Shown here one piece after another: positions 1 to 64,000 of a stretch of DNA of 64,000 nt (the first letter of the stretch is position 1; each line of letters starts with the position of its first letter). Both the position numbers and the translations under genes were made by a program. This DNA comes from Bacteroidales bacterium (GTDB lineage Bacteria; Bacteroidota; Bacteroidia; Bacteroidales; UBA4417). The notes below the pieces were generated by a model, which saw only the letters and a program-made list of their open reading frames with translations, was not told the origin of the DNA and did not search any database. Location of the stretch: assembly GCA_038237165.1 (NCBI GenBank), contig JBBRYZ010000001.1, positions 30,199 through 94,198 of the forward strand, written 5' to 3'.

Positions 1-204
1 AAATCATAAAGATAAAAAAGTCCTGACGAATATATTAACAGAGGAGGATGAGTTACACATACGAAAGGAATCTGGCATTGAGGTTTAGCCAAATGAGGAA
101 AAGCAATAATATAAGTCCGATTAAAATAATGACAGAGAAAAATGGCAGAGAAAAACACTACTTTAGCCATAAAATTTTATTTCATTACCTGACACAAATA
201 AAAT

Positions 205-1488
205 ATGGGAATAATTATTTCGGCAACTTTTATAATTGGGTATATATTTATTGCGCTGGAGCATAAAATAAACATTAACAAAGCAGCTGTTGCCTTGCTT
301 ACAGGAGTGCTTTGCTGGACATTATATATTTTAACTTCGAATGATTCATTACTTATTTCCGAACAATTAACCGAACACCTGGGCGAAATATCCGGTATTT
401 TATTTTTCCTGATGGGTGCAATGACTATCGTCGAACTGATTGACGCACACGATGGATTTGAAGTCATTACAAAGACGATCACAACCGTAAACAAGCGAAA
501 ACTGATATGGATTATCGGCTTTCTCACATTTTTCCTTTCAGCTGTGCTCGATAACCTTACAACCACTATAGTAATGGTTACTTTACTGCGAAAACTCATC
601 TGGGATAAAAATGAACGAATGCTTTTTATAGGGCTGGTTGTAATTGCCGCTAACTCCGGCGGGGCATGGTCGCCGATTGGTGATGTGTCAACAACCATGC
701 TATGGATTGGCGGACAAGTATCAACCGGAAATATTATTGTTAAACTGATAGTTCCAAGTTTAGTTTCGCTGATAGTTCCTTTAGCGGCATTTACCTTTGT
801 TCTTAAAGGAAACCTCAGCGGTACAAGCCCGTCTGCTGACGATGACAAACCTACTGCCTCCGATTTTGAACGTAAGCTGATTTTCTTTTCAGGAATTGGA
901 ACTCTTTTATTCGTTCCGGTTTTCAAAACCTTGACCCATTTACCTCCTTTTATGGGAATGATGTTCGGATTGGGTGTGTTATGGGTAATTTCAGAAATTA
1001 TTCATAAGGATAAGGATGAGAGAGAAAAAAGCGCCTACTCTGTTCTTCATGCATTGCGAAAAATTGATATGCCTAGTGTTCTGTTCTTTTTAGGAATTCT
1101 GATTTCAATTTCGGCGCTTCAATCGGCAGGACAGTTAGCTCACCTTGCTTCGTTTATGACCGAGAAAATCGGAAATATTACTATTGAGGTTCTTTCAATC
1201 GGACTTCTTTCGGCCATTGTAGATAATGTACCTTTAGTTGCCGCTGCAATTGGAATGTATGATCTGCAAACATATCCCACTGACCACTTTTTCTGGGAGT
1301 TTCTGGCGTATTGTGCCGGCACGGGCGGAAGCGCACTGATTATAGGCTCGGCGGCAGGAGTTGCCGCAATGGGAATGGAAAAGATCACATTTTTCTGGTA
1401 CATAAAAAAGATTTCTTTTATAGCCTTACTCGGTTACTTTGCCGGAGCTATAACCTATATACTACAGCATCAGTTATTGGGTTTATAA
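205..1488 (+). CDS. Na+/H+ antiporter, NhaD/ArsB permease superfamily
   Basis: 427-aa polytopic membrane ORF with ATG start. N-terminal region and AANSGGAWSPIGD / VDNVPLVAA-type segments are typical of NhaD-like antiporters. The antisense 249-aa ORF (177..926) is low quality. Confidence 0.7.
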   Translation: MGIIISATFIIGYIFIALEHKININKAAVALLTGVLCWTLYILTSNDSLLISEQLTEHLGEISGILFFLMGAMTIVELIDAHDGFEVITKTITTVNKRKLIWIIGFLTFFLSAVLDNLTTTIVMVTLLRKLIWDKNERMLFIGLVVIAANSGGAWSPIGDVSTTMLWIGGQVSTGNIIVKLIVPSLVSLIVPLAAFTFVLKGNLSGTSPSADDDKPTASDFERKLIFFSGIGTLLFVPVFKTLTHLPPFMGMMFGLGVLWVISEIIHKDKDEREKSAYSVLHALRKIDMPSVLFFLGILISISALQSAGQLAHLASFMTEKIGNITIEVLSIGLLSAIVDNVPLVAAAIGMYDLQTYPTDHFFWEFLAYCAGTGGSALIIGSAAGVAAMGMEKITFFWYIKKISFIALLGYFAGAITYILQHQLLGL

Positions 1489-1631
1489 TAATTTAATACT
1501 GGCAATGATAAAATAAATCCATATTCATCTTTTAATTAAAGTCTTATCTTTATATAAAGGTAAGGCTTAACACAGGGAACTTTTTTTTTACTGAAAATGT
1601 CGGAACAGCCTGCTCTATAAAAATAAAAAAA

Positions 1632-2954
1632 ATGAAAAGAGATACTGTGTTTACAAAAGCCATAAATTATATTGACCTGCTAAACGAGGTTGATGATTAT
1701 GAAATAATTCATGACAGTATTGATAAAGGAATAGTCTTCAAAGGCACCAACCTCTGGATTCTGGTATTTGCGGTTATTATTGCTTCTGTAGGTCTTAACA
1801 TGAATTCCACAGCAGTTATAATTGGCGCTATGTTAATCTCTCCACTCATGGGTCCGATTAATGGAATTGGGTACAGTATTGCTACGTATAATTTCCCTCT
1901 TTTCAGAAAAGCTATCAAAAACTTCAGTTTTGCTGTTATTGCCAGCCTATTTGCATCAACCGCCTACTTTGCAATAAGCCCGATTGGAACTGTACATTCG
2001 GAATTATTAGCCAGGACAAGCCCCACTATTTATGATGTAATTATCGCACTTTTCGGCGGGCTGGCAGGTATTATAGCTCTAAGCAGTAAGCAAAAGGGCA
2101 ATGTTATACCCGGAGTTGCAATTGCTACCGCTTTAATGCCTCCTTTATGTACGGCAGGATATGGGTTGGCTACGCTTCAGTCTAATTATTTCTTCGGAGC
2201 CTTTTATTTGTTCACCATTAACACTGTTTTCATTGCAATTTCGTCGGTGGTAGTATCCCAGATTCTAAAATTTCCGATACTGCGCAATATCGATATTAAT
2301 CAGAAGAAAAGAGTCAACAGATGGATTTCGATTGTCACAATATTGGTTCTTATTCCCAGCATATACTTTGGATATATATTGATTCAAAAAGATAAATTTA
2401 ATGAGCAGGCATCGAGTTATGTTAAAAGCATTGGTGTTGTAAAGGGAAATTACTTGTTAAAAAACGAAATTGATTTTAAGACCAAAACCATAAAATTGGT
2501 TTATGGCGGGACCTCATTAAGCGAAATTCAGAAAAAGGAAATCACTAAAAGAGCAGTTGACTTTTCTCTGCAAAACACAAAAATTGAATTTCTCCAGGGT
2601 CTTACGTTTAATGAAAGCATCAAGGAAAACACCGAGGTTGATGATCTGAAGGCTGAAATGAACCGCCTAAATTCAGTTATTCAGCAAAAGGACAGTTACC
2701 TGGATAGTTTGAACAAAAGGAACCTGTTGGGTAGCCAGATATTGAATGAGATAAAAAACCTGTATCCGCAAATAATAAAATGTGCTTATGCTGAATCGAA
2801 TACATTCGATGAAACTACATCCACCCCTGTAAAAGCACAAGTAATTATTTTTACACTCCAAAAAAAACGTCTCTTAAAGAGCGAGAAATCCAAAATTGAG
2901 ATGTGGTTGAAATCGAGGTTGAAATCAACCAACATCATGGTTTTTTATGAGTAA
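1632..2954 (+). CDS. DUF389-family membrane protein with C-terminal soluble extension
   Basis: 440-aa ORF. The N-terminal half is hydrophobic, with MLISPLMGPI and LMPPLC motifs characteristic of DUF389/TIGR00341 proteins. Confidence 0.65.
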   Translation: MKRDTVFTKAINYIDLLNEVDDYEIIHDSIDKGIVFKGTNLWILVFAVIIASVGLNMNSTAVIIGAMLISPLMGPINGIGYSIATYNFPLFRKAIKNFSFAVIASLFASTAYFAISPIGTVHSELLARTSPTIYDVIIALFGGLAGIIALSSKQKGNVIPGVAIATALMPPLCTAGYGLATLQSNYFFGAFYLFTINTVFIAISSVVVSQILKFPILRNIDINQKKRVNRWISIVTILVLIPSIYFGYILIQKDKFNEQASSYVKSIGVVKGNYLLKNEIDFKTKTIKLVYGGTSLSEIQKKEITKRAVDFSLQNTKIEFLQGLTFNESIKENTEVDDLKAEMNRLNSVIQQKDSYLDSLNKRNLLGSQILNEIKNLYPQIIKCAYAESNTFDETTSTPVKAQVIIFTLQKKRLLKSEKSKIEMWLKSRLKSTNIMVFYE

Positions 2955-3491
2955 ATCGGAATCAGGAAACCTTTAACCGGTTTTAATCCTGCGAAAACTA
3001 TTTAATCATTTGCTACAGGTTGAGAAGACATTTGCATGTTAAAAATCACCTGTAATTTTACAAGGTCAAATATAGCCCTGTTTGTATTTACAATGGATAA
3101 GAATTTCAAATTACTTACTACGGTAGTACTATTTAGAGCTTTACCAGCATAAAATCCATTTTAATATCCTGATCACAAAAGTGGATTGTTTCCTTACTAT
3201 CCACATACAGAAAGAACAGATGGAAAATATAAACAGATAGCTTCCGCCAGGAAAATATTTAGCTGTTTATTATCAAAGGATGTTTTACGTTAATCACAAA
3301 GTTTACAGACAATCCTGATAAATAAGACTTTCAGCAACTACCACCCATACTTCCTCTATATAAAGACCCATGCAGGTACAAACGCCAGGCCGCCCGTGAT
3401 GTAACCGGAATTGCCTTTAACATGTGAAATATGTAACTTATTTCAAAAATTCTGTAATACTTTCATTATTCCCATACAGTAATTTAGCATC

Positions 3492-4604
3492 ATGGATGTT
3501 CATACGCAGAATTTTAAAATCAGATTAGGATTATTTGTTGCAGGAGGGTTGGCACTGTTTGTAATAGCCATATTTGTTATCGGAAAACAAAAAAACTTAT
3601 TTAATCCCGTTTTTAAACTTACAGCCACTTTTTCGAATGTAAGTGGATTACAGGTTGGTAATAATATTCGCTTTTCAGGAATCGATATCGGTACAGTTGG
3701 CAATATTATAATTGTTAATGATACTACGGTAAAAGTCGATCTGATGATAAAAACAGACGTTTGGCAATTTATCAAATCGGACTGTAAAGTTACATTAGGT
3801 TCAGATGGGATAATCGGAGACAAACTTATTATTATCCTCCCAGGAAGCACTGACGCTCCGTTGGCAAAAGAAGGCCAACGTCTGGAATCAATACAAACAA
3901 TTGAAAAAAGCGCCATCATGGCACGATTGGATGCAACCACAGCTAATGTAGAGGATATATCGCAACAAATATCCGACATTACTGATCATATCAATACCGG
4001 AAAAGGAACACTTAACATGTTAATACGGGATTCAATCCTTGCCGCGAATTTTAAACAATCCATAACAAATCTGAACAGGTTTTCCCGTGGGTTGAGCGGG
4101 TCGGATGTTGTAATGGCAAGTTTGAAAGAAACAGCACATAATGCGGAAGATATATCGCAACAGCTTTCATCTATTATGCATAAAATCAACAAGGGAGATG
4201 GAACACTTGGCCGACTGATTCAGGATTCAACTATAGCTGAGAATTTAAGTCAGACTATATTGAATTTTAAAAAGAGTTCGCAAGGATTGACAGGTACAGA
4301 TTCCTTAATGGCCAAATTGAATATTACCGCCGGTAATGCGGAGATTGTGTCGGAACAGCTTACAAAAATGATGCATGATATTAACAAAGGAAATGGGACA
4401 CTTGGAAGGTTAATAAGAGATTCAACCTTTGCGGAGAATTTGAATCAGACCATGATAAACCTGAGAAAGAGTTCAAAAGGATTAGATGAAAACATGAATG
4501 CCGTTAAACATAATGTAATATTCAGAGGTTATTTTAAAAAGAAAGCAAAGGAAGCAGCTGAGAAAGAGGAAGAATTAAATAAGTCAAAGATAAAAAATGA
4601 TTGA
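3492..4604 (+). CDS. MlaD/MCE-family protein with three internal ~60-aa repeats
   Basis: N-terminal TM segment followed by an MCE-like beta domain (GLQVGNNIRFSGIDIGTV). The C-terminal half carries 3 tandem copies of an AEDISQQ...INKG.GTLGRLI.DS motif. Confidence 0.75.
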   Translation: MDVHTQNFKIRLGLFVAGGLALFVIAIFVIGKQKNLFNPVFKLTATFSNVSGLQVGNNIRFSGIDIGTVGNIIIVNDTTVKVDLMIKTDVWQFIKSDCKVTLGSDGIIGDKLIIILPGSTDAPLAKEGQRLESIQTIEKSAIMARLDATTANVEDISQQISDITDHINTGKGTLNMLIRDSILAANFKQSITNLNRFSRGLSGSDVVMASLKETAHNAEDISQQLSSIMHKINKGDGTLGRLIQDSTIAENLSQTILNFKKSSQGLTGTDSLMAKLNITAGNAEIVSEQLTKMMHDINKGNGTLGRLIRDSTFAENLNQTMINLRKSSKGLDENMNAVKHNVIFRGYFKKKAKEAAEKEEELNKSKIKND

Positions 4605-4653
4605 GACGGCATGCAACCTGCATAAATAAATTTAATAAATAAAGACAAAACCC

Positions 4654-4878
4654 ATGAATGAGGATAACAAAAGTAGCAGTAATCATGATCTGCAGGATCA
4701 TATTGAACCTGAACACAATAATTCACCAAAGTGGAAACGAGTACATCATACCTGGTGGTTCTGGATTTTCCTGATTTTAATGCTGGGTGGCATTCTCTAT
4801 TACGTAATAACTGTCGACTTTGCGTTTGCGCCTCACAAGCAAATGGAACAACCATCGGGTACTAACAGAACACCTTAG
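4654..4878 (+). CDS. Small single-TM membrane protein (paralog of 13865..14086)
   Basis: 74-aa ORF with one TM helix (WWFWIFLILMLGGILYYVI). About 60% identical to the 73-aa ORF at 13865..14086, which supports both being real genes. Confidence 0.6.
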   Translation: MNEDNKSSSNHDLQDHIEPEHNNSPKWKRVHHTWWFWIFLILMLGGILYYVITVDFAFAPHKQMEQPSGTNRTP

Positions 4879-5202
4879 ACCGACATACAGTAATTGAAGT
4901 TCCGATGATGAATACACAAGAACTCTAAAATCTGTTATTCCGATTGCCTTATGCAAAATGCGGCAAGAGCCTGGCTCAAAGCTGTCTGAGGTAGTACACG
5001 ATCGAATTCTCATAGAGGAATAATCAACAAATTCTGTTAATAATGTAGAATTTTTATGATTTTTTCACAGTAATATATTCTCAACAGGCAATGCTGTGTT
5101 TAACTTTGTATTTATCCGTAGTCCGTATTTCAAAAAGTTGAAATTTCACTTTAATTGAAGTGCGTTTAAGAACCTTAATTTAAAACTCAAATAATTAATT
5201 GT

Positions 5203-5493
5203 ATGAAAATTAAGAAAGCATTAACTATCCTTTCATTAATATTTTTTATTGTAGGGATTGAATCATGCCAGCAACAGGGTAAATCAACAACATGGAGTGA
5301 TGCACAGAAAACGAAATGGAAAACAGAATGTCAGCAGGCACTAATCAAAAGGGGAGTGAAAGCTAACCAGGCAAATGATGTTTGTGATTGTATGTTTAAA
5401 AAGACATCGGAAAAGTACACCCCTGAAGAAGCAATAAAAATAACCATTGAAGAAGAAAGAAAGCTGTGGGAAGATTGCAACTATCAATGGTAA
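5203..5493 (+). CDS. Hypothetical lipoprotein
   Basis: 96-aa ORF with a signal peptide and lipobox-like GIESC. No recognisable family. Confidence 0.45.
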   Translation: MKIKKALTILSLIFFIVGIESCQQQGKSTTWSDAQKTKWKTECQQALIKRGVKANQANDVCDCMFKKTSEKYTPEEAIKITIEEERKLWEDCNYQW

Positions 5494-5719
5494 TGAACAT
5501 ATTGATAATTGCGGGGAAAACTAGCTGAGTCATAAATAGTGGTGAAATACCCAAACTTGCCGGTTTCGATCTGATGACAATTACTACTGAAATTTTCAGA
5601 ACTGCTCGCGAATCCCGTGTACGCCAATGGCAGCTGCAAATATCCTTAAGACAATGAGGAAACATTCATCCAGCAATATGAGTAATATTTAGACTTTTGA
5701 ACAATCAGAATTAAAAAAA

Positions 5720-8263
5720 ATGGATAAGAAAACACCAATAAACAATCCCAATTACGATAATTTGCCAACTGATGTGGATGGGTTTGATTTGCTTGCCGAA
5801 CTTGCATTGGATATGCGCAGTTCATGGAATCATGCCGCTGATGAATTATGGCAACAACTCGATTCGGAACTATGGAAACTCACGCATAACCCCTGGATTG
5901 TCCTTCAATCAGTTTCGAGGGATCGCCTTGAAATGTTGCTGGCAGATTCAACTTTTCGTAAAAAATTGAATGAAAGAGTTCATACCCGGAAACATGCTAT
6001 TGAGAGTCCCGGATGGTTTCAGCAAAAGTACCCCAAATCGCCTCTTACCTGCATTGCTTATTTCAGCATGGAATATATGTTAAGCGAAGCCTTGCCTATT
6101 TATTCCGGTGGCCTGGGCAATGTAGCCGGTGATCAGCTTAAAGCCGCCGGCGACCTTGGTGTGCCGGTAATTGGCATCGGGTTGCTTTACCAGCAAGGCT
6201 ATTTCCGCCAGGTAATTGACAAGGATGGAAATCAATTAGAGCTTTATCCTTATAATGATCCCGGACAGTTGCCCATAACGCCGTTACGTCATAAAAACGG
6301 AGAGTGGCTACGACTCGAAATAGCATTGCCCGGATACTCAGTTTGGCTGCGTGCATGGCAGGTACAGGTAGGCAGGCTTAAGCTTTACCTGCTCGATAGT
6401 AATGATGCGGCTAACTTACCTGCCCATCGTGGTATTACAAGCGAACTATATGGTGGCGGCCATGAACTACGGCTTAAGCAGGAACTGGTTCTCGCACTGG
6501 GCGGATGGCGTTTGCTTGCTGCTCTGGGTATACGACCGGAAGTATGCCATTTAAATGAAGGACACGCAGCTTTTGCCGTCTTGGAACGGGCACGAACCTA
6601 TATGGAAGAAACCGGATTGTCCTTTAACGAAGCCCTGATGGTTACCCGTGCAGGAAATATTTTCACAACCCACACAGCCGTTGCTGCTGGTTTTGATCTT
6701 TTCTCGCCCTTCCTTATTGAACATTATCTTGGAGACTATGCTAAAAAGCTTGGCATTTCAATTTCCGATCTTTTAGCGTTAGGCCGCTTAAATCCTGATG
6801 ACCCGAATGAGAGTTTCAACATGGCCTACCTGGCAATCAGGGGCAGTGGAGCAGTAAATGGAGTAAGTCGTCTGCATGGAAAAGTAAGCCGGCACATTTT
6901 TTCGCCACTTTTTTCACGTTGGCCTGAAGATGAAGTACCGGTAGGTCATATTACAAACGGAGTACATATGTCATCATGGGATTCCGCAGAAACAGATGAT
7001 CTGTGGACGAAGGTTTGTGGAAAAGGCCGTTGGCTGGGAAAAGCCGAAACAGCAGAACAAGATATCCGCAGTGTTCCTGACGGCAAACTTTGGAAAGTCA
7101 GGACAAAAGCCAGCGCTTCTTTTGTAAAATACATTCGCGAGCGCCTCGCTCAGCAATTGTCTATTTCCGGTACATCAACCAATTTTTCAAACGATGTTGA
7201 ACAAATATTCAACCCGAATGCGTTAACACTGGGATTTGCGCGACGCTTTGCCAGTTATAAAAGGCCCAATCTGTTATTATACGACAAACAGAGGCTACAA
7301 CGCATATTAACAAATACACAATTTCCCGTTCAGCTTATTATTGCAGGCAAGGCTCATCCCGGCGATGGTGAAGGGCACGCAATGATTAAGGAATGGATAC
7401 AATTTATTCATCAGCCAGAGATCAGGCCTCATGTCATCTTTCTAAGTGACTATGATATGCTTTTAACGGAACATCTGGTGCAAGGTGTTGATGTATGGAT
7501 CAATACTCCCCGCCGACCATGGGAAGCCAGCGGAACGAGTGGCATGAAAGTGCTGGTAAACGGTGGACTCAATCTATCCGAACTGGATGGTTGGTGGTCC
7601 GAAGCCTATACGCCTGAAGTGGGCTGGGCGCTGGGAGATGGAAACGAACACGGTGACGATCCGGCCTGGGATGCCATGGAAGCGGAACAACTTTACAATT
7701 TACTCGAACAGCAGGTGGTGCCTGAATTTTACAAACGAAATGAAAAAGGAATCCCCGTTACCTGGATATCACGAATGAGGGAAAGCATGGCGCAATTGAC
7801 ACCGCGGTTCTCAGCCGACAGAGCCGTTCGCCAATATACCGAGCAACACTATCTGCCAGCAGCAAAAGCATTTATTGATCGCGCTGCCGGCAAAAGTGCA
7901 TTGGGGAAGCAAATGGTTAATTGGCAGCAAGTGTTGGAGCAGAAATGGAACACATTACATTTTGGAGAAGTGAAGGTTAACACGCAAGATGGTAAACATA
8001 TATTTGATGTCCAGGTATATACATCTGATATAGACCCAAATATGCTTAGTGTAGAACTTTACGCTGATGGAATTAACGGCAGCGAAAAGGTGGCCCAGAA
8101 AATGAAGCTGGGACTAAAGCTGGATGTATCCGTTAAAGGCTACCATTACAGTGTAATAATATTGGCAACCCGACCTGCCAAAGACTTTACGGCAAGAATA
8201 TTGCCAAATTTCCCGGGAGTATCAGTTCCACTCGAATTGGATCTTATTCTCTGGCAGCATTAG
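5720..8263 (+). CDS. glgP: Alpha-glucan (glycogen/maltodextrin) phosphorylase, GT35, long GlgP-type
   Basis: 847-aa ORF. It has motifs typical of alpha-glucan family phosphorylases: YFSMEYMLSEALPIYSGGLGNVAGD, NGVSRLHG, the EASGTSGMK PLP-lysine region and a C-terminal DUF3417-like tail. Confidence 0.9.
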   Translation: MDKKTPINNPNYDNLPTDVDGFDLLAELALDMRSSWNHAADELWQQLDSELWKLTHNPWIVLQSVSRDRLEMLLADSTFRKKLNERVHTRKHAIESPGWFQQKYPKSPLTCIAYFSMEYMLSEALPIYSGGLGNVAGDQLKAAGDLGVPVIGIGLLYQQGYFRQVIDKDGNQLELYPYNDPGQLPITPLRHKNGEWLRLEIALPGYSVWLRAWQVQVGRLKLYLLDSNDAANLPAHRGITSELYGGGHELRLKQELVLALGGWRLLAALGIRPEVCHLNEGHAAFAVLERARTYMEETGLSFNEALMVTRAGNIFTTHTAVAAGFDLFSPFLIEHYLGDYAKKLGISISDLLALGRLNPDDPNESFNMAYLAIRGSGAVNGVSRLHGKVSRHIFSPLFSRWPEDEVPVGHITNGVHMSSWDSAETDDLWTKVCGKGRWLGKAETAEQDIRSVPDGKLWKVRTKASASFVKYIRERLAQQLSISGTSTNFSNDVEQIFNPNALTLGFARRFASYKRPNLLLYDKQRLQRILTNTQFPVQLIIAGKAHPGDGEGHAMIKEWIQFIHQPEIRPHVIFLSDYDMLLTEHLVQGVDVWINTPRRPWEASGTSGMKVLVNGGLNLSELDGWWSEAYTPEVGWALGDGNEHGDDPAWDAMEAEQLYNLLEQQVVPEFYKRNEKGIPVTWISRMRESMAQLTPRFSADRAVRQYTEQHYLPAAKAFIDRAAGKSALGKQMVNWQQVLEQKWNTLHFGEVKVNTQDGKHIFDVQVYTSDIDPNMLSVELYADGINGSEKVAQKMKLGLKLDVSVKGYHYSVIILATRPAKDFTARILPNFPGVSVPLELDLILWQH

Positions 8264-8346
8264 TTTTTAAACAATGTGAAATATAAATCCAAATCAAGAT
8301 TATAAAATTGGAATGATGTGGTTTGTGTCGTATTAAGTTAATACCA

Positions 8347-8820
8347 ATGAAGACAACAAATTCAATCACTTGCCTGTTTCTGGATATCGGTGGCGTTCTG
8401 CTCTCCGACGGTTGGGATCATAATGCCCGCAAACGGGCTGCCACGAAATTCAATCTGGAAGTGTCCGAAATGGAGACCCGACATCATCTGATTTTCGATA
8501 CTTACGAGGAAGGAAAGGTCACGATGGATGAATATTTAGATATAGTGGTTTCGTACAAAGAAAGGTCTTTCACCAGGCCTGAATTTCGGAGTTTTTTGTT
8601 TGCACAAACGGAACCCCTCTCCGATATCGATATCTTTCGTTTGGCGCTTAACGCAGCTCATGTGCCCACAGAGCAGGCTGTTTATATCGATGACCTGCCA
8701 TTGTATGTGCAAGTTGCAGAAGGCTTGGGTATTCGCGGCATTCATCATACCGATTACAAGTCAACCCTCACACAGCTGACATCTTTCGGTTTACTCCATA
8801 ACGAGAGGGTCGTCCCATGA
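8347..8820 (+). CDS. HAD-family hydrolase, apparently carrying an internal in-frame deletion (possibly inactive)
   Basis: Motif I-like FLDIGGVLL and motif IV YIDD are present. Only ~30 aa lie between the cap region and motif IV, where motif II (S/T) and motif III (K) would be expected. The ATG at 8347 is preferred over the TTG at 8323. Confidence 0.6.
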   Translation: MKTTNSITCLFLDIGGVLLSDGWDHNARKRAATKFNLEVSEMETRHHLIFDTYEEGKVTMDEYLDIVVSYKERSFTRPEFRSFLFAQTEPLSDIDIFRLALNAAHVPTEQAVYIDDLPLYVQVAEGLGIRGIHHTDYKSTLTQLTSFGLLHNERVVP

Positions 8821-10007
8821 AACACATTAAGTCATATATTCTAACCATCAACGGCGGTTCGTCCAGCATCAAATTTGCGATTTACAAAGCAAGTAAGCCA
8901 CTAAAAAAAACACTTTACGGCAAAATTAACCGTATTGGTTCACCGGATACGACGCTGACTTTTAATGACCAAACTAAGAATAAACAGCAAAGCATAAATT
9001 TAGAAGCTTCGGATCATAAGGCAGCGGTAAATTTCCTGATTGACTGGCTTGAAGGGCAGCACGATTTTAATTCCATCAGCGCCATCGGACACAGAGTTGT
9101 TCATGGCATGAAACACATGGAGCCGGAGATTATCACCAAAAAATTGTTGGATGAACTGCATCGGTTTGAAATTTACGATCCGGATCATTTGCCTGCTGAG
9201 ATTGAACTGATCAAGGGATTTCTTCAGCGATATCCGAAACTAAAACAGGTTGCCTGCTTCGATACAGCGTTTCACAGCACCATGCCCCGAATTGCAAAAA
9301 TAGTGCCCATTCCGCGACATTACGAAAATAAAGGCGTTCAGCGATATGGCTTCCATGGTTTATCCTATGCTTATCTGATGGAAGAACTCGCTCGTTTGGA
9401 AGACACTAAGGTTGCGAATGGCCGTGTCATTCTTGCTCACCTTGGCAGTGGAGCAAGCATGGCAGCAGTACTTAACGGACAAAGTATCGATACAACAATG
9501 GCTTTTACCCCCGCTTCAGGTCTGATGATGAGCACCCGTTCCGGTGATGTTGATCCCGGTCTGATTTCTTTTTTAGCCCGAAGCGAGAATATGACCACCT
9601 TACAATTTGACAAAATGGTGAACCATAAATCTGGATTGTTGGGAGTATCAGAAGCCAGTTCCGACATGCACGACTTATTAAGAAAGGAAGAAGAAGATAT
9701 TAGAGCTGCTGAGGCTGTGGAATTGTTTTGTTACCAGGCAAAGAAACAGATTGGCGCTTATGCCGCTGCATTAGGTGGACTCGACATATTGATATTTGCC
9801 GGAGGTATTGGCGAAAATGCTCCGGAAATACGATCAAGGATTTGCAAAGGCTTGGAATTTCTTGGAATCGAACTTGAAGAAAAGCGAAATAGGACAAACT
9901 CCCCGATAATTTCTACAAATAAAGAAAAGGCTGTCGTTAGGGTCATTCATACTGATGAGGAATGGATGATTGCCAAAACAGTAAGTAAAATGTTAAAAAT
10001 TAATTAA
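8817..10007 (+). CDS. ackA: Acetate kinase
   Basis: 396-aa ORF with N-terminal ILTINGGSSSIKF, GHRVVHG, FDTAFH and YGFHGLSY motifs. Its start overlaps the upstream stop (ATGA). Confidence 0.92.
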   Translation: MKHIKSYILTINGGSSSIKFAIYKASKPLKKTLYGKINRIGSPDTTLTFNDQTKNKQQSINLEASDHKAAVNFLIDWLEGQHDFNSISAIGHRVVHGMKHMEPEIITKKLLDELHRFEIYDPDHLPAEIELIKGFLQRYPKLKQVACFDTAFHSTMPRIAKIVPIPRHYENKGVQRYGFHGLSYAYLMEELARLEDTKVANGRVILAHLGSGASMAAVLNGQSIDTTMAFTPASGLMMSTRSGDVDPGLISFLARSENMTTLQFDKMVNHKSGLLGVSEASSDMHDLLRKEEEDIRAAEAVELFCYQAKKQIGAYAAALGGLDILIFAGGIGENAPEIRSRICKGLEFLGIELEEKRNRTNSPIISTNKEKAVVRVIHTDEEWMIAKTVSKMLKIN

Positions 10008-10023
10008 TGAAAGGAAAACGATT

Positions 10024-10788
10024 ATGTTAATCAAAGCAAAAACATTAAAAGGCTATAAATTAGATACTGAAGATGGCGAAATAGGTAATGTTAAAGAATT
10101 CTATTTCGACGACAAGCACTGGGCAATTCGCTATCTGGTTGTCGACACAGCAAACTGGCTCACTGGCAGAAGAGTATTGATTTCACCCTATGCATTGGCT
10201 TCTGTAAATCAGGAAGCAAAAAACATCGGCATTAGTTTGAGTAAAAAACAGATCGAGGGCAGTCCATCTCTGGAAAGCGACAGACCCGTATCAAAACAAT
10301 TTGAAACGGCTTACAATGGGTATTATGGATGGCCGGAATATTGGAGCGGCGCATACATGTGGGGGCCTTATACTTTTTTAAAGCGCGACAGCAAAGAATG
10401 GAAGGAACTAAAACACCAAGAGGAATCATGGAATCCCCATTTGCGCAGCACCAATGATGTGATTGGCCACAATATTCAAGCTAGCAATGGCGAAATAGGT
10501 CATGTAGAGGACTTTATAATTGATGATGAAACCTGGGCAATTCGTTATCTGATTATAGATACTAAAAACTGGTGGGGCGGAAAGAAAGTCTTGGTTTCGC
10601 CTCAATGGATTGATCATGTTAGTTGGGAAGAAATGAAAGTGTTCGTGAATCTTTCCCGTGAGAGTATTAAGCAGTCACCGGAATATTCAGAGGAGTTTCT
10701 GCTAACCCGCGATTTTGAGACCGATTTGCATCAACATTACAATCGCAAGGGATATTGGGTCGATGAATCTGCTGCTCATAAGCTTTAA
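10024..10788 (+). CDS. Tandem PRC-barrel domain protein
   Basis: Two copies of the DGEIG.V.DF..DD..WAIRYL..DT motif typical of PRC-barrel domains. Confidence 0.7.
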   Translation: MLIKAKTLKGYKLDTEDGEIGNVKEFYFDDKHWAIRYLVVDTANWLTGRRVLISPYALASVNQEAKNIGISLSKKQIEGSPSLESDRPVSKQFETAYNGYYGWPEYWSGAYMWGPYTFLKRDSKEWKELKHQEESWNPHLRSTNDVIGHNIQASNGEIGHVEDFIIDDETWAIRYLIIDTKNWWGGKKVLVSPQWIDHVSWEEMKVFVNLSRESIKQSPEYSEEFLLTRDFETDLHQHYNRKGYWVDESAAHKL

Positions 10789-10872
10789 CTATGAAGCAAA
10801 TATGAGAAAGAGTTTTCTCACCCAATTGACTTATTAAAACCCAGCATAAAAATAACAAGAAAGGAATCAATC

Positions 10873-13257
10873 ATGAATAATATAGTATTGTCATCAGAAG
10901 AATTGAGGAAAACAAATGCATATTGGCGCGCTGCCAATTATCTGTCAGTCGGGCAGTTATACCTCTGTGAAAATCCTTTGCTTAAAGTAACCCTGAAACT
11001 TTCGCATGTAAAATCGATGTTACTCGGTCATTGGGGAACCACACCGGGACAGAACTTTATATATGTGCATCTGAATCGGGTGATTAAGAAGTATGATCTG
11101 AATATGTTTTACGTTGCCGGCCCAGGTCATGGTGGACCTGCAATTGTTGGTAATGTTTACCTCGAAGGAACCTGGAGCGAGGTTTATCCGGACATTACAC
11201 AGGATGAAGCCGGATTGAAAAAGTTGTTCAAGCAATTTTCGTTTCCGGGCGGTATTTCCAGTCATGTTGCGCCCACAACTCCGGGCTCTATCCATGAGGG
11301 CGGCGAGTTAGGATATTCGCTCAGCCATGCCTTTGGAGCAGCGTTCGATAATCCTGATTTGGTTGTTGCTTGCGTTGTTGGCGATGGCGAAGCCGAAACC
11401 GGCCCACTGGCAACTGCATGGCATTCCAACAAATTTCTTAGTCCGATTACTGACGGTGCCGTATTGCCAATTCTGCACCTGAATGGTTACAAAATAGCTA
11501 ACCCAACAATACTGGCACGTATCGAACCTGAAGAACTGGATCAATTTTTACGGGGATGTGGCTGGACACCGTATTATGTGGAAGGTGATGATCCCGAAAA
11601 AATGCATCAACTTATGGCTTCCGTAATGGAAAAAACCATCGAGGAAATCAAACGCATACAGAAGAAAGCGAGAAACAACAATGATACCACCCGCCCACGC
11701 TGGCCCATGATCGTATTGAAATCGCCCAAAGGATGGACAGGACCTAAAGTAATTGATGGATTACAAATTGAAGGTACTTTTCGTTCCCATCAGATTCCAC
11801 TGTCAGTAGATGCTGAACATCCCGAACATCTGAAACTTCTTGAAAACTGGATGAAAAGCTATAAGGCTGAAGAACTTTTTGATAATAACGGACGCCTAGT
11901 ACCCGAACTGGCTGAACTGGCACCAAAAGGAGAGCGAAGAATGGGTGCTAATCCAAATACCAACGGCGGGTTAATGTTGCATGATTTGATTATGCCGGAT
12001 TTTCGAAAATATTCAGTTGACGTACCCTCGCCAGGATCCGTTGAGGCCTCCGATACACATATGCTTGGGGAGTTCCTGAGGGATGTGGATAACCTCAATA
12101 AGGAACAGAGAAATTTCCGGATCTTTGGTCCTGATGAAACGCTGTCTAACCGGTTGAATTGTGTTTTTGAAACTACCAACCGGCAATGGGAAGCCCGTAC
12201 TCAAGAGTACGATGAGTTTCTTGCCACCGATGGCAGGGTAATGGAAATGTTGAGCGAACACCAATGCGAAGGCTGGCTCGAAGGATATCTGCTCACCGGA
12301 AGACACGGCTTGTTTAATTGCTACGAGGCTTTTATTCACATCGTCGATTCAATGTTCAACCAACATGCCAAATGGTTAAAAGTGACTGGCGAGTTGCCCT
12401 GGCGAAAAAAAATAGCATCGCTCAATTACCTGCTCGCTTCTCACGTTTGGCAGCAGGCACATAACGGATTCACCCATCAGGATCCTGGTTTCATTGGTCA
12501 TGTGGTAAACAAAAAGGCTTCTATTGTTCGCGTTTACCTGCCACCCGATGCCAATTGTTTGTTATCGGTTTGGGATCATTGCTTGAGGAGCCGTCATTAC
12601 GTCAACGTAGTGATTGCAGGCAAATATCAGGCTCCTCAATGGCTCACCATGGATGAAGCGATTGAACATTGTAAGCAGGGAATCGGCATATGGGAATGGG
12701 CTGGAACCGATAAAGGGATAGAACCGGATGTAGTAATGGCATGCTGTGGCGATGTGCCAACGCTCGAAACTCTGGCAGCTGTTTCCATTCTTCGTGAGCA
12801 TCTTCCAGATTTAAAAATCCGTGTGGTTAATGTGGTGGATTTGATGAAACTGGAACCCGATACGGAACACCCGCATGGGTTGAGCGAAAAAGATTTCGAT
12901 GCGTTATTCACGAAAGATAAACCAATTGTATTTGCTTTCCATGGCTACCCGTGGCTGATTCATCGCCTGACATACAGACGTACCAACCACGTAAACATGC
13001 ATGTAAGGGGTTATAAAGAAGAAGGTACCATTACAACTTACTTCGACATGACGGTTTTAAATGATCTGGATAGGTTTCACCTGGTGCAGGATGTAGTTGA
13101 TCGTTTGCCGCACTTGGGCGCAAGCGGTGCCAAACTGAAAAAGCTGGTTCAACAGAAACTCATCGAACACAAAAAGTATATAGACAAAAACGGTGAAGAT
13201 ATGCCGGAAATCCTGAATTGGAAATGGAGTAACCCAGAAATGAAAGTACATGTTTAA
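10873..13257 (+). CDS. xfp: Xylulose-5-P/fructose-6-P phosphoketolase
   Basis: 794-aa ORF. N-terminal [25 protein letters not shown], the [12 protein letters not shown] signature and [11 protein letters not shown] (TPP binding) are all phosphoketolase hallmarks. Confidence 0.95.
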
Positions 13258-13296
13258 TTCCGTCGTATCTTATTTAAAACAATTAAAATCAGTATA

Positions 13297-13725
13297 ATGA
13301 AAATTAATCTTAGAATTTTGATAAAGATTATAGCAATAATCATAGTTGGATTTTGGTTTGCCGGCTGTAAGGATAATTCAAAAATAGTGCCTGAGGCAGA
13401 ATATGCGACAAAAATCATCGGGCGCTGGCAAGGTACAATAGATTCTTCGAAAGAAACCATGTCTTTAAACCCTGATAGTACTTTCGTTTGTAAAATACAT
13501 CCTATGGGGTTTCTGGCCAATACTCTTTCTCAAAACCGACCAGGCTCGGTGAGTGGAAAATGGAAAATTGCAGATGCAATTATTTCCATGACAATCACTG
13601 ATTCGCAAAACGAACATTTGGGGAACAGCAATGCTTCAAGTACGATTATATCGTTCAGGGAAAACGAACTTACACTAAAATCCGAGCGTAATGAAATCTC
13701 TAAATTCAGACGATTGGCTAATTAG
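13297..13725 (+). CDS. Hypothetical lipoprotein
   Basis: 142-aa ORF with a signal peptide and FAGC lipobox. No family recognised. Confidence 0.5.
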   Translation: MKINLRILIKIIAIIIVGFWFAGCKDNSKIVPEAEYATKIIGRWQGTIDSSKETMSLNPDSTFVCKIHPMGFLANTLSQNRPGSVSGKWKIADAIISMTITDSQNEHLGNSNASSTIISFRENELTLKSERNEISKFRRLAN

Positions 13726-13864
13726 TACTTTGTAATCAGGAGTGATTAAACATAGCATTTCTTAAGTTTAAAAAAATAAAAAATGATTCAAATAAAAGTT
13801 GTAACAAATAAGAACACTGAAAAAGCAAAATCAACTCTGAATTTTAAAAGTAAAGACCCGCCTC

Positions 13865-14086
13865 ATGAATAAGAATAAACAAAGTAGCCGTAATCCTGAT
13901 CTTCAGGATCAGCCGGTTCAGCCGGAGCATTTACCCATGTGGAAACGGGTGCATCATAACTGGTTCTTCTGGATTTTTTTGATTTTAATGCTGGGTTGCA
14001 TCCTATTTTACATCATGAGTATTGATTTTGCAACTTCACCTCACAAACCATTAAAACAACCAACGGAAAACAGCAGAACGCCTTAA
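13865..14086 (+). CDS. Small single-TM membrane protein (paralog of 4654..4878)
   Basis: 73-aa ORF collinear with and ~60% identical to the 74-aa ORF at 4654. Both have the same KRVHH.W.FWIFLILMLG core and the same NxRTP C-terminus. Confidence 0.6.
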   Translation: MNKNKQSSRNPDLQDQPVQPEHLPMWKRVHHNWFFWIFLILMLGCILFYIMSIDFATSPHKPLKQPTENSRTP

Positions 14087-14113
14087 ACAATCAAAAGTAA
14101 ATAAACATACAAA

Positions 14114-15142
14114 ATGAACACAAAACAGCTTATAAACACAGCAAAGGCAATGGTTGCAGGCGATAAAGGCCTGTTGGCTATGGATGAAAGCAATCCCACC
14201 TGCAATAAAAGGTTTGCAGCCCTGGGAATACCGCAAACCGAAGACTTCCGGCGCGCGTACAGAGAGATGATTGTAACCACTCCCGGTCTCAGCGAGTGTA
14301 TTAGTGGAGCTATTCTTTATGATGAAACAATCCGCCAGCAACTAAAGGATGGAACTCCTTTTATTAAAGCCGTCACTGATGCCGGAATCATACCTGGCAT
14401 TAAAGTAGATGCAGGAGCAAAAGAAATGAAAAGTCATCCCGGTGAGAAACTAACCAAAGGTCTGGACGGATTGCGTGAACGCCTGGATGAATATGCTCAG
14501 ATGGGGCTCCGTTTTGCCAAGTGGCGGGCTGTGATAACTATAGGCGATGGCCTTCCAAGCATGGATTGTATTGAGGCAAACGCAGATGCGCTGGCAAGCT
14601 ATGCCAAACTCTGCCAGGAAGCCGGACTAGTTCCCATCGTTGAGCCGGAAGTGCTTATGGATGGAGAACATTCTCTTTCCGAATGCCGCAATGTAACAGA
14701 GGATGTTCTGCGGATTGTTTTTAATCATCTTTACACAAAAGGGGTGGTATTAGAAGGCATGATACTGAAGCCAAACATGGTGCTCCCTGGTTTGAACTGT
14801 AAAAAGCAGGAATCTGTTGAAGAGGTAGCTGATGCAACCGTAAATTGCCTGATGCGAATAGTACCCGCAGAAGTTACAGGGATTGCATTCCTATCCGGAG
14901 GCCAATCTGCGGAATTGGCTTCAGCCCGTTTAAATGCGATGAATATGAAGTTTAAGCCTCAACTGCCCTGGGCACTTTCGTTTTCTTTTGCCCGTGCTAT
15001 ACAGCAACCGGCTTTGGAAATCTGGAATGGTCAGGAAGCAAACGTATTAAAAGCACAGGAGGCACTGCTTCATCGTGCCAAATGCAATCAGTCTGCACGT
15101 CGTGGTGAATATAAAATAGAAATGGAAAGGAAAACAATATGA
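14114..15142 (+). CDS. fba: Class I fructose-bisphosphate aldolase
   Basis: 342-aa ORF. GLLAMDES, ILYDETI, GIKVD and the LEGMILKPNMV Schiff-base lysine region are typical of class I (eukaryote-like) FBA. Confidence 0.9.
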   Translation: MNTKQLINTAKAMVAGDKGLLAMDESNPTCNKRFAALGIPQTEDFRRAYREMIVTTPGLSECISGAILYDETIRQQLKDGTPFIKAVTDAGIIPGIKVDAGAKEMKSHPGEKLTKGLDGLRERLDEYAQMGLRFAKWRAVITIGDGLPSMDCIEANADALASYAKLCQEAGLVPIVEPEVLMDGEHSLSECRNVTEDVLRIVFNHLYTKGVVLEGMILKPNMVLPGLNCKKQESVEEVADATVNCLMRIVPAEVTGIAFLSGGQSAELASARLNAMNMKFKPQLPWALSFSFARAIQQPALEIWNGQEANVLKAQEALLHRAKCNQSARRGEYKIEMERKTI

Positions 15143-16167
15143 CAAACAAGGAACTAAACCCGGATCAAATAGCTTTATACCCTTTACTCTTCGAACCAAT
15201 TTATCAATATCGGCCCTGGGGTGGCCGACACTTGTCCAAATTGCTTAAAAAGCCATTGCCTGGAGAAGGGCCAATAGGCGAAGCATGGTTATTGAGTGAT
15301 CGCGATGACTTTCAGAGCAGTGTTGCGAATGGACCTTTAAAAGGGCAAACCATAAGGCAATTGCTCACGGAATCAAAGGAACATCTCCTGGGTAAATTTG
15401 TGAGAGATTTCGATCGTTTCCCGCTTTTACTGAAATTTCTTGATGCACGTGAAATGCTTTCGGTGCAGGTACATCCATCAGAATCAAATGCTGACCTGCT
15501 ACCAGCGGGAGAAACAGCCAAATCTGAAGCCTGGGTAGTGATTGAAGCGGGGAACAATAGCCGTATCTATGCCGGCTTGAAACCAGGTACTACAAAAGAA
15601 AACATAAAAATTGCACTTTCTGACGGTACAGTGGAGCAGCACCTTGCAAGCTTCATTCCCCAAAAGGGTGATGGCATCTTCATTCCGGCCGGCACGGTTC
15701 ACGCCCTGGGTGGTGATGTGGTAGTTTTCGAAATTCAACAGAACAGCGATGTAACTTTCCGCCTGTACGACTGGAACCATATTGACGCCAGGACAGGCCA
15801 TCCTAGGGAGCTTCAGATCGATAAAGCACTTGAATGCATTGATTTTAAACAAGGTCCAATTAGTCCTGTAATTCCGCAACTCGAAGATATGATGCCTGCC
15901 AGGCGGGAAATGCTTTTTAAATGCGAGCATTTTGGTTTGTGGCGGGTTGAGGCTGAATCAATGTTTATTGCCGGGGTTACAGAAACTCCCCGCATCCTGA
16001 TGTGCTTAACAGGCAAGGGTCAAGTTGAACATGAAGGGATCAGTTATCCAATCAGGAAAGGTGATGTTATGCTTTTGCCAGCCGTTGTCGGCGCCTGTTT
16101 CTGTAAACCGGAAGGTGCCATTAGTTTACTGGAGATTTCCTTGCCTGAAAACAAAAGTATCATGTAA
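15139..16167 (+). CDS. manA: Type I phosphomannose isomerase (mannose-6-phosphate isomerase)
   Basis: PWGG, GEAWLLSD, FPLLLKFLDA...LSVQVHP and GTVHALG cupin motifs. The start overlaps the fba stop. Confidence 0.85.
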   Translation: MTNKELNPDQIALYPLLFEPIYQYRPWGGRHLSKLLKKPLPGEGPIGEAWLLSDRDDFQSSVANGPLKGQTIRQLLTESKEHLLGKFVRDFDRFPLLLKFLDAREMLSVQVHPSESNADLLPAGETAKSEAWVVIEAGNNSRIYAGLKPGTTKENIKIALSDGTVEQHLASFIPQKGDGIFIPAGTVHALGGDVVVFEIQQNSDVTFRLYDWNHIDARTGHPRELQIDKALECIDFKQGPISPVIPQLEDMMPARREMLFKCEHFGLWRVEAESMFIAGVTETPRILMCLTGKGQVEHEGISYPIRKGDVMLLPAVVGACFCKPEGAISLLEISLPENKSIM

Positions 16168-16288
16168 TAGATATGATCGGTAATCACTAACCCATACCTG
16201 TTGCAGGCTGGGGAAAAGATAGTATAGAAACTAAAGTATCTGCAACAAAATTGCAGGGCTTTAACCATTAAACAGAAAATAATAACTC

Positions 16289-17071
16289 ATGAAAAGACTC
16301 ATCGTTTTTGATCTGGATGGCACACTTGCCGAAAGTAAATCATCTCTTGACAAGGAAATGGCATCATTGCTAAATAAACTTCTCTGTGTTGTAAAAGTAG
16401 CAGTTATTTCAGGTGGCGGTTGGCAACAGTTTGAAAAGCAACTACTCTCCAATCTCTCGCAAGACAATAGCTTGGAAAACCTATCCCTGCTACCTACCTG
16501 TGGGACTAAATTTTATAGGTACACAGGCAATTGGGAAAAAATATACTCGGAAGATTTCACCGATATGGAAAAAAAGAAAATCATTGATTCTCTTAAGAAA
16601 GTAATTGAAGAGGTAGGTTTCAAGATCGAAAAGGTTTGGGGAGAAGTTATTGAGGATCGTGGAAGCCAGATAACATTTTCAGCATTGGGCCAGCAAGCAC
16701 CTCTTGATGAAAAGAAAAAATGGGATCCTGATTTTACAAAACGAAAGAAGATGAAGGAGAGCCTTGATAAGCTTATTCCTGAATTTTCGGTGCGCCTGGG
16801 AGGTACCACCTCTGTTGACATCACCAAACCTGGCATTGACAAGGCTTATGGAATCAGAAAGCTCCGCGACACCCTTGGAATTGAAATAGATGAAATGATT
16901 TTTATCGGTGATGCAATATTTCCCGGAGGAAACGACTATCCTGCGAAAGAAGCAGGCGTTTTATCAATAAAAGTGAGAGATCCGAATGAATCGAAGCGGG
17001 TGATTGAAGCAATAGTGGCCTGTTTGGATGGAGTTTACAAACCAGAAGTTATAAAGGAGGTAAAACGATGA
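16289..17071 (+). CDS. HAD-IIB hydrolase, eukaryote-type phosphomannomutase-like
   Basis: FDLDGTLA motif I, a VISGG segment, and KxxG...GD...GGNDY motifs III/IV. Overall HAD-IIB (PMM/Cof-like) architecture. Confidence 0.7.
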   Translation: MKRLIVFDLDGTLAESKSSLDKEMASLLNKLLCVVKVAVISGGGWQQFEKQLLSNLSQDNSLENLSLLPTCGTKFYRYTGNWEKIYSEDFTDMEKKKIIDSLKKVIEEVGFKIEKVWGEVIEDRGSQITFSALGQQAPLDEKKKWDPDFTKRKKMKESLDKLIPEFSVRLGGTTSVDITKPGIDKAYGIRKLRDTLGIEIDEMIFIGDAIFPGGNDYPAKEAGVLSIKVRDPNESKRVIEAIVACLDGVYKPEVIKEVKR

Positions 17072-18180
17072 GTGGAATAAAATTACAGCGCCTGGGGCAA
17101 ATTATGGAGCCCGAGCCAGGTAACCCGATGGAAGTTGAAGGCGTATTAAACCCTGCTGCCGTTCGTGGTCCGGATGGTAATCTATACCTTTTTCCAAGGG
17201 ATGTGGCAAAAGGAAATTATTCGCGCATTGGCATTGCCCGTGTTAAATTTAATGAAGCAGGCGATCCTGTTGGAGTTGAAAGGCTTGGCATTGCCCTGGA
17301 GCCAAAGGAAGAATACGAAATGCGATCCGATGGCAGCGGAGGATGCGAGGATGCGCGGGTCACATTTTTTGAACCTCTGAAACGGTACATTATGACTTAT
17401 ACAGCCTTTTCGCCCAGAGGTCCACGAATAGCTTTTGCGATTTCAAAGGATTTGTTCCACTGGAAACGACTTGGGCTTGCGACTTTTGAGCCTTATAATG
17501 GTATTGATTTCGTAAATGTTGACAATAAGGACGCCGTTCTCTTTCCGGTTGCCATACCCAATCACGATGGGAAAATGGAAATGGCTATTCTGCACCGGCC
17601 ACTTTTTCAGGGAACCCGACCTGAAGAAACGGTATTCCAATCCAAATCAAGAGATGTGGATAAAGCCCATGAAAGCATCTGGATTTCCTATTGCCCAATG
17701 CCTTCAGATAGTCCTGAACCGGATCATTTAGGTATATTTAATTCACATCATCGGCTTGCTACTCCCGTGTCACCATGGGAAAGACTTAAAATAGGCGGAG
17801 GTACCCCGCCCATTCTTACCCGGTATGGCTGGCTGATCCTATACCACGGAGTAACTAAAATTGAAGGGGCTGAAAATGATAAACGCATGTTTTGTTATGC
17901 AGCCGGGATAATGATACTCTCAAAAGATCATCCCCAACACATCCACTTCCGCACAGTTGACCCTGTATTAGTACCTACCTTGCCAAATGAACGCAGTGGG
18001 ACTATCGCAAATGTTGTATTCCCTACCGGTATCGATCAAAGGTTAGATTTGGGATTACCGAATCGGTTCGACATTTATTACGGAATGGCTGATGACCGCA
18101 TTGGCGTGGCCCGGCTTGATTTGCCTGATGTGCTGCCAAAGAAAGGTGTCGCCGCCGATGCGCCTGATGCTAAAGTGTAA
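17068..18180 (+). CDS. GH130-like glycosidase/phosphorylase (DUF377-type beta-propeller)
   Basis: 370-aa ORF. N-terminal GVLNPAAV, CEDARV, YTAFS and WLILYHG motifs resemble GH130 mannoside-phosphorylase-like proteins. Translationally coupled to the upstream HAD-IIB gene. Confidence 0.6.
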   Translation: MSGIKLQRLGQIMEPEPGNPMEVEGVLNPAAVRGPDGNLYLFPRDVAKGNYSRIGIARVKFNEAGDPVGVERLGIALEPKEEYEMRSDGSGGCEDARVTFFEPLKRYIMTYTAFSPRGPRIAFAISKDLFHWKRLGLATFEPYNGIDFVNVDNKDAVLFPVAIPNHDGKMEMAILHRPLFQGTRPEETVFQSKSRDVDKAHESIWISYCPMPSDSPEPDHLGIFNSHHRLATPVSPWERLKIGGGTPPILTRYGWLILYHGVTKIEGAENDKRMFCYAAGIMILSKDHPQHIHFRTVDPVLVPTLPNERSGTIANVVFPTGIDQRLDLGLPNRFDIYYGMADDRIGVARLDLPDVLPKKGVAADAPDAKV

Positions 18181-18221
18181 TTGATCAAATTAAATATTCA
18201 CACAAGATTAAAAATAAGAAT

Positions 18222-18587
18222 ATGATAAAAGTAATTAATGATCTTCCGGATAATGTTCTGGGATTTTCTGCAATCGGAAAAATTACTGGAGCAGATTACG
18301 AATCAATTGTGATACCTGCTTTGGACGAAAAATTGAAAACACATAATAAAATCCGGATGCTATACCAATTGGGAACCGATTTTTCCGGTTTTGATATGGG
18401 AGCAATGCTGGACGACGCAAAAATGGGAATGAAGAATTTATCGGCATGGGACCGTATCGCATTGGTTTCGGATCATGAGATGATCAATTCTTTTGCAAAA
18501 TTCTTTGGTTACCTGATAACCTGTGAACTCCGGATTTATAAGAATTCTGAGCATGAACAGGCAAAAGAATGGATTTCGGAAAAATGA
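18222..18587 (+). CDS. STAS/SpoIIAA-like (DUF3478) domain protein
   Basis: 121-aa ORF with a pattern typical of SpoIIAA-like STAS/SEC14 small proteins (AIGKITGADYE..., RIALVSD). Confidence 0.55.
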   Translation: MIKVINDLPDNVLGFSAIGKITGADYESIVIPALDEKLKTHNKIRMLYQLGTDFSGFDMGAMLDDAKMGMKNLSAWDRIALVSDHEMINSFAKFFGYLITCELRIYKNSEHEQAKEWISEK

Positions 18588-18655
18588 GCTTAATTATTAC
18601 TTTGAGATCCTTGTGATACCTGGAAGGCTAAGTACATAACAATGAGCAATAAGGA

Positions 18656-21181
18656 ATGAAAATGAAAACAAATTCAAAGGTTGCGGAACCGGAACCCAAA
18701 GATAAGCCCAACGGGAAAGATGATTTAAAATCCTTACCACTGGCCGAATTGCAGAAAAAACTGGAATCGTCATCTGAAGGTCTTACTGAGGCAGAAGCAA
18801 AGAAAAGACTTACCCATTATGGTCCAAATGAGATTGAGGAAAAGAAAACCAATATGCTCCTGAAATTCCTCTCTTATTTCTGGGGTCCTATTCCCTGGAT
18901 GATCGAAGCGGCTGTAATCCTTTCGGCAGTTGCCAAGCATTGGCCCGATTTTTTCATCATCCTTGTTCTCCTCCTGGCTAACGCTATGGTTGGCTTTTTT
19001 GAAGAACGCGAAGCTGGAAATGCCATCGAGGCCCTCAAGGCACAACTGGCAGTGAAAGCACGTGTAAAACGCGATGGAAAGTGGATTACTCCCGAATCGT
19101 GTGAGCTTGTACCCGGCGATGTTATTCGCCTGAGGCTCGGCGATATTATACCTGCTGATGCCCGTCTGCTCGACGGTGATCCGGTTGAAGTGGATCAGTC
19201 GGCACTGACAGGTGAATCATTGCCTGCCGAACGCAAGTCAGGAGAAGCTGTATTTTCAGGTTCCATTATCCGACGCGGTGAAATAGACGCTTTTGTATAT
19301 GCCACAGGCACAAACACCTACTTCGGTAAAACAGCACAACTGGTTCAGGATGCAAAAACCGTCAGTCATTTTCAAAAAGCTGTTTTGAAGATCGGAAATT
19401 ACCTTATCATTCTGGCAGTGGCCTTAGTGGCGGTAATTATTACTGTCGCGATTATACGCGGAGATGCGATCCTCACAACTTTGCAATTCGCATTGGTACT
19501 CACTGTAGCCGCAATTCCTGTAGCGATGCCAACCGTGCTGTCGGTTACGATGGCTGTAGGAGCGCGCGTGCTGGCAAAGAAAAAGGCGATTGTAAGCAAG
19601 TTGGTGGCTATTGAGGAATTAGCCGGCGTGGACGTTCTGTGCGCCGACAAAACCGGGACCCTGACCCAGAACAAGTTAACGTTGGGTGATCCGTTCTGCA
19701 TAGAAAATATTTCGGCTGATCAGGTTATTCTTGATGGCGCTTTAGCTTCCCGCGCCGAAAATAACGATACCATCGACCTGGCTGTGTTGGATGGACTTAA
19801 AGATAAGGATGCCCTAAAGAAATATAAAATTCTTCATTTCCTGCCCTTCGATCCGGTGCATAAACGTACCGAAGCCACAGTTATGGGTGAGGACGGTAAA
19901 GAGTTCAAAGTAACTAAAGGCGCACCTCAGGTTATTTTGGAATTGTCGTCCAATTCCGGAAAGGTAAAAGCCGAAGTTGATAAAGCAGTTAACGAATTCG
20001 CATCACGCGGCTTTCGTTCGCTGGGAGTGGCAAAAGATGATGGAGATGGCAAATGGCAGTTTCTTGGTGTATTGCCTTTATTTGATCCACCAAGGGAAGA
20101 TGCAAAAGCAACCATTGCAACCGCACTTGCGATGGGAGTAAAAATTAAAATGGTTACGGGTGATGCACTCGCCATCGCGAAAGAAACTGCCAAAAAGCTT
20201 GACATGGGTTCAAATATACTCGATGCCGCCAGCCTCGGAGATTCAAAGAAGACGGAAACAGATGCTGTTGCCGATTCTATCGAAAAAGCCGATGGCTTCG
20301 CACAGGTTTTCCCTGAACACAAATTCCACATTGTGGATGTCTTGCAAAAACATGGCCACATCGTTGGAATGACTGGCGACGGAGTGAACGATGCCCCTGC
20401 CCTGAAAAAAGCTGACTGCGGTATCGCCGTTTCTGACGCTACAGATGCAGCCCGTGCCGCAGCATCCATCGTGCTGATGACTTCCGGTCTTTCGGTGATT
20501 ATTGACGCCATTAAGGAAAGTCGTCGTATTTTCCAAAGAATGAACAGCTATGCTATATACCGGATTGCAGAAACTTTGCGCGTGTTATTGTTTATGACTT
20601 TATCAATTCTCGTGTTTAATTTTTATCCGGTTACCGCTGTCATGATCGTGATGTTGGCATTACTGAATGATGGCGCCATACTGTCTATTGCGTATGATAA
20701 TGTTCATTATAAAAACCAGCCTGAAGCATGGAATATGCGAATGGTGCTGGGAATCTCGACAGTGTTGGGCGTAATTGGTGTAGTGGCCGCGTTTGGCTTG
20801 TTTTTTCTCGGCGAACGTGTCTTTCATATCGACCGCGCACATATACAGACACTGATGTATTTGAAACTTTCTGTTGCCGGCCATCTTACAATATTTCTTA
20901 CCCGCACACGCGGTCCTTTCTGGTCCATCAAACCAGCCAGGATTTTATGGATAGCCGTTCTCGGAACGCAAATCGTTGCAACGTTAATAGCAGTTTATGG
21001 TTTTTTTATGACGCCATTGGGCTGGGGTTGGGCAGGCTTCGTTTGGGGATATGCTTTAATTTGGTTTCTTTTGAACGACCGTATAAAATTACTGGCTTAT
21101 GAGCTTTTTGATCCTGTTAAAAAAAATTCTAACCCCGGAAATTTACCTGAGTCCAAATCTGAAGACAAAACACAGTCTTAA
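18656..21181 (+). CDS. P3-type (plasma-membrane-type) H+-translocating P-type ATPase
   Basis: 841-aa ORF with TGES, CADKTGTLTQN (phosphorylation site), MVTGD and GDGVNDAPALKKAD. Overall P3A organisation. It ends at a TAA (21179-21181) that lies inside a repeat unit (see findings). Confidence 0.88.
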   Translation: MKMKTNSKVAEPEPKDKPNGKDDLKSLPLAELQKKLESSSEGLTEAEAKKRLTHYGPNEIEEKKTNMLLKFLSYFWGPIPWMIEAAVILSAVAKHWPDFFIILVLLLANAMVGFFEEREAGNAIEALKAQLAVKARVKRDGKWITPESCELVPGDVIRLRLGDIIPADARLLDGDPVEVDQSALTGESLPAERKSGEAVFSGSIIRRGEIDAFVYATGTNTYFGKTAQLVQDAKTVSHFQKAVLKIGNYLIILAVALVAVIITVAIIRGDAILTTLQFALVLTVAAIPVAMPTVLSVTMAVGARVLAKKKAIVSKLVAIEELAGVDVLCADKTGTLTQNKLTLGDPFCIENISADQVILDGALASRAENNDTIDLAVLDGLKDKDALKKYKILHFLPFDPVHKRTEATVMGEDGKEFKVTKGAPQVILELSSNSGKVKAEVDKAVNEFASRGFRSLGVAKDDGDGKWQFLGVLPLFDPPREDAKATIATALAMGVKIKMVTGDALAIAKETAKKLDMGSNILDAASLGDSKKTETDAVADSIEKADGFAQVFPEHKFHIVDVLQKHGHIVGMTGDGVNDAPALKKADCGIAVSDATDAARAAASIVLMTSGLSVIIDAIKESRRIFQRMNSYAIYRIAETLRVLLFMTLSILVFNFYPVTAVMIVMLALLNDGAILSIAYDNVHYKNQPEAWNMRMVLGISTVLGVIGVVAAFGLFFLGERVFHIDRAHIQTLMYLKLSVAGHLTIFLTRTRGPFWSIKPARILWIAVLGTQIVATLIAVYGFFMTPLGWGWAGFVWGYALIWFLLNDRIKLLAYELFDPVKKNSNPGNLPESKSEDKTQS

Positions 21182-21892
21182 ACTGTAGATAAAGCAGATA
21201 TTAAGCCCGAAGCAAAATCTGAGACACCGCCTGATTCCGATAGCAAACCGGAAGATAAAACAGACAAGCCTGAGGGTAAAAAGGATGCTGAAACTAATGA
21301 TAAAAGAGAAACGAAACCTGAAACGAAATCTGAGACACCAGCTGATTCCGATAGCAAACCGGAATATAAAACAGACAAGCCTGAGGATAATAAGGATGCT
21401 GAAACTAATGATAAAAGAGAAACGAAACCTGAAACGAAATCTGAGACACCAGCTGATTCCGATAGCAAACCGGAAGATAAAACAGACAAGTCAGAGGATA
21501 AAAAGGATACTGAAACTAAAGATAAATCTGAAACGAAACCTGAAACGAAATCTGAGACACCATCTGATTTCGATATTAAACCTGGAGATAAAGCATACAA
21601 GTCTGAAGACAAAACAAAGAATAAAACTGAAGATAAAGCAGATACTAAGCCTGAAAGCAAACCCGAACCTTATACCAAAGTCAAAACTACAACAGATTTA
21701 ACCCCTGGTATGGTTAAGCGTGTCCATGAACTTTATGAGGAACTGGGGCGTAAGGATGTTCAGGCGGTTGAAGAATTGGAAAATGAGGAACGTGGTAATA
21801 GTGAAGATGAAGCCAAAACCGGACTTAAGCCTGATGCCAATGAAAAGCATGAAAAGGAAAAGGATATTCCGAAAGATAAGACTGATAAGTAA
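21182..21892 (+). other. Open in-frame continuation of the ATPase reading frame (237 codons, K/E/D/T/P-rich, then a helical acidic tail)
   Basis: I translated every codon from 21182 in the ATPase frame. There is no stop until the TAA at 21890-21892, and no ATG/GTG/TTG until the ATG at 21710. This is either a severed C-terminal tail, a read-through extension, or a small ORF 21710..21892. Confidence 0.6.
21206..21615 (+). repeat. 111-bp (37-codon) tandem repeat, ~3.7 copies
   Basis: Unit starts (ggatgctgaaactaat...) at 21283 and 21394, a diverged one at 21505, and a partial copy at 21206-21282. Copies 2 and 3 are nearly identical. Confidence 0.9.
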
Positions 21893-21947
21893 ATCCAATC
21901 AATTCATTGACAATTAATCATTCACACCAATAATATAACAACTGGTT

Positions 21948-22796
21948 ATGAACTACACGAAAAAATTCCTTATAAAACCAGAAAGCCATGTTCAGCTCAA
22001 GGATTTTGATCCGGGCTATGATGGCAAACACGAAAAGAAAAAATCAGCCATTCAGAAGTTGGAGAAACTTCAAAATCAGATGGTTGAACTGCAATACAAG
22101 CTTTTTGTTGAACATAAACAGTCATTGTTAATAATACTTCAGGCTCTTAATGCCGGTGGCAAGGATGGTGTCGTGCGGCATGTTATAAGCTCAATGAACC
22201 CGCAAGGTTGCCGCGTAATTAGCTTTAAGCAACCAATACCTGAGGAACTCGATCATGATTTTTTGTGGCGGATTGAAAGCCAGGTTCCAAAGCCCGGGGA
22301 AGTCGTTATTTTTAACCGGTCACAATACGAAGATGTACTTATTGCCCGTGTTCACAACCTTGTTCCTAAAGCAGTTTGGTCAAAGCGCTACGAAATGATC
22401 AATGAATTCGAGCAAAAGCTTGTGGCTAATGGCACCCATATTTTAAAATTCTTCCTTCACATCAGCAAGGAGGAACAGCTCGATCGCTTTAAAAAGCGAC
22501 TTGATGATCCGTCAAAACAGTGGAAAATAAGTGAAGCAGACTATTCGGAAAGGAAATATTGGGCTGAATATGAATCGGCATACGAGGATGTACTTAATAA
22601 ATGCAGCGCCAATGATTCTCCCTGGTTTATCATTCCCTCCGATCATAAATGGTTCCGCGACCTTGCAATAGCGCAAATCATTGTAAAAACAATGGAAAAA
22701 TTAAACATTGAGCTACCGGAACCGACCGTAAATATCGCCGACATCCGGAAAAAATATCATGAAACTGCCGTAAAGAATAAAAAAGCAAAAAAATAA
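21948..22796 (+). CDS. ppk2: Polyphosphate kinase 2 (PPK2) family protein
   Basis: 282-aa ORF with a Walker-A-like ALNAGGKDG, FNRSQYEDV and the lid region typical of single-domain PPK2. Confidence 0.85.
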   Translation: MNYTKKFLIKPESHVQLKDFDPGYDGKHEKKKSAIQKLEKLQNQMVELQYKLFVEHKQSLLIILQALNAGGKDGVVRHVISSMNPQGCRVISFKQPIPEELDHDFLWRIESQVPKPGEVVIFNRSQYEDVLIARVHNLVPKAVWSKRYEMINEFEQKLVANGTHILKFFLHISKEEQLDRFKKRLDDPSKQWKISEADYSERKYWAEYESAYEDVLNKCSANDSPWFIIPSDHKWFRDLAIAQIIVKTMEKLNIELPEPTVNIADIRKKYHETAVKNKKAKK

Positions 22797-22819
22797 GAAA
22801 TGTGAATATAAGAAGTGAA

Positions 22820-23293
22820 CTATTTATATCCCTTATTACTTTCAAGGATTGATTTAGCTTTACTTATATCCTCTTGATTTCCATGAACAATGACCTTAAA
22901 ACCTTTTTCCTCAATATGTTCACGGTATTTTAACACTGTCCTTGTTTTGATTAGGAAAATAGCAATGAGACTAATAATACCTCCACCTGCAATGCCAAAA
23001 GAAAACCCGGCTATTGCGCCTATCCCGGCACCTACTCCGAAAAGAAATCCCAGTCCGGGAATTTCAAATAGTTTCGCCCCGGTGAGCATTCCCATAATTG
23101 GTCCAAGGATAGCTCCAATAATTGCCGGAACATTCTTTATCCAACTATTACTTTTTGAACGCATCAAGTCATCAATGATAGCCGCTTTCCCAATAAGGGA
23201 AAGCTGTTGAACCGGGAAGCCAGCGCGTTTTAGCGCTTCAACTACTTCGATTGCTTTCTCGTGGGTATCGTATACCCCTATCGTTGCATTCAT
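22820..23293 (-). CDS. General-stress-type protein (GSP17M/YflT-like domain) with glycine-zipper membrane segment
   Basis: The N-terminal GVYDTHEKAIEVVEALKRAGF...LSLIGK resembles the YflT/GSP17M-like domain. The central G-rich hydrophobic region (GAILGPIMGMLTGA...GVGAGIGAIAG) looks like a glycine zipper. Confidence 0.55.
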   Translation of the reverse strand: MNATIGVYDTHEKAIEVVEALKRAGFPVQQLSLIGKAAIIDDLMRSKSNSWIKNVPAIIGAILGPIMGMLTGAKLFEIPGLGFLFGVGAGIGAIAGFSFGIAGGGIISLIAIFLIKTRTVLKYREHIEEKGFKVIVHGNQEDISKAKSILESNKGYK

Positions 23294-23990
23294 CTTGTCC
23301 GTTATTTAATTTATGTAAAGATAACCTATATTTTGGATGAACTTGTATCAACAAAATATAAAAATCCTCCTCACACTTTTAATAAATTTGCATTTGCATT
23401 CAGGACTGGAAATATATTTTCACTAAAACAAACTTAAATTAAATCTTACATTAGGGACATAAATATGACACTTGATTTAAGATTACATGAAATAACCTCC
23501 GCCACAGCGGGGCAAGCTATGATTAGTATAAACTTAGCAAATCAATCTCACGAACACTTTTTAAATAAGCAAATTGTGAATAATCACCAACTAAAAATGA
23601 TATTATGACCAATCTGGCGAACCTTTAGCTCACGAATACCCATAAAAAATAAGCAATGAATGAGTAACACCATCACAATAAATAGGGACAGGTGCTGACC
23701 CGTAAAAATAAATAATAACAGATGAAATATAATAAATGCCTGGCTATTATAGCACCTGGTTGTATTGCGGGTTTGCGTGAACGTTGAAACATGTGTCAGC
23801 TATGGATCTCAACGATTCCGGTATAATATAGTCAGCGAGACAGAATTTTCTATGCTTATCGATTGAAATAAGGTTCTAATCCTAAAACTAAGCTATACCA
23901 TTTTTTTGCTCTTTCGTGGTCGTCAGCGTAAAAGTTGATTGTTGAAAGTCCGCACAATTGTATTTTATTCATATTCAATCTGTTGGTTGT

Positions 23991-24455
23991 TTATCCTCGC
24001 GAAAACATTTTAGTCAGTCTTGTTTGCATTTCCTCTGCACTTACATCTTCTATATGGGTTGTAATCATCCATTTATATCCGAAAGGATCCATCACTTGTC
24101 CAACGCGGTCGCCATAAAATTCATCTTTCACAGGCGTTATTATTTTTGCTCCTGCTTCAATTGCTTTCTGAAATGATTTGTCAACATCTGCTACATATAA
24201 TCCAAAAGTCATAGGATTACCACCAAGTGTTTGAGGACTTTTCGTTCCCCAATCAGGATTTTCCTCAGCCATCATCAATAATGAACCTTCGATTTCCAGT
24301 TCTGCGTGTCCAATAGTTCCATTGGGCATAAGTAACCGGAGTTTTTCTTTTGCATCAAATGCTTTTTTGTAAAATTCAATTGCTTCGCTACAACCTTTAA
24401 TATTTATGTAAGCATTTAAGGTATTTGCTCCCTGGTAAATGTGTGCAGTTTTCAT
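23991..24455 (-). CDS. VOC (glyoxalase/bleomycin-resistance, PhnB-like) family protein
   Basis: 154-aa ORF. AIEFYKKAF, the HAELEI segment and FYGDR.G...DPFG..W are typical of PhnB-like VOC proteins. Confidence 0.75.
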   Translation of the reverse strand: MKTAHIYQGANTLNAYINIKGCSEAIEFYKKAFDAKEKLRLLMPNGTIGHAELEIEGSLLMMAEENPDWGTKSPQTLGGNPMTFGLYVADVDKSFQKAIEAGAKIITPVKDEFYGDRVGQVMDPFGYKWMITTHIEDVSAEEMQTRLTKMFSRG

Positions 24456-24620
24456 ATTTGTGTTTTTAAAATTATTTGCCTGAATTTACAATTAGTGTGA
24501 TTAGTCGTGAACACTATGTTTTGGTATCGGAACTATTTTAGCAACTAAAAATACTGCCGGTAACAGAATCACTAAAGCGCCATTTTGCCAAACTGATGTC
24601 AGGCGTTCGTTGTTTTCTGC

Positions 24621-25058
24621 TTATACTTTTCCGTTATATTTTGGGTCAAAATCCACAATCCATTCGATACCGTATTTGTCTCTGAACATCCCGAAATAGG
24701 AACCCCAGGGACTGTCGCCAATAGGCGCTTCAATTGTACCGCCTGCTGAAAGTCCTTTAAATAACTTGTCGGCTTCTTCACGACTTTCTGCGCTAACAGA
24801 TATTTTAGATCTGTTTTCATTTTCATTTACTACACCCATACTTTCCGGAACATCATTGCCCATTAAAACATTTTTGCCAATAGGCAAAGCAATGTGCATT
24901 ATTTTATTTGCATCATTTTTTGCTACCGGAAATTCAGGACTTGACATTTCTTTGAAACGTATAATCAGTGCGAACTCTCCGCCAAATACTGATTTGTAAA
25001 AATTGAATGCTTCTTCAGCATTTCCGTTAAAGTTAATGTAAGGATTGATGAGTGCCAT
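24621..25058 (-). CDS. VOC family protein (PhnB/YjdN-like)
   Basis: 145-aa ORF with PYINFNGNAEEAFNFYKSVFGG and a C-terminal F.DKYGI.W pattern. Confidence 0.75.
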   Translation of the reverse strand: MALINPYINFNGNAEEAFNFYKSVFGGEFALIIRFKEMSSPEFPVAKNDANKIMHIALPIGKNVLMGNDVPESMGVVNENENRSKISVSAESREEADKLFKGLSAGGTIEAPIGDSPWGSYFGMFRDKYGIEWIVDFDPKYNGKV

Positions 25059-25069
25059 AATTTTTGTTT

Positions 25070-25360
25070 TTAAGTTGTTTTTGTTAGTCTATATTTTTCA
25101 GGTTTGGATTTGGTTCGCTCAATAATCATTCTTGCTTCCAAATCAAGTTTTACGGTTTCGCCATACCATTGAACTCCTCCGTCAAAGCTGTCTTTTACTT
25201 TGGCATACAATTCTTCCATAAGTTCAATATGAGTTGGCTCAAGATAAGTTAAGATGAACAAAATGTTTTCTTTAATTACTTCATATTTTTTCAATAATAT
25301 CCGCTTATTCGTTTTGTCCGAAATTGGATGCATCGTTTGTATATATTCACTTTTCTTCAT
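25070..25360 (-). CDS. Hypothetical protein
   Basis: 96-aa ORF, tightly spaced with the VOC gene. No family recognised. Confidence 0.45.
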   Translation of the reverse strand: MKKSEYIQTMHPISDKTNKRILLKKYEVIKENILFILTYLEPTHIELMEELYAKVKDSFDGGVQWYGETVKLDLEARMIIERTKSKPEKYRLTKTT

Positions 25361-25648
25361 TTTTCTTAATCTTTATTTTTTAAGTTGTTTTGTTATTTCT
25401 TATTCCAAATATCTGAGTGCAGGTTGCGCACTACAATTTCGCATAACATCAGTATACAATAAGAATAAAGAGTTAATTTCAGCAGAAAAGCAGAAAGCAT
25501 ATATCAATTGACCGTACAGAGTTTTTAAAAGTCTGTAGAGTTAAGCTTAATCGTTTGATAATGAGAAAAAACATCGGATAATTTAAAATGTTCATCCTTA
25601 ACATAAAAATAACAATAAATTTTATTAAACCCAACAATCCTTCTTTAT

Positions 25649-25885
25649 TTACACTATTTCAGTCTCCAGCAGCATTAATGATTCTTCCATACCTTCATCA
25701 ACCAAATGTCCGATAACACTGATTTCGGTTTTTTCGATTAGCAATTCTTCGCACGACGGACTTTTAAAAATAACTATTATCGCTCTTGCGCTTCCTTTAT
25801 AATTAGTGATGGCCGAAATATAATACTGATCCTCACCTACCCCGGTTGATACTACTTTATAATCTGTAAGTAAAAATGTATTCAT
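25649..25885 (-). CDS. Hypothetical small protein
   Basis: 78-aa ORF immediately downstream of the RM pseudogene. No recognisable motif. Confidence 0.3.
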   Translation of the reverse strand: MNTFLLTDYKVVSTGVGEDQYYISAITNYKGSARAIIVIFKSPSCEELLIEKTEISVIGHLVDEGMEESLMLLETEIV

Positions 25886-27576
25886 CGGTTAAGTGTTAGA
25901 ATTGTATATCTGTGTAGCTCCTTTTTTCTTATTAATTTCCGAAACCTACTGTTATATTATTTTACTTTTCAATTTCAATAAGCCTCAAGAGCTGTGCACC
26001 GACTGGAGCTCCAACGACTCCAGATGCATTATTGCCATCCACTATCTTTATCTCTTCCTCCGTTAACTCATATAACTCATAAACCATCTTGTCAATTTCC
26101 TTATCCGTATTATCAATCTGTGCCTTTATTTGCTGAGCTATGGCACATTCCTGCATAAAGTAAACTTCCCATTCCGCTTCCTCGCTAAAGCTGAGTTTTA
26201 CTTTCTTTTTGGTGAGCACTGTTATAAATTCTTTATAGGTAAGCAGGTACCAGTTTTGCAGTTTATTTTGCAATGGCAATGGAGCCAGCGGGGCATGCTC
26301 CGCTGTCTCCATTGTCGAAAAGAATTTGCGCTGGATGGTGCGCTGGAATTTGCCTGATACTTCCTGCAGTTGTTTGTTGAGGGAAAGCATTAGGTCGGCT
26401 TTTCCAATAAAAGGTTGTTGATTAAAAAGTGAAATTTCCTTGATAGGAAATTTCCTTAGATCAACTAAAATAATCTTCGGAAACAACTTTCTAACAGATT
26501 TAGCAGTATTTTTCATGAAATAGTATGATAGTAGGCTACTATTAATGATTGTTAGAATATATTTTAAAGATATATCTGAATTTTCCTTTTCCAATATTGC
26601 AATATTACTTCTGTTATATAAATACAATTCATCAGTGTAGGTGGAAATTAAACATTTTGGGTAATTCCTTGTGATCTCCTTAACTATAATTTTCTTTCCA
26701 TCAAAAAGATTAAATGTTCTTGGTTCTGCTAGGTTATTGCCATACTTCAAATACAAACCCGGCCAATTTGTAAAATAGCGACCGACATCCTTGCCATCTA
26801 AATAATTGTGTGTATTTTTCATCTAATTTAAAATTAGAATCATAAGGTCTATTAATTACATCTTCAGCTGTATGTATTGGATCACCTTTGCCTTTTTCAT
26901 ATGCTTGTAACCCTGCTTTTATTTCTACAAGATTATTTAAGAACTCAGAATTAACTGCTATTTTGTAATTCAATTCATCTGCTTCATCATCTAAAAATAC
27001 TTTAAATTCAAAACCTTGATTATTGCGGAATTCTTGCTGATTCTTAGAGTGCGAAAGGTAAAATTCATAACCATTATTCATAAATATATCAACCTTGTTA
27101 TCAATTTTAATGTTTTCATTTTCGGCTGTAAGAATCACAGTTTCCACATTAACACCTTCAAAAGAGAATCCTTTCAGATTTATAATTTGATTCAACTTAC
27201 AATTCTCAAGAAGAAAACTTCTTAAGTCTTCTCCTGAATAAACCATCAGCCAAGCATTCGGTATTATTAATCCAAATTTTCCTTTCACTTTTAGTAGATG
27301 CACTTTTAGTAGATGCACGGCCTTTTCTATGAATAATAAATATGTATTTAGTTGATATTTAGCAGATTCATAATTATCTATAAAAAACCTTTTTTCTACC
27401 ATATTAAAATTGTCTCTTGCAAAAACATACGGCGGATTTCCAACCACCACATCAAAGCCACCCTTATATTCAGTGCGGAAAGCATGCTCAACAGTGCAGT
27501 AGAAGTCTGCGATAAAGGAGCTTGCTCCTTTGAAAACGGAATCGGGCACATTGGCACTAGTACTCCTGTGCCCGAG

Positions 27577-28071
27577 TTCCGGCAAACCGTGCTTTATCCT
27601 GTTATTCTGTATGTAATTTATAGTATTGTTCAGTTGCTCTTCGGTGGTAATTTTTTTTTGTCCGAATTTCTGTGTCCACAGGTGATTTTGAGTAGCTCCT
27701 CTTCCATGCGCAGGAGCATGCTCCTGCTCCTGCATGTGCGCTGCCGAGGGAGCATGCTCCCTCGTTCCGCTCGTAGCGACGGGGATAGTCCTGCCCATGG
27801 CGATATTGCAGGCACGGGCGCTCATACTTTTTATCTTCTGCACTATAGGTACCAATTCCACATCTACGCATACCAACGCAAGGTGCATATGGTCGCTACA
27901 AATATTGTAGGCAAGTATATTCAGATTATCCTTTTTAACAATATCAGCAACAACAGTGGTTACTATTTCCTCCTCTTCGGCCGACAACCACACGGGTACT
28001 TCTAACTTCACGAAATTATCGAACATACGCTGCGAATACCTCGAATTATGTGTTGCAGTAGTAATATGCCA
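27577..28071 (-). mobile_element. IS200/RAYT-like HUH (Y1) transposase domain embedded in-frame in the RM ORF
   Basis: Residues WHITT...(HUH = H-M-H, codons 27883-27891)...HLWTQKF...NYIQNNRIKHGL (Tyr codon 27613-27615). The domain lies between the MTase segments EFPQVF and GGFDVVVGNPPY, with no stop codons and in the same frame. Confidence 0.7.
27710..27763. repeat. Pair of perfect 18-bp GC-rich palindromes (GCAGGAGCATGCTCCTGC and GAGGGAGCATGCTCCCTC)
   Basis: Read directly at 27710-27727 and 27746-27763. Related imperfect copies are at 27514-27531 and 26288-26303. Local GC is far above the surrounding AT-rich gene. Confidence 0.9.
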
Positions 28072-30337
28072 TGTCTTTTTTGCTTTTTCGACAAACACCT
28101 GTGGAAATTCCTTTTGCCAATTAAATGCTTTATAGCCGGACACAGAAGGATCGTCAATCAGCGAGTTGCCACATTTAATATTGTTATTCAGGTCGTTCAG
28201 CTTGCGGTTGGGCTGGGCGGTGCTTAGCCAGTGGGAGAGCTTGGCTATTTCGACACTTTCCTCGTTTATATCAACGCCAAACAAATTGTTTTCGAGTATG
28301 CTCTTTTCTGTATCGGTCAGCACCATGGCATCGCCGAAAAGTTTGGCCTGCAGTTCGTCAATAGTGCGGTGTTCGGTAATAAGGTAATCGAGCGCCTGGT
28401 TCATGAATGCCCCCGATCCGCTGGCCGGGGTCGCAGATGGTAAGCCACAAAAGCCAGTTGCGGTAAGTAGTAAGCTTATCGAATAAAGGCTGTATGGTTT
28501 TCTTTGTTCGTTTGCGATCGGTTATATAGTCTTCCTCATTCAGCTGCAGCTCTGCTTTTTTATCAGCACAAAGTTTGCCAACAGTATTATCAACAATATA
28601 CTTGGTAATGTATTTGGGCGTGTAAAACACACCGTCCTTTTTGCGCTTGGTCTTGGTTTTGTCAATTTCCTGCCCTTCGAGCTGTGCTTTTATTTCATCC
28701 AGTTCATTCAGCGAGTTTTCGAAAATATGTCCCAGGATATTTACATCTACTTCGATGTCGAAATCATATTCCGAAAGCTTCAGCGTATAACGGTAAAGCA
28801 ATTCGTCATCAATTTTCAAAGCATCCAACAATTCATCCGATTTAAACAAACCTCCGTTGTACGCGAATACATCGTAGCGTTTGCCTTTAAAGCCGGTATT
28901 AAGGTATTCGAAATACTTTTTAAAGCGGGCATAAAGCGCAATATCAACATCCTTGTCCTGCAAGTCGCGCCAATCGTTAAGTATCAGCCTTACCGAGTTA
29001 GGCGGCAACAGTTGCCTGTCCTCGGCAAAAAACAGGAAAAGAAAACGATCAAGTAATTTCTGCGATTTCTTGAATAGTGTCAGCGCATCGTTCTGAGTGT
29101 TAAGGGCCACCAGGTTCCGGTGCAGCTCGCGCTTGAAAAGCGAATAATCGTTGTAAAGATTTTTGGTAATGGCATCTTCGTGGCTTATAGATTCGTCCTT
29201 GATGCGCTTTGGAAGACCTTTGGCAATACTGTCGTACGACAGGCACAGCCACAGCAATTCAAAATCCTTTTCGTTAAGAGTAAACAGGTTAAATTCGAGA
29301 TGCTCGATGGCATTATCGATATAAAAACGGAGCTTCTCGAAATTGGAAGTTATAACATACACACAATCGGACTGGTTGTTCTTATAGCCGAAAGCCTGAT
29401 TTTCAATCTTGCTGAGATCGGTAGTTTCAGTTCCTTTCAGCTCTATAACTGCTATAACCACAGGAGCAATTGCCAATGCATGCTACTTTGCCAGTAGTAT
29501 TGCACCATCCGCCTTTTTACTGTCCTTTACATTTTTGTATTCAGTAGTAATGTTAAATCCAGGTGTCGGATTTTTAGTATAGCCCAGCACCGTAACAAAC
29601 AAGTCGATAAGGAATTCGCCCTGGTATTGCTCCTCCTTGCTATTGCGTATGTTTTCCTGTATGGCGAGATTATGAAAATGAGCCTTGAATTTAGCATAGG
29701 CAGCCGCAACCGTCTGCTTATCCATCGTTTTCTGATACTTACTGATTACTGAATTTTGAAAAAAGGACATATAGTTTGCCGGTTCGGAAAGTGCGTGAAT
29801 TAATGGGGATAAATTTAAGGGATATTTGGACTATAGTATACGGAATTTAGAATTGTTTTTATTTTTCCCGTTGTTAACCAACACCAATGCTTGTAAGGGT
29901 TACGATCCCGATAGCAAACGGGGCAAGCATCGCAAAGTTTAAAAAATTGACTCCTTCAGGATTTCTGAACTTATACCCTCTGGTAGGTATCGGCTTCAAA
30001 TTGACAACAAGCAAATATACAAACTTGTTGCATTTAATTACCTGTTATAAGTTTCTTAATCGATTTCCATAATCGCAGCCTAAGGATACCATTTATAGTC
30101 CGGAACACTCAGGACAGCAGTAGGCAATTCAATTCCAGCAAACTTAATTTTTAACGTATCACTAAGAATTCCATTTTCGAAACACAGTTTTGCACAAGGA
30201 TGTCATATTATCTGATGCCTTTTCAGATGCTGGTTCCAAAATAAGCAGCCTGATAAATCCGATGAACGAAAAATCTTTTTTTTACTTAAACCAACAGTAG
30301 AATTATCATTGTTGATTGGTATTACTGTATTCTCATT

Positions 30338-32281
30338 TTACCCACGCTCTTTGAACTTCTTTATCCCTTCATTCAGGAATTTTATATATCCCTCTATGCT
30401 TGAATCATAACCCTTTGGGGGTGTAAGAAGGTTTCCATCATGGTCGGTTAAAGCATAAAATGGTTGTGAATTGGTTTTGAAATGTGTGGTTTCAAAATCG
30501 CTCCATTTATTACCTATGGTTTTCACTTTGTTGTTAGTAATTTTAGAAGTGTATTGTTCGTTAACAGGCAATTCAGTTTTGTCATCAACATAGAGTGAAA
30601 TCAACACATAGTCATTGCTGAGCAATCCCAGTACTGTTTTATCGCTCCACACATTGTCTTCCATTTTGCGGCAATTAACGCAACTCCAGCCTGTGAAATC
30701 CAGTATTACCGGTCTATTTACTTTTATAGCGTAGGCTATCCCTTTATCATAATCGTGGAAACAATTCAGGTTATGAGGACAGTGAAATTCATTATCCGAA
30801 GTGGTTGCCACAGCAATTGTATTGTCAGAGGCAGGCGCACTTTGCAGATTCCAGCCTTCGGTATAAAACGAAGGAGGAGGAAAGCCGCTGATGAGTTTCA
30901 ATGGCGCTCCAAACATGCCGGGAATCAGGTACACAACAAAACCCAGTACTAAAATGCCTGACAACAAGCCGGGGATAGAGGTGTTTTTCTGTTCGCCATC
31001 GTGCGGAAGCCTTAATTTACCGAGCAGATAAAAGCCGAGTAATCCGAAAATTACAATCCATAAAGCTATAAATACTTCCCTGGTCAATATGCCCCAATGG
31101 TAAGCCAGATCGACGGAAGATAAGAATTTCAGCGCAAAGGCAAGTTCAATAAATCCAAGCACAACTTTTACCGAATTGAGCCATCCTCCAGATTTTGGAA
31201 GCGAATTGAGCCATCCCGGGAATGCAGCGAAAAGTGCAAATGGAAGTGCCAACGCCAGCGCAAAACCAAACATACCTATGGCAGGTCCAGCGACATCGCC
31301 GTTAACAGCTGCCTGAACCAAAAGACTTCCGATGATAGGTCCTGTACATGAGAATGATACCAGTGAAAGCGTGAATGCCATGAAAAAAATCCCGATCAAT
31401 CCACCTTTATCAGCTGCTTTATCCGAGGCATCCAGCCATTTGTGGGGAAGCGTAATTTCGAAAGCACCAAAAAATGAAACTGCGAAAACGACGAATATGA
31501 CGAAAAATGCCAGGTTCATAACGCCGTTGCTTGCCAGCGCATTTAAGGCATCAGGTCCAAGTGAAAGGGAAATGGCTAATCCGAGTGTAACATAAATTAC
31601 AATGATAGAAACGGCGTAGATTATCGCATTTCGTATGCCTTTGGCTTTCGTTTTGCTTTGTTTGGTAAAGTAACTTACCGTAAGCGGGAGCATAGGGAAT
31701 ACGCAGGGTGTGAGCAGCGCCAGAAGTCCACCAACAAAACCGGCAATAAAAATAGCCCATGAAGTTAAGCCCGCGCCCGCAGGTACTATAACCACGGGAG
31801 CAGAACTGATTTGTGCCAACTCCGGAGAGGCTTTTACGTTAATTGTAAATTCATTGGTTTCCGGAGGCAAGCACATTTCGTCGTTACAAACCATAAAAGT
31901 TACTTCGGCATTAACGGCAAAACTGTTATTATCTGAAACAGCTATTTTCTGAACAAATAAAGCCTCTTTTTCAAAATAGGAAACAGGCATATTCTGGTAG
32001 GCAGGTTCGGGATGGGTAAATGGTTTATCCTCCCGGGTACTGCCAACGATTTGGTATGATTGATTTGGTTTAAAGCTGAAAGCAGTTGCAACAGGTCCGT
32101 TTTTTATATTCTGCGTCTGGCTGTAAATGTGCCATCCTTTCTCGATATTTGCCCTGAAAGTAATAAGGGCGGTATCGGGCGAAGGTCGGGTAACCGATGT
32201 CTGCCATTTTACCGGTTCGTGTACCTGCGAATATGCAAGTACCGAAAACAGTAATAGAATTGATGTGATGAGTGCTTTCAT
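30338..32281 (-). CDS. dsbD: Thiol:disulfide interchange protein DsbD (CcdA-type membrane core + C-terminal thioredoxin domain)
   Basis: 647-aa ORF: signal peptide, N-terminal DsbD-alpha-like domain, a polytopic core with LTPCVFPMLP and SCTGPI motifs, and a C-terminal WCVNC thioredoxin fold. Confidence 0.88.
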   Translation of the reverse strand: MKALITSILLLFSVLAYSQVHEPVKWQTSVTRPSPDTALITFRANIEKGWHIYSQTQNIKNGPVATAFSFKPNQSYQIVGSTREDKPFTHPEPAYQNMPVSYFEKEALFVQKIAVSDNNSFAVNAEVTFMVCNDEMCLPPETNEFTINVKASPELAQISSAPVVIVPAGAGLTSWAIFIAGFVGGLLALLTPCVFPMLPLTVSYFTKQSKTKAKGIRNAIIYAVSIIVIYVTLGLAISLSLGPDALNALASNGVMNLAFFVIFVVFAVSFFGAFEITLPHKWLDASDKAADKGGLIGIFFMAFTLSLVSFSCTGPIIGSLLVQAAVNGDVAGPAIGMFGFALALALPFALFAAFPGWLNSLPKSGGWLNSVKVVLGFIELAFALKFLSSVDLAYHWGILTREVFIALWIVIFGLLGFYLLGKLRLPHDGEQKNTSIPGLLSGILVLGFVVYLIPGMFGAPLKLISGFPPPSFYTEGWNLQSAPASDNTIAVATTSDNEFHCPHNLNCFHDYDKGIAYAIKVNRPVILDFTGWSCVNCRKMEDNVWSDKTVLGLLSNDYVLISLYVDDKTELPVNEQYTSKITNNKVKTIGNKWSDFETTHFKTNSQPFYALTDHDGNLLTPPKGYDSSIEGYIKFLNEGIKKFKERG

Positions 32282-32304
32282 TTGTGATTTTTTTGCAAAG
32301 ATTT

Positions 32305-32438
32305 GAGGTAGGAAGTCGGGAGACCGAAGACGGAAGCCGGGAGACGGCAGATAAGAGAAGGAGTTGGTTGCAAAACAAAAATCTAAGTATCATTTGTGAT
32401 TTTCAAATTCCGGTCTTCCCTCTCCGGTCTTCCAGCCC
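32305..32438. repeat. Period-9 repeat element with inverted arms (array A)
   Basis: The left arm ggaagtcgg gagaccgaa gacggaagc cgggagacg (32311-32346) and the right arm ccggtcttc cctctccgg tcttccagc (32410-32436) are imperfectly complementary. The element fills the dsbD-trxA intergenic gap. Confidence 0.7.
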
Positions 32439-32756
32439 CTATATTAATTTGTTCAATTTGTTCTGAAATTCTTTTTTGGGAGCTGCACCGGTTATTTTAT
32501 CGACTATCTCCCCGTTTTTGAAGAAAAGTATGGTAGGGATATTCCGGATTCCAAACCTGGCTGCAAGTTCCTGTTCTTTATCCACATCCACTTTTCCAAC
32601 TATTGCCCTACCCTCGTAATCAATATGAATTTCATCCAGAATAGGTCCGACGATTTTACAAGGGCCACACCATTGTGCCCAGAAATCGATAATTACAGGT
32701 TGATTTGATTGCAGTACCACTTCATCGAAGTTGCCTGCAGTTAATTCTTTTGCCAT
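32439..32756 (-). CDS. trxA: Thioredoxin
   Basis: 105-aa ORF with the canonical WAQWCGPCK active site. Confidence 0.93.
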   Translation of the reverse strand: MAKELTAGNFDEVVLQSNQPVIIDFWAQWCGPCKIVGPILDEIHIDYEGRAIVGKVDVDKEQELAARFGIRNIPTILFFKNGEIVDKITGAAPKKEFQNKLNKLI

Positions 32757-32770
32757 GATTTCCTTATTTT

Positions 32771-32800
32771 AAAAAGGCGAAACACATTGTTTCGCCTTTT
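32771..32800 (-). terminator. Rho-independent terminator after the 134-aa thioredoxin-like gene
   Basis: Hairpin ggcgaaac-acatt-gtttcgcc (32776-32796) flanked by an A-run and a T-run. On the minus strand it is followed by tttttaaaa. Confidence 0.7.
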
Positions 32801-32828
32801 GATTAAACTTACCAATGTATTGTTACTA

Positions 32829-33233
32829 TTACAATCCTTTTTTTGCAGATTTCAAGGCGGAAGCAAGTTCCTGGTCGGATTTAGCTAAACTGGCCTGGCT
32901 GATGAATGCTTTGGTTTTGGCATTAAAAAAATACACAACGCCAGTAGCCTTGTAACGTTGAATTGCCTGATCTAAGCCGTATTTCTTCAGTTCTTCAGCC
33001 GATTTCTTAGTTGTATTGGCATCGGTAACATCGTTAGCCACAAATTGAAAGGCCATGTCTTTGTTGTTTTCCATCAAAGCTCCCATAGCCCGCTGACCAT
33101 TCTGCTGACAAACGGGACACCAGTCAGCTTTGTTGATAACTGCAATTACTTTAGGCCCCGACTGAGCGAATGCTGAAACTGAGACTAACAGTACGAGAAC
33201 TGCACTTACGATAATTGATTTTACTGTTTTCAT
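32829..33233 (-). CDS. Secreted thioredoxin-like protein (CPVC motif)
   Basis: 134-aa ORF with a signal peptide and a WCPVC redox-type motif. Confidence 0.5.
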   Translation of the reverse strand: MKTVKSIIVSAVLVLLVSVSAFAQSGPKVIAVINKADWCPVCQQNGQRAMGALMENNKDMAFQFVANDVTDANTTKKSAEELKKYGLDQAIQRYKATGVVYFFNAKTKAFISQASLAKSDQELASALKSAKKGL

Positions 33234-33387
33234 GATTTTAGTTTTTTGAAATTGTTAAATGATTGCTGATTAATTACAATCATATTGTCGCAGAAAAAAC
33301 AATTCCTGACAAAAAAGATAATTTTATTTCAGATATTTTTCAAAAAAATTAATTATCATACAGTTGCATACGGATCATAGTAAAATA

Positions 33388-33419
33388 AAACAGGCATTAG
33401 TGGGTACTAATGCCTGTTT
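33388..33419 (-). terminator. Rho-independent terminator after the DsrE-like gene
   Basis: Stem aacaggcattag / ctaatgcctgtt (12 bp). On the minus strand it is followed by ttttatttta. Confidence 0.7.
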
Positions 33420-33440
33420 GTTATTGAAATAAAAATTATT

Positions 33441-33869
33441 CTAAAACGTCAGTACTTTTGCCCCGCTTTTCAGGTAATCCGTCAATGGTTTCCCCATTCC
33501 TTTAACATCAAAGCCTAATTTTCGTAGATCATCAGCAATTCCATAGGCATTGGCGCATGCAACGCAAGCTTCAATCACTACACCATCATCTTGCATGGCT
33601 TTCAGTTTTTCCTGAATTTTTATGTTTTCAGAAGTCAGTTTTGCGGAAGGCCCCCAGATTATCAGGGTCACATCTTTAAACCATCCCTGGGTTTTTGCTG
33701 CGTGCGTGTACATCAGAGCCACGCGTTCGGCAACATAAGGGTCATCACTTGCCCATAGTACAACAAGTTTATCGGAAGGATCTGACGTGGGCACTGCCTG
33801 TGCCTGCAAACCTGAGTGACTAAGCATCAAAAGACAAATTAATATAATTAATGACAGTTTTGCTTTCAT
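33441..33869 (-). CDS. Secreted DsrE/DsrF-like family protein
   Basis: 142-aa ORF with a signal peptide and a DsrE-like pattern (LVVLWASDDP...IIWGPS...IEACVACANAYG). Confidence 0.6.
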   Translation of the reverse strand: MKAKLSLIILICLLMLSHSGLQAQAVPTSDPSDKLVVLWASDDPYVAERVALMYTHAAKTQGWFKDVTLIIWGPSAKLTSENIKIQEKLKAMQDDGVVIEACVACANAYGIADDLRKLGFDVKGMGKPLTDYLKSGAKVLTF

Positions 33870-33935
33870 ATCACGTTGTTTTGACTGATTTAATAATTTG
33901 GTTAATTATGAGAAGATAATCAATTTTGAAAGGAT

Positions 33936-34664
33936 TCACAGTGTAATGAAATCCTTAATCCAACCCGAGGCAGGATTTGCTTTAATAAATTCAGGCTCGG
34001 CGAATTGTTCTATTTTCCCTTCGTTCATTATCGCTATATGCGTGCCAAGAGTAAAAGCCTCGTGTAAATCATGCGTAACCATTATAAAGGTAAGACCCAA
34101 TTCACTATGCATTTGTTTGATTTCATTTTGCAGGTTTCGGCGCGTAATGTTATCAAGTGCACCAAACGGTTCGTCCATCAGCACAATTTTCGGGTTGGCG
34201 GCCAAAGCCCTTGCTACGCCGACGCGCTGCTGTTGCCCTCCGCTTAGCTGATCAGGATAATTGTCGAGTTGTTGCTCATCAAATCCCATCATTGTAGCCA
34301 GCTCGGATACCCGCTGATTTTGTGCCTCTTTTTGATTCTCCGAAATACTCAGAACAAATTCCATATTTTGCTTTACCGAAAGGTGCGGAAAAAGGCCGCC
34401 TTGCTGTATTACGTAACCTATATTCCGCCGGAGCTGTATTTTATCCCAATGCCGGATGTCAGTTCCCATTACTTTTACTTGTCCTGAATCAAAATCGGTC
34501 ATGCCATTGATCAGTCGCAGCAAAGTTGTTTTGCCGCAACCGCTTGGACCGATGATTGTGATAAAAGCGCCTTCCGGAATAGTTAACGAAACAGAACGCA
34601 GTACCGGGTTTCCGGCCTGGTACGATTTTGTTACGCCTGATATTTCGATGATCGGATTAACCAT
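33936..34664 (-). CDS. ABC transporter ATP-binding protein, OpuC/EgtV-like (quaternary amine family)
   Basis: Walker A GPSGCGKTT, signature LSGGQQQR and Walker B LMDEPFGALD. Adjacent to the fused permease-SBP gene. Confidence 0.85.
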   Translation of the reverse strand: MVNPIIEISGVTKSYQAGNPVLRSVSLTIPEGAFITIIGPSGCGKTTLLRLINGMTDFDSGQVKVMGTDIRHWDKIQLRRNIGYVIQQGGLFPHLSVKQNMEFVLSISENQKEAQNQRVSELATMMGFDEQQLDNYPDQLSGGQQQRVGVARALAANPKIVLMDEPFGALDNITRRNLQNEIKQMHSELGLTFIMVTHDLHEAFTLGTHIAIMNEGKIEQFAEPEFIKANPASGWIKDFITL

Positions 34665-34673
34665 TTTGCATTT

Positions 34674-36212
34674 TTAATTCAGTAAGTTATTTGACTTTAA
34701 AAACGAAGCGGCTACTTCCTCAGGTGTTTTATTGGCTATCTCCACTTCATAATTTAGTTCCAACATCTTTGCATCATCAATTGTGCCGTTCAAACGACTG
34801 AGCAAATCAACCAGTTCAGGATAGTGCAATAGTATTTCATTCCTCACTACAATGCCTGCCTGGTATGCCGGGAAGAAATTCTTATCGTCGCGAAGCACAC
34901 GCAACTTCATTTGCCGGATACGCGAATCGGTTGAAAATGCATTAATAACATCCACAGTGTGGTTTTCGAGAGCCTGGAATTTCAGGTTCACATCAAGTTC
35001 AACTTTGTTTTTAAAATTGAAAGGATACACTGCCGAAAGTCCTTTAAAGCCATCTTCGCGTTCGTAAAAATCAAATTCAGCGCCAAATATAAACTGATTA
35101 CTTTTTGATGCCAGGTCCGAAAATGTTTTGATGTTTTCCTTGTTGGCTATGTCTTCGGGCAAAGCCAGCGTAAAGGTGTTGTTGAAACCAAAACGGCAGG
35201 CCCAGCTGAGTCCGAATTTTTCAGTATATGCCGTTTTTAACTCTGAATATAAGCTGTCGGGATTGCGGATTTGTGGTTTCTTCAGTACAAACAACCATGC
35301 GGTGCCGGTATATTCGGGATAAATATCAATTTCGCCCGACAATAACGCCGGTTGAATATTGGAAGTGCCCCCACCGATTCCAAACATTCGTTTTACAGGT
35401 ATATCCGTATTCTTTTCAATCATTTGCGAAATAATTTCACCCAGGATATACTGTTCGGCTGTTGGTTTTGAAGCAACAACAATTGTTCTTTTGGTGGTAA
35501 CAGCTGATTTTGACAGAATGGTGAAACCAATTGCCAGTGTTACTATTGCCAAACCGGCATAGGCAAGCCAGCGACGGTATCTGGATGAATGATGTTTGCT
35601 GTTTTTTAATGACTTCTCGAAAAATCCGATTGTAAGATCGGTAACTAGTGCCAGCAAAGCCACGGAAATTGAGCCTGCAAGAATAAGTGAGGAATTGTTG
35701 GTGTTAATACCCCTGTAAATTGCCTGACCCAAACCACCGGCACCAATAAAGGATGCAAGTCCGGCAAGAGCAATGGTCATAACAACCATAGTGCGGAACC
35801 CGCTCAGGATAGTTGGAAAAGCAAGAGGCCAGCGAATCCTTAGGAATATCTGCATTGGAGTAGCACCCATGCCTTTTGCAGCATCCAACAAACGCGGGTC
35901 CACTTCAATTAACCCGGTATAGGTATTCCGGATCATAGGAAGCAGGCCGTAAATAACAAGAACCACCAGTGCATTTAAAAAACCTATTCCTATTAAAGGG
36001 ATGAAGAGGCCAAACATGGCTATCGAAGGAATGGTATAGAGAAAATTTACCACTCCCAATACCAGGTTCCGGATTCGATTATACCGGACCAGCGCAATAC
36101 CCGAACTTACTCCAATAACAACAATTATCAATATGGCTGTAAGCGACAGCACAATATGCTGGAGGAGCAGTTCAAACAAATAATCCTTTCGCTGGAGTAA
36201 AAATGACCACAT
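34674..36212 (-). CDS. ABC transporter permease fused to substrate-binding domain, OpuB/OpuC/EgtU-like
   Basis: 512-aa ORF. The N-terminal ~210 aa form a BPD-type permease (EAA loop LDAAKGMGATPMQIF). The C-terminal ~290 aa form a glycine-betaine/choline-type SBP (IYPEYTGTAW). Confidence 0.8.
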   Translation of the reverse strand: MWSFLLQRKDYLFELLLQHIVLSLTAILIIVVIGVSSGIALVRYNRIRNLVLGVVNFLYTIPSIAMFGLFIPLIGIGFLNALVVLVIYGLLPMIRNTYTGLIEVDPRLLDAAKGMGATPMQIFLRIRWPLAFPTILSGFRTMVVMTIALAGLASFIGAGGLGQAIYRGINTNNSSLILAGSISVALLALVTDLTIGFFEKSLKNSKHHSSRYRRWLAYAGLAIVTLAIGFTILSKSAVTTKRTIVVASKPTAEQYILGEIISQMIEKNTDIPVKRMFGIGGGTSNIQPALLSGEIDIYPEYTGTAWLFVLKKPQIRNPDSLYSELKTAYTEKFGLSWACRFGFNNTFTLALPEDIANKENIKTFSDLASKSNQFIFGAEFDFYEREDGFKGLSAVYPFNFKNKVELDVNLKFQALENHTVDVINAFSTDSRIRQMKLRVLRDDKNFFPAYQAGIVVRNEILLHYPELVDLLSRLNGTIDDAKMLELNYEVEIANKTPEEVAASFLKSNNLLN

Positions 36213-36232
36213 ACAGAATATCCTGATTTAAA

Positions 36233-37198
36233 CTATCTTTCTTTCACCCAAAGCGAATCTGTAAAATAATTCCGGCTATCGGAAAAATGTTGTTCTACCC
36301 CGAATCCATTGCTTGTCGCTAATGTTTCAATCTTTTTCAAATCAAATTTACGCGAAAGTTCCATATAAACTGTTTCCCATTGGTTAAAGCGGAAATTTTT
36401 TGCCAGGGATTCAATATGCACAGTCTGATCTTTTGTTGAAACCAAAAAGCTTTTAACCGCGCCTGTTTGAGGATTGTAATCTATATGATGTTTAAAATTG
36501 CTGATGTCAAAATCGGCACCCAGTTCCCTGTTCAGGCGGATAAGATGATTGAGGTTAAATCGCTGGGTGTGGCCATGTGGATCATCATAAGCTTTCAAAA
36601 TTACATCAGGCGATTTTTTGAGGTCGAAACCAATCATAACTTTATCGCCTTTGTGTGCAAATTCGGAAAGCTGGCTTAAAAACAAATTCAATTCTTCATC
36701 CGGGAAATTGCCAATATTGGAACCCAGGAATAAAATTACTTTCCGTAGTCCGGAATAACCGTTAAGTTGTTTCATAACCCGGAAAAAATCGCCGGTCTGG
36801 GCATTCACTTTTAGTGAAGGGATTTCCTTTGCAAGGCTTTCAACCAGTTCGTTGTTGGCTTTCGGGCTTATATCGATAGGTATATATTTGAGGCCTGAAG
36901 ATCGGCTAATCATCGCATTCAGCAATATTTTCGTTTTCAATCCATCGCCCGAACCCAGTTCAATTACCTCGAAGCCTGAAGTACCTTTTATAAATGCATC
37001 AATAATCTGCTCTTTACGGGTTGAAAATATTTCATATTCGCAATTGGTGAGATAATATTCAGGCATGTTCATAATGTCCTGGAAAATGCTGCTGCCGATA
37101 TCATCGTAAAAATATTTCGACAATAGAAATTTTGGATTGGATGACAGACCGCTCAATGTATCGGTAGCCAGTTCGGAAAGAATTGTTAGTTGTTCCAT
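36233..37198 (-). CDS. eanA: L-histidine N-alpha-methyltransferase (EgtD/EanA family; hercynine synthase)
   Basis: 321-aa ORF with KYFYDDIGSSIFQDIMNMPEYYLTNCE, IELGSGDG and FLGSNIGNF, typical of EgtD-family methyltransferases. Confidence 0.85.
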   Translation of the reverse strand: MEQLTILSELATDTLSGLSSNPKFLLSKYFYDDIGSSIFQDIMNMPEYYLTNCEYEIFSTRKEQIIDAFIKGTSGFEVIELGSGDGLKTKILLNAMISRSSGLKYIPIDISPKANNELVESLAKEIPSLKVNAQTGDFFRVMKQLNGYSGLRKVILFLGSNIGNFPDEELNLFLSQLSEFAHKGDKVMIGFDLKKSPDVILKAYDDPHGHTQRFNLNHLIRLNRELGADFDISNFKHHIDYNPQTGAVKSFLVSTKDQTVHIESLAKNFRFNQWETVYMELSRKFDLKKIETLATSNGFGVEQHFSDSRNYFTDSLWVKER

Positions 37199-37202
37199 GG
37201 TT

Positions 37203-38510
37203 TTACTTTTCTACTTTGTAATGTTCCGGTATGCCTGTTTCATAAGGATTGCCAGGATCGTTGCTCCATTCGAACCAACCGCCGTCGTAAACTGAAACTT
37301 TGGGCCAGCCCATCAGCCAGGCGTTGAACCAAGCTTCACTGCCACGCCAACCGGTACCACAATAGAAAGCTAAATGCTTGTCGGGCGTGATACCGTTTTT
37401 TATCCAGGTGTCGGCTATCTCGTGAAACTCGCGTGTGGTGTTATCCACATTGCGGTAGTTTTCCATGTGATAAGCGTCGCTTCCGCAATCGGCAAAAACA
37501 GCACCTGGAATTCGTCCTTTTGCTTTGATGTAATTGTACCCGCTTACCTCGCCAATATATTCAGGCCAGCTTCGTACACAAACAAGTTCTGCATTATTCG
37601 CTTTCAATATTTCTTTGGCTTCGGGCGTATCAACTGCAAGTTCAGGATGAGCCGGAATTACAGCGCCGAAACTATCCACAGGCCTCTTTGGTTCATCGGC
37701 ATAATCTGTTTCAAATCCGTCATCCAGCCACGATTGAAAACCACCGTTAAGAATTCTGACATCTTTCACCCCGGCATACATCATGATAAATGCATTGCGG
37801 ATGGCCCCGATATCGCCGGCTGCACTGCCCGGAAATTCATCGGCATTATCAGGATGCATAAATTTACCATACAGCACAACGGTAGTGTCAGCGGTGATGC
37901 CATGATCTGTTAGGGCTTTCCTAAGTTCTTCCGGACTTCGCCGGTTCCAGGTTTCGGGTGCTTCGAGAGCCAGCGTATCCATGTCGATAGCCCCTGGAAT
38001 ATGGCCACTCAGGTAAGCATCGCGGTTGCGATAATGGGCATGTATAACCACGAATTTATTATTGCTGTAATTTTGAGGTTCACCACCTTTAATCAACGAA
38101 TTTACCCATTCAGCAGAAACAAGATGTTGAAACCGTTCCAGTTTTTGCATGGGTAAATCCGGATTATTAGTCCATTCAGTGGCGAAATCATTGTAACTGA
38201 AAACCTTGTTGTATCCCGAAGCGATAAACCTCGATGCTACTTTTTCCGTTTCCTCCTGCCGGTATCCGTAAACTACAATTGTATGTTCCGGTAATAGTTG
38301 CTTTTGCCTCACAACTTCTATCCAGTCGATATATTTCGTCCATTTTTCAGGAAGGCTGCGTGCGCCGGTAATATGTCCTCCGCTAGCTTCATTTTGAAGT
38401 GGCCAGCCATTGTAGGCTTCAACAGGCCGGACATCAACGATTTGAACATTGGATTCTGCAAGCAAAGCCTCTAATTCGGAGGTGGAAATTGATTGAACGG
38501 TGTTTTTCAA
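37203..38510 (-). CDS. eanB: Multi-rhodanese sulfurtransferase, EanB-like (anaerobic ergothioneine synthase)
   Basis: 435-aa ORF with several rhodanese modules and a C-terminal active-site loop YCGTGWRGSE. It lies 4 bp upstream of the EgtD-like gene, the arrangement that defines the EanA/EanB pathway. Confidence 0.7.
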   Translation of the reverse strand: MKNTVQSISTSELEALLAESNVQIVDVRPVEAYNGWPLQNEASGGHITGARSLPEKWTKYIDWIEVVRQKQLLPEHTIVVYGYRQEETEKVASRFIASGYNKVFSYNDFATEWTNNPDLPMQKLERFQHLVSAEWVNSLIKGGEPQNYSNNKFVVIHAHYRNRDAYLSGHIPGAIDMDTLALEAPETWNRRSPEELRKALTDHGITADTTVVLYGKFMHPDNADEFPGSAAGDIGAIRNAFIMMYAGVKDVRILNGGFQSWLDDGFETDYADEPKRPVDSFGAVIPAHPELAVDTPEAKEILKANNAELVCVRSWPEYIGEVSGYNYIKAKGRIPGAVFADCGSDAYHMENYRNVDNTTREFHEIADTWIKNGITPDKHLAFYCGTGWRGSEAWFNAWLMGWPKVSVYDGGWFEWSNDPGNPYETGIPEHYKVEK

Positions 38511-38547
38511 AGTAAACAGGATTTTTTAGATTGATAAAAAGCAAGTA

Positions 38548-38832
38548 TTAGTCTTTAGTGATCTCAACGCCTTTCCAGAAAGCTACGCGGTCCTTGATAC
38601 CCTTTGCCAAGTAGCTCGGATCGGGATAATACCATACCGCATCCTCGTTTTTCTTGCCGTCAACATCAAGGGTGTAATACGATGCGGTGCCTTTCCAATG
38701 GCAAACAGTGTGTGTGTCGCTGTTTTTAAGATAGGATTTGTTTACTGATTCAACCGGGAAATATTGATTTCCCTCCACATTAACTGTGTCATTGCTCTCG
38801 GCTATGATTTTGCCGTTCCAAATTGCTTTCAT
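38548..38832 (-). CDS. DUF427 domain protein
   Basis: 94-aa ORF. The pattern A.WNG..IAES......EGN.YFP...V......S...T.C.WKG.A.YY is typical of DUF427. Confidence 0.7.
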   Translation of the reverse strand: MKAIWNGKIIAESNDTVNVEGNQYFPVESVNKSYLKNSDTHTVCHWKGTASYYTLDVDGKKNEDAVWYYPDPSYLAKGIKDRVAFWKGVEITKD

Positions 38833-38863
38833 AATAGTGTGTTTTAAAATTGTGTATTAGTTA

Positions 38864-39442
38864 TTAGTAAGGAACTCCGTTTTCACGTTGTTTTTTGAAT
38901 GCCTCAGTGTACCAAACAAATTCATCGATGAACCGCTTGGCTGAAGATTCAGTTCTTTCATTTTTCGGGGTTAAATCATCACTAAATATACTGCCTATCA
39001 ATGGGAAAGGCAAACTTGATGAAATAGAAGGCATTCCAAGTTCGGCTAGTACTGACCTCAGATGTTCTGCCGCTCTTACTCCGCCGAAAGAACCGGAGGA
39101 ATAGGATGCGATGGCAGAAGGCTTGAAATAATATTCCCGCTGAAAATGGTCTAAAGTGTTTTTTAATGCAGGCGGAAGACTATGGTTGTATTCGCCGGTC
39201 ACCACCAGAAAACCATCAGAATGTTTGAAATAATCCGATATGATCTGCATGTTTTCAGGAGCTGTACCGGGAGCATACTCTTTGTGCATTTTATCCAACA
39301 ATGGAAGTTTATAAACCAGGGGATCGATGAAATGAACAGTGATTCCACGTTCAAGCAATTTTTTCTCCAGGTATTTTCCCGCTAAAATCCCTTGGCGATC
39401 ACTCCGGACTGAGCCATAAATTATGCTGATAGTAAGTTCCAT
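38864..39442 (-). CDS. NAD(P)H-dependent FMN reductase family oxidoreductase
   Basis: 192-aa flavodoxin-like ORF (GSVRSDRQG, TGEYNHSLPPALKN). Confidence 0.75.
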   Translation of the reverse strand: MELTISIIYGSVRSDRQGILAGKYLEKKLLERGITVHFIDPLVYKLPLLDKMHKEYAPGTAPENMQIISDYFKHSDGFLVVTGEYNHSLPPALKNTLDHFQREYYFKPSAIASYSSGSFGGVRAAEHLRSVLAELGMPSISSSLPFPLIGSIFSDDLTPKNERTESSAKRFIDEFVWYTEAFKKQRENGVPY

Positions 39443-39513
39443 TTCTAATTTGATTGTTAAGATTAGTCGGAGAAAATCAAAAACCTGACAACCGTTTTAT
39501 GCAAATTTCCATT

Positions 39514-40113
39514 TTAATGATGAACGACTATTTTGCCTTTTAATTCAGTTGGTTTACCCGTTTTAGATATAGTAAAGATATAGATTCCTGCCTGAAGATT
39601 GCTTGCATCAAAATCAAAATTGTCATCATTTGTATATGAATTAGAAACAAATGAACCGCTTTGGCTGAAAAGTTTCAGTTGATGGTTTTCATAGTTTTTA
39701 TTTTTAAAATATATCTTCGCCTGGCTGGTAACTGGATTAGGGCGAACCTGGTATCCACCATTTTGGAGATCTGTTATTTCGAGGGAAACTACTTTTGAAT
39801 AGCCATTGTTACCCAGGTCGAGCCGGTAATGGTTTTTTAGGTTGTTAACCGGACTTTCATCGATAAAATCATAAGGCCTGGCGAAGGAAGAGCTTCCGCA
39901 AACACCAGATATTTCACCAATTTGTGTAAAAGACAAATTATCAGTTGACCGGAATATTTTGGTTCCTTCACAGGTACTTCCTGATGCAATAACCCAACGA
40001 AGGAATATTTTTCCATTGTATTCATTGGCCGTAAAATTGTCGAGAATGGTGGCTTCCTGGGCAAAAAGACCGGTTCCTGCATACAAAGCCACTAAGAAGA
40101 TTGAAAATTTCAT
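39514..40113 (-). CDS. Secreted protein with T9SS type A C-terminal sorting domain
   Basis: A signal peptide starts at MKFSIFLVALYAG (ATG 40113; the ORF stays open to 40164). The C-terminal ~70 aa (YQVRPNP...LQAGIYIFTISK...KGKIVV) match the Por secretion tail pattern. Confidence 0.7.
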   Translation of the reverse strand: MKFSIFLVALYAGTGLFAQEATILDNFTANEYNGKIFLRWVIASGSTCEGTKIFRSTDNLSFTQIGEISGVCGSSSFARPYDFIDESPVNNLKNHYRLDLGNNGYSKVVSLEITDLQNGGYQVRPNPVTSQAKIYFKNKNYENHQLKLFSQSGSFVSNSYTNDDNFDFDASNLQAGIYIFTISKTGKPTELKGKIVVHH

Positions 40114-40475
40114 TCCTCTATTGATAGCACCAGGATAAATATATTTTGAGGATATGTTTTCCATAATAGGAATTTTCTATGCATTAAAACATTTATTGAG
40201 TAGAATAGGTTCATTTATAACACAATCGTAGTATTAATACGATTAGTCGCCAGATTCTTACTTCCTGACAAAGAAATCTGAGTAATTATCAAAAAAAAGT
40301 TCCAAAAGAAAAATAAAACACCGGCAAACATACTTGGCGCACTGTTGCCGGTGAAACTATAATTATGGTATAAAAACGGAATTAACGCTTGAGCTTATTA
40401 AAATTTACAATTAAAGCGCAAGAAAAAAGGGTTTAAGATTTATTGTTGTGATCACACTAATTGAAGTTTACTCAA

Positions 40476-40745
40476 TTATTTTGATACACTCTCTAATTTA
40501 TCAGCTATCTTTTTCTTTAATAATTCAAGATCTATTTCAGGATTGTTAGGTTTGTGAATAGCCGCAATACCTTTTTCTAAAAAATAACTTTGTTTTTCGT
40601 ACCTGGTGCAGGCGTTACACATGGATTTGTGCATCTTCAGCTGAAGCTTTTCAGAAAAGGATAATTTGAAATGAATCTTCTTCTCAATAAGTTCGGTGGC
40701 TTTGAGGCAGGACAGAAATAAGAAATGCATTATTTGTTTTACCAT
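40476..40745 (-). CDS. Putative zinc-binding (ZAS-type) anti-sigma factor
   Basis: 89-aa ORF 4 bp downstream of the ECF sigma gene. It contains the H-x3-C-x2-C motif (HKSMCNAC). Confidence 0.5.
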   Translation of the reverse strand: MVKQIMHFLFLSCLKATELIEKKIHFKLSFSEKLQLKMHKSMCNACTRYEKQSYFLEKGIAAIHKPNNPEIDLELLKKKIADKLESVSK

Positions 40746-40749
40746 GATT

Positions 40750-41301
40750 TTAAATTTTAAACCAATTATTTTCTACACAATCTCTTAACTGTAATTTTGC
40801 CCTATGTATAATCTGCCACAGGTTAGTCGGAGCAATTTCCAATTCCTGACAAATATCCTCACCATTTTTATCCGTGAGGTATTTTAAACGTACACAAGTA
40901 TTCCATTTTTCAGGTAACGCATCCAGGCATTTCTTCATAACTTCCTGAAATCCTGGATTATCCAACAATTGTTCATCTTCATTAATCCAGCTAACAGGTT
41001 TTTTATCAGAACGCCAATCGCCATCTGAATTAAAGAAATTTGAAAAAGATTGACTTTCGATATTTAACGGTTGATTTACCTTTTTGCGGTAGTAATCAAT
41101 AATCTTATGATTCAGGATTGAGAACAACCAGGTTTTGGGTGAACTTTCCGCTTTAAATGATTCTATCTTTTCGGCAGCAGCCATAAAAGTGTCCTGTACA
41201 AGGTCTTTTGCCTGGTCCGGATTGGAGACTTTGAAGTATGCCCAGTTAAAGAGTTCAGTGGCATATGTTTCGACCCATTCTGAAAGTTGTTTGTTTTTCA
41301 T
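40750..41301 (-). CDS. ECF-subfamily RNA polymerase sigma-70 factor
   Basis: 183-aa ORF with region 2 (DLVQDTFMAA, TWLFSILNHKIIDYYRKK) and region 4 (NLWQIIHRAKLQLR). Confidence 0.85.
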   Translation of the reverse strand: MKNKQLSEWVETYATELFNWAYFKVSNPDQAKDLVQDTFMAAAEKIESFKAESSPKTWLFSILNHKIIDYYRKKVNQPLNIESQSFSNFFNSDGDWRSDKKPVSWINEDEQLLDNPGFQEVMKKCLDALPEKWNTCVRLKYLTDKNGEDICQELEIAPTNLWQIIHRAKLQLRDCVENNWFKI

Positions 41302-41674
41302 ATTAACCTCATTAATACAGATCTTCGACTTTGAAGCAAAGATAAACTTTATACCAACTAATTATTTTCAATTTAGTTTGAGTTTTCTATAGGATCAAAT
41401 TACAATTAAATAATTGATGATGTGGCGTAAATGGCCAGGTTTAAGTTGAAAGTGAAATTGAGTTTTTTGTTTTGGCAGCAAACACCGAAGATTAAAGCGA
41501 AACTAAAAACGGAACTAAATAATTCAGGGCAATCCTCCAATAAACAATATGCTTAAAGTCGAACGAAATAATTGGCTGGAACTGGTTGAAAAGATTCAAC
41601 GCAATGCCAACCAACTGGGCAACTTCTAATGTGGTGATGAAACTTTTTCTCAGTATTAAATCTCTTTGATCCGT

Positions 41675-42097
41675 TTATTCTTTTACGAATAATGCCACAA
41701 CTATTCCGAAGATGATATGCCCCATGATACCACCAACCATGATAAGCGCCAAACTACCTTCAATTGGTGGCATTCCACCAAACATTGAGCCCATAATTGC
41801 CATCGCTATCTGGGCAAAGATGAAAGCGGCAAATCCAAAAATGACTCCTTTTAAAAGGTTATTACTTACTTTTTTCAATACATTGATAAAAACGAGGGCG
41901 TAGGTAAGCGCGAAAATTATACCAATCATAAAATGCATTATCCAGCCGATAGCGATTGGAAAGCCCATCGCCATTGATAGCATGGCAGGCAGGTTCATTT
42001 TGGGGATTCCCATCATTGGGGCAATCATCATTACCATTGTCATTACTGCTGTAGCAACTATGCCACCGATTAACGATTGTGTGATCTTGTTTGACAT
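41675..42097 (-). CDS. Hypothetical 4-TM membrane protein
   Basis: 140-aa strongly hydrophobic ORF. No family assigned with confidence. Confidence 0.5.
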   Translation of the reverse strand: MSNKITQSLIGGIVATAVMTMVMMIAPMMGIPKMNLPAMLSMAMGFPIAIGWIMHFMIGIIFALTYALVFINVLKKVSNNLLKGVIFGFAAFIFAQIAMAIMGSMFGGMPPIEGSLALIMVGGIMGHIIFGIVVALFVKE

Positions 42098-42216
42098 TGT
42101 TTTTGTTTTTTGGGTTAAAAAAATCCGGGAGCTAACAATTACCCCCGGAAGACTAATAAATTGTAGTAAATGAAATTAATGCAGGAATTTGCAATAACAC
42201 TGCAAGCCAGGGAGGG

Positions 42217-42558
42217 TTACATTTTTTTCTGACATTCAGCAGTACATACATGCCCTTTTTCTCCGTGTGCATATACATGGTTGCCATCTTTACAGGCAGC
42301 AGTACAAACATGATCTTTCATCTCCATTGAAGTTGCCGAAGTTGAATTCATAGTTTTACAAGCTGCGGCACAAACGTGTCCTTTTTCGCCATGAGCGTAA
42401 ACATGATTGCCGTTGGCACATGCGCTTGTACATACATGGTCTTTGAGTTGAACTGTTTCAGTCTTTGTTTGCTTCTTTTCTGTTTTGGTTGAGGATTGAG
42501 CATTTGCTGCAAACGAAAGGCCAGCGATAATCGCGATTAAAAAGAACAATTTTCTCAT
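42217..42558 (-). CDS. Secreted Cys/His-rich protein with two ~30-aa HVCxxxC repeats (putative metal-binding)
   Basis: Signal peptide followed by a duplicated module KDHVCT.AC..GNHVYAHGEKGHVC.A.C, giving 8 Cys and 8 His in ~75 aa. Confidence 0.6.
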   Translation of the reverse strand: MRKLFFLIAIIAGLSFAANAQSSTKTEKKQTKTETVQLKDHVCTSACANGNHVYAHGEKGHVCAAACKTMNSTSATSMEMKDHVCTAACKDGNHVYAHGEKGHVCTAECQKKM

Positions 42559-43035
42559 TTTAGTTTAAATTAAGGGTTAGAATTAATGATTTACAAAAGA
42601 AGAGTCGCAGGTTTATACGAAACCTGACAGTAGAAGTAAAAAAAGATGAAATGAATGGATTTCTATCAATGAACAATAGTTGTTGGGTAATAAGACTGGA
42701 CAGTTCAATAAATCAGAGCTATTGGAAACAAAGCACTTCTCCCGGTCCTTTTGGAAACTGATTCTTTGGTTCCATACTTTTATTGCCATCATCCCATCTA
42801 ATGTTTAACTTTATGAGATACTCACCTCCCTGTTAGCCTTGATTCCTTTTTTACAAAGCCTACTGCTCCATTATTTTCTATTAAAAATTGATGAGGGGAA
42901 TGCTTCCACAAGTTCCAGAAGTTTTTTCTGAAACTTCTTTTGATTTTATACTATCCCTCACATTATAAAATAATTTCTCTCATTCCCTCCTTACTGTTAT
43001 CTTTGCCTGATCAACCTTAAAAAAAATACATTTAC

Positions 43036-45393
43036 TTGAATACAAGAAGGACTTATAGCATTTTAATGATACTGATAGTGTTATCACTGGCTTCGTGCAA
43101 GCCTACGCTCAAAGTGCAGCATCGCGGCGGCTACCTTCTGGTGCAAAATACTATCAAAAATAAAAACTCTTATCTGCCAACCGACGAACTTGAAGGGTTT
43201 ATACAGCAAAGTTCGATAGAAGGAAGCATTGCACCTTATTTCAGACCGGGAATATATTTTTATGAAAGAAGTCAGAGAGGAAAAGAAAACAAATTTAAGT
43301 TATGGGTTCGCAGGACATTCGGCACAAAACCGGTGATCCTGGATACTATGCAAATTCTGATCACTAATGACAAATTGCAGCAATACCTAAAAAACAAAGG
43401 ATTTTATCATTCATCAGTAGCCAGTTCAGTAAAATACGGGCGTAAAACAGCCGATGTAACCTACACTATCAGCTCCGGCCCACCATGCATAGTAAAGAAA
43501 TTTGATTATTTCGTTCCTGATCCGATGATGAATAATTATATAATGGCCGACTCAGCCAATGGAAAGCTACATGCGGGTATGATTTACGATACTTATGTTC
43601 TGGATGATGAACGCGAAAGGATAGCCAATCATCTCCGTAATAACAGCTATTACAGTTTTTCGCTTAGCGACATTTATTACATTGCAGATACTACCAATGC
43701 AGGTCTGTCGGCCGAGATTGAATTGCATATCAAGAAAATAAAACTAAACATTCCCGGCACTTCCGACTCAACTGTTGAAATAACACATCCCCGCTTTTAC
43801 ATCCACAATATTTATATAAATCCTGATATTAAATCTAGTACTCAGGAAAGTAAACCCGATACGCTTGTATATAAATATAATTTGAACAAATCGGATACCG
43901 CGGGCAGAAAAATTTATGTACTTACGGATTCAAAAAGCTCGCTAAAACCTTCATTCCTGGCATCAAGTTTATCTTTCGCGCAGGGCGATGCCTATAGTCA
44001 GGCGGCGACAAATCTCACCTATAAAAAACTGATCAGTCAGCCAATTATTGGATCTGCCAATATAAATATGGAAATTCAGAATCCAGGTATATTAAGTTCA
44101 TCCGGAAAACAATTGCTCGATTGTAACATACGATTAAAAAGGAATATGCTCAATACCTTTAGTGTAGGTACCGAAGGCACAAACTCGGGAGGACGCTTGG
44201 GGATTGGTGTGAACTCAGCCATACAGAACAGGAATATTTTCAGGGGTGCCGAAGTACTTTCGTTGAAAATAAAACTGAGCGGCGAAATACAGGGAAGTCT
44301 CAACAACCGCAATATCCAGAATTATTTCCTATTTTTCAATACAGTTGAAGGGGGAGCTGAAGTTAGCATTGATTTTCCCAGGCTTCTTATTCCATATCGG
44401 TCAAAATACAGGCAGGATATGTTACAGGGACGCACCTCGCTGAGTGCGGGCGCCGGGTTTGAATTTCAGAAAGAATACAACCGCAATATTTCATCACTCG
44501 CCTGGTCGTATAAGTGGAACGGGAATGATAGAGTTAAGCATATTTTCACTCCTTTGGAACTGAACTATATAAAAATTTCCAGGCTCGACACGGCATTCCG
44601 GCTGTATCTCGCCTCCCTCACCGATCCTGTGTATAAATCGCAGTACACGGATCACCTGCTTACTATGATACGGTATAGTATTATTATAAGCAACCTCGCA
44701 AGCACCAAACTAACCAGCCAATACTTTTTCCGCATAAATGCCGAAACTTCGGGAAATATCCCTTATTTGATTGATAAAAACAGTAATAATACGGATACAA
44801 TTGCCGGATCATACAAACGTTTAGGAGTCCGATATTCAGAATATGTAAGAATTGATTTTGATTTCCGTAAATTCTGGAAAATAAGGAATAGAAACACACT
44901 GGCTTTCCGGTTTATGGGAGGATCGGCGATACCATATGGCAATTCGGATGCGGTGCCCTTCGAAAAAAGTTTCTGGCTTGGAGGTGCCAACGACATGAGA
45001 GGATGGCGTTTAAGGTCGCTGGGGCCGGGAGCTTATGTTTCCACAAATTCAAACTATAATAAAACCGGTGATATTATGGTCCAGGCCAGTATCGAAAACA
45101 GATTTCCGATCTATAGTTTTTTACTCGGAAGCTTTTTTATTGATGCCGGTAATGTATGGTTACGAAAACCAAGCTATGATTTCCCTGGCGGAGAATTCAA
45201 TCTCAATACATTTTACAAGCAAATAGCCATGGATTTGGGATTTGGTCTTCGGTTTGATTTTTCATTCTTCATCCTGAGGCTGGATGCTGCAGTTCCTTTT
45301 CATGATCCTGCTACACCCGGTGAATGGTTCAGCCCGCAAGAGTTCAACTTTAAACATGCTATCCTTCATTTTGGAATCGGGTACCCGTTTTAA
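43036..45393 (+). CDS. BamA/TamA (Omp85, surface antigen D15) family outer-membrane protein
   Basis: 785-aa ORF with a lipoprotein-like signal (LSLASC), POTRA-like N-terminal part and a C-terminal beta-barrel ending in an aromatic residue (GIGYPF). TTG start at 43036; an alternative ATG is at 43066. Confidence 0.7.
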   Translation: MNTRRTYSILMILIVLSLASCKPTLKVQHRGGYLLVQNTIKNKNSYLPTDELEGFIQQSSIEGSIAPYFRPGIYFYERSQRGKENKFKLWVRRTFGTKPVILDTMQILITNDKLQQYLKNKGFYHSSVASSVKYGRKTADVTYTISSGPPCIVKKFDYFVPDPMMNNYIMADSANGKLHAGMIYDTYVLDDERERIANHLRNNSYYSFSLSDIYYIADTTNAGLSAEIELHIKKIKLNIPGTSDSTVEITHPRFYIHNIYINPDIKSSTQESKPDTLVYKYNLNKSDTAGRKIYVLTDSKSSLKPSFLASSLSFAQGDAYSQAATNLTYKKLISQPIIGSANINMEIQNPGILSSSGKQLLDCNIRLKRNMLNTFSVGTEGTNSGGRLGIGVNSAIQNRNIFRGAEVLSLKIKLSGEIQGSLNNRNIQNYFLFFNTVEGGAEVSIDFPRLLIPYRSKYRQDMLQGRTSLSAGAGFEFQKEYNRNISSLAWSYKWNGNDRVKHIFTPLELNYIKISRLDTAFRLYLASLTDPVYKSQYTDHLLTMIRYSIIISNLASTKLTSQYFFRINAETSGNIPYLIDKNSNNTDTIAGSYKRLGVRYSEYVRIDFDFRKFWKIRNRNTLAFRFMGGSAIPYGNSDAVPFEKSFWLGGANDMRGWRLRSLGPGAYVSTNSNYNKTGDIMVQASIENRFPIYSFLLGSFFIDAGNVWLRKPSYDFPGGEFNLNTFYKQIAMDLGFGLRFDFSFFILRLDAAVPFHDPATPGEWFSPQEFNFKHAILHFGIGYPF

Positions 45394-45682
45394 GTGTTGC
45401 GTATTTTACAGATTTTGCGAAACGAAAGTGGAAAGTTGTAGTCGACGACCTGTTTTGGCTAAGCTCATCAGTTTCACTCAACAACTCATCGCTTAAAGTC
45501 AGCGGTTTAGTGCTGGCTTTGTGTAAGTAGTTTCTGATCTTTTTATAGACTTTCGGCTTCCTGGATAGCTGACATTAATCAGCTGAAAGTAATTTTAACT
45601 TCGGATTCAAGGTATCTATAACATTTATTGTTCATAACTGTTTAAATATCAAGTGGATTCCAGATTTATCAAAAATAAAATT

Positions 45683-46216
45683 ATGGAGCGATATATAGCA
45701 TTCCTGCGTGGAATAAATGTTTCGGGTCAGAAACTTATAAAAATGGAGGCTTTGCGCACAGCATTTACCGAAGCAGGTTTTGCGCATGTGCAAACCTATA
45801 TCCAAAGCGGAAATGTGATTTTTGATTCTGATGAAACTGACACAAAGAAACTGAGCAAGCTTCTGGAAGATCTGATTGAGAAATCTTTTGGATTTCGGAC
45901 GGATGTGATACTTCGCAGACATACTGCAATAGAATCAATTCTGAACTCTTTGCATATAAGTAGCGCAGAATCCGGTGAAGAGATAAAATACTATATTACA
46001 TTCCTGAAAGAAGCATACTCCGAGCCCTTCACTATTCCTTTGTTTTCGAAAAACAAAGATGTTGAGGTCATTTATCATAACATGATGGAATTTGTTTCCA
46101 TCTCAAATTTCTATAAAGGCAGTTATGGCTTTCCAAATGCCTATATCGAAAAGCTAACCGGAATTCCTGCTACCACTCGAAATCCGATAACACTTGGAAA
46201 GATCCTGGAACTCTGA
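45683..46216 (+). CDS. DUF1697 domain protein
   Basis: The N-terminus MERYIAFLRGINVSGQKLIKM is the characteristic DUF1697 start. The ORF extends upstream to 45653, but 45683 fits the family. Confidence 0.7.
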   Translation: MERYIAFLRGINVSGQKLIKMEALRTAFTEAGFAHVQTYIQSGNVIFDSDETDTKKLSKLLEDLIEKSFGFRTDVILRRHTAIESILNSLHISSAESGEEIKYYITFLKEAYSEPFTIPLFSKNKDVEVIYHNMMEFVSISNFYKGSYGFPNAYIEKLTGIPATTRNPITLGKILEL

Positions 46217-46255
46217 CGCTTGAATTTATAAATATTAGAAACTATTTTCCATTAA

Positions 46256-47008
46256 CTATTTTTTCTTTCTCGTCAGATCAAGCAATCCATTTATAATGGT
46301 CAAAGGATGCGTGGGGTTACCCGGAATATAAAGATCCACGTGATAGTTATCCAGGAAACTGCGATTCAGAGCCGAGCTTCCTGCAAAAATACCTCCGCTT
46401 ATGGCATCCGTTCCTACCAGTACAATAATTTTTGGTTCAGGAATAGCATCATAACAAATCTGAAGCGGTTCGGCCATGCTTTCAGTAATCGGGCCGGTAA
46501 TAACAATCCCGTCAGCATGACGCGGAGAAGCTACAAACTCAATTCCGAAACGCCCCATATCGAACTGTACATTGTTGGCGGCTCCCAGTTCCCACTCACA
46601 ACTATTGTCGCCACCGGCTGAAACCTGGCGCAACTTCAATGAGCGACCAAACAGGCTGTGAATTTCTTTTCTCACTTTTGCGGGGTTAACGGTTATCGGA
46701 TTTTCATCTCCTTCTTTAATTATAAGGCTTTCACGCTCGTTGACTGATATCTTATAGTCGGTTGTAAATTGAATTTTTTCAGGAAACCGCAAAGCACATT
46801 CGCCGCAAAAGGTACATTTACCCAAGTCTATGCTTACCGGATTTATAGAAATCGCGTTAACAGGGCAAATATCCAGCAACTCTTTTTCATCCACTTTTAC
46901 AGAAGTAATCAAAGGCCTGCCCCTGAAAATCCCGGGAACTTTGGCTGTAGTTACATCAGGAATAAACTGTTGGCCTTGATGGTAGAGGATTTTGAGGTTA
47001 TTGTACAT
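46256..47008 (-). CDS. NuoB/HycG-like small subunit with N-terminal ferredoxin-like domain; cluster ligands degenerate
   Basis: The C-terminal part (ASPRHADGIVITGP...EPKIIVLVGTDAISGG...IPGNPTHP) aligns to the NuoB/HycG pattern, but only one of the four canonical Cys positions remains. The N-terminal region has C-P plus CTFCGEC. Confidence 0.75.
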   Translation of the reverse strand: MYNNLKILYHQGQQFIPDVTTAKVPGIFRGRPLITSVKVDEKELLDICPVNAISINPVSIDLGKCTFCGECALRFPEKIQFTTDYKISVNERESLIIKEGDENPITVNPAKVRKEIHSLFGRSLKLRQVSAGGDNSCEWELGAANNVQFDMGRFGIEFVASPRHADGIVITGPITESMAEPLQICYDAIPEPKIIVLVGTDAISGGIFAGSSALNRSFLDNYHVDLYIPGNPTHPLTIINGLLDLTRKKK

Positions 47009-47043
47009 GGGTGGGTTAGTTATAAGTTAATGGTCATTCTATT

Positions 47044-47223
47044 GTTTCAGAGTTTCAATGTTTCATTGCGCTTCGCGCGTTTCAGGTTCCAAGGGCCAAG
47101 TTTAAATTCATAGTCATGTAGTTGTTTGGTCATCCGGTTTTCGATCTAGAGTTCTTTGCAATTCTGAAACATGAAACCTGAAACTATCCAATCCATAACC
47201 CATAGAACCTAACCCCCAATCCC
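47044..47223. repeat. Period-9 repeat element with inverted arms (array B), intercistronic
   Basis: Left arm gtttcagag tttcaatgt ttcattgcg cttcgcgcg tttcaggtt (47044-47088). Right arm ctgaaacat gaaacctga aac... (from 47164), followed by ccaatccat aacccatag... up to 47223. Confidence 0.75.
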
Positions 47224-48729
47224 TTACAAATCATGCCCGCTATACGACAAGTTAAAACTCTTGTTGCAAATCGGAAAATCTGAAATTTCATTGTTCCTTA
47301 CCGAAAGTGCAAGCGCCAGCCAGTTGTGGAACGAAGGATCTTTTATTTTATAGATTATCAATTCACCGTTTGCACCGGTAATGGCACAATGGCAGATTTC
47401 ACCGCGCCATCCTTCTACCAGCGAAAGTGTAAATAATCCGGCTCGCGGACTGTTCAATACAGGTTTTTCTTTTGATGTTTCAGCCAGAGGAATTTCAGCC
47501 ATCAGGGCACGCAGGTATTTCATGGATTGAAAAACTTCTTTTTTTCGAATCTGAACCCTGGAATACACATCGCCATGATGCTTTATTACAGGCTCGTGAT
47601 TGAGTTCAGCATACAAGCAATGCGGATGTGATAAGCGGGTATCTCTCATCACGCCCGAAGCCTTGGCGGCCATCCCGACCGCACCAATCTTCGCAGCATC
47701 TTCAAAAGAGACCACCCCGGTGCGTTCGAAACGCGACAATGCGCTTGGCAGATTGGAAAGTTCCTTGTTCATCTCGGTAAAGTCAGGTTCAAAGGTGTCG
47801 AGAACCTGCAAAAGCCTGTCAGCCAGAGCCTGGGAAAATGGAAACTTATTCTCCATTGGTCTGATCAACCCTTTCGACAAGCGGTTACCGCACCATTCCT
47901 GCAGAAAATTAACGATGGGTGTGCGAAGTCTGCCAAAAACGGAACTGCCAAGCTGGTAAGCGATATCGGTGCAAACCGCACTCAGATCGCCGGTGTGTAT
48001 GGCTATCCTTTCAAGTTCAAGCGCAACAGTGCGGGAAAAGTTGATATCGCGCGTTGTTTCGAAGCCACACAAGCTTTCCCACACATGGGCAAAAGCCGTT
48101 GATTGACCAACAGCAGTATCACCAGTGATACCTTCGGCTAAGGTAGCCAACTGGTTAAGATGTTTCTTTTCCAGGAATAATTTTTCAATTCCTCTATGCT
48201 GATAGCCCAGTTGAATTTCGAGATGCAGAATCTGTTCGCCATTACATATAAACCTGAAATGACCCGGTTCAATAATTCCGGCATGTATTGGCCCCACTCC
48301 TACTTCGTGAAGTTCCTCACTGTCGATCGAATAAAACGGATAATTGGCAATAGTCTGACTTTTATCAAAACGATCATAAGAATACCGCACCGGTTTCAGC
48401 CAGGGATGATCCGAATATTTTATCCCAAAGTTCTCATGGATTTCGCGCTCAAACTTTTCGAAACAGAGATTCTTTGCCGTAAAAGAAGGATGCTCCTCTT
48501 TATCATCAATCAAACAAGAAGAAACATAAATCAGATGATCAGCATCATCGGCTATACAGCAGATCAACTTAGTTGAATCACCTTCCTGATACCCGAAATA
48601 ATTCACACAATGCCTTTCGGGCTTCTCAGCCACCATTCCCGTATTCAGTATAAGGAAAGCGCTATACGAAATCTCAGGAATATCTGAAACGGGGACGGAC
48701 TGATTGTTTTTTATCGATAGATAGTGCAT
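47224..48729 (-). CDS. Group-4 [NiFe]-hydrogenase-like large subunit fused to NuoC-like domain (HycE/HyfG/NuoCD-like), lacking NiFe cysteines
   Basis: GPIHAGIIEPGHFRF and LGYQHRGIEK are typical of HycE/NuoD. Where the N-terminal CxxC would sit the sequence is GITGDTAVGQS, and the C-terminus is SFNLSYSGHDL in place of DPCxxCxxR. The ORF is open to 48807, but that extension reads through repeat array C, so the ATG at 48729 is preferred. Confidence 0.8.
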   Translation of the reverse strand: MHYLSIKNNQSVPVSDIPEISYSAFLILNTGMVAEKPERHCVNYFGYQEGDSTKLICCIADDADHLIYVSSCLIDDKEEHPSFTAKNLCFEKFEREIHENFGIKYSDHPWLKPVRYSYDRFDKSQTIANYPFYSIDSEELHEVGVGPIHAGIIEPGHFRFICNGEQILHLEIQLGYQHRGIEKLFLEKKHLNQLATLAEGITGDTAVGQSTAFAHVWESLCGFETTRDINFSRTVALELERIAIHTGDLSAVCTDIAYQLGSSVFGRLRTPIVNFLQEWCGNRLSKGLIRPMENKFPFSQALADRLLQVLDTFEPDFTEMNKELSNLPSALSRFERTGVVSFEDAAKIGAVGMAAKASGVMRDTRLSHPHCLYAELNHEPVIKHHGDVYSRVQIRKKEVFQSMKYLRALMAEIPLAETSKEKPVLNSPRAGLFTLSLVEGWRGEICHCAITGANGELIIYKIKDPSFHNWLALALSVRNNEISDFPICNKSFNLSYSGHDL

Positions 48730-48758
48730 GGAAATTTTAATGGTTAATAAATTGTTTC

Positions 48759-48967
48759 GGGTTTGAAGAGTTTGAAGAGTTTCTATTGTCAAATAGTGGT
48801 CATACAATTGTCATACGGTTGTCATACGGTTGCAGCTCTGACATTGAAAATCTTAAACTCTTCAAACATTTCAAACTCTTCAAACATTTCAAACCCTTCA
48901 AACATTTCAAACTCTTCAAACTCTTCAAACATTTCAAACTCTTCAAACATTTCGAACTCTTCAACTT
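48759..48967. repeat. Period-9 repeat element with inverted arms (array C), intercistronic
   Basis: Left arm gggtttgaagagtttgaagagtttc (48759-48783). The spacer contains 3x an 11-mer gtcatac(a/g)(a/g)tt (48799-48831). The right arm has ~12 nonamers aaac(t/a)(c/t)ttc (48855-48967), complementary to the left arm. Confidence 0.9.
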
Positions 48968-50394
48968 CACATCGGCAACAAAGCCACACTCTCCTTAAGC
49001 ATTTGCACAAAAATTGCAGGCGGATTTAATCCAAGATAAACTGCCGTTGCAAGTAAAATAAACTGCGAAAGTGATTCCCAAGGACTTATTTTTACCACCT
49101 GCGAATCATCAAATCCAACTGCCGGAACAAAAAGCACTTTGAACATATTTTTTCCAAAAGCCCATATTATCATGGTTAACAGTAAAAGAACTGCAATCAA
49201 CAGGAGAAATTGTCTTGCATCGAAAATGGATTTAAAGATCAGAAACTCACTCACAAACAATCCGGAGGGAGGCATAGCTGTGGCGCTCATAAATCCCAGA
49301 AGCAATACCATGGCGCCTGTCGGGTTGTATTTAAAGTAATTACCGATGTGGTAAATGCTCTTGTTTTGAAAAACAGTGTAAAGTTGGTTAAACTGGAAGA
49401 ACAGGCTGGATTTCACAAATGCATGCAGTATAATATGCAGAATGGCAGCGTAATAGCCAATCCCGCCGGCAGCCACGCCAAGCATAACAATACCCATATG
49501 CTCTATACTGGAATAGGCAAACATACGCTTGATATTTTTTACTTTCAGCATATACACCGTGGACACAAAAATAGAAAGGAATGCTGCCGAACCGATTACC
49601 AGTTGAGCCCAATGCAGAACCGGAGTATTTGCCAGAACAATGTAGAAGCGAAAAATACCGACAAAGCCAAGGTTCATTAATATTGTGGAAAACAATGCGC
49701 CAGCAGGTGCAGGAGCCTTATCCTTGGCATCAATGCCGGCAGTAAACATGGGAACCAATCCGAGTTTGGCGGTAAATCCTGTAAAAATGAACAGGAAAGC
49801 CATCCTTAGCCAGACCGGGTTAAGCTCAGCTCTGCGGGCCAAAAGGTTACTGAATGAAAGGTCATCGGAACCCGCGTGTTGTAGTGAAAGACTCAGAAAA
49901 AGAATCCCTATAAAAATAAAAGTAATGCTGATGGCACAGATGAAAACATATTTCCAGGTACCTTCGAGCGCCAGTTTATTGCGGTGATGATAAATAAGGG
50001 CAGAAGCGCTAAGAGTGGTAATTTCGGTAAAAATCCATGTCACGGCAATATGGTTGGAGAGGTAACCCGCGCTGATAGCCATGATCAGCAATACTATTGC
50101 CGTTAGGTAAATGGCCCTTGTGTGCGGGCTTTCATGATGGTTTTCAATATAAATGTAACTGTGGATCATAGCAGGCACGGCTATAATACTAGCGGTTATC
50201 AGCAATATGACACCAAGAGAGTCGAAAGTAAAATAGATAAGTTCCGTACTTCGGTAATGCAGGCAGGCGTATATGGTTATGAGCCATTGCAGCACCAGGA
50301 ACAAGCCTGCCAGCGCATATACAAGCAATTTGTTCCTGCTGAAAAACAGGATTATGGCAATGGCAATTGAGCCCAACAGATAAATTCCAATCAT
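48967..50394 (-). CDS. NuoN/NuoM/HyfF-like proton-conducting antiporter-type subunit
   Basis: 475-aa polytopic ORF with Mrp/NuoN-type motifs (the FTGFTAKLGLVPMF region and SSIEHMG). Confidence 0.8.
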   Translation of the reverse strand: MIGIYLLGSIAIAIILFFSRNKLLVYALAGLFLVLQWLITIYACLHYRSTELIYFTFDSLGVILLITASIIAVPAMIHSYIYIENHHESPHTRAIYLTAIVLLIMAISAGYLSNHIAVTWIFTEITTLSASALIYHHRNKLALEGTWKYVFICAISITFIFIGILFLSLSLQHAGSDDLSFSNLLARRAELNPVWLRMAFLFIFTGFTAKLGLVPMFTAGIDAKDKAPAPAGALFSTILMNLGFVGIFRFYIVLANTPVLHWAQLVIGSAAFLSIFVSTVYMLKVKNIKRMFAYSSIEHMGIVMLGVAAGGIGYYAAILHIILHAFVKSSLFFQFNQLYTVFQNKSIYHIGNYFKYNPTGAMVLLLGFMSATAMPPSGLFVSEFLIFKSIFDARQFLLLIAVLLLLTMIIWAFGKNMFKVLFVPAVGFDDSQVVKISPWESLSQFILLATAVYLGLNPPAIFVQMLKESVALLPM

Positions 50395-50412
50395 CAGTTT
50401 CCTTTTTCCCGG

Positions 50413-51045
50413 TTAATAATCTTTTAAGTTACTCAGCTGATCCACATCCACATCTTTAAACACATCACCTATCTTATTCAGGAATATTCCAAGGATAAGC
50501 ACACTGGCGAATATATCGAGCATTATTCCCAGGTTGACAAGCATTGGCATTTCGTTGCCTATAGCCAGTGAAAGCACGAAAACGCCGTTCTCAATCACCA
50601 TATAACCCATAACGTGAGTGATAATCTTTCGCCGTGTTGCAATCAGATAAAGCCCAAAAAACAAGGTTGACAGCGCCACTACAAAAAATATCTTATCGAG
50701 GTGGTCATCCTTTATGGTATTGGATATCAGTATGGTGATTACAACGATGAATGTGGTGATTACAAGCGATACAAAATTCGGAAGGAACGGCTCTGCTTCG
50801 CGGGTAATGTTATTCCGCTTAAGCAGATAACCAAGAAAAATTGGTACCGCCAGCGATTTAAACACAATGGTTTCGAGAAGGATAAGCACCAGGTTGAGAG
50901 TGTTGATTTCACTGAGCTGAAGAAAGACCACGAAAAACAGAATAACTCCCTGGAGTGCCAGCACTTTTATATAGGTCATCATCCGATTGGCAATGGCCAT
51001 ATAAAAAAGAGTTATTATGAAAGTGATTAAAAGAACATGTATCAT
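50413..51045 (-). CDS. HyfE/NuoK-like membrane subunit
   Basis: 210-aa hydrophobic ORF, in the position and of the size of hydrogenase-4 component E. Confidence 0.65.
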   Translation of the reverse strand: MIHVLLITFIITLFYMAIANRMMTYIKVLALQGVILFFVVFLQLSEINTLNLVLILLETIVFKSLAVPIFLGYLLKRNNITREAEPFLPNFVSLVITTFIVVITILISNTIKDDHLDKIFFVVALSTLFFGLYLIATRRKIITHVMGYMVIENGVFVLSLAIGNEMPMLVNLGIMLDIFASVLILGIFLNKIGDVFKDVDVDQLSNLKDY

Positions 51046-51069
51046 TGTATCAAACGGTTTTTAAACATT

Positions 51070-51975
51070 TTACATGAATTTCTGAAGTATCAGCAATACG
51101 CCGAAAAAGATCAGCAGGCTCACGGAGGTGAGCGCCACTATAAACTGCGGATTGTGGCTCATACGGAACCTCGCCATAAAGGATTCGATTATTCCGATAG
51201 CCACTGCCATCGAGAACTGTATCGCAAAAAACGAAGGAATTGCATATTGGATTGGTATTACGCCTATAAAAAGATTTACAATCAAAGCGCCGTAAATAGC
51301 AAACTTAAGGTAACCTGCGGTGAATATGAGCCCAAGGTCGAAACCACTGTTATCCAGAATCATAACCTCATGGATCATAGTAAGCTCGAGATGAGTTTTT
51401 GGATCATCAATCGGCATGCGGCTGCTCTCGATCATGGCAATCATAAGCAATACAAATGTGGCTAAAGCCGCCAGCGCATAACTTATCTGGGAACCGATAT
51501 GGAGCGCTGCAAATATTTCCTGGAACGAGGTATGCCCCGATAGCAATGCCAGCGAACCCATCAGAATAAAAAACGCAGGCTCGGCAAACATGGAATATAA
51601 AGCTTCGCGGCTGGCACCCATTCCTTCGAAACTGCTGCCGGTATCCATGGCTGCAATAATCGAGAAAAACTTACCAAGTGCCAAAACATAAGCGAAAAAG
51701 ATAAAGTCGCCGTTAAAACTCAGCACACCACGCGATTCGCCGAAAGGCACTACCAGCATAGCCATCACTACCGACGCAAAGTAAATGGTAGGCGCAATCT
51801 GAAACACAAAACTGGTGGTTTCGCTGTACACTACGCCTTTGCGGAACAAACGCACCACATCGCGCACAGGCTGCAGTATTCCCGGGCCTTTACGACCCGA
51901 TGCCAGGCTTTTGGTACGGATAATTATCCCCGTAAAAAAGATGGCAGCTATAACAATCAACAGTACACTCAGCAT
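51070..51975 (-). CDS. NuoH/HyfC/HycD-like membrane subunit
   Basis: 301-aa ORF. An N-terminal R.KGPG..QP..D..K motif (GRKGPGILQPVRDVVRLFRKG) and later FAEPAFF are typical of the NuoH/HycD family. Confidence 0.8.
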   Translation of the reverse strand: MLSVLLIVIAAIFFTGIIIRTKSLASGRKGPGILQPVRDVVRLFRKGVVYSETTSFVFQIAPTIYFASVVMAMLVVPFGESRGVLSFNGDFIFFAYVLALGKFFSIIAAMDTGSSFEGMGASREALYSMFAEPAFFILMGSLALLSGHTSFQEIFAALHIGSQISYALAALATFVLLMIAMIESSRMPIDDPKTHLELTMIHEVMILDNSGFDLGLIFTAGYLKFAIYGALIVNLFIGVIPIQYAIPSFFAIQFSMAVAIGIIESFMARFRMSHNPQFIVALTSVSLLIFFGVLLILQKFM

Positions 51976-51976
51976 G

Positions 51977-54004
51977 TTATAATTGGTTTAAAAATTCGAT
52001 GAATGATTGTATGTTCTGATAGATAATCGGTATACTCATAACGGCAAGGATAAAAAGTACGCCGTACAGGATATACATCTGAAGTTTCCCGTTGTTCAGA
52101 AATGTAAAGCGCCCCATAAAATGCTTATCGAGCTTCAGAGGACTGTCAATCAGCCATTTTTCAAGTTTATCGTAAGGATGTGTATGGTAATTAGCTCCGG
52201 AAGGAAATATACCTTTAACCTCCTCTTCATGTTTCCCGATTAAAAGAAATGTTCCAAATAATTTGCTGTATGTCCTAACAAAGGAACCGGCAGTATATTG
52301 TATTTTGGATGTTGGCGCAATATAGCCGCAACCCCAGGTTGGACCTGTTTCAATTTTGCGATGACTTAGAGCGAATTTTCTAACAGCAAACATACCGGCA
52401 ACAAGTAAAATCATCATCCAGGCAGCCCAACTAATAGGTTGCAGCGCACTGAAAGCATTAAGTTGAACCTCATTTAAAGGCAAAGTAAGGGTGCCTGTAA
52501 GCAAACTGACCGGTTTTCCTAAAAGGTTAATAAATGCCATAGGGAAAAGCCCGATCAGCATAATAATTGCTGTCAGCAGATACATGGGCAGCAGTTGCAG
52601 GAAAGGAACTTCCCTGCACGATTCGGGCAAAGGAGACCTTTCAGTCCCAAGAAAAACTACACCAAAAGCTTTTGTGAAGCAAAGCATAGCCAATCCTCCT
52701 ATCATCACCAGCGCCATGATGGCAAAAATTGCGGCTATCAGCGAAACAAGTGTAGTATCACTCAGCCAGTTGTAGAAACCGGTGTATATGATGAATTCTG
52801 AAATAAAGCCGTTAAACGGGGGGATTCCGCAGATAGCAATAGCTGCGATAAGAAACAGCAACGCAGTCTGTGGCATTTTTTTGATTATCCCTCCAAGTTT
52901 TTCGATATCCATGGTATGCGTGGACTGGTAAACATTGCCGGCTGCATAAAACAACAGCGATTTGAAAAGCGAATGATTCAGCGTGTGCAACAAGGCGCCG
53001 GCAAATCCCAGCGTTGCCAGCACATGGTTCCCTGTACCAATCCCAACACATCCAAGTCCAATACCCATTCCGATAATACCAATATTTTCGATGCTGTGAT
53101 AGGCAAGCAGTTTTTTCAGGTTATGCTGAACAATAGCCAGCATTACACCATACAGTCCGGAAATGGTTGAAATCAGCAATATAATGTAACCCACTGTTAT
53201 AAAATCAGTTTTAATAAGGAGCAACATCCGCAGTATTCCAAAGATTCCTATTTTGATAATGACTCCCGACATAATTCCCGACACATGCGATGGTGAGGCA
53301 GGGTGCGCGTATGGCAGCCAGGTATGAAATGGAACAAAACCGGCTTTTATAGCAAAGCCAATAAAAAAGAAGAGGAAAAGCATTAATGATGCTGAAGCGG
53401 GAATCGATTCAGTATATGCTTTGATTGCCATGAAATCATAACTTCCTGTTTTCGATGCTACCCAGATAAAACCTATCATCAGGAATAATATGGAAAAATG
53501 AGCCTGTATCAGAAAATTGATGCCAGCTTTAATGGTTGAAATATGCTCGTGCTCGAAAATAATAACTATAAAGGACGAAAGCGCCATTATTTCCCAGGCA
53601 ATTAGAAATGCAAAACTATTCTGTATCACACATATACTTATCATTGCTGAATACTGCAACAGAAATGAAATGCTGTGAAGTGAAAGATTATTCTTCTGCT
53701 CTCGGTAGGCTTTCATGTAAAACAATCCATAAAAACCTCCTGTAACAAAAACCAGGTTAATGATCAGTATAAACCATCCCGACAAGGAATCGATGCGGAT
53801 TGGAATAGGACCGGTGATATAACTCCCTGGTAAGATAAAACTTACCGTATCGCCAAGCAGGCTATGCACGGCAAAATATCCGGAAATCAATGCATTGATC
53901 AATAGCAAGGCAAAAGTCAATATCCCTTTCGCATTCACTTTTAAAAAAGGAATGAGAAGCATACCTGCAAAAGGTATAAGGACAAATGCAATCACCAGGT
54001 TCAT
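51977..54004 (-). CDS. NuoL/HyfB-like antiporter-type subunit (copy 2)
   Basis: 675-aa polytopic ORF with WLPYAHPASPSHVSG, HSIENIG and the C-terminal GPTWGCGY extension seen in HyfB/HycC-type subunits. Confidence 0.8.
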   Translation of the reverse strand: MNLVIAFVLIPFAGMLLIPFLKVNAKGILTFALLLINALISGYFAVHSLLGDTVSFILPGSYITGPIPIRIDSLSGWFILIINLVFVTGGFYGLFYMKAYREQKNNLSLHSISFLLQYSAMISICVIQNSFAFLIAWEIMALSSFIVIIFEHEHISTIKAGINFLIQAHFSILFLMIGFIWVASKTGSYDFMAIKAYTESIPASASLMLFLFFFIGFAIKAGFVPFHTWLPYAHPASPSHVSGIMSGVIIKIGIFGILRMLLLIKTDFITVGYIILLISTISGLYGVMLAIVQHNLKKLLAYHSIENIGIIGMGIGLGCVGIGTGNHVLATLGFAGALLHTLNHSLFKSLLFYAAGNVYQSTHTMDIEKLGGIIKKMPQTALLFLIAAIAICGIPPFNGFISEFIIYTGFYNWLSDTTLVSLIAAIFAIMALVMIGGLAMLCFTKAFGVVFLGTERSPLPESCREVPFLQLLPMYLLTAIIMLIGLFPMAFINLLGKPVSLLTGTLTLPLNEVQLNAFSALQPISWAAWMMILLVAGMFAVRKFALSHRKIETGPTWGCGYIAPTSKIQYTAGSFVRTYSKLFGTFLLIGKHEEEVKGIFPSGANYHTHPYDKLEKWLIDSPLKLDKHFMGRFTFLNNGKLQMYILYGVLFILAVMSIPIIYQNIQSFIEFLNQL

Positions 54005-55992
54005 GATAAAATATTAAAAACGGTGAGGATAAACATGGCCAGGATAAAAACGATGCCGTATAAAACGTACGACTGTATTTTGCCATTTGTAACAAAACTG
54101 AAATAGTTGGCCGAATAGTTCAGTCTGTGCGTTATTGGGTTAATCAGTTTGCGTTCAATAATATCATGGTAATGTGATACATAAGAACGTTTTTCGGGAA
54201 AGATTTCCCCGGGTTTCAACTCTACATAATGCTTACTTTCTATCAGCATGAAGTTAAGTATTTTCCCAAGAGGTTTTGAAAATGATTTGGCAGTGTATTG
54301 TATCCGGCTTGTTCCTGCCACATAACCGCATCCCCAGGTAGGACCGTAACTTTCAACCCGATTCTTCATTACTTTTGATCTGACGAGCCAGGTCAGTGCT
54401 ATGATTCCGATAAGCAACAGCGAATACAAACTGACGTTAGTAACAGTTACAGCATATCCTGCAACAATGTCTGAGTTTGAACCAAGCGGATTTATATTTG
54501 TAAGCGCATTCCCAATAATTCCAAGATAAAACTGAGGAATAAAAGCCACGCTGAGCATAATTACAATAATCACATATTGAGGCACAAGCATTATTTTCGA
54601 AACCTCGTGAGGCTTATGTTGTAATTCAGTACGGGGCTGACCGAGAAAAATGGTTCCGAATGTTTTTGTAAAAGTAAGTACCGATAAACCACCAATAACA
54701 CTTAATCCGGCCAACGAAAGAATAAACAGCAAAATCTGGCTTAGGCTGTTGGCATGAATCCCTTCTATCAGACCATTATAAATAATAAATTCCGAAATAA
54801 AACCATTAAACGGTGGAAGCCCGCCTATAGCAACGGCTCCGATAAGGAATATGGCTGCTGTCCGGGGCATTGATTTTATCAGGCCACCCAGATGCTCCAT
54901 ATCGCGGGTATGGCATTGCTGGTAAACTGATCCCGCCGAATAAAACAGCAAGGATTTGAAAAGTGAATGATTAAGTACATGAAGCAACGCGCCGCCAAAT
55001 CCCAGGAAGTACATCACCGGCGAACCGTTTCCGATTCCTATCAGCCCGATTCCAATCCCTATTCCGATGATCCCGATATTTTCGATAGTACAATAGGCCA
55101 GCATCTTTTTAAAATCGCGGTGAACCGAGGCATTGAGTATGCCATATATTCCGGTAAGTACTGAAAGTGAAAGAATTATCTCACCCAGCAAAACATAATC
55201 TTTACTCAGAAATGTGATCATCCTGAATATCCCGTAAATACCCAGTTTTACAATTACGCCCGACATTACGCCCGAAATATGCGAAGGCGCCGCCGGGTGT
55301 GCATGTGGCAGCCAGCTGTGCAGCGGAATGAATCCTGCCTTCAATCCGAAACCGGCGAAAAACACAAGAAACAGCCAGATATTGTTATTTGATTGAAAAA
55401 AGCTGCGGATGGCTTCGAAACTGAATGAGCCGGTTGAGCTGTAAACCCATACAAAACCAATGGTCAGGAAAACAACGCTGATATGCATTTGCACCAGATA
55501 GTTAATTCCGGCTTTCAGGTTTTGTGTGTTATGTGAATCAAATATCACCAACAGCATCGAGGTTAGCGACATCACTTCCCAGGCAAGCAGAAAAGCGAAA
55601 CCGTTTTGCAACATGCAAACCCAAACCATAGCCAGATGAAACATAATGAAAAGTGCCCAGTGGAGAGTAAGCTTAGGTGCCGGATTCGTGTAAGCTCTGA
55701 GGTAACCGGTACCATAAAATACGCCTGTGAGTGAGGTGAAGTTGATAATCAGGATAAACCATGCCGATAACCCATCGATCCTGACAATGGTATCGCCCAT
55801 AAAATTACCGGTGAATATCGAAAATTCAACAACCTGTCCGCTCAGCGCGGGGAAAGCCAGCCAGGATGATATCAGTGCGTTAATCAGAACCGTGAGCGCA
55901 GCTGTATATGCTTTATAGGTCGAAGGGATAAAATAGAGCACAACTATGGCAAGCAGTGTAACTATCCAACTCACATTAACCATCTCAATCAT
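54001..55992 (-). CDS. NuoL/HyfB-like antiporter-type subunit (copy 1)
   Basis: 663-aa paralog of the downstream gene (WLPHAHPAAPSHISG, CTIENIG, GPTWGCGY). It overlaps that gene by 4 bp. Confidence 0.8.
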   Translation of the reverse strand: MIEMVNVSWIVTLLAIVVLYFIPSTYKAYTAALTVLINALISSWLAFPALSGQVVEFSIFTGNFMGDTIVRIDGLSAWFILIINFTSLTGVFYGTGYLRAYTNPAPKLTLHWALFIMFHLAMVWVCMLQNGFAFLLAWEVMSLTSMLLVIFDSHNTQNLKAGINYLVQMHISVVFLTIGFVWVYSSTGSFSFEAIRSFFQSNNNIWLFLVFFAGFGLKAGFIPLHSWLPHAHPAAPSHISGVMSGVIVKLGIYGIFRMITFLSKDYVLLGEIILSLSVLTGIYGILNASVHRDFKKMLAYCTIENIGIIGIGIGIGLIGIGNGSPVMYFLGFGGALLHVLNHSLFKSLLFYSAGSVYQQCHTRDMEHLGGLIKSMPRTAAIFLIGAVAIGGLPPFNGFISEFIIYNGLIEGIHANSLSQILLFILSLAGLSVIGGLSVLTFTKTFGTIFLGQPRTELQHKPHEVSKIMLVPQYVIIVIMLSVAFIPQFYLGIIGNALTNINPLGSNSDIVAGYAVTVTNVSLYSLLLIGIIALTWLVRSKVMKNRVESYGPTWGCGYVAGTSRIQYTAKSFSKPLGKILNFMLIESKHYVELKPGEIFPEKRSYVSHYHDIIERKLINPITHRLNYSANYFSFVTNGKIQSYVLYGIVFILAMFILTVFNILS

Positions 55993-56479
55993 AACAAGAA
56001 TTCTATGATCTTTTTTTGAAAGATGGCAAATTTAGGAAAAATATGCGGTTTGTTGCATCCTTAAGTTCCATTGATAGCTTAGGACAGTTGAAATGGTTTA
56101 GAAAAAATATTTTCCATGACACTCATTAACAGCCAACTAACATATACATTGCCGGCAATATGATAAATGCAACAGAAGTAAAAAATATTGATTCCAGATA
56201 CTGTATTCACATATCCGGTTAGTGTATGCATACTGGCAGGTTGTCTGATACCAACAATAAGAAAATTTGAAAATATGATGCATTATTATAGACTATTCAC
56301 TTTCAACTAACTAAAAATAGCCTGCTGTATATAAACCTATTACAAAGTCCATTTTTCTTCACTTCCAAGCTTTATCTTTACTCCGGTTAGTTCCAATTAG
56401 CGCGATAATTACCGTGTAAGTCTATTCACTTTTCATGCGAATCACGAATCCAAATCAAGCTTTATCTATCGGGGGAATT

Positions 56480-56512
56480 AACTTTTCCAGAGTATTAAAC
56501 TCTGGAAAAGTT
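56480..56512. promoter_or_regulatory. Perfect 14-bp inverted repeat (aacttttccagagt-attaa-actctggaaaagtt) in a divergent promoter region
   Basis: Read directly. It lies 64 bp upstream of the tcdA ATG and ~490 bp upstream of the Ehr-like operon start. No T-run follows on either side, so it is more operator-like than terminator-like. Confidence 0.45.
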
Positions 56513-56575
56513 CGGCTGGCACTATTCATTATTCACTATTCACTACCTTCGTCAGGTTTTAATAAAGCACTTTAT

Positions 56576-57307
56576 ATGCCCGCACAACAATGGCTTAGTC
56601 GCACCGAATTGCTTATTGGTACGGAGAAACTTAACATACTTCGTGATAAACATGTGCTTATTGCCGGACTAGGCGGCGTTGGCGCCATTGCGGCCGAGCA
56701 GATATGCCGCGCCGGTATAGGCATTATGACCATTATTGATGGAGATACCGTTCATGCGAGCAACCGCAACCGCCAGCTTCCTGCACTTAAAAGCACCGAA
56801 GGCATTGCGAAAACAGAGGTAATGGCAAAACGGCTGCTTGATATCAATCCCAACCTGAAACTCACCGTACTCAATGAATATATAAAAGATGAACGAACCC
56901 TCGAAATCCTGTCGCAAGGCTATGATTATGTGGTAGATGCCATAGATACGCTTTCGCCTAAAGTTTTCCTGATCTACAATTGCGTTCAACTTGGATTGCC
57001 GGTAGTGAGTTCGATGGGAGCCGGAGGAAAATTTGATCCTGCGCAGGTTCAGGTAGTTGATATTGCTGATTCCTATAACTGCAAACTGGCATATTACATG
57101 CGCAAACGACTTCACAAAATGGGTGTGTGGAAAGGTATAAAAGTGGTTTTCTCACCCGAAATAGTAGAGCGCAGTTCTGTAATTCTGCAGGAAGGCGAAT
57201 CCAATAAAAAATCGAATGTTGGAACTATTTCGTATATGCCGGCGATATTTGGATGCTACTGTGCTTCTGTGGTTATAAGGGAACTTTTGGAAGAGAGGGA
57301 AGGCTGA
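56576..57307 (+). CDS. tcdA: tRNA threonylcarbamoyladenosine dehydratase (ThiF/MoeB-type E1-like)
   Basis: R.ELLIG..KL..L....VLIAGLGGVGA Rossmann motif, DGD.V..SN.NRQ and VDAID. The ATG at 56576 gives the ~243-aa length typical of the family. The upstream part of the ORF (from 56435) is unlikely to be coding. Confidence 0.8.
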   Translation: MPAQQWLSRTELLIGTEKLNILRDKHVLIAGLGGVGAIAAEQICRAGIGIMTIIDGDTVHASNRNRQLPALKSTEGIAKTEVMAKRLLDINPNLKLTVLNEYIKDERTLEILSQGYDYVVDAIDTLSPKVFLIYNCVQLGLPVVSSMGAGGKFDPAQVQVVDIADSYNCKLAYYMRKRLHKMGVWKGIKVVFSPEIVERSSVILQEGESNKKSNVGTISYMPAIFGCYCASVVIRELLEEREG

Positions 57308-57566
57308 GTTGTTGAAGGGTTTAAGGTTTAAGGGTTTAAGGGTTTCAAGGTTCAAATGCTTCGCGTTCAAATTGTTCAAATGTTCTATTGTTCAATTGTT
57401 CAATTATTCTATTGTTCTATTGTTCAATTGTTCAAATGATCAAATGTTCTATTGTTCAAATATTCAAATATTAAAATGTTCAATTGTTCAAGGTTCAAGG
57501 TTCAAATGCTTGCAAAGTTCAATGCTTCGCGTTCAAATGCTTCGCGTTCAAACGTTCAATTGTTAC
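57308..57566. repeat. Period-9 repeat array D (gggtttaag-type, core aatgcttcgcgttcaaat, then gttcaaatg/ttctattgt-type nonamers)
   Basis: Read directly. The gcttcgcgttcaaa core occurs three times (about 57357, 57525 and 57539). About 28 nonamer periods in total. Confidence 0.9.
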
Positions 57567-57665
57567 CTCCAAAATCCTGCAAACAGTTAATCCTTTTAAT
57601 TATTTTCAAGGCTCTCTGCCGACCTACTCTGGCAATGCGTTCAGCAAAGCAATCTTAACATTCAC

Positions 57666-57842
57666 AATTACACGAATCCTTTCACTAAACTACACGAATC
57701 CTTTTGCTCAATTGCACGAATCCTTTTACACAATTGCACGAAGCCTTTTGCTGAACTACACCAATCCTTTTCATAAATTACACGAACCTTTTAATAAACT
57801 ACCCGAAGCCTTTTATTCAAAAGCCCGAAGACTTTTCCCTTA
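57666..57842 (+). repeat. Eight tandem 22-bp (one 21-bp) iteron-like repeats, consensus a(a/c)t(t/a)(a/g)CACGAA(t/g)CCTTTTnnnna
   Basis: Core CACGAA/CCCGAA starts at 57671, 57693, 57715, 57737, 57759, 57781, 57802 and 57824. Confidence 0.9.
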
Positions 57843-58132
57843 GTGATACATACCTTTTTTAAAATCTTATCCAAACTGCCTTTCGAAAAGCTAAGAGCGA
57901 GTATTTAATCAGAATTAAGATGTTACACAATAAAGTATTTATGATTTGATTGATTCCGGAATGGCTGGTTGCAGGATGCTTTCTTCTGGACGTCTCACAT
58001 CATAGTCAAAAATAAAGGCTTTATTTGCAACAGCGCCTGGTTAGGAATAATTTTGTATTTTTGGGATGTACATATGATTTAAAACTACCCGTTTATTATC
58101 ATTCTGATACAAACCACTAACGCAATTTGAAC

Positions 58133-58858
58133 ATGAGAATATCAACCACCTTCTTTTCCCTCATCATTGCCGGACTGTTTATTTCGGACACAGTAACAGC
58201 ACAGAAGCCTAATACGCTAACCCCAAAAGAGAAAAAGCAAGACTGGCAACTACTTTTCGATGGAAAAACCTTAAATGGGTGGAAAGGCTATAACAGCGAA
58301 AAAATGTTTAGCTGCTGGAGTGTGCAGAACGGCGAACTGGTTTGCCAGGGCGAAGGCGGAAGCGTTACTGCCGGTGATATTATCACCGCAGCGGATTTCG
58401 ACAACTTCGAGTTGGATCTCGACTGGAGCATCAGCAAGGCCGGCAACAGCGGCATTTTTTATCATGTGCTGGAAGGACCACAATACCACGCAGCCTACGA
58501 AACAGCTCCCGAATACCAGCTGATTGACGAATTGGGATGGCCCGAAAAGCTGGAAGAATGGCAAAAAACCGGCGCCGATTATGCCATGACACCAGCCCTG
58601 GCAAATAAAAAGCTTATGCCCGTCGGCGAATGGAACCATACCCGGATTATTTATAACAAAGGCCATGTGGAACACTGGCTCAACGGGTTGAAAGTTGTTG
58701 AATTCCAGGCTTATTCACCAGAATGGAAACAGGAGAAAGAAACGGGCAAATGGAAGGATTACCCGGGCTATGCTATTTCGCAAACAGGCCGTATCGGTCT
58801 GCAAAACCATGGCAGCGGGGTTAAATTCAGGAATGTAAAAATACGGAGGTTGGATTAA
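58133..58858 (+). CDS. Secreted DUF1080 (3-keto-disaccharide hydrolase-like, LamG-fold) protein
   Basis: Signal peptide followed by W..LFDGK.L.GWKGY, NSGIFY, EYQLID, NGLKVVEF and GRIGLQNHGSGVKFRN.KI, all typical of DUF1080. ATG at 58133 (TTG at 58127 is possible). Confidence 0.85.
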   Translation: MRISTTFFSLIIAGLFISDTVTAQKPNTLTPKEKKQDWQLLFDGKTLNGWKGYNSEKMFSCWSVQNGELVCQGEGGSVTAGDIITAADFDNFELDLDWSISKAGNSGIFYHVLEGPQYHAAYETAPEYQLIDELGWPEKLEEWQKTGADYAMTPALANKKLMPVGEWNHTRIIYNKGHVEHWLNGLKVVEFQAYSPEWKQEKETGKWKDYPGYAISQTGRIGLQNHGSGVKFRNVKIRRLD

Positions 58859-58960
58859 AAGGGTTGAAAGGGTTTGAAGAGTTTGAGGCACTTCAACTTC
58901 GCTCACTGTGACAAGTTTGAAGAGTTGTTGAATTCCAATTGTTTGCCAATTGAAAAATCC
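58859..58960. repeat. Period-9 repeat array E (gggttgaaa gggtttgaa gagtttgag ...)
   Basis: It begins directly after the DUF1080 stop codon. It has the same orientation and nonamer type as the start of array D. Confidence 0.75.
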
Positions 58961-58999
58961 AGAACGCCCCATTTCTTGGTAAAAAGCATGAGTTTGTTT

Positions 59000-59068
59000 C
59001 CTTCTCCTTGAGGAGAAGGTGCCGAAGGCGGATGAGGTGAAAAGGTGCCCAACGGGCGGATGAGGTCA
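59000..59068. repeat. REP-like element: 8-bp hairpin ccttctcc-ttga-ggagaagg followed by two ~26-bp direct repeats (aaggtgcc.aa.ggcggatgaggt.a)
   Basis: Read directly. The opposite-strand translation gives the SPHPPSAPSPQGEG-type pseudo-peptide typical of intergenic palindromic repeats. Confidence 0.7.
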
Positions 59069-59075
59069 AACAAAT

Positions 59076-59217
59076 GAACATTTGAACAATAGAACATATG
59101 AATAAATGAACATTTGAACGCGAAGCATTAAATCCCATCAATCCCTTCAATCCTTTCAATCCTTTCAATCCCTTCTATCCCATCAATCCCACCAATCCCA
59201 TCAATCCCATCAATCCC
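59076..59217. repeat. Period-9 repeat array F, an inverted copy of array D architecture
   Basis: Segment 59076-59129 (aacatttgaacaatagaacat...gaacatttgaacgcgaagcatt) is the reverse complement of the array D core region. It is followed by ~10 nonamers atccc(a/t)tca up to the ProX-like start codon. Confidence 0.85.
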
Positions 59218-59724
59218 ATGAACGGCGATCCCAACCTTTACAAACTCCTCTCCGACCTCAATATTCCTTTCGAATATCATGAGCATCCTCCTGCTCCAAC
59301 TATCGAAGAAGCTATGAAATACTGGAGGGACCTGGATGCAACGCATTGCAAAAATTTGTTTTTCCGCAATCATAAAGGGAACAAACATTACCTTGTGATA
59401 TTGAAACATACGCAGCAAATGGGAATTCATGAATTGGAAAAACAGTTGAAGCAGGGCAAACTTTCGTTCGCTTCGGACGAACGAATGATGAAATACCTCG
59501 GAGTTACTCCAGGATCGGTAACCCCGTTCGGGCTTATAAACGACATTGGGCACCATGTTCATGTTTTCCTCGATCACAACCTGCTGAAAAGTAAAATGAT
59601 AAGTTTTCATCCCTGTATCAATACCGCTTCCATCATTTTGAAATGGGAAGACTTTCTAAAATTCATGGAGTGGTCAACAAATACTTTCGAATACATCACG
59701 TTATACGATCATCCGGCTGAATAA
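59218..59724 (+). CDS. Prolyl-tRNA synthetase-associated (YbaK/ProX-type) editing domain protein
   Basis: 168-aa ORF. L..L.IPFEYHEH.P..TIEEA, CKNLFFRN.KG and LGV.PGSVTPFGL are typical of ProX-like trans-editing proteins. Confidence 0.75.
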   Translation: MNGDPNLYKLLSDLNIPFEYHEHPPAPTIEEAMKYWRDLDATHCKNLFFRNHKGNKHYLVILKHTQQMGIHELEKQLKQGKLSFASDERMMKYLGVTPGSVTPFGLINDIGHHVHVFLDHNLLKSKMISFHPCINTASIILKWEDFLKFMEWSTNTFEYITLYDHPAE

Positions 59725-59761
59725 ATTATTTGCCTTTCCGGCTATTACTTCAAAAAAAAAT

Positions 59762-60880
59762 ATGAAAAACAGCATCAGATTTAAAACAATTTCGCTTGCA
59801 CTCATCATAACTGCTTTGCTTGCAACTCATCCTGCATTTTGTCAGAAAAAAGAAAAACCAATGGCCATTATAGCCTACTATATGGGCGATGGCAGTGATA
59901 TTGCCAATTATAAAACGAAGGAGTTAACTCATATTATTTATAGCTTTCTTCATCTCAAAGGGAATAACCTGACAGTGGATAGCCCGGAAGACAGCCTGGC
60001 GATTACCCGCCTGGTGGCGCTTAAAAAGTTGAATCCTGAACTGAAAATAATTCTTTCCCTAGGCGGCTGGGGCGGATGCAAAACATGCAGCAAAGTTTTC
60101 AATACCGAAACAGGTCGTGGCGAATTTGCACAATCTACGTTAAATCTGTTTAAAACATATCATGCTGATGGCCTCGATCTCGACTGGGAATATCCTTCGC
60201 TCGAATCGGTATCCGGTCATCAGTATTTGCCCGAGGACAAGCAGAATTTCACATACCTGGTCAAAACACTTCGCGAAACAGTTGGCCCTGACTACGAATT
60301 AAGCTTTGCTGCCGGAGGTTTCAACGATTACCTCTCAAAATCTATTGAGTGGGAAAAGGTGATGCCATTTGTGAATTATGTAAATATGATGACATACGAT
60401 TTTGTGAATGGATACAGCAAATCTACTGGGCACCTTACATCTTTGTATTCCACACCTGACCAACAGGAATCGGCCGACCATGCGGTAATGTTTCTGGATT
60501 CTATTGGTATTCCAATGAATAAGGTAGTAATTGGTATAGCTTTTTATGCCCGTACTTTCAGCAAAGTTGATAATGTAAATCACGGACTTTACCAAAAAGG
60601 GAAATTCAGCGAGTACATTAATTATAAAGATATTGATAACAAACTGGGTAAGTCTGCGGGTTTTGAGCAGCATTGGGATAATAAGGCCAGAGCGCCCTTT
60701 GCTTACAACAGTACTACAAAAACATTTGCCACTTACGATAATATGCAATCCGTTTATTATAAAACAAAATATGCGAAAGAGCATAAACTCGGAGGCGTGA
60801 TGTTCTGGGAACTCAGTGGGGATAAAATGAACGGAGGATTGCTGGATATGATTTATGAAACAAGTAGGAACGGAAAGTAA
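59762..60880 (+). CDS. Glycoside hydrolase family 18 (chitinase-like), secreted
   Basis: Signal peptide, SLGGWGG, the catalytic DGLDLDWEYP motif, MTYDF and GGVMFWELSGD. Confidence 0.88.
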   Translation: MKNSIRFKTISLALIITALLATHPAFCQKKEKPMAIIAYYMGDGSDIANYKTKELTHIIYSFLHLKGNNLTVDSPEDSLAITRLVALKKLNPELKIILSLGGWGGCKTCSKVFNTETGRGEFAQSTLNLFKTYHADGLDLDWEYPSLESVSGHQYLPEDKQNFTYLVKTLRETVGPDYELSFAAGGFNDYLSKSIEWEKVMPFVNYVNMMTYDFVNGYSKSTGHLTSLYSTPDQQESADHAVMFLDSIGIPMNKVVIGIAFYARTFSKVDNVNHGLYQKGKFSEYINYKDIDNKLGKSAGFEQHWDNKARAPFAYNSTTKTFATYDNMQSVYYKTKYAKEHKLGGVMFWELSGDKMNGGLLDMIYETSRNGK

Positions 60881-60958
60881 AGAAAGAATTGCTGGAGCAG
60901 CGATTTCCAATCGCTGAACTAGTTATAAATGTTAATTATTAGTAACAAAACAATTATT

Positions 60959-61873
60959 CTAAATCTCAAAAACACACCCATCCACAGCCAGTTCCGTTTC
61001 CGGAAATACCGCCCGTGCTTCTTCCAGCAAAGGCTGCAAATTATCATACCTGGCGGAATAATGACCGATCAGCAATTTCTTCACACCTGCTTTTAACGCA
61101 ATTGTTGCCGCCTGCCCGGTGGTGGAATGAAACTTATCCGTAGCGTTCGCAATACGGTCATTCATAAATGTAGTTTCGTGGTAAAGAAGACTAGCGTCCT
61201 GCACAATAGGAATTATTTCTTCAAAATAGGCAGTATCCGAACAAAAAGCATACGTGCGCGGCAAGGGCGATTCCATTGTAATACTCTGGCTTGCATAAAC
61301 AGTGCCATCCGGCGCGGTATAATCCTCGCCAGCCCTTAATTTCGGTATCAGGTGTACCGGAATTTTAAGCAATTCCAGCATATCTTTCCGCATCCTGCGC
61401 TCGTAGGGTTTTTCCTTAAATAGAAACCCGGTGGTGGCAATCCGGTGCAACAACGGGAAACTGCTAATGGCTAAATGTTCGTCTTCAAAAATCACCTCGG
61501 GCTTATCAGCCTGTGTTGGATGAAATTCCAATGAATATATCAGTGTTGTTTGTGAAGCAAGCAGTTGCAGATCCAGTATTTCCTTCAGCATGGGCGGACC
61601 GTAAACATAAAGTGGCTTTGTCCTTCCAAGCAGGTGCATCGACGAAATAAGTCCGATCAAACCGTAAAAATGATCCCCGTGCAAATGACTGATAAATATA
61701 TGCTTAATCCTTTGAAAATGAATATGCATCCGCCTGAGCGACACTTGTGTGCCTTCGCCGCAATCGATCAGACAAAGCTTATCTCCATGGCTGAGAAGCT
61801 GTGCTGTAGGATTTCGCTCAGAGGTAGGTGTTGCTGAACTGCAACCGAGTATAGTGAGGGTGAATGGAAGCAT
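60959..61873 (-). CDS. rnz: Ribonuclease Z
   Basis: 304-aa MBL-fold ORF with LGCSSATPT, LIDCGEGTQ, ISHLHGDH and a C-terminal HYS motif. Confidence 0.9.
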   Translation of the reverse strand: MLPFTLTILGCSSATPTSERNPTAQLLSHGDKLCLIDCGEGTQVSLRRMHIHFQRIKHIFISHLHGDHFYGLIGLISSMHLLGRTKPLYVYGPPMLKEILDLQLLASQTTLIYSLEFHPTQADKPEVIFEDEHLAISSFPLLHRIATTGFLFKEKPYERRMRKDMLELLKIPVHLIPKLRAGEDYTAPDGTVYASQSITMESPLPRTYAFCSDTAYFEEIIPIVQDASLLYHETTFMNDRIANATDKFHSTTGQAATIALKAGVKKLLIGHYSARYDNLQPLLEEARAVFPETELAVDGCVFEI

Positions 61874-61984
61874 ATTTAAATTTCGAATTTTTGAATGCGG
61901 ATTGCTGAATTAAGTGTTTGGGGAGCAGATTTAGACAAAAACATTGGCAAACGTCATCAATATTTGAAGCATCAAATAGAATTC

Positions 61985-62353
61985 CTATCTTGTTAATTGA
62001 TAATCACTAATCAGGATTTCCGGTGACAAGTTGAGCCGCGTTGTTAAGTTCCTGATCATTTCCAGTGTCAATTTACGTTTACGGTTTAATATTTCTGAAA
62101 CTCTGCTTTTGCCGCCGATTTCATTAATTAAGTCGCTCTGCTTCAGATGCATTTCTTCCATCCTTATTTTGATGGTTTCAATCGGGTCTGGTGACTCAAT
62201 AGGATAATGCTTCTTCTCGAATTCGTCGATTATCAATCCAAGAATATCCGCTTCATCACTTTCAACAGTTCCCATCGGAGCATCAAATATTACTACCAGC
62301 CTGTTTAATGCGTCATGATAATCCGAGTCTGTTTTTATGGGCTTGAGGTTCAT
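61985..62353 (-). CDS. HigA-like HTH antitoxin/transcriptional regulator (COG5499-type)
   Basis: 122-aa ORF. An N-terminal I.TD.DY..AL..L segment and a C-terminal HTH (GGKSRVSEILN.KR.LTLEMIR.L). It overlaps the toxin gene by 4 bp. Confidence 0.65.
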   Translation of the reverse strand: MNLKPIKTDSDYHDALNRLVVIFDAPMGTVESDEADILGLIIDEFEKKHYPIESPDPIETIKIRMEEMHLKQSDLINEIGGKSRVSEILNRKRKLTLEMIRNLTTRLNLSPEILISDYQLTR

Positions 62354-62661
62354 TTTTTCCTTGTATCAATTATTTTATCGCCAGGATCTCTTCTGCAATC
62401 CCAGATCATTATTATTAATATCAGTTTGTCAAATATCTCGTAAATTATCTGATAATCACCTGTAATCAATGCTCTGATTGCAGGATCATCCGTTTGTTTT
62501 CCAAGTAGAGGGTTTCTGGCTATCAGTTTAATACTTTTATATATCCCGGAAAATAACTTCTTACTATAATTGGCATTCCCGTTACGCAGAATATAAAAAT
62601 CCAAAATATCAAGTAAATCTGATCTCGCTTCTACCGACCATTCTATTTTGATATCAGCCAT
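62350..62661 (-). CDS. RelE/ParE-family type II toxin
   Basis: 103-aa ORF with a pattern typical of ParE/RelE plasmid-stabilisation toxins (I.WS..A..DL..I.DY...N...A.K......I..L...P..G...). Confidence 0.75.
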   Translation of the reverse strand: MADIKIEWSVEARSDLLDILDFYILRNGNANYSKKLFSGIYKSIKLIARNPLLGKQTDDPAIRALITGDYQIIYEIFDKLILIIMIWDCRRDPGDKIIDTRKK

Positions 62662-62879
62662 TGGTCTATTTCTTTTTGGATTTCTTCATGCGAAATCGTT
62701 TGCCCTCTGCTTAGTTGTTCCCGGCCCAAATAAATTCGCTCCTTCTGAAAATCCGAAAGTTTATAAACTTCATCCTGAACCTTTGAGTCAACTAATGTCT
62801 TGATAGCTTCAAGGAATGAAGCATCATTAATATGTGCCAGCTGATTGATTATCTTTTCCCTAAGTTCAATGGTACTCAT
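62643..62879 (-). CDS. Putative antitoxin (small helical addiction-module component)
   Basis: 78-aa ORF overlapping the toxin start by 19 nt. The upstream position and size fit an antitoxin. No strong family motif. Confidence 0.5.
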   Translation of the reverse strand: MSTIELREKIINQLAHINDASFLEAIKTLVDSKVQDEVYKLSDFQKERIYLGREQLSRGQTISHEEIQKEIDQWLISK

Positions 62880-63077
62880 ATCATTAAGTTTTGTACAAAG
62901 TTACTAAATAATTCAGCATTCAGTAAACTATCAATCAATCATCAACAAGTAAAACTTATAAATATAAGATCCTTTGATTTCGCAAAATTCCCTATTTACT
63001 TTCAGGTGAATAATAAATCATATAATTGCATAATAATCTGATTAATAAGTTTCAATCATTGAATTACCTATTTTAAC

Positions 63078-63118
63078 AAAAAAACAAGCCGGAAAGTTTA
63101 AAAACTATTCCGGCTTGG
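63078..63118 (-). terminator. Rho-independent terminator after rpsA
   Basis: Stem caagccggaa / ttccggcttg (63085-63094 and 63108-63117). On the minus strand it is followed by gtttttttg. Confidence 0.7.
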
Positions 63119-63141
63119 TAAATATGTAAGAATTCAGAAAG

Positions 63142-64000
63142 CTATTTCTTTGCTTTGTCTTTAGCTTCTTCTTCTTTTTTCTCCATTGCTGCTTTCAGGT
63201 TCGAAAGAGCGTCGAGGTCACCGAGGGTGGTTTTTTCAAGGTTGTCCTTGATTTTCTTCACGGCGCGTTTGGTAGTCATTTCAGCGCTTTCCTCTTTCTT
63301 GTCTTCTTTTACTCTATCAGCTGTCTTAGCATCCTGGTGCATTTTGGCGTGCGAAAGGATGATTTTCTTGTTCTCTTTCGAGAATTCGATTACCTTGAAA
63401 TCCTCTGCTTCATCAACCTGCAGGTTTGTGCCGTCTTCCTTCTGTGCGTGACGTGTAGGTGCAAAACCTTCAACTCCGTATGGCAGCGATACAACAACAC
63501 CCTTATCGGATGAGCTTACAACTGTACCTTTATGAACTGAACCTGTGGTGAAAATGCTTTCGAATACATCCCATGGGTTTTCTTCGAGTTGTTTGTGGCC
63601 TAAGCTCAAACGACGATTTTCAACATCAACATCAAGAACAACAACTTCAATAGTTTCGCCGATCTTGGTGAATTCAGCAGGATGTTTGATTTTCTTACTC
63701 CACGAAAGATCGCTGATGTGGATAAGTCCGTCAACACCTTCTTCTAGTTCAACAAAAATACCGAAATTGGTAAAGTTACGAACGGTAGCGGTGTGGCGTG
63801 AGTTAACAGGATATTTCGAAACAATGTCAGTCCATGGATCAGGAATGAGCTGTTTGATGCCAAGCGACATTTTGCGGTCTTCGCGGTCGAGGGTAAGAAC
63901 AACTGCTTCAACTTCGTCGTTAACGCGGAGGAAATCCTGAGCGGTACGAAGATGCTGGCTCCACGACATTTCTGAAACGTGAATCAAACCTTCAACACCA
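63142..64000 (-). CDS. rpsA: 30S ribosomal protein S1, C-terminal part (gene continues beyond the window end)
   Basis: Repeated S1 domains (G.V...T.FG.FVEL..GV.GL.H.S..SW) and a K/E-rich tail. The reading frame is open to position 64000. Confidence 0.92.
   Translation of the reverse strand, partial: GVEGLIHVSEMSWSQHLRTAQDFLRVNDEVEAVVLTLDREDRKMSLGIKQLIPDPWTDIVSKYPVNSRHTATVRNFTNFGIFVELEEGVDGLIHISDLSWSKKIKHPAEFTKIGETIEVVVLDVDVENRRLSLGHKQLEENPWDVFESIFTTGSVHKGTVVSSSDKGVVVSLPYGVEGFAPTRHAQKEDGTNLQVDEAEDFKVIEFSKENKKIILSHAKMHQDAKTADRVKEDKKEESAEMTTKRAVKKIKDNLEKTTLGDLDALSNLKAAMEKKEEEAKDKAKK

Follow-up and report, generated by a model that had tools for sequence, protein, structure and literature searches.

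A mobile gene block in a Bacteroidota genome that may connect stored sugars and polyphosphate to a proton pump

Within the window (the whole 64,000-nucleotide stretch of DNA analysed here), a block of ~17 kb with its genes running one way carries sugar phosphorylases, a phosphoketolase (Xfp), acetate kinase (AckA), a class I aldolase (FBA), a P3A-type H+-ATPase and a PPK2. We consider it rather probable that this block is a horizontally spread, self-contained cassette leading from reserves through acetyl-phosphate and ATP to an ion pump. It is an add-on in the window's Bacteroidota genome. Since the same order recurs on plasmids and in many phyla that are not related to one another, the block has the look of an emergency power pack that can be passed on. 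If this is true, the cassette would be a portable way to obtain ATP from stored sugars and polyphosphate without respiration and to spend it on proton pumping.

Layout of the block

All 15 genes described by an earlier sequence-only reading were recovered by an ORF check at the coordinates and on the strands it had given, and every one of its gene calls is upheld by family profile matches (Table 1). Three pairs, HAD-AckA, FBA-ManA and HAD-IIB-GH130, share 4-nt stop/start overlaps. That reading had also suggested looking for a shared upstream motif; none was found in the block's intergenic regions, nor was a sigma-54 site or an Rfam element, and no regulator gene lies inside the block. Upstream, the paralogue of the small membrane protein, which matched no Pfam family, may mark the edge of the cassette, while the membership of the lipoprotein-like ORF that follows, for which no homologue was found in related loci, is uncertain.

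Table 1. Features of the block and its borders, in window positions
Feature	Coordinates	Strand	Evidence or remark
Small membrane protein paralogue	4654..4875	+	59% identity to the cassette's 73-aa membrane protein; tblastn of the window's own genome
Small lipoprotein-like ORF	5203..5493	+	Bacteroidota-type -7 box TAACTTTG at 5101
GlgP, alpha-glucan phosphorylase (GlgP/MalP type)	5720..8263	+	TIGR02094, 793 bits, plus DUF3417
HAD-like protein, 165-aa remnant	8323..8820	+	alignment of 25 orthologues
AckA, acetate kinase	8817..10007	+	PF00871, E 2e-114
Two-PRC-barrel protein	10024..10788	+	domain matches; 65-70% identity between phyla
Xfp, phosphoketolase	10873..13257	+	Pfam XFP_N/XFP/XFP_C, all three
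Lipoprotein, FAGC lipobox	13297..13725	+	lineage-specific
Small membrane protein, 73-aa	13865..14086	+	recurs beside aldolase in related loci
Class I FBA	14114..15142	+	NF033379, 507 bits vs cut-off 250
ManA, type I mannose-6-phosphate isomerase	15139..16167	+	TIGR00218, 137 vs cut-off 116
HAD-IIB hexose-phosphate mutase, alpha-PGM/PMM type	16289..17071	+	nearest solved structure 4bnd
GH130, divergent	17068..18180	+	PF04041
SpoIIAA-like STAS protein	18222..18587	+	PF11964
P3A plasma-membrane-type H+-ATPase	18656..21181	+	TIGR01647, 1072 bits vs cut-off 615; TAA at 21179-21181
Severed C-terminal pump tail	21182..21892	+	237 open codons in the pump's frame
PPK2, class III-like	21948..22796	+	TIGR03709, 372 vs cut-off 247
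YflT/GSP17M-like stress protein	22820..23293	-	PF11181; convergent with PPK2

The 766-bp "gap" at 21182-21947 was rejected as intergenic DNA: it is the pump's severed C-terminal tail, which follows the stop codon in frame and consists of 111-bp repeats encoding K, E, D and P (21215-21614) and then a helical end motif. Relatives keep this tail fused to the pump as a K/P/E-rich linker with a DUF2934-type helix, and by this comparison the pump of the window has lost it. A second lesion affects the small HAD. Motif I of this family is D-I-G-G and its nearest solved structure, 3cnh, is itself of unknown function; in the window an in-frame deletion of about 55 residues takes out HAD motifs II and III, so this copy is probably inactive. 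With two parts damaged, the cassette may be decaying in the window's genome.

Conservation across phyla and carriage on plasmids

Related loci were picked by similarity to the class I aldolase, the cassette's anchor gene, and the frequencies given here are therefore those of that aldolase lineage, not of bacteria at large. One set holds 45 aldolase-anchored loci flanked by 8 kb or more on either side, the other 55 loci with the downstream flank present. The 80 nearest aldolase loci, in which the enzyme is 69-80% identical, span at least 10 phyla. Among the 45 both-flank loci, Xfp is found in 32, AckA in 25, the HAD in 23, the P3A H+-ATPase in 22, GlgP orthologues of 60-70% identity in 18 and an N-ATPase in 7; no locus has both pumps, and the same holds downstream in the larger set (P3A 24/55, N-ATPase 10/55, both 0/55). 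The end of Xfp lies under 4 kb upstream of the aldolase in 34 of those 55 loci, and in 16 the two genes abut. Protein identity is 60-85% across Acidobacteriota, Verrucomicrobiota, Planctomycetota, Cyanobacteriota and others. An Acidobacteriaceae locus (L063) matches the block gene for gene and in order; its enzymes, pump and PRC protein are 41-82% identical, its two small accessory proteins 27-34%. The pump can be swapped within a single genus, where Xfp-FBA1-smTM-PGI in two species is followed by P3A in one and by an N-ATPase in the other.

Because gene order is conserved across phyla, the co-location is not a matter of chance. The sequence-only reading had singled out this fixed co-location, a view that holds: conservation reaches far beyond ackA-xfp. 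It had suggested testing synteny across Bacteroidota; conservation extends across phyla and plasmids but not within the phylum itself. Besides the window's own genome, pump and Xfp are linked in one (G301) of 300 phylum genomes sampled, another of which (G225) has a high-scoring pump without Xfp, and Xfp is present in 1 of 24 other species sampled from the window's genus.

The accessory genes are distributed unevenly. The STAS protein, 71% identical in three related loci (L016, L029 and L030), forms a pair with the pump in the copies from Bacteroidota and Ignavibacteria. The 73-aa membrane protein was found in 12 loci by ORF clustering and in 16/45 by tblastn. The lineage-specific lipoprotein is 87% identical in a congener (G015) and 50% in L050, and absent from other related loci, and the YflT/GSP17M-like gene, present in 5-7 related loci, is only loosely associated with the cassette.

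The cassette-type pump also occurs on plasmids at 73-79% identity, and variants of the cassette are carried by plasmids of cultured Rhodococcus, Sphingomonas, Frondihabitans and Caballeronia. The Rhodococcus AQ5-07 plasmid has Xfp-FBA1-pump-GH65; a conjugative plasmid of Sphingomonas paeninsulae carries ManA, AckA, HAD-IIB, GH130, Tpi, PRC, pump, PPK2 and Tal; and the Caballeronia plasmid reads DUF3141-FabI-Pta-AckA-P3A pump-PPK2, with integrases adjoining. In the window's genome, the GC content of the cassette is 0.435 against a mean of 0.405 (sd 0.013), and divergent second copies of GlgP, AckA, ManA and PPK2 lie elsewhere, the second GlgP next to a glycogen synthase on contig C15. The class I FBA is likewise an extra copy, two class II aldolase-family genes being encoded elsewhere. 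By its genes (two COX1, cytochrome bd, PPK1 and a GT5 synthase), the host respires and stores reserves.

A predicted route from reserves to ion pumping

From gene content, cross-phylum order, plasmid carriage, add-on status and the Xfp motif, each observed directly, we infer the following mechanism, in which the earlier logic of phosphorolysis to Fru-6-P, acetyl-P and ATP holds together with the calls for GlgP, GH130, the mutase, ManA, Xfp and AckA. GlgP would release Glc-1-P from glycogen or maltodextrin and Pi, and GH130 would yield Man-1-P from beta-mannoside. This GH130 is divergent with phosphorylase-type residues: it has the Lys and the His of YHGV as in named phosphorylases, unlike putative hydrolases, the solved structure closest to it is that of a 1,2-beta-oligomannan phosphorylase, and a beta-mannoside is only its putative substrate. 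The HAD-IIB mutase and ManA, with chromosomal PGI, would then take both sugar phosphates to Fru-6-P with no ATP spent. The family call for HAD-IIB stands, but its reading as a PMM only has to be modified: its best structure match is the Lactococcus alpha-phosphoglucomutase 4bnd (E 4e-48), with eukaryotic PMMs next (E 1e-15), and it may thus also serve the glycogen branch. In other carriers the same entry slot holds GH65 plus beta-PGM or PGI.

The Xfp has 8/8 residues (P, W, H, Y, R, H, R, R) of the ATP-regulatory motif of cyanobacterial SeXPK, as do 28 of 41 cassette Xfp sequences. This motif, from which ATP inhibition is predicted, suggests a switch that opens once ATP falls: phosphoketolase would be inhibited at high ATP, and at low ATP sugar phosphates would flow to acetyl-P, which AckA is predicted to convert, with ADP, to acetate and ATP. 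The class I aldolase, placed just after Xfp, would recycle erythrose-4-P and triose-P together with Tpi, Tal, Tkt, Rpi and FBPase from the chromosome (PGI, Tal, Tkt, RpiB, TIM and FBPase I are encoded elsewhere in the genome), so the route could run without net redox change. Polyphosphate would act as a second phosphagen, with PPK2, by its sequence a class III-like polyphosphate:AMP/ADP phosphotransferase, as an added source of ADP and ATP; its nearest solved structures (5lc9, 5o6k, 6an9) were deposited as polyphosphate:AMP phosphotransferases, and a related one, 6au0, is titled 'PPK3 Class III'. The ATP would be spent by the P-type pump at 1 H+/ATP, keeping up the membrane potential and the pH of the cytoplasm when respiration is unable to do so. 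The pump matches AHA2 with E 3e-219 and keeps DKTGT and the equivalents of N106, R655 and D684. In the window's copy, this scheme would operate with a broken small HAD and without the pump's regulatory tail. The cassette would be expressed under anoxia or dormancy, in the sequence-only reading as one regulon; the trigger may be anoxia, acid, starvation or desiccation, and acid stress is as good a candidate as respiration-limited or dormant states.

Alternative explanations and related systems

In an acid-stress module, which we regard as unlikely though worth serious attention, the pump would keep cytoplasmic pH up in acidic peat or soil at 1 H+/ATP and the sugar-to-acetyl-P genes would feed it ATP at any oxygen level; this overlaps with our preferred explanation, the trigger being the sole difference. 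Most carriers are MAGs of peat, fen or bog (SPRUCE, fen_, palsa_ and MFD titles), although cyanobacterial, Antarctic-soil and lichen carriers have no obviously acidic habitat. The pump is found on a plasmid of the acidophile Acidiphilium cryptum, and a YfdX protein and a basic amino acid/polyamine antiporter lie near the Caballeronia plasmid variant. CLC chloride/proton exchangers, which serve as electrical shunts in E. coli acid resistance, occur in 6 aldolase-anchored cassette loci and adjoin the pump in G301 and on the Caballeronia plasmid. A CLC-CBS gene is also present on the window's contig, about 7 kb upstream of GlgP, but this CLC of the host genome sits outside the block and shares only 39% identity with those of the cassettes. 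Acetate output would itself be harmful at low pH, and the N-ATPase variants are usually taken as sodium pumps.

The full SeXPK motif, and the presence of cyanobacterial loci (L023, L082) within the same Xfp clade, would also fit an ATP-sensitive overflow valve of the kind proposed for SeXPK, with Xfp mainly draining sugar phosphates as ATP drops and its neighbours tidying the products rather than powering a pump. We find this improbable: most carriers lack a Calvin cycle that could be braked, and a drain does not account for AckA, an ATP-driven pump and PPK2 being such constant companions of Xfp. GlgP, GH130, ManA and the mutase do form a coherent catabolic set, as expected of an operon that serves ordinary growth on alpha-glucans and beta-mannans from outside the cell, much like a polysaccharide-utilisation locus. 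Yet no SusC/SusD, transporter or secreted glycanase was found in or beside the block, neither GH130 nor GlgP has a signal peptide (ORFs as called), the entry slot varies between carriers, and a growth operon would have no use for a pump, a PPK2 or stress proteins. We find this reading very improbable. Least credible of all is that the genes are co-travelling cargo, neighbours through shared mobile DNA with no functional coupling. The plasmid and integrase contexts and the mosaic content, varying by locus, would agree with it, but from phylum to phylum the genes keep their order, their strand and their translational coupling, and where modules are exchanged, like replaces like (three kinds of phosphorolytic entry, two of pump, and either Xfp or Pta). 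Within the window, neither a transposase or tRNA gene nor a repeat boundary was found adjoining the block.

The reserve-to-pump cassette that we favour has several known counterparts. The lxa (low-oxygen-activated) locus of Burkholderia cenocepacia is induced by low oxygen and required for anoxic persistence of this aerobe (Sass et al. 2013, PMC3721108). Like the cassette, it and the DosR regulon of Mycobacterium tuberculosis co-locate acetate kinase, a cation-transporting P-type ATPase, reserve-polymer genes and stress proteins, and the Caballeronia plasmid variant bridges the lxa and cassette designs. The lxa locus has acetyl-P made via Pta, six USPs and Anr-type regulators, whereas the cassette block has no USP and no regulator; conversely, phosphoketolase, glycogen and polyphosphate do not appear in the text of Sass et al., nor class I aldolase or GH130 among the genes it lists (PMC3721108). 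SeXPK of Synechococcus elongatus, an ATP-sensitive phosphoketolase read as a Calvin cycle brake, is matched by the cassette Xfp at P702, W703, H706, Y710, R711, H719, R721 and R753 (Lu et al. 2023, PMC10365998). The cassette enzyme differs in being in a heterotroph, with AckA, aldolase and pump, and in that its ATP inhibition is only predicted.

In the bifid shunt and non-oxidative glycolysis, phosphoketolase, aldolase, Tpi, Tal, Tkt, Rpi and a bisphosphatase convert hexose-P to at most 3 acetyl-P with no redox change; a synthetic version was reportedly built by Bogorad et al. in 2013, and the cycle is not known to run in nature. The cassette likewise has Xfp beside an aldolase, with the remaining parts elsewhere in the genome, but no bisphosphatase in the block; in some relatives a histidine phosphatase or Tpi follows the aldolase. 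The cassette pump resembles the plant and fungal plasma-membrane H+-ATPases AHA2 and Pma1, scoring well above the TIGR01647 cut-off, and differs in lacking a eukaryote-type R domain. The N-ATPase, whose operon atpDCQRBEFAG was reportedly described by Dibrova et al. in 2010, fills the same pump slot but is rotary, moves many ions for each ATP where the P-type pump moves one, and is absent from the window; because ions per ATP differ so greatly, the two pumps need not share a job. Polyphosphate- and glycogen-accumulating wastewater organisms spend both polymers in their anaerobic phase for ATP and membrane potential without respiration, and the cassette would likewise spend them jointly. These organisms take up acetate and use glycolysis and polyphosphate:AMP phosphotransferase plus adenylate kinase, whereas the cassette uses phosphoketolase and should excrete acetate.

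Gene order of the block across phyla

The window (contig C1, 30199-94198) belongs to a metagenome-assembled genome (G000; 276 contigs, 89% complete). The gene calls made by the sequence-only reading were all upheld by Pfam and NCBIfam profiles. Fourteen + strand ORFs encode, in order, GlgP, a small HAD protein, AckA, a double PRC-barrel protein, the phosphoketolase Xfp, a lipoprotein, a 73-amino-acid membrane protein, a class I fructose-bisphosphate aldolase (FBA1), ManA, a PMM-like HAD-IIB protein, GH130, a SpoIIAA-like STAS protein, a P3A H+-ATPase (the pump) and PPK2, with a fifteenth, YflT/GSP17M-like ORF converging on them. Four-base overlaps are observed at three junctions (HAD-AckA, FBA1-ManA and HAD-IIB-GH130). 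A family search of the ORFs of block and flanks found no SusC/SusD pair or secreted glycanases, the components that define a polysaccharide-utilisation locus, and no regulator gene in the block. Universal stress protein (Usp) genes are also absent from the window's block, which sets it apart from hypoxia loci of the lxa or DosR type; such genes were found elsewhere, on contigs C134 and C31 of the same genome, in 8 related loci and on Rhodococcus and Frondihabitans plasmids.

We searched 185,579 species genomes using the mid-block aldolase as anchor, took the best 80 loci with 10 kb on either side, and compared them by tblastn with all window proteins and by clustering of all locus ORFs. These 80 aldolases are 69-80% identical and come from at least 10 phyla (Verrucomicrobiota, Planctomycetota, Acidobacteriota, Nitrospirota, Cyanobacteriota, Chloroflexota, Myxococcota, Thermodesulfobacteriota, Pseudomonadota and Bacteroidota), mostly from metagenome-assembled genomes of peat, fen and soil. 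The recurrent order is GlgP-(GlgX)-HAD-AckA-(PRC)-Xfp-(RpiB or small membrane protein)-FBA1, followed by either ManA-HAD-IIB-GH130, PGI, Tpi or a histidine phosphatase, then by a P3A ATPase or an N-ATPase, and then by PPK2. Zwf, Gnd, Tal, Tkt, PGM, Usp, CLC, GH65 and slipin are looser members. One Acidobacteriaceae locus (L063) contains the window's entire gene set in identical order. Of these loci, 45 extend 8 kb or more to each side of the aldolase. Among them, Xfp is present in 32, AckA in 25, HAD in 23, the P3A pump in 22, GlgP in 18, PPK2 in 14 and the N-ATPase in 7, frequencies that apply to this aldolase lineage because the loci were picked by their aldolase. At 34 of 55 loci the end of Xfp lies within 4 kb of the aldolase on its upstream side, and at 16 the two genes abut.

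The pump slot could be compared at 55 loci with sufficient downstream sequence: 24 have a P3A ATPase, 10 an N-ATPase operon (AtpR and AtpQ included) and none has both. Within one Bacteroidota genus, two species share the same string of Xfp, FBA1, small membrane protein and PGI, and this is followed by a P3A ATPase in one and by an N-ATPase in the other. Thus, what is constant in the cassette is an ATP-driven ion pump placed after ATP-making genes. The sequence-only reading had proposed that the block is one energy-maintenance regulon for respiration-limited or dormant states and that its synteny be checked across Bacteroidota. The order is indeed kept across phyla; within the phylum, linkage of Xfp and pump outside the window's genome was found in a single genome (G301) of a 301-genome sample. 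In that sample, which includes the window's own genome, 14 genomes have a TIGR01647 pump and 50 have Xfp, and in the family richest in both the two genes are unlinked.

Predicted ATP gate, ion pump and sugar entry

Xfp has three full-length domains (PF09364, E 4e-181; PF03894, E 3e-87; PF09363, E 8e-99). ATP inhibits the cyanobacterial phosphoketolase SeXPK of Synechococcus elongatus via eight dimer-interface residues, and a Methylomonas Xpk with the same motif responds likewise (Lu et al. 2023, PMC10365998). The window Xfp is identical at 8/8 of these positions (P702, W703, H706, Y710, R711, H719, R721 and R753), which lie within one 24-residue stretch apart from a distal Arg. The complete motif is present in 28 of the 41 cassette Xfp sequences, the remainder mostly deviating at the Trp alone. 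From this motif, flux through the cassette is predicted to open as ATP drops. The aldolase scores 507 bits against NF033379 (cut-off 250) and matches PF00274 over its full length (E 1e-128). A putative cycle of the non-oxidative glycolysis type would need Xfp, an aldolase, Tpi, Tal, Tkt, Rpi, Rpe and a bisphosphatase. Xfp and the aldolase lie in the block, and Tal, Tkt, RpiB, TIM and FBPase I, along with PGI, are encoded elsewhere in the genome; a search of G000 for a class III FBPase was negative.

The pump scores 1072 bits against TIGR01647 (cut-off 615) and keeps the DKTGT motif. It matches AHA2, the plant plasma-membrane H+-ATPase, at E 3e-219, and the equivalents of N106, R655 and D684 are retained in the alignment to 5ksd. 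The C-terminal autoinhibitory R domain of plant/fungal type is absent, the ORF stopping 30 residues past the last helix. In frame after it, separated by a TAA, lies a DUF2934-linked tail of bacterial type, which consists of K/E/D/P-rich repeats and then the motif TPGMVKRVHELYEELGRKD. Relatives' pumps with the tail fused are 986-1238 amino acids long, and one of them matches DUF2934; the congener G015 lacks both the repeats and the end helix of the tail. The position of the stop is a Lys codon in G015 and in the window's own later repeat unit. Thus, the TAA reflects either a point change or polymorphism, or an error of assembly. As a separate observation, the pump gene on the Sphingomonas paeninsulae and Frondihabitans plasmids aligns as two pieces and has no protein entered in the plasmid gene tables; it may be frameshifted there too.

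Among solved structures, HAD-IIB is nearest to 4bnd, the Lactococcus alpha-phosphoglucomutase of Neves et al. 2006, with which it aligns at residues 1-245 (E 4e-48). The next matches are eukaryotic PMMs (E 1e-15), and FDLDGT, the DxDGT nucleophile motif, is visible in the 4bnd alignment. Because HAD-IIB travels with ManA and GH130, forming 13 complete trios among the aldolase-anchored loci, it probably handles Man-1-P; it may also turn over Glc-1-P from GlgP, since the block has no second mutase.

GH130 is divergent: its scores against NCBIfam equivalog models all lie far under the cut-offs, and its best solved match is a 1,2-beta-oligomannan phosphorylase (E 2e-22). It carries K-I-G-G-G and L-Y-H-G-V, as do the phosphorylases 9fj8, 7fip and 4udg; E-C-G and Y-N-G-K stand at these two positions in the putative hydrolases 4onz and 3taw. 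We take the basic residue before G-x-G-P-P and the His of Y-H-G-V to be phosphate binders in GH130 phosphorylases.

PPK2 is a single-domain protein (TIGR03709, 372 against a cut-off of 247). Among solved structures it is closest to 5lc9 and 5o6k (E 1e-79), together with 6an9/6au0. All were deposited as polyphosphate:AMP phosphotransferases, 6au0 under a title that includes "PPK3 Class III"; presumably they are the Meiothermus and Cytophaga class III enzymes. By its nearest solved enzymes, the PPK2 of the block is predicted to be of class III type, the type that phosphorylates AMP as well as ADP.

The small HAD family has D-I-G-G as motif I throughout, and its solved relative, 3cnh, has no assigned function. 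The window's copy has lost ~55 residues in frame, motifs II and III included, so that the intact motifs I-IV and Asp+2 general acid of a HAD phosphatase are not found together in it. A YihX-type glucose-1-phosphatase was considered on the strength of a single weak NCBIfam match and set aside, the structure search having given it no support. Atlas look-ups with the HAD and PRC proteins returned their own families alone.

Mobility of the cassette and a joint reading

Pumps of the cassette type, at 73-79% identity, are found on plasmids of cultured bacteria. The plasmid of Rhodococcus sp. AQ5-07 has slipin-Xfp-FBA1-pump-GH65 with Usp genes close by; that of Frondihabitans has slipin-GH65-Xfp-FBA1-histidine phosphatase-pump-beta-PGM-PRC. 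A conjugative plasmid of Sphingomonas paeninsulae carries ManA, AckA, slipin, HAD-IIB, GH130, Tpi, PRC, pump, PPK2, Tal and RpiA, and a Caballeronia plasmid carries DUF3141-FabI-Pta-AckA-pump-PPK2, adjoining integrases, a CLC and a general stress protein. These differing neighbours indicate that the entry module varies among carriers and is always phosphorolytic (GlgP, GH65 with beta-PGM, or GH130 with a mutase and ManA). The source of acetyl-P also varies, being Xfp or Pta, and AckA, pump and PPK2 are constant.

Among relatives of the window's organism the distribution is sparse: Xfp occurs in one of the 24 other species sampled from the genus, namely G015, at 90% identity; of 16 other families in the order, 2 have it. 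The block has a GC content of 43.5% against 40.5% for the genome (sd 1.3), and its housekeeping functions are all duplicated, divergently, elsewhere (GlgP, beside a glycogen synthase, AckA, ManA and PPK2); two genes of the class II aldolase family are also present outside it. In a FastTree phylogeny of Xfp with local supports only, the Bacteroidota copies form a single clade, in which the window's copy is sister to that of G015, and Acidobacteriota, Verrucomicrobiota, Planctomycetota, Cyanobacteriota and others are intermixed on short branches. Recent transfer between G000 and G015 could be suspected, given that their cassette enzymes are ~90% identical versus 77-83% for two chromosomal proteins, yet identity is ~80% even across phyla and such a transfer is not needed. 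In five congeners compared in search of the empty site, the sole shared gene of the upstream flank is DUF389, which is too little to define the insertion point. The G015 cassette has a transaldolase, a fragment of a CheB-like methylesterase and a 446-amino-acid membrane protein missing from G000. A CheB annotation also comes after the cassette on the Sphingomonas plasmid.

One joint reading, which we put forward tentatively and regard as rather doubtful, is that the cassette is a natural non-oxidative glycolysis, shared through plasmids among bacteria of many phyla, that powers a dedicated pump (P3A or N-ATPase) in cells without respiration. ATP-gated Xfp and the class I aldolase would turn reserve sugars into at most 3 acetyl-P from each hexose, without a redox partner. 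The cassette sets bacterial plasma-membrane-type proton pumps and N-ATPases alike in one metabolic context, directly downstream of substrate-level ATP from reserves, and if the joint reading is true these long-unexplained P3A pumps and N-ATPases would gain a physiological role. The same reading would further imply that carriers hold a cytoplasmic reserve of beta-mannoside processed by GH130. Should the aldolase close a redox-neutral cycle, the cassette would be a natural counterpart to a pathway hitherto known from metabolic engineering alone. The cassette suggests how aerobes of peat, soil and lichens outlast spells without respiration, and the phosphoketolase motif points to a built-in switch, predicted to be inhibition by ATP. 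Cultured plasmid-bearing carriers, among them Rhodococcus sp. AQ5-07 (plasmid NZ_CP046101), Caballeronia sp. SBC1/SBC2 and Acidiphilium cryptum JF-5 (pACRY01), make this single-locus cassette open to testing.

Regulation, host and neighbouring genes

The shared upstream motif that the sequence-only reading had looked to did not materialise: the block's intergenic regions yielded A/T-rich words alone, as they did when searched with the upstream regions of the genome's Usp, YflT and PRC paralogues. The sigma-54 pattern TGGCAC-N5-TTGC, at up to 2 mismatches, gave 72 sites versus 57 expected, none in the block's intergenic regions; scans for sigma-70-type promoters and terminators were at chance level, an Rfam search at E 0.1 returned nothing and the window has no tRNA genes. 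The Bacteroidota -7 box was matched, by consensus only, at just four positions (5101, 7999, 15393 and 18044). Footprinting against G015 was uninformative because non-coding DNA is conserved as much as coding. Starvation, drying and anoxia are possible triggers, as is acid stress in view of the CLC genes and acidic habitats. Among described systems, the lxa locus of B. cenocepacia comes closest: it is induced by low oxygen and combines AckA and Pta with six USPs and a cation-transporting ATPase (PMC3721108); our literature search found no paper describing the present cassette. In a Methylacidiphilum oxygen-limitation transcriptome, xfp and ackA are not induced, and the cluster is missing from the organism studied.

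Genes for two haem-copper oxidases and cytochrome bd are present in G000, as are those for PPK1 and a GT5 glycogen synthase; the host therefore respires and is able to store both glycogen and polyphosphate. Pta lies elsewhere in the genome, outside the block.

Coordinates of the block, its pump tail, related loci and neighbouring genes (window positions unless a locus is named)
Feature	Position	Strand	Remark
Block, GlgP to PPK2	5720-22796	+	
YflT/GSP17M-like ORF	22820-23293	-	
Pump stop codon TAA	21179-21181	+	Frame open for 237 codons beyond
Tandem repeat, 111 bp	21215-21614		3.6 copies, 91% match; codes for 37-residue K/E/D/P unit of pump tail
MmeI/Eco57I-type restriction-modification enzyme	25962-29476	-	Three overlapping ORFs, 286/556/372 aa
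ABC/EgtD-like/rhodanese run	34674-38510	-	
TamL lipoprotein	43036-45393		Assigns the window to Bacteroidota
Hydrogenase-4/Mrp-like run	47224-55992	-	
GH18 chitinase-like gene	59762-60880	+	
CLC chloride channel, 758 aa	L102 (G000, contig C1) 16858-19134		
Stress-type paralogues	L104 (G000, contig C31) 4518-15158		Outside cassette
Stress-type paralogues	L103 (G000, contig C134) 3728-4894		Outside cassette
Additional genes of G015 cassette	L001 4145-6184, 6808-7923		
Pump gene, Sphingomonas paeninsulae plasmid	L109 16001-18465		
Pump gene, Frondihabitans plasmid	L110 16001-18438		

Several neighbouring genes were noted. The CLC channel, which has CBS domains, lies ~1 kb before the window start on the cassette strand, ~7 kb upstream of GlgP, and leads a co-directional run of a CitMHS transporter, DUF389, MlaD and a small membrane protein. 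At one of the two stress-paralogue loci a PRC-barrel gene stands beside phosphofructokinase with Usp and a histidine kinase nearby; at the other, Usp adjoins a YflT-like gene. Contig C56 has cassette-like Zwf (73% identity) and Gnd (65%). The hydrogenase-4/Mrp antiporter-like run comprises two HyfB-like subunits, one HyfF-like subunit and a NuoD-like large subunit of 527 amino acids, is found at 78% identity in three congeners (G019, G021 and G023), and may represent a [NiFe] hydrogenase of group 4 or a related complex that pumps ions. A fused betaine-type ABC permease/binding protein, an EgtD-like histidine N-methyltransferase (281 bits, slightly below the cut-off of 291) and a rhodanese-type sulfurtransferase stand in a row and may serve an ergothioneine-like thiol-histidine or compatible solutes. 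The restriction-modification enzyme looks split or disrupted, its middle ORF matching an IS200-like Y1 transposase, and the chitinase-like gene has a weak ChiD match.

Follow-up and report, generated by a model that had tools for sequence, protein, structure and literature searches.

A premature stop codon inside a tandem repeat probably separates a bacterial P3A proton pump from its C-terminal tail

Why does the gene of a bacterial proton pump stop inside a coding repeat, and what is the long open frame that follows it in the same register? The locus that raises this question lies in a stretch of 64,000 nucleotides from a Bacteroidales bacterium (GenBank assembly GCA_038237165.1, contig JBBRYZ010000001.1, positions 30,199 to 94,198), here called the window, in whose coordinates all positions are given; features lie on the + strand unless stated otherwise. 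The pump ORF (18656..21181) encodes 841 aa as it stands. It is a P3A plasma-membrane proton-efflux P-type ATPase, scoring 1072.1 bits against the NCBIfam equivalog TIGR01647 (cut-off 615.5) over model positions 1-755 of 755, and it carries the Pfam domains Cation_ATPase_N, E1-E2_ATPase and Hydrolase. The translation contains the DKTGT motif, as 'CADKTGTLT', together with 'LLNDGAILS' and 'AETLRVLLF'. The M6 Asp of 'LNDG' and the M5 Arg, as residues of proton transport, may correspond to Asp684 and Arg655 of AHA2. As the preliminary description of the locus stated, the protein ends in ...KSEDKTQS followed by TAA (21179-21181), only 19 residues past the conserved '...LLAYELFDPVK', which itself follows the last membrane helix. 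A look-up of the 841-aa product returned no record, and the one copy in the protein collection (P0121, called at 839 aa) comes from the window's own contig.

Beyond this TAA the pump frame stays open for 236 sense codons (21182..21889), up to the next in-frame stop, a TAA at 21890-21892, and it holds no ATG, GTG or TTG before 21710, both as had been reported. None of 5000 dinucleotide shuffles of 21182-21889 was stop-free in the pump frame (mean 18 stops), and 13 of 5000 were for the non-repeat part alone, 21662-21889. The frame is thus far more open than expected by chance, which indicates that the downstream stretch derives from coding sequence. Its composition is 78% K/E/D/T/P/S, and a protein search with the read-through sequence gave 381 hits, mostly C-termini of proteins named 'H+-transporting ATPase' that carry PF00689 and PF11154; the database pumps among these hits have the same spacer-plus-module tail within the pump ORF. 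The proposal that the open frame is the cut-off, K/E/D/T/P-rich tail of the ATPase was therefore correct, since its sequence is homologous to the tails that extend related pumps at the C-terminus. Two other ORFs in this region, one antisense (21178..21660, 160 aa) and one in the +2 frame (21285..21701, 138 aa), were judged to be by-products of repeat composition. Apparent stand-alone tail genes from the first protein search (fragments of at most 506 aa) were set aside as contig-end pieces and frameshift-broken genes of other assemblies.

The premature stop falls within a tandem array (21155..21709) whose units, each 111 nt or 37 codons long, repeat in frame. The array comprises four full units and a fifth with a diverged second half and encodes a K/E/D/T/P/S-rich spacer. 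Tandem Repeats Finder gave a period of 111 with 3.6-4.3 copies and 86-91% matches (score 639 at 91%), the repeat search found family spacings of 111, 111 and 111 within the array, and the overall copy number is about 4.3-5 units. The 63-nt repeat that had been noticed across the stop is confirmed, with 21155-21217 and 21599-21661 aligning ungapped at 52 of 63 positions and TAA standing opposite AAA; these segments are the first and last units of the array, which the earlier account did not contain. The TAA occupies codon 9 of the first unit, in a region across which homologs are uninterrupted, and is matched by a Lys codon both in unit 5 (AAA) and in the closest syntenic relative, locus L039 (AAG), which is colinear with the window at 79-82% DNA identity and has the same PPK2 neighbour at the same spacing. 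The stop thus has a Lys codon as its ancestor. Units 1 and 5 differ by five substitutions inside 15 nt around the stop, so that the changes in this region exceed those expected from a single hit. Counts by codon position and of synonymous and non-synonymous changes between units revealed no third-position excess and are uninformative for such a low-complexity spacer.

The comparison with L039 also locates the former end of the gene. In this relative a single repeat unit stands at the position of the array and the tail has lost its module by an in-frame deletion, and the pump ORF ends ('AAGTAAATCC') at a stop that aligns with the TAA at 21890..21892 of the window. Immediately downstream lies a PPK2-family polyphosphate kinase gene (21948..22796; Pfam PPK2, 1.5e-72; TIGR03709, 372 bits), a conserved partner that follows the pump in 44 of 80 related loci. 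It starts 55 nt past 21890-21892; across the family, the most frequent distance from the tail stop is 45 nt. The spacing in the window agrees with the downstream stop but not with the premature TAA, and marks 21890-21892 as the stop at which the pump gene ancestrally ended. On the other side, a gene for a SpoIIAA-like/STAS protein (18222..18587; Pfam PF11964, 4.6e-25) directly precedes the pump, as it does in 16 related loci and also in L084-L086.

Rather than ending where the window pump now ends, orthologous loci generally run on. Among 80 species-representative genomic loci, the pump ORF continues in 61 into a K/E/D/P-rich disordered spacer with DUF2934 modules and/or a terminal 'VKRVHELYEELGR' helix (intact long tails with modules in 55, intact short ones in 6). 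Among full-length homologs, the closest 119 (core identity 83-89%; total lengths up to 1247 aa) include 58 that likewise carry modules and 57 that have no tail. Uninterrupted pumps of about 1080 aa had been suggested as the orthologs to look for, and many were found that measure 930-1247 aa and have homologous tails. P0122 (1051 aa) resembled an intact ortholog by score and was discarded as a chimeric internal duplication. A long repeat-bearing tail, which had been expected to be unusual on a bacterial P3 pump, is in fact the majority state of this family, and most members of this large, cross-phylum group of bacterial P3A pumps have C-terminal extensions of 100-400 aa with conserved helical modules. 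This contradicts a 2023 review according to which prokaryotic P3A ATPases do not have extended termini (PMC10654040). No paper that treats bacterial P3A pumps with tails, or the gene cassette, turned up in a literature search.

Loss of the tail recurs in these relatives by other in-frame stops, frameshifts and deletions. Besides the deletion in L039, two in-frame stops lie within the DUF2934 module of L084, a frameshift disrupts the tail of L086, and a TAG common to L027 and L074 is followed by a decayed module. The window's own premature stop is shared by none of the 80 loci.

The distal part of the severed tail has been kept intact. A terminal helical module ('DLTPGMVKRVHELYEELGRKDVQAVEELENEER', 21695..21793) lies in the pump frame (frame 0 by tblastn), matches the module that is conserved as the C-terminal end in about 50 related loci and retains every residue that is conserved in the family alignment. 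The window therefore has the spacer and the 'VKRVHELYEELGR' module of a tailed pump downstream in the pump frame, and departs from the single uninterrupted ORF of such pumps by one TAA between pump and tail. The preliminary description had the tail end in a helical segment, and AlphaFold2 supports this indirectly, with a single long helix (pLDDT 71-84) as its prediction for the homologous terminal module in P0008. The module shares the pattern '..R..ELYEE.GR......E..E' with PF11154 and is always the last in these tails, but it does not have the conserved Trp pair of that family, and instead of a hairpin a single long helix is predicted for it. A search for PF11154 in 21665-21889 gave no hit even at E<=10 (gathering score 22 bits), whereas DUF2934 modules in homologous tails pass the Pfam model at 50-88 bits (P0001, 1e-13; L065, 2.5e-13; P0011, 2.2e-25). 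DUF2934 is a domain without known function, for which a search by sequence gave no solved structure and the literature search gave incidental mentions only.

Pfam DUF2934 is usually recorded in small proteins that stand alone, and the end of the severed tail could be a small protein of its own. An ATG at 21710 opens a 60-aa ORF (21710..21892) that gene callers predict as a separate gene (P0241 in the protein collection), and a 110-aa protein consisting of a DUF2934 and a terminal module, with no pump before it, occurs in two samples (P0245, L082/L083). The locus would then be split into a tail-less pump and a separately translated terminal-helix protein acting in trans. The Met at 21710, however, aligns with L, I or M inside intact tails and is an internal residue ('TPGMVKRVHELYEE') in seven related loci (L001-L005, L018 and L022), so that conservation as an independent small ORF, a possibility raised earlier, is not what the relatives display. 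It is also preceded by 528 nt of spacer-homologous, start-less open frame, the only promoter-like site nearby lies downstream (21907-21934), and of the short tail-only database proteins most are pieces at contig ends or stand behind frameshifts, as does P0011 in L081. A functional split is therefore quite unlikely, and the 60-aa 'gene' is most likely part of the remnant.

Based on these observations, we favour, with a probability of about 0.7, a recent AAA-to-TAA nonsense change that left a tail-less pump and a tail remnant that has yet to decay. The starting state would have been a member of a horizontally spread bacterial family of P3A proton pumps, whose common form continues past the last membrane helix into a long C-terminal extension in the cytoplasm. 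This extension would consist of a charged, disordered spacer, the length of which varies by gain and loss of tandem repeats, and of one to three short helical modules tethered by it, namely DUF2934 helix-turn-helix units and/or the terminal 'VKRVHELYEELGR' helix. A single A-to-T change in a Lys codon of the first spacer repeat would then end translation 19 residues past '...FDPVK' and yield the tail-less 841-aa pump, while the remaining 236 codons, including the intact terminal helix, would stay on the pump-PPK2 transcript as a remnant that is not translated. The change would be recent because no second lesion is present: the remnant has neither another stop nor an indel in 708 nt, where 4.8% of possible substitutions create a stop. 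Such an undecayed state fits a very recent event, but also an error in the sequence or continued use of the frame.

An error of sequencing, consensus or repeat assembly would imply a true AAA at 21179 and an uninterrupted pump of about 1078 aa with a repeat-expanded tail. The flawless downstream frame and terminal module would be expected in that case, the lesion sits within a 111-nt tandem array that is hard for short-read assembly, and artefacts do occur in other assemblies of the family (the chimeric duplication of P0122, and possibly the frameshifts of L081 and L052). Those suspected artefacts are indels and duplications, though, not a clean substitution; unit 1 differs from the other units at several positions next to the stop and can be told apart from them; and the nonsense lesions in the tails of L084 and of L027 and L074 are genuine. 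We consider an error unlikely. Variants of the locus at 21179 were sought in metagenomes with an exact 25-mer carrying N at the first base of the stop, and with a codon-degenerate pattern for 'NSNPGNLPESKSEDKT', and neither gave a match.

Continued use of the frame could be achieved by programmed read-through of the TAA or by a reversible switch through recombination between units 1 and 5, either of which would supply both tailed and tail-less pumps. The perfectly open, homologous frame after the stop would suit both. For a switch, a 15-nt exact repeat (TCTGAAGACAAAACA) comes just before the stop in unit 1 and recurs at the equivalent position of unit 5, an in-frame deletion of 444 nt between the two copies would recreate a tail like that of L039, and spacer copy number differs among the near-identical homologs P0216, P0217 and P0218. 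Signs of programmed read-through were looked for at 21179-21181 in stop conservation across the 80 loci, in RNA folding and in Rfam, and none were found: the stop is conserved neither in L039 nor in any other locus, the local RNA fold does not exceed shuffled sequences in stability (z = -1.5), and no Rfam family matches the site. TAA moreover ends 19 of the 31 long ORFs in the window and is thus its commonest terminator, UAA is generally the least leaky stop in bacteria, and other interrupted tails are visibly decaying. Regulated use of both forms is highly improbable on this evidence. Of the two origins first offered for the stop, the change from a Lys codon has thus held up, while a leaky or read-through stop has found no support.

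Under the favoured nonsense change, the locus resembles other nonsense-truncated genes and partial pseudogenes in its single premature stop, uninterrupted orthologs, recognisable ancestral stop and parallel lesions in relatives. It differs from ordinary pseudogenes in that only a dispensable C-terminal appendage is lost and the 841-aa catalytic pump is complete. As half of the close homologs are naturally tail-less as well, the gene as a whole is, judged from its sequence, most likely functional.

What the tail does for the pump can be approached through plant AHA2 and fungal Pma1, which belong to the same subfamily (TIGR01647 equivalog) and whose autoinhibitory R domains are attached at the same place, on the cytoplasmic side right after the last membrane helix. 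Like these, the bacterial extension appears from models to consist of helical segments on a flexible tether. It is far longer, mostly of low complexity, carries DUF2934-type modules and evolves by tandem-repeat expansion, and no sequence similarity to the plant or fungal R domain was found: the window tail matches no Pfam or NCBIfam family, and a four-module protein gave no hit at E<=1 in a sequence search of the PDB, where the Pma1 and AHA2 entries would be included. Autoinhibition is known for the plant and fungal R domains, and by analogy with them the bacterial tail may regulate the pump, probably by autoinhibition, in which case its loss would give an unregulated or constitutively active enzyme. 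Truncated, tail-less forms of plant P3A pumps are viable and hyperactive (PMC9708826, PMC10654040). An AlphaFold2 model of the full-length tailed homolog P0218 was unusable (mean pLDDT 40), as its alignment of 91 sequences at 80-88% identity was too uniform.

For annotation, the pump is to be called as 841 aa, and the 712-nt 'intergenic' stretch behind it is former coding sequence. The stop itself is an ordinary mutation. Its wider value lies in the family, in which natural tail-less and freshly truncated alleles occur beside tailed ones at 83-89% core identity and form a comparative series on autoinhibition of bacterial pumps, and in which DUF2934 gains a concrete context for a functional test. 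Perhaps, although this broader view is tentative and rather doubtful, bacteria evolved their own P3A regulatory tail independently of plants and fungi, made of DUF2934-type helices on a repeat-driven disordered tether and spreading between phyla with a glycogen/polyphosphate-to-ATP cassette. Repeated loss of the tail by nonsense, frameshift and deletion could then be an adaptation that frees proton extrusion from repression where habitats are acidic and poor in energy, and the loss seen in the window, with its stop inside a repeat, might even be reversed by in-frame recombination between units.

The open reading frame at 18656..21181 (+ strand) encodes an 841-aa protein that ends ...KSEDKTQS before a TAA at 21179-21181. 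Profile matches identify it as a P3A plasma-membrane-type proton-efflux ATPase, as the NCBIfam equivalog TIGR01647 is covered over the whole model at 1072 bits (cut-off 615.5) and the expected Pfam domains were found. Its C-terminus lies 19 residues past the conserved '...LLAYELFDPVK', which itself follows the last membrane helix. Past the TAA, 236 sense codons continue in the same frame until the stop at 21890-21892, and ATG 21710 is the first in-frame ATG, GTG or TTG. The preliminary description of a stop inside a coding repeat, followed by an open frame with no start codon before 21710, was thus correct, as was its alignment of 21155-21217, the 63 nt that include the stop, with 21599-21661 (52/63 positions identical), in which the TAA faces a Lys AAA. 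These two segments are members of a larger in-frame tandem array of 111-nt (37-codon) units, four full and a diverged fifth, running from 21155 to about 21709 on the + strand (period 111, 86-91% matches in Tandem Repeats Finder), with the premature TAA as codon 9 of unit 1. Shuffling 21182-21889 with its dinucleotide content preserved never left this frame without a stop in 5000 trials (mean 18 stops), so composition does not account for the open frame; for the non-repeat part, 21662-21889, only 13 of 5000 shuffles were stop-free. Two further ORFs result from the array, one antisense of 160 aa (21178-21660, - strand) and one of 138 aa in the +2 frame (21285-21701); both are low-complexity translations of the same repeats and are taken here as by-products.

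The closest syntenic relative, locus L039 of a Bacteroidales MAG (79-82% DNA identity to the window), carries the same PPK2 gene downstream and is colinear with the window apart from two differences: a single spacer unit stands at the site of the array, and an in-frame deletion of ~120 nt takes out the terminal module, the predicted helical end piece of such tails. Facing the premature TAA is AAG (Lys) in L039 and AAA in the window's unit 5, and the L039 pump ORF continues unbroken past this site to a TAA aligned with window 21890-21892 ('AAGTAAATCC'). PPK2 starts 55 nt after the aligned stop in the window and 54 nt in L039, and it follows the tail stop in 44 of 80 related loci, the modal distance being 45 nt and the gap near-constant. 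Hence the pump gene ancestrally ended at 21892, and its premature TAA at 21179-21181 arose from a Lys codon, which supports the AAA-to-TAA change proposed earlier. We read it, with a probability of roughly 0.7, as a genuine recent nonsense truncation of a tail typical of the family.

A protein search whose query joined the read-through tail to the final 53 residues of the pump returned 381 significant proteins, nearly all of them C-terminal pieces annotated 'H+-transporting ATPase' and many bearing Pfam Cation_ATPase_C and PF11154 (DUF2934). Their common plan is a pump core ending '...LLAYRIFDPVK', a charged (PEAKAE)n-like spacer, at least one 'TSDLTPQIA.RAYELYE..G...G..VQDWEKAEREIRK' module (bona fide DUF2934, 50-88 bits), further spacer, and a terminal module 'DLTP[QG][LIM]VKRVHELYEELGR.DV.AVE.LEKAER' with the stop within a few residues. 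By module alignment, the severed tail of the window retains a complete terminal module at 21695-21793 (+ strand; 'DLTPGMVKRVHELYEELGRKDVQAVEELENEER'), which did not reach the threshold of the Pfam DUF2934 model. AlphaFold2 applied to the homologous tail P0008 (88-sequence alignment) gave the last membrane helix and disordered spacers (pLDDT below 50), a predicted helix-turn-helix for DUF2934 (residues 114-130 and 134-153, pLDDT about 70-76) and one long predicted helix for the terminal module (193-230, pLDDT 71-84). The full-length model was unusable (pLDDT 40), and no solved structure related to the tail was found.

Scanning species-representative genomes recovered 80 loci, which belong to Bacteroidota, Verrucomicrobiota, Acidobacteriota, several proteobacterial classes, Ignavibacteria, Chlamydiota and others, with peat, bog or palsa samples indicated by several record titles. 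An intact tail of at least 100 aa with its module(s) within the pump ORF was found in 55 loci and an intact shorter tail with module in 6; the module is severed by a stop or frameshift in 6, a long tail lacks a recognised module in 6, the tail is short or absent in 5, and 2 loci run off the contig. The earlier remark that a long repeat-bearing tail on a bacterial P3 pump would be unusual therefore needs correcting for this family. Among the 119 closest full-length homologs (83-89% core identity, 819-1247 aa), 58 have module-bearing tails (DUF2934 only in 28, DUF2934 plus terminal module in 22, terminal module only in 8), 4 have spacer only and 57 have no tail; the hypothetical read-through product of the window, 1078 aa, falls within this length range. 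Homologs such as P0171, P0180 and P0216-P0218 have both a repeated D/E/K/T-rich spacer and a terminal module that hardly differs from that of the window. As near-identical pumps (P0216/P0217/P0218, P0131/P0139 and P0210/P0213) differ mainly in spacer repeat number, giving tails of, for example, 205, 189 and 125 aa, tandem-repeat expansion and contraction is the normal route by which tail length changes. The highest-scoring non-self match to the pump, P0122 (1051 aa, on a 4242-bp contig), was rejected as a tailed ortholog: beyond its spacer, its own P-domain and M5-M8 region occur a second time, and it looks like an assembly chimera or duplication.

Tail loss is recurrent among related loci. 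In L084 (88% core identity), two in-frame stops within the DUF2934 module ('IANRA*EL*GQEGHQKGHAEQDWLKAEKEI', about 2990-3120) replace both conserved Tyr codons ('RA*EL*G'); the remaining module can still be read, and this is clearly an older example of such a loss. The tail is frameshifted in L086 and truncated in L085, L027 and L074 have a TAG in common after which the module has since lost residues, and L039 lost its module by in-frame deletion. Next to all of these the remnant in the window is pristine. In it, 4.8% of possible substitutions would yield a stop, giving an even chance of a second stop after roughly 14 random substitutions (2% divergence). The pristine state argues for a recent TAA; less likely explanations are a sequencing or assembly error, to which we give a low probability, and continued use of the frame.

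Read-through at the stop, as the preliminary description had suggested, or a reversible switch there is very improbable: TAA closes 19 of 31 long ORFs and is the window's most frequent terminator, which also excludes code reassignment, the RNA fold around the stop is no better than shuffles (z = -1.5), Rfam has no match in 20900-22100, and the premature stop is conserved in no relative. Separate translation of a 60-aa module from ATG 21710 is also quite unlikely, as intact tails have an internal L, I or M at the position of this Met (L001-L005, L018 and L022 contain 'TPGMVKRVHELYEE' or 'TPGMIKRVHELYEE' there), so that it is not a conserved start; an independent conserved small ORF at 21710..21892, which the preliminary description had named as a point to check, was not supported. 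With the 60-aa ORF as query, phmmer matched 31 short proteins among 1.8 billion representatives. One of them, P0257, and P0011, which came from the read-through query and was inspected in its own contig, begin at or just ahead of the module, as expected for gene calls behind a break; in L081, the contig of P0011, this break comes from a frameshift within the spacer. Another of the 31, P0245 (110 aa), looks like a genuine stand-alone protein that has one DUF2934 and one terminal-type module but no pump before it; it adjoins a ThiS-like ORF in two independent samples (L082 47-379 and L083 47-379) and suggests that the module pair can also occur as a free protein. A trans-acting module is a slim possibility that nothing in the window supports.

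A co-directional block (5720-22796, + strand), in which the pump is followed only by PPK2, comprises, in this order, carbohydrate/glycogen phosphorylase, acetate kinase, phosphoketolase (XFP), class-I FBP aldolase, PMI-like, PMM/HAD, GH130, STAS, H+-ATPase and PPK2 genes. From its gene content, the block looks like a module converting stored glycogen and polyphosphate to ATP for proton extrusion; a literature search found no paper on it. Parts of the block (16289-22796) co-occur across phyla in L001-L080, with HAD and GH130 upstream of the pump in 15 loci (70-84% amino-acid identity) and STAS in 16. Such co-occurrence, together with pump cores 83-89% identical among Bacteroidota, Verrucomicrobiota, Acidobacteriota and Proteobacteria, implies that horizontal transfer took place recently. 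The gap that separates PPK2 from the ancestral pump stop contains a near-consensus sigma-70-like promoter match (21907-21934; TTGACA, 16 nt, AATAAT; 11/12), a consensus match only, of doubtful relevance in a likely Bacteroidota host. Convergent to PPK2 is a 157-aa protein (22820-23293, - strand) that combines a YflT-like general-stress domain with a glycine-rich membrane segment; L014 is the sole other locus that retains it beside the pump.

The tail occupies the same position as the autoinhibitory R domains of plant and fungal P3A pumps, which are unrelated to each other and thought to be of independent origin (PMC10654040). By this analogy, it would be most economical to suppose that a tethered regulatory element of the pump is what the tail forms; tail-less alleles such as that of the window would then be unregulated pumps. 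According to a 2023 review, prokaryotic P3A ATPases occur mainly in methanogenic archaea and, unlike fungal and plant ones, have no extended termini (PMC10654040). DUF2934 is already annotated on such tailed proteins in databases (NCBI names) and no paper on DUF2934-tailed bacterial pumps was found in the literature searched, so the architecture is apparently catalogued but undiscussed there. There is nothing out of the ordinary in a premature stop that removes a dispensable appendage; the family of tails is less commonplace, and the allele in the window would be a freshly truncated case of a C-terminal extension on a P3A pump.

What the first reader, a model, noticed from the sequence alone, without database searches (positions are those of the whole stretch)
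27463..28089. HUH/Y1 (RAYT / IS200-like) transposase domain nested in-frame inside the methyltransferase core of a type IIG RM enzyme
In Eco57I-family type IIG enzymes, as I know them, the segment NIKCGNSLID...EFPxxF runs almost directly into GGFDVVxGNPPY (motif IV). Here about 210 codons separate the two.

The inserted residues carry the hallmarks of a Y1 HUH endonuclease:
- WHITTATHN near the start of the domain
- HUH = SDHMHLAL (codons 27883-27891)
- HLWTQKF
- the catalytic-Tyr helix NYIQNNRIKHGL (Tyr codon 27613-27615)

The insert is in the same orientation and frame as the host gene, has no stop codon and no in-frame start of its own. A simple IS insertion would bring its own stop. This therefore looks like a selected domain fusion (an ssDNA nicking/joining module grafted into a restriction-modification enzyme) or an unusual in-frame domestication. 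I know of no described RM or defence architecture with an HUH domain inside the MTase fold.
Basis: partly seen in the sequence, partly recalled or inferred. Interest (0 to 1): 0.85.

Follow-up and report, generated by a model that had tools for sequence, protein, structure and literature searches.

The report
Transposase domain nested inside restriction enzyme
A single-strand-DNA transposase domain sits in frame inside a restriction-modification enzyme gene; this copy is a dead gene, but intact versions occur in many Bacteroidota species and the design seems undescribed.

Summary
Window 28089-27466 (minus strand) encodes a complete Y1/HUH domain: Pfam Y1_Tnp E=1e-10, HUH and Tyr intact, predicted fold closest to TnpAREP, ISDra2 and IS608 TnpA. 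It lies in frame between EFPQVF and GGFDVVVGNPPY (motif IV) of an MmeI/Eco57I-like type IIG gene.

It is not a one-off. A scan of species-representative genomes found 245 related loci, almost all Bacteroidota. In 54 of the best 80, the domain lies at the same junctions inside an uninterrupted 1046-1343-codon frame. The catalytic motifs were kept in all 52 genes parsed in that check, and core dN/dS is about 0.21.

Closest relatives of the host gene (75-81% identity) lack the insert, and others carry a different Y1 subtype. The three gene modules have decoupled histories, so the domain behaves as an optional, exchangeable cassette.

The genes are also studded, at fixed hot spots, with in-frame perfect palindromes (GCATGC apex). 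These belong to a dispersed, mostly intergenic REP-like family.

Best reading: a RAYT-like enzyme expressed as an internal domain of a restriction-modification enzyme. The window's own copy is a pseudogene (one stop, two frameshifts). I found no description of this architecture in the literature searched.

The parts
25962..29770 (-). Whole type IIG (MmeI/Eco57I-like) restriction-modification gene, now a pseudogene split into four reading-frame pieces
   Evidence: ORFs. tblastn of intact homologues P0057 and P0155 hits frames -1, -2 and -3 in succession. Pfam MmeI_hel, Eco57I, N6_Mtase and TaqI_C. PADLOC REase_MTase_IIG.
29483..29485 (-). In-frame TAG stop inside a decayed copy of the N-terminal hot-spot palindrome (caaagtagcatgcattg, 29490-29474)
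   Evidence: Sequence. Comparison with the same loop in 50 homologues.
28425..28426 (-). +1 frameshift (extra G) inside MTase motif I (DP-A-S-GSGAF)
   Evidence: Sequence. Frame change between 28409 and 28428. Intact relatives read DPACGSGAF.
27466..28089 (-). Y1/HUH (RAYT-like) cassette, 208 codons, in frame, with no start or stop of its own
   Evidence: Pfam Y1_Tnp E=1.1e-10. NCBIfam REP_Tyr_transpos E=1.6e-12. AF2 model plus Foldseek match to 4ER8, 2XMA and 2VIC. Boundaries from the empty-site comparison.
27883..27891 (-). HUH motif (His-Met-His in SDHMHLAL)
   Evidence: Sequence. DHxH present in all 52 intact homologues parsed. Invariant columns.
27613..27615 (-). Catalytic Tyr codon (NYIQNNRIKH helix)
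   Evidence: Sequence. Y[IV]xxNR present in all 52 parsed homologues. Helix 150-166 in the model.
27745..27764 (.). Perfect 20-nt palindrome CGAGGGAGCATGCTCCCTCG in the loop between the HUH and Tyr motifs (read as REHAP)
   Evidence: I4. Family hot spot.
27705..27732 (.). Second GCATGC-apex palindrome (perfect core GCAGGAGCATGCTCCTGC, 27710-27727) in the same loop
   Evidence: I3.
27514..27531 (.). Hairpin AAAGGAGC-aa-GCTCCTTT in the C-terminal tail of the cassette (read as KGASSF), about 50 nt from the right junction
   Evidence: I19. Same position as KGACSL/KGLQPL in homologues.
27542..27575 (.). 34-nt imperfect palindrome with an ACTAGT centre in the cassette tail
   Evidence: I2. Not followed up.
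27427..27462 (-). MTase motif IV, GGFDVVVGNPPY, directly after the cassette
   Evidence: Invariant in 10 full-length homologues.
26400..27465 (-). Low-GC (29%) MTase C-half plus target-recognition module. The same module occurs without the cassette in P0205/L087.
26815..26819 (-). -1 frameshift in an A run (A5; A6 restores ...LDEKNTHNYLDGKDV...)
   Evidence: P0205 comparison.
26277..26314 (.). 38-nt imperfect palindrome with a GCATGC apex after the TaqI_C domain (read as AEHAPLAP), at the family's C-terminal hot spot
   Evidence: I1. Hot spot at C-part residues 380-440. L088 has one at the same offset.

Best explanation
**What it is.** The insert is a RAYT-like (REP-associated) Y1/HUH single-strand DNA nuclease-ligase that lives inside a type IIG restriction-modification gene as an in-frame cassette.

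**How it is made (inferred from sequence).** The cassette has no promoter, start or stop. It is translated as an internal domain of the RM polypeptide, looped out between strands beta3 and beta4 of the methyltransferase fold, just before motif IV. Conserved adaptor segments at both ends (xKxKKxWH... and ...HAFRxEY) let the host chain continue.

**What it acts on (inferred, not shown).** By analogy with TnpAREP, the domain binds and processes short GC-rich DNA hairpins of one cognate family: foot CAAGGG, apex GCATGC for this subtype. Copies of these hairpins sit at fixed, insertion-tolerant loops of its own host gene. Others are dispersed, mostly between genes, in other genomes.

**How it spreads.** The cassette moves between related RM genes as a module. 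The most likely route is recombination through the highly conserved flanks (NIKCGNSLIDDP...EFP on the left, GGFDVVIGNPPY on the right). The RM gene, which is itself horizontally mobile and hard to lose, serves as its expression platform and vehicle.

**In this window.** The carrier gene has died (one stop, two frameshifts). The cassette is still open, with its HUH and Tyr motifs intact.
For: **It is a Y1/HUH domain.**
- Pfam and NCBIfam hits, scoring higher on the RAYT model than on the IS200 model.
- Foldseek top hit is TnpAREP bound to a REP hairpin, 4ER8, followed by ISDra2 and IS608 TnpA.

**The architecture is conserved and selected.**
- 245 loci in species-representative genomes.
- 54 of the best 80 loci are uninterrupted 1046-1343-codon frames with invariant junctions.
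- At least 15 cluster representatives of 950 aa or more in the 1.84-billion-protein library.
- HUH and Tyr motifs in all 52 parsed genes.
- Nuclease, motif I, motif IV and the Y1 motifs are invariant in 10 diverse full-length proteins.
- Y1 core dN/dS has a median of 0.21.

**It is an optional, exchangeable cassette.**
- Y1-less relatives at 75-81% identity align across the junction.
- A different Y1 subtype sits in 78-83% identical hosts.
- Spearman correlation of pairwise identity is 0.20 between the N part and Y1, and 0.05 between Y1 and the C part.
- Y1 dS is far below host dS in several pairs.
- Identity profiles break sharply at the right junction and at the Y1 loop.

**It is associated with REP-like palindromes.**
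- GC-rich perfect hairpins occur at 2.6/kb in the cassette, 0.5/kb in the N part and 0.06/kb in 390 kb of flanks. 99 of the 143 in-gene hairpins have a GCATGC apex.
- GCATGC is 10 times more frequent in the genes than in the flanks, and 108 of 151 in-gene copies are extended palindromes.
- At one hot spot the palindromes are present, absent or decayed, and in different frames.
- Compensatory changes keep the stems perfect.
- The apex changes with the Y1 subtype: CTGCAG/CTTCAG in L088.
- The exact 20-mer is dispersed and mostly intergenic in metagenomes.

**Precedent.** In-frame REP insertions between the HUH and Tyr motifs of RAYT genes are described for subclass 2.4 (PMC6006769).
Against: - No biochemical evidence links this domain to these hairpins.
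- The domain scores below NCBI's trusted cut-off for RAYT (47.6 against 80 bits).
- The palindromes lack the GT[AG]G guide tetranucleotide of classical REPs.
- In this 64-kb window, and in 390 kb flanking 54 homologous genes, no cognate palindrome lies outside the gene. Dispersal in those genomes is therefore weak or absent.
- I could not show that the metagenome contigs carrying dispersed copies come from genomes that encode the nested enzyme.
- Recombination alone can explain the cassette's patchy distribution, so transposase-driven mobility of the cassette itself is not demonstrated.
- Strong conservation of an in-frame, catalytically intact domain fits equally well with a function that serves the RM enzyme.
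Confidence: 0.5

Rival explanations
1. Functional fusion. The HUH domain is a working part of the restriction-modification enzyme. It might nick or covalently capture single-stranded or hairpin DNA, so that the enzyme also acts on ssDNA phages, incoming conjugative strands or replication intermediates. Alternatively it might regulate the enzyme. The palindromes in the gene would then be secondary.
For: - The chimeric frame is intact in 54 of the best 80 loci, across species pairs down to 41% Y1 identity.
- All catalytic motifs of the nuclease, the MTase and Y1 are invariant together.
- dN/dS is 0.21.
- Adaptor motifs that occur only in nested forms (xKxKKxWH, HAFRxEY) are conserved across Y1 subtypes and even in a host with a different N-terminus, P0112.
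Against: - The closest relatives do without the domain, so it is dispensable for the RM enzyme.
- The domain's cognate hairpins lie in its own gene and in intergenic DNA rather than in any known invader.
- No relative was found on viral contigs, and I saw no linkage to other defence genes.
- Deletion derivatives keep Y1 and lose the RM parts. This suggests Y1 is maintained for its own sake.
Confidence: 0.25
2. Gene-diversification or switching device. The Y1 domain uses the hairpins at domain boundaries of its own gene to excise, insert or exchange segments. This would change specificity (MTase C-half plus TRD) or turn the enzyme on and off.
For: - Hairpin hot spots sit at domain boundaries about 1 kb apart: the D...ExK loop, just before the MTase domain, inside Y1, and after the TRD.
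- Identity profiles break at the Y1 loop and the right junction.
- N, Y1 and C modules have uncoupled histories.
- In the window, a 29%-GC C module lies between the cassette and the C hot-spot palindrome.
- Several genomes carry two copies.
Against: - Y1-less relatives swap C-halves at the same motif IV junction, so the exchange does not need Y1.
- C-part palindromes are rare (8 in 54 genes).
- No silent cassettes or inverted partial copies were seen next to the genes.
- There is no canonical left-end or right-end arrangement around any segment.
Confidence: 0.15
3. Ordinary debris. An IS200-like element happened to land in an RM gene that was already dying, and the open frame is chance.
For: The host gene in this window has one stop and two frameshifts. 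With three hits in 3.8 kb, a 0.6-kb stretch escaping damage is not surprising (my estimate, about 0.6).
Against: - The same in-frame junctions occur in dozens of intact genes from different species.
- The cassette has no start, stop or terminal hairpins of its own.
- It is under purifying selection.
Confidence: 0.03

Closest known systems
RAYT / TnpAREP with REP-BIME sequences (E. coli TnpAREP, PDB 4ER8; Nunvar 2010; Ton-Hoang 2012, PMC3333891)
   Same: - Y1/HUH fold with one catalytic Tyr; this is the best structural match.
- It is also the best NCBIfam model.
- The gene is surrounded by cognate short GC-rich palindromes that also occur dispersed between genes.
- The palindrome type co-varies with the enzyme subtype.
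   Different: - It is not a free-standing gene. It is translated as an internal domain of a 1,200-aa RM enzyme.
- The palindromes nearest to it are inside coding sequence.
- The palindromes have no GT[AG]G foot.
- The score is below the family's trusted cut-off.
- The Tyr motif is YIxNNRxKH, not YIxxNP.
RAYT subclass 2.4 / group 4 (Quentin et al. 2018, PMC6006769)
   Same: - REP copies are inserted in frame inside the enzyme's own gene between the HUH and Tyr motifs, giving a loop of highly variable length.
- It is found in Bacteroidetes.
   Different: - Motifs differ: NH[IFV]H / WQ / YIxNNP there, against DHxH / WT / YIxNNR here.
- Those genes are standalone.
- That study discarded long 'fusion' proteins, so the nested form was not examined.
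IS200/IS605 TnpA (IS608, ISDra2)
   Same: - Same fold and HUH plus Tyr chemistry.
- The DHxH and W[TS] motifs resemble subclass 1.1.
   Different: - No subterminal left and right hairpins bracket the unit.
- No start or stop of its own, and no tnpB.
- No multiple identical copies.
- Scores 25 bits against a cut-off of 55 for NF033573.
MmeI / Eco57I-like type IIG restriction-modification enzymes (PADLOC PDLC03609; Pfam MmeI_N, MmeI_hel, MmeI_Mtase, Eco57I, TaqI_C)
   Same: The host protein is a regular member. The Y1-less relative P0197 matches the 1066-position model end to end.
   Different: A 170-260-aa foreign domain is inserted before motif IV, and palindrome-encoded peptides are inserted in several loops.
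Rickettsia palindromic elements (selfish palindromes inserted in frame in protein-coding genes; recalled from Ogata et al. 2000, not checked here)
   Same: Short palindromic repeats are tolerated in frame in surface loops of proteins.
   Different: - Here the repeats are only 16-32 nt long.
- They are linked to a candidate mobilising enzyme encoded in the same gene.
- Within coding DNA they are concentrated in that one gene family.
Inteins / homing elements
   Same: A selfish-looking module sits in frame at a highly conserved catalytic motif of a host protein. Filled and empty alleles both occur among close relatives.
   Different: - No Hint or splicing motifs (no such Pfam hit).
- The module stays in the mature protein.
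- The chemistry is HUH, not protein splicing.

Membership tests
Y1/HUH transposase superfamily (Pfam PF01797 Y1_Tnp) | Profile score above the curated cut-off | tested here: met
   42.2 bits against 23, E=1.1e-10.
Y1/HUH transposase superfamily (Pfam PF01797 Y1_Tnp) | HUH metal-binding motif and a catalytic Tyr on the C-terminal helix | tested here: met
   DHMH at 27894-27883 and Tyr at 27615-27613. Both motifs are present in all 52 parsed homologues.
Y1/HUH transposase superfamily (Pfam PF01797 Y1_Tnp) | Ferredoxin-like beta-sheet plus helices fold of TnpA | tested here: met
   AF2 model with pLDDT 75, and 90 or more in the core. Foldseek matches 4ER8, 2XMA, 2XM3 and 2VIC at E about 1e-4 with probability 1.00.
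RAYT (REP-associated tyrosine transposase, NCBIfam NF047646) | Score above the curated equivalog cut-off | tested here: not met
   47.6 bits against a cut-off of 80. It is still the best-scoring model.
RAYT (REP-associated tyrosine transposase, NCBIfam NF047646) | Gene flanked by cognate REP palindromes that are also dispersed in the genome | tested here: inconclusive
   Cognate palindromes are strongly enriched in and around the cassette. The same 20-mer is dispersed in metagenome contigs. None lies outside the gene in this window or in 390 kb of homologous flanks. Co-occurrence within one genome was not shown.
RAYT (REP-associated tyrosine transposase, NCBIfam NF047646) | REP carries a 5' GT[AG]G guide tetranucleotide | tested here: not met
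   The foot is (A)CAAGGG...CCCTTG(T).
IS200/IS605 insertion sequence | Autonomous unit: tnpA with its own start and stop between subterminal left and right hairpins | tested here: not met
   No start or stop. The hairpins lie inside the coding region, not at both ends. NF033573 scores 25 bits against 55.
Type IIG restriction-modification enzyme (MmeI/Eco57I-like) | Single polypeptide with an N-terminal PD-ExK nuclease, a gamma-class N6-adenine MTase (motif I DPACGSG, motif IV NPPY) and a C-terminal TRD | tested here: met
   Met for the family: (PDLC03609, 1114 bits for P0155). In the window all parts are recognisable.
Type IIG restriction-modification enzyme (MmeI/Eco57I-like) | Uninterrupted reading frame in this window | tested here: not met
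   TAG at 29485-29483, +1 at 28425/28426, -1 at 26819-26815.
BREX PglX methyltransferase (a name some databases give to relatives) | Score above the NCBIfam cut-off | tested here: not met
   NF033452 scores 99-130 bits against a cut-off of 500. The best PADLOC model is the type IIG enzyme, not PglX.
Intein | Hint-domain splicing motifs at the insert boundaries | tested here: not met
   No Hint or intein Pfam hit. The boundaries read VF-x-EKxKK and HAFRTEY-K-GG.

The most novel reading that the evidence does not exclude
The nested HUH domain is catalytically active within the restriction-modification enzyme. If so, this family is a new class of composite element: a RAYT that uses a defence gene as its body and vehicle, or conversely an RM enzyme that has gained hairpin or ssDNA nicking and joining. 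Either way it would give a tractable, single-gene system in which the long-unknown activity of RAYTs on their palindromes can be tested in vivo.
Probability: 0.3. Interest if true: 0.9.

Novelty: new variant of a known kind. Interest (0 to 1): 0.78.

Why it matters
RAYTs and their REP palindromes are widespread, but what the enzymes do in cells, and how the palindromes spread, is still unsettled. Here a RAYT-like enzyme is welded in frame into the catalytic fold of a defence enzyme, in 245 loci from species-representative genomes.

- **For transposon biology:** a selfish or domesticated nuclease can persist with no gene of its own, expressed as a passenger domain.
- **For RM enzymology and annotation:** such proteins are currently labelled 'transposase', 'N-6 DNA methylase' or even 'BREX PglX'.
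- **For protein engineering:** the beta3-beta4 loop before motif IV, and four other loops, tolerate large insertions.
- **For experiments:** a cultured carrier is available, Tangfeifania diversioriginum DSM 27063 (locus L026).

Tried and rejected
1. **'The palindromes are private to the gene.'** I believed this: none in the rest of the window, none in 390 kb of flanks. The metagenome scan rejected it. Only 29 of 134 exact copies lie in or beside RM-Y1 homology, and most of the others are intergenic.
2. **'Standalone copies prove transposition of the cassette.'** Rejected. L005 keeps a decayed GGFDVVVGNPP remnant. L017 and P0004 keep the RM start codon and first residues fused to Y1. L001 keeps EFPNVF and GGFDVVIGNPPY. 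All are deletion derivatives.
3. **'The GC jump at the cassette marks a foreign insertion.'** The cassette's GC excess comes from the palindrome-rich loop. A low-GC C-half is a general feature of the family, seen in 49 of 54 genes.
4. **'Y1 drives exchange of the specificity half.'** Weakened, because Y1-less relatives swap at the same junction.
5. **Single-sequence search against PDB sequences.** Gave only marginal hits (E=0.05). The fold search was needed.
6. **The full-length AF2 model.** Too poor for domain geometry (10-sequence alignment, pLDDT 63, TRD unresolved).
7. **Viral contigs.** They hold no relative.
8. **Five literature searches.** None found a description of the nested architecture.
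9. **DNA-level conservation at the junctions.** It shows conserved synonymous sites in GGFDVVIGNPPY. This cannot separate a cis-acting site from codon bias or gene conversion.


Full report
**1. What is in the window**

On the minus strand, between 29770 and 25962, lies one large gene of the MmeI/Eco57I-like type IIG restriction-modification kind, cut into four reading-frame pieces:
- 29770-29483 (95 aa)
- 29476-28358 (372 aa, MmeI_hel)
- 28404-26734 (556 aa, Eco57I + N6_Mtase + Y1_Tnp)
- 26822-25962 (286 aa, TaqI_C)

Intact homologues align to these pieces in frames -1, -2 and -3 in turn. There are three breaks:
- An in-frame TAG at 29485-29483.
- An extra G at 28425/28426 inside motif I. The sequence reads gac ccc g gcc agc gga tcg ggg gca ttc, that is DP-A-S-GSGAF.
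- An A5 run at 26819-26815 where A6 would restore ...LDEKNTHNYLDGKDV....

The other genes of the window are long and intact. The gene is therefore most probably a real pseudogene rather than an assembly artefact.

**2.

The third piece reads ...NWQKEFPQVF-V-EKAKKTWHITTATHNSRYSQRMFDN...SDHMHLAL...HLWTQKF...NYIQNNRIKHGL...EHAFRTEY-K-GGFDVVVGNPPY.
- The insert alone scores 42.2 bits on Pfam Y1_Tnp (cut-off 23, E=1.1e-10), and the Eco57I profile is split around it.
- NCBIfam ranks the RAYT model first (47.6 bits) and IS200 second (25 bits). Both scores are below their trusted cut-offs.
- An AlphaFold model has mean pLDDT 75, with the core at 90 or above. The only disordered parts are the loop between the HUH and Tyr motifs and two short stretches. 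Its best matches in the PDB are TnpAREP bound to a REP hairpin (4ER8) and the ISDra2, IS608 and IS200 transposases (E about 1e-4, probability 1.00).

**3. It is a family, not an accident**
- A full HMMER search of 1.84 billion cluster representatives gave 336 relatives. At least 15 of them are 950-1273 aa long, with the Y1 match at residues about 350-720 (about 550-720 in most).
- A scan of one genome per species gave 245 loci, almost all Bacteroidota: Prolixibacteraceae, other Bacteroidales and Marinilabiliales, and Flavobacteriaceae. One cultured strain is among them, Tangfeifania diversioriginum DSM 27063.
- In 54 of the best 80 loci the Y1 match lies in an uninterrupted frame of 1046-1343 codons. 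Most of the rest are cut by contig ends.
- The junctions are nearly invariant: W..EFPx[VI]F-x | xKxKKxWH[IV]T ... HAFRxEY-x | GGFDVVIGNPPY.
- DHxH and Y[IV]xxNR are present in all 52 genes parsed in that check.
- In ten full-length proteins only 32-51% identical to the reference sequence of the alignment, the Y1 motifs, MTase motif I and motif IV are all invariant, and the nuclease ExK residues are kept in at least nine of the ten.
- dN/dS of the Y1 core has a median of 0.21 over 154 pairs, against 0.11 for the N-terminal half.

Translation through the cassette, and the amino-acid sequence of the cassette, are therefore both under selection.

**4. The cassette is optional and exchangeable**
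- I searched with the window's host sequence with the cassette removed. The closest relatives (75-81% identity) align straight across the junction and read EFPxVF-[S/A/K][K/R]-GGFDV. Examples are P0197, P0198, P0205 and P0215.
- P0205 has the same C-terminal half as the window without the cassette.
- Other relatives that are 78-83% identical in the host part (P0208, P0211, P0253) carry a clearly different Y1 subtype at the same site.
- Pairwise identities of the N-half, the cassette and the C-half are almost uncorrelated: Spearman 0.20 (N against Y1) and 0.05 (Y1 against C). There are pairs such as N 95% / Y1 66%, N 88% / Y1 49% and N 58% / Y1 81%.
- In several pairs the cassette's synonymous divergence is far lower than that of the host's N-half.
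- Identity profiles break sharply at the right junction and inside the Y1 loop.
- Y1-less relatives also swap C-halves at motif IV. The cassette therefore sits at a general recombination joint of this family. Recombination through the conserved flanks is enough to explain its spread. Transposition of the cassette itself is not shown.
- The few 'standalone' copies are deletion derivatives that keep scraps of the RM gene or its start codon.

**5. The palindromes**
- The window holds GGAGCATGCTCC (one mismatch or none) four times, all inside this gene, against 0.11 expected. With flanks they are a perfect 20-mer (27745-27764), a 28-nt near-perfect one (27705-27732), an 8-bp hairpin (27514-27531) and a 38-nt imperfect one (26277-26314).
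- In the 54 intact homologues, GC-rich perfect hairpins occur at 2.6/kb in the cassette, 0.5/kb in the N-half, 0.1/kb in the C-half and 0.06/kb in 390 kb of flanks. 99 of the 143 in-gene hairpins have a GCATGC apex.
- They sit at five hot spots: between the D and ExK of the nuclease, just before KRKKDGxFYTP, in the loop between the HUH and Tyr motifs, in the cassette's C-terminal tail, and after the TRD. The window's copies fall on these same spots. Its TAG stop lies inside a decayed copy at the first hot spot.
- At that hot spot, 28 genes have the plain 8-residue loop. About 22 have insertions that are perfect, duplicated or decayed palindromes, read in different frames (REHAPL against KGACSL).
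- Related genes keep the stems perfect through double changes: CAGCCGGGCATGCCCGGCTG against CAGCCGAGCATGCTCGGCTG.
- A gene with the other Y1 subtype has four palindromes at the same four places. They share the foot but have a different apex, CAAGGGGCT[G/T]CAGCCCCTTG.
- An exact-match scan of metagenome contigs for CAAGGGAGCATGCTCCCTTG then showed that this is a dispersed repeat. Only 29 copies lie in or next to RM-Y1 homology. Most of the others are intergenic, and some form tandem arrays. My earlier idea that the palindromes are private to the gene was therefore wrong. They behave like a REP family.
- In-frame REP copies between the HUH and Tyr motifs of a RAYT gene have a precedent in RAYT subclass 2.4 (PMC6006769). 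That survey discarded long 'fusion' proteins.

**6. Most likely mechanism**

Shown:
- A complete, conserved, selected Y1/HUH domain is translated as an internal domain of a type IIG enzyme.
- It is an optional module.
- It is tightly associated with one palindrome family whose apex follows the Y1 subtype.

Inferred:
- The domain is a RAYT-like enzyme that binds and processes these hairpins in single-stranded DNA.
- It depends on the RM gene for expression and for horizontal spread.
- Palindromes persist in the host gene only in loops that tolerate them.

I put this reading at about 0.5. The rivals are:
- a real gain of function for the RM enzyme (0.25)
- a device that rearranges or switches the gene (0.15)
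- mere debris (0.03), which the comparative data contradict

**7. Comparison and novelty**
- The host is a regular member of the type IIG family (PADLOC PDLC03609). It is not BREX PglX.
- The insert is a member of the Y1/HUH superfamily by profile, motifs and fold.
- It works like a RAYT but fails two membership tests: the trusted cut-off, and the GT[AG]G foot of the palindromes.
- It is not an IS200/IS605 element: it has no gene boundaries or end hairpins of its own.
- Five full-text searches found no description of a Y1 domain nested in an RM enzyme.
- The proteins are in public databases under misleading names such as 'transposase', 'N-6 DNA methylase' and 'PglX'.

I rate it a new variant of known kinds, of high interest. 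The copy in this window is a decayed example.

Noticed in passing
window 27289-27318: A perfect 15-nt tandem duplication (gtgcatctactaaaa x2) gives VHLLK-VHLLK in the MTase C-half. The Y1-less relative P0205 has no such repeat.
   Followed up: partly
window 26400-27465 versus 25962-26399 and 28090-29770: The MTase C-half plus TRD is 29% GC, while the gene's tail and N-half are 43%. The C-half is lower in GC than the N-half in 49 of 54 homologues. This fits frequent import of specificity modules.
   Followed up: partly
window 27542-27575: A 34-nt imperfect palindrome with an ACTAGT centre lies in the cassette tail. It is unlike the GCATGC family (I2).
   Followed up: no
window 27481-27488 and the right-junction consensus of 54 loci: The conserved adaptor motif (E)HAF is encoded by GAGCATGCT, the same half-site as the palindrome apex read as EHAP. 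The adaptor may descend from a half palindrome, or this may be coincidence.
   Followed up: no
L088 607-620, 748-769, 5113-5126, 16355-16368 and 17889-18350: A second, unrelated palindrome family (CCGTTCCGGAACGG, four copies in 22 kb) lies near a canonical standalone 153-aa IS200-like Y1 gene. This is on the same contig as a nested subtype-B gene.
   Followed up: no
L009 515-711 and 12261-12276: Another palindrome family (TCCCGAGTACTCGGGA and variants) occurs in the flanks of a nested gene.
   Followed up: no
L147 840-1081: A tandem array of five exact copies of the 20-nt palindrome, the first four at a 44-nt period, lies in intergenic DNA.
   Followed up: no
L136 (REP at residue 40 of a 431-codon frame) and L146 (residue 135): These are possible in-frame insertions of the same palindrome in unrelated proteins. 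The L136 frame looks like an aminoacyl-tRNA synthetase, judged by eye only.
   Followed up: no
L014, L023, L029, L043, L064, P0001: Several homologous genes are truncated 16-80 codons after the right junction. Breakage may be frequent just downstream of motif IV.
   Followed up: no
L017 and P0004: These deletion derivatives fuse the RM gene's start codon and first residues (MSLFQ.. / MPLFQKSV..) directly to the Y1 cassette. The Y1 part stays expressible after the RM part is lost.
   Followed up: partly
window 23991-25360 and 30338-32281: The neighbours are ordinary: two glyoxalase/VOC-family genes and a DUF6958 gene downstream, and a DsbD-like thiol:disulfide interchange protein upstream. No other defence or mobility gene lies next to the pseudogene.
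   Followed up: partly
database names: Relatives are named 'transposase', 'N-6 DNA methylase', 'type I restriction-modification system DNA methylase subunit' or 'BREX-1 PglX'. The PglX name is not supported by the NCBIfam cut-off.
   Followed up: partly
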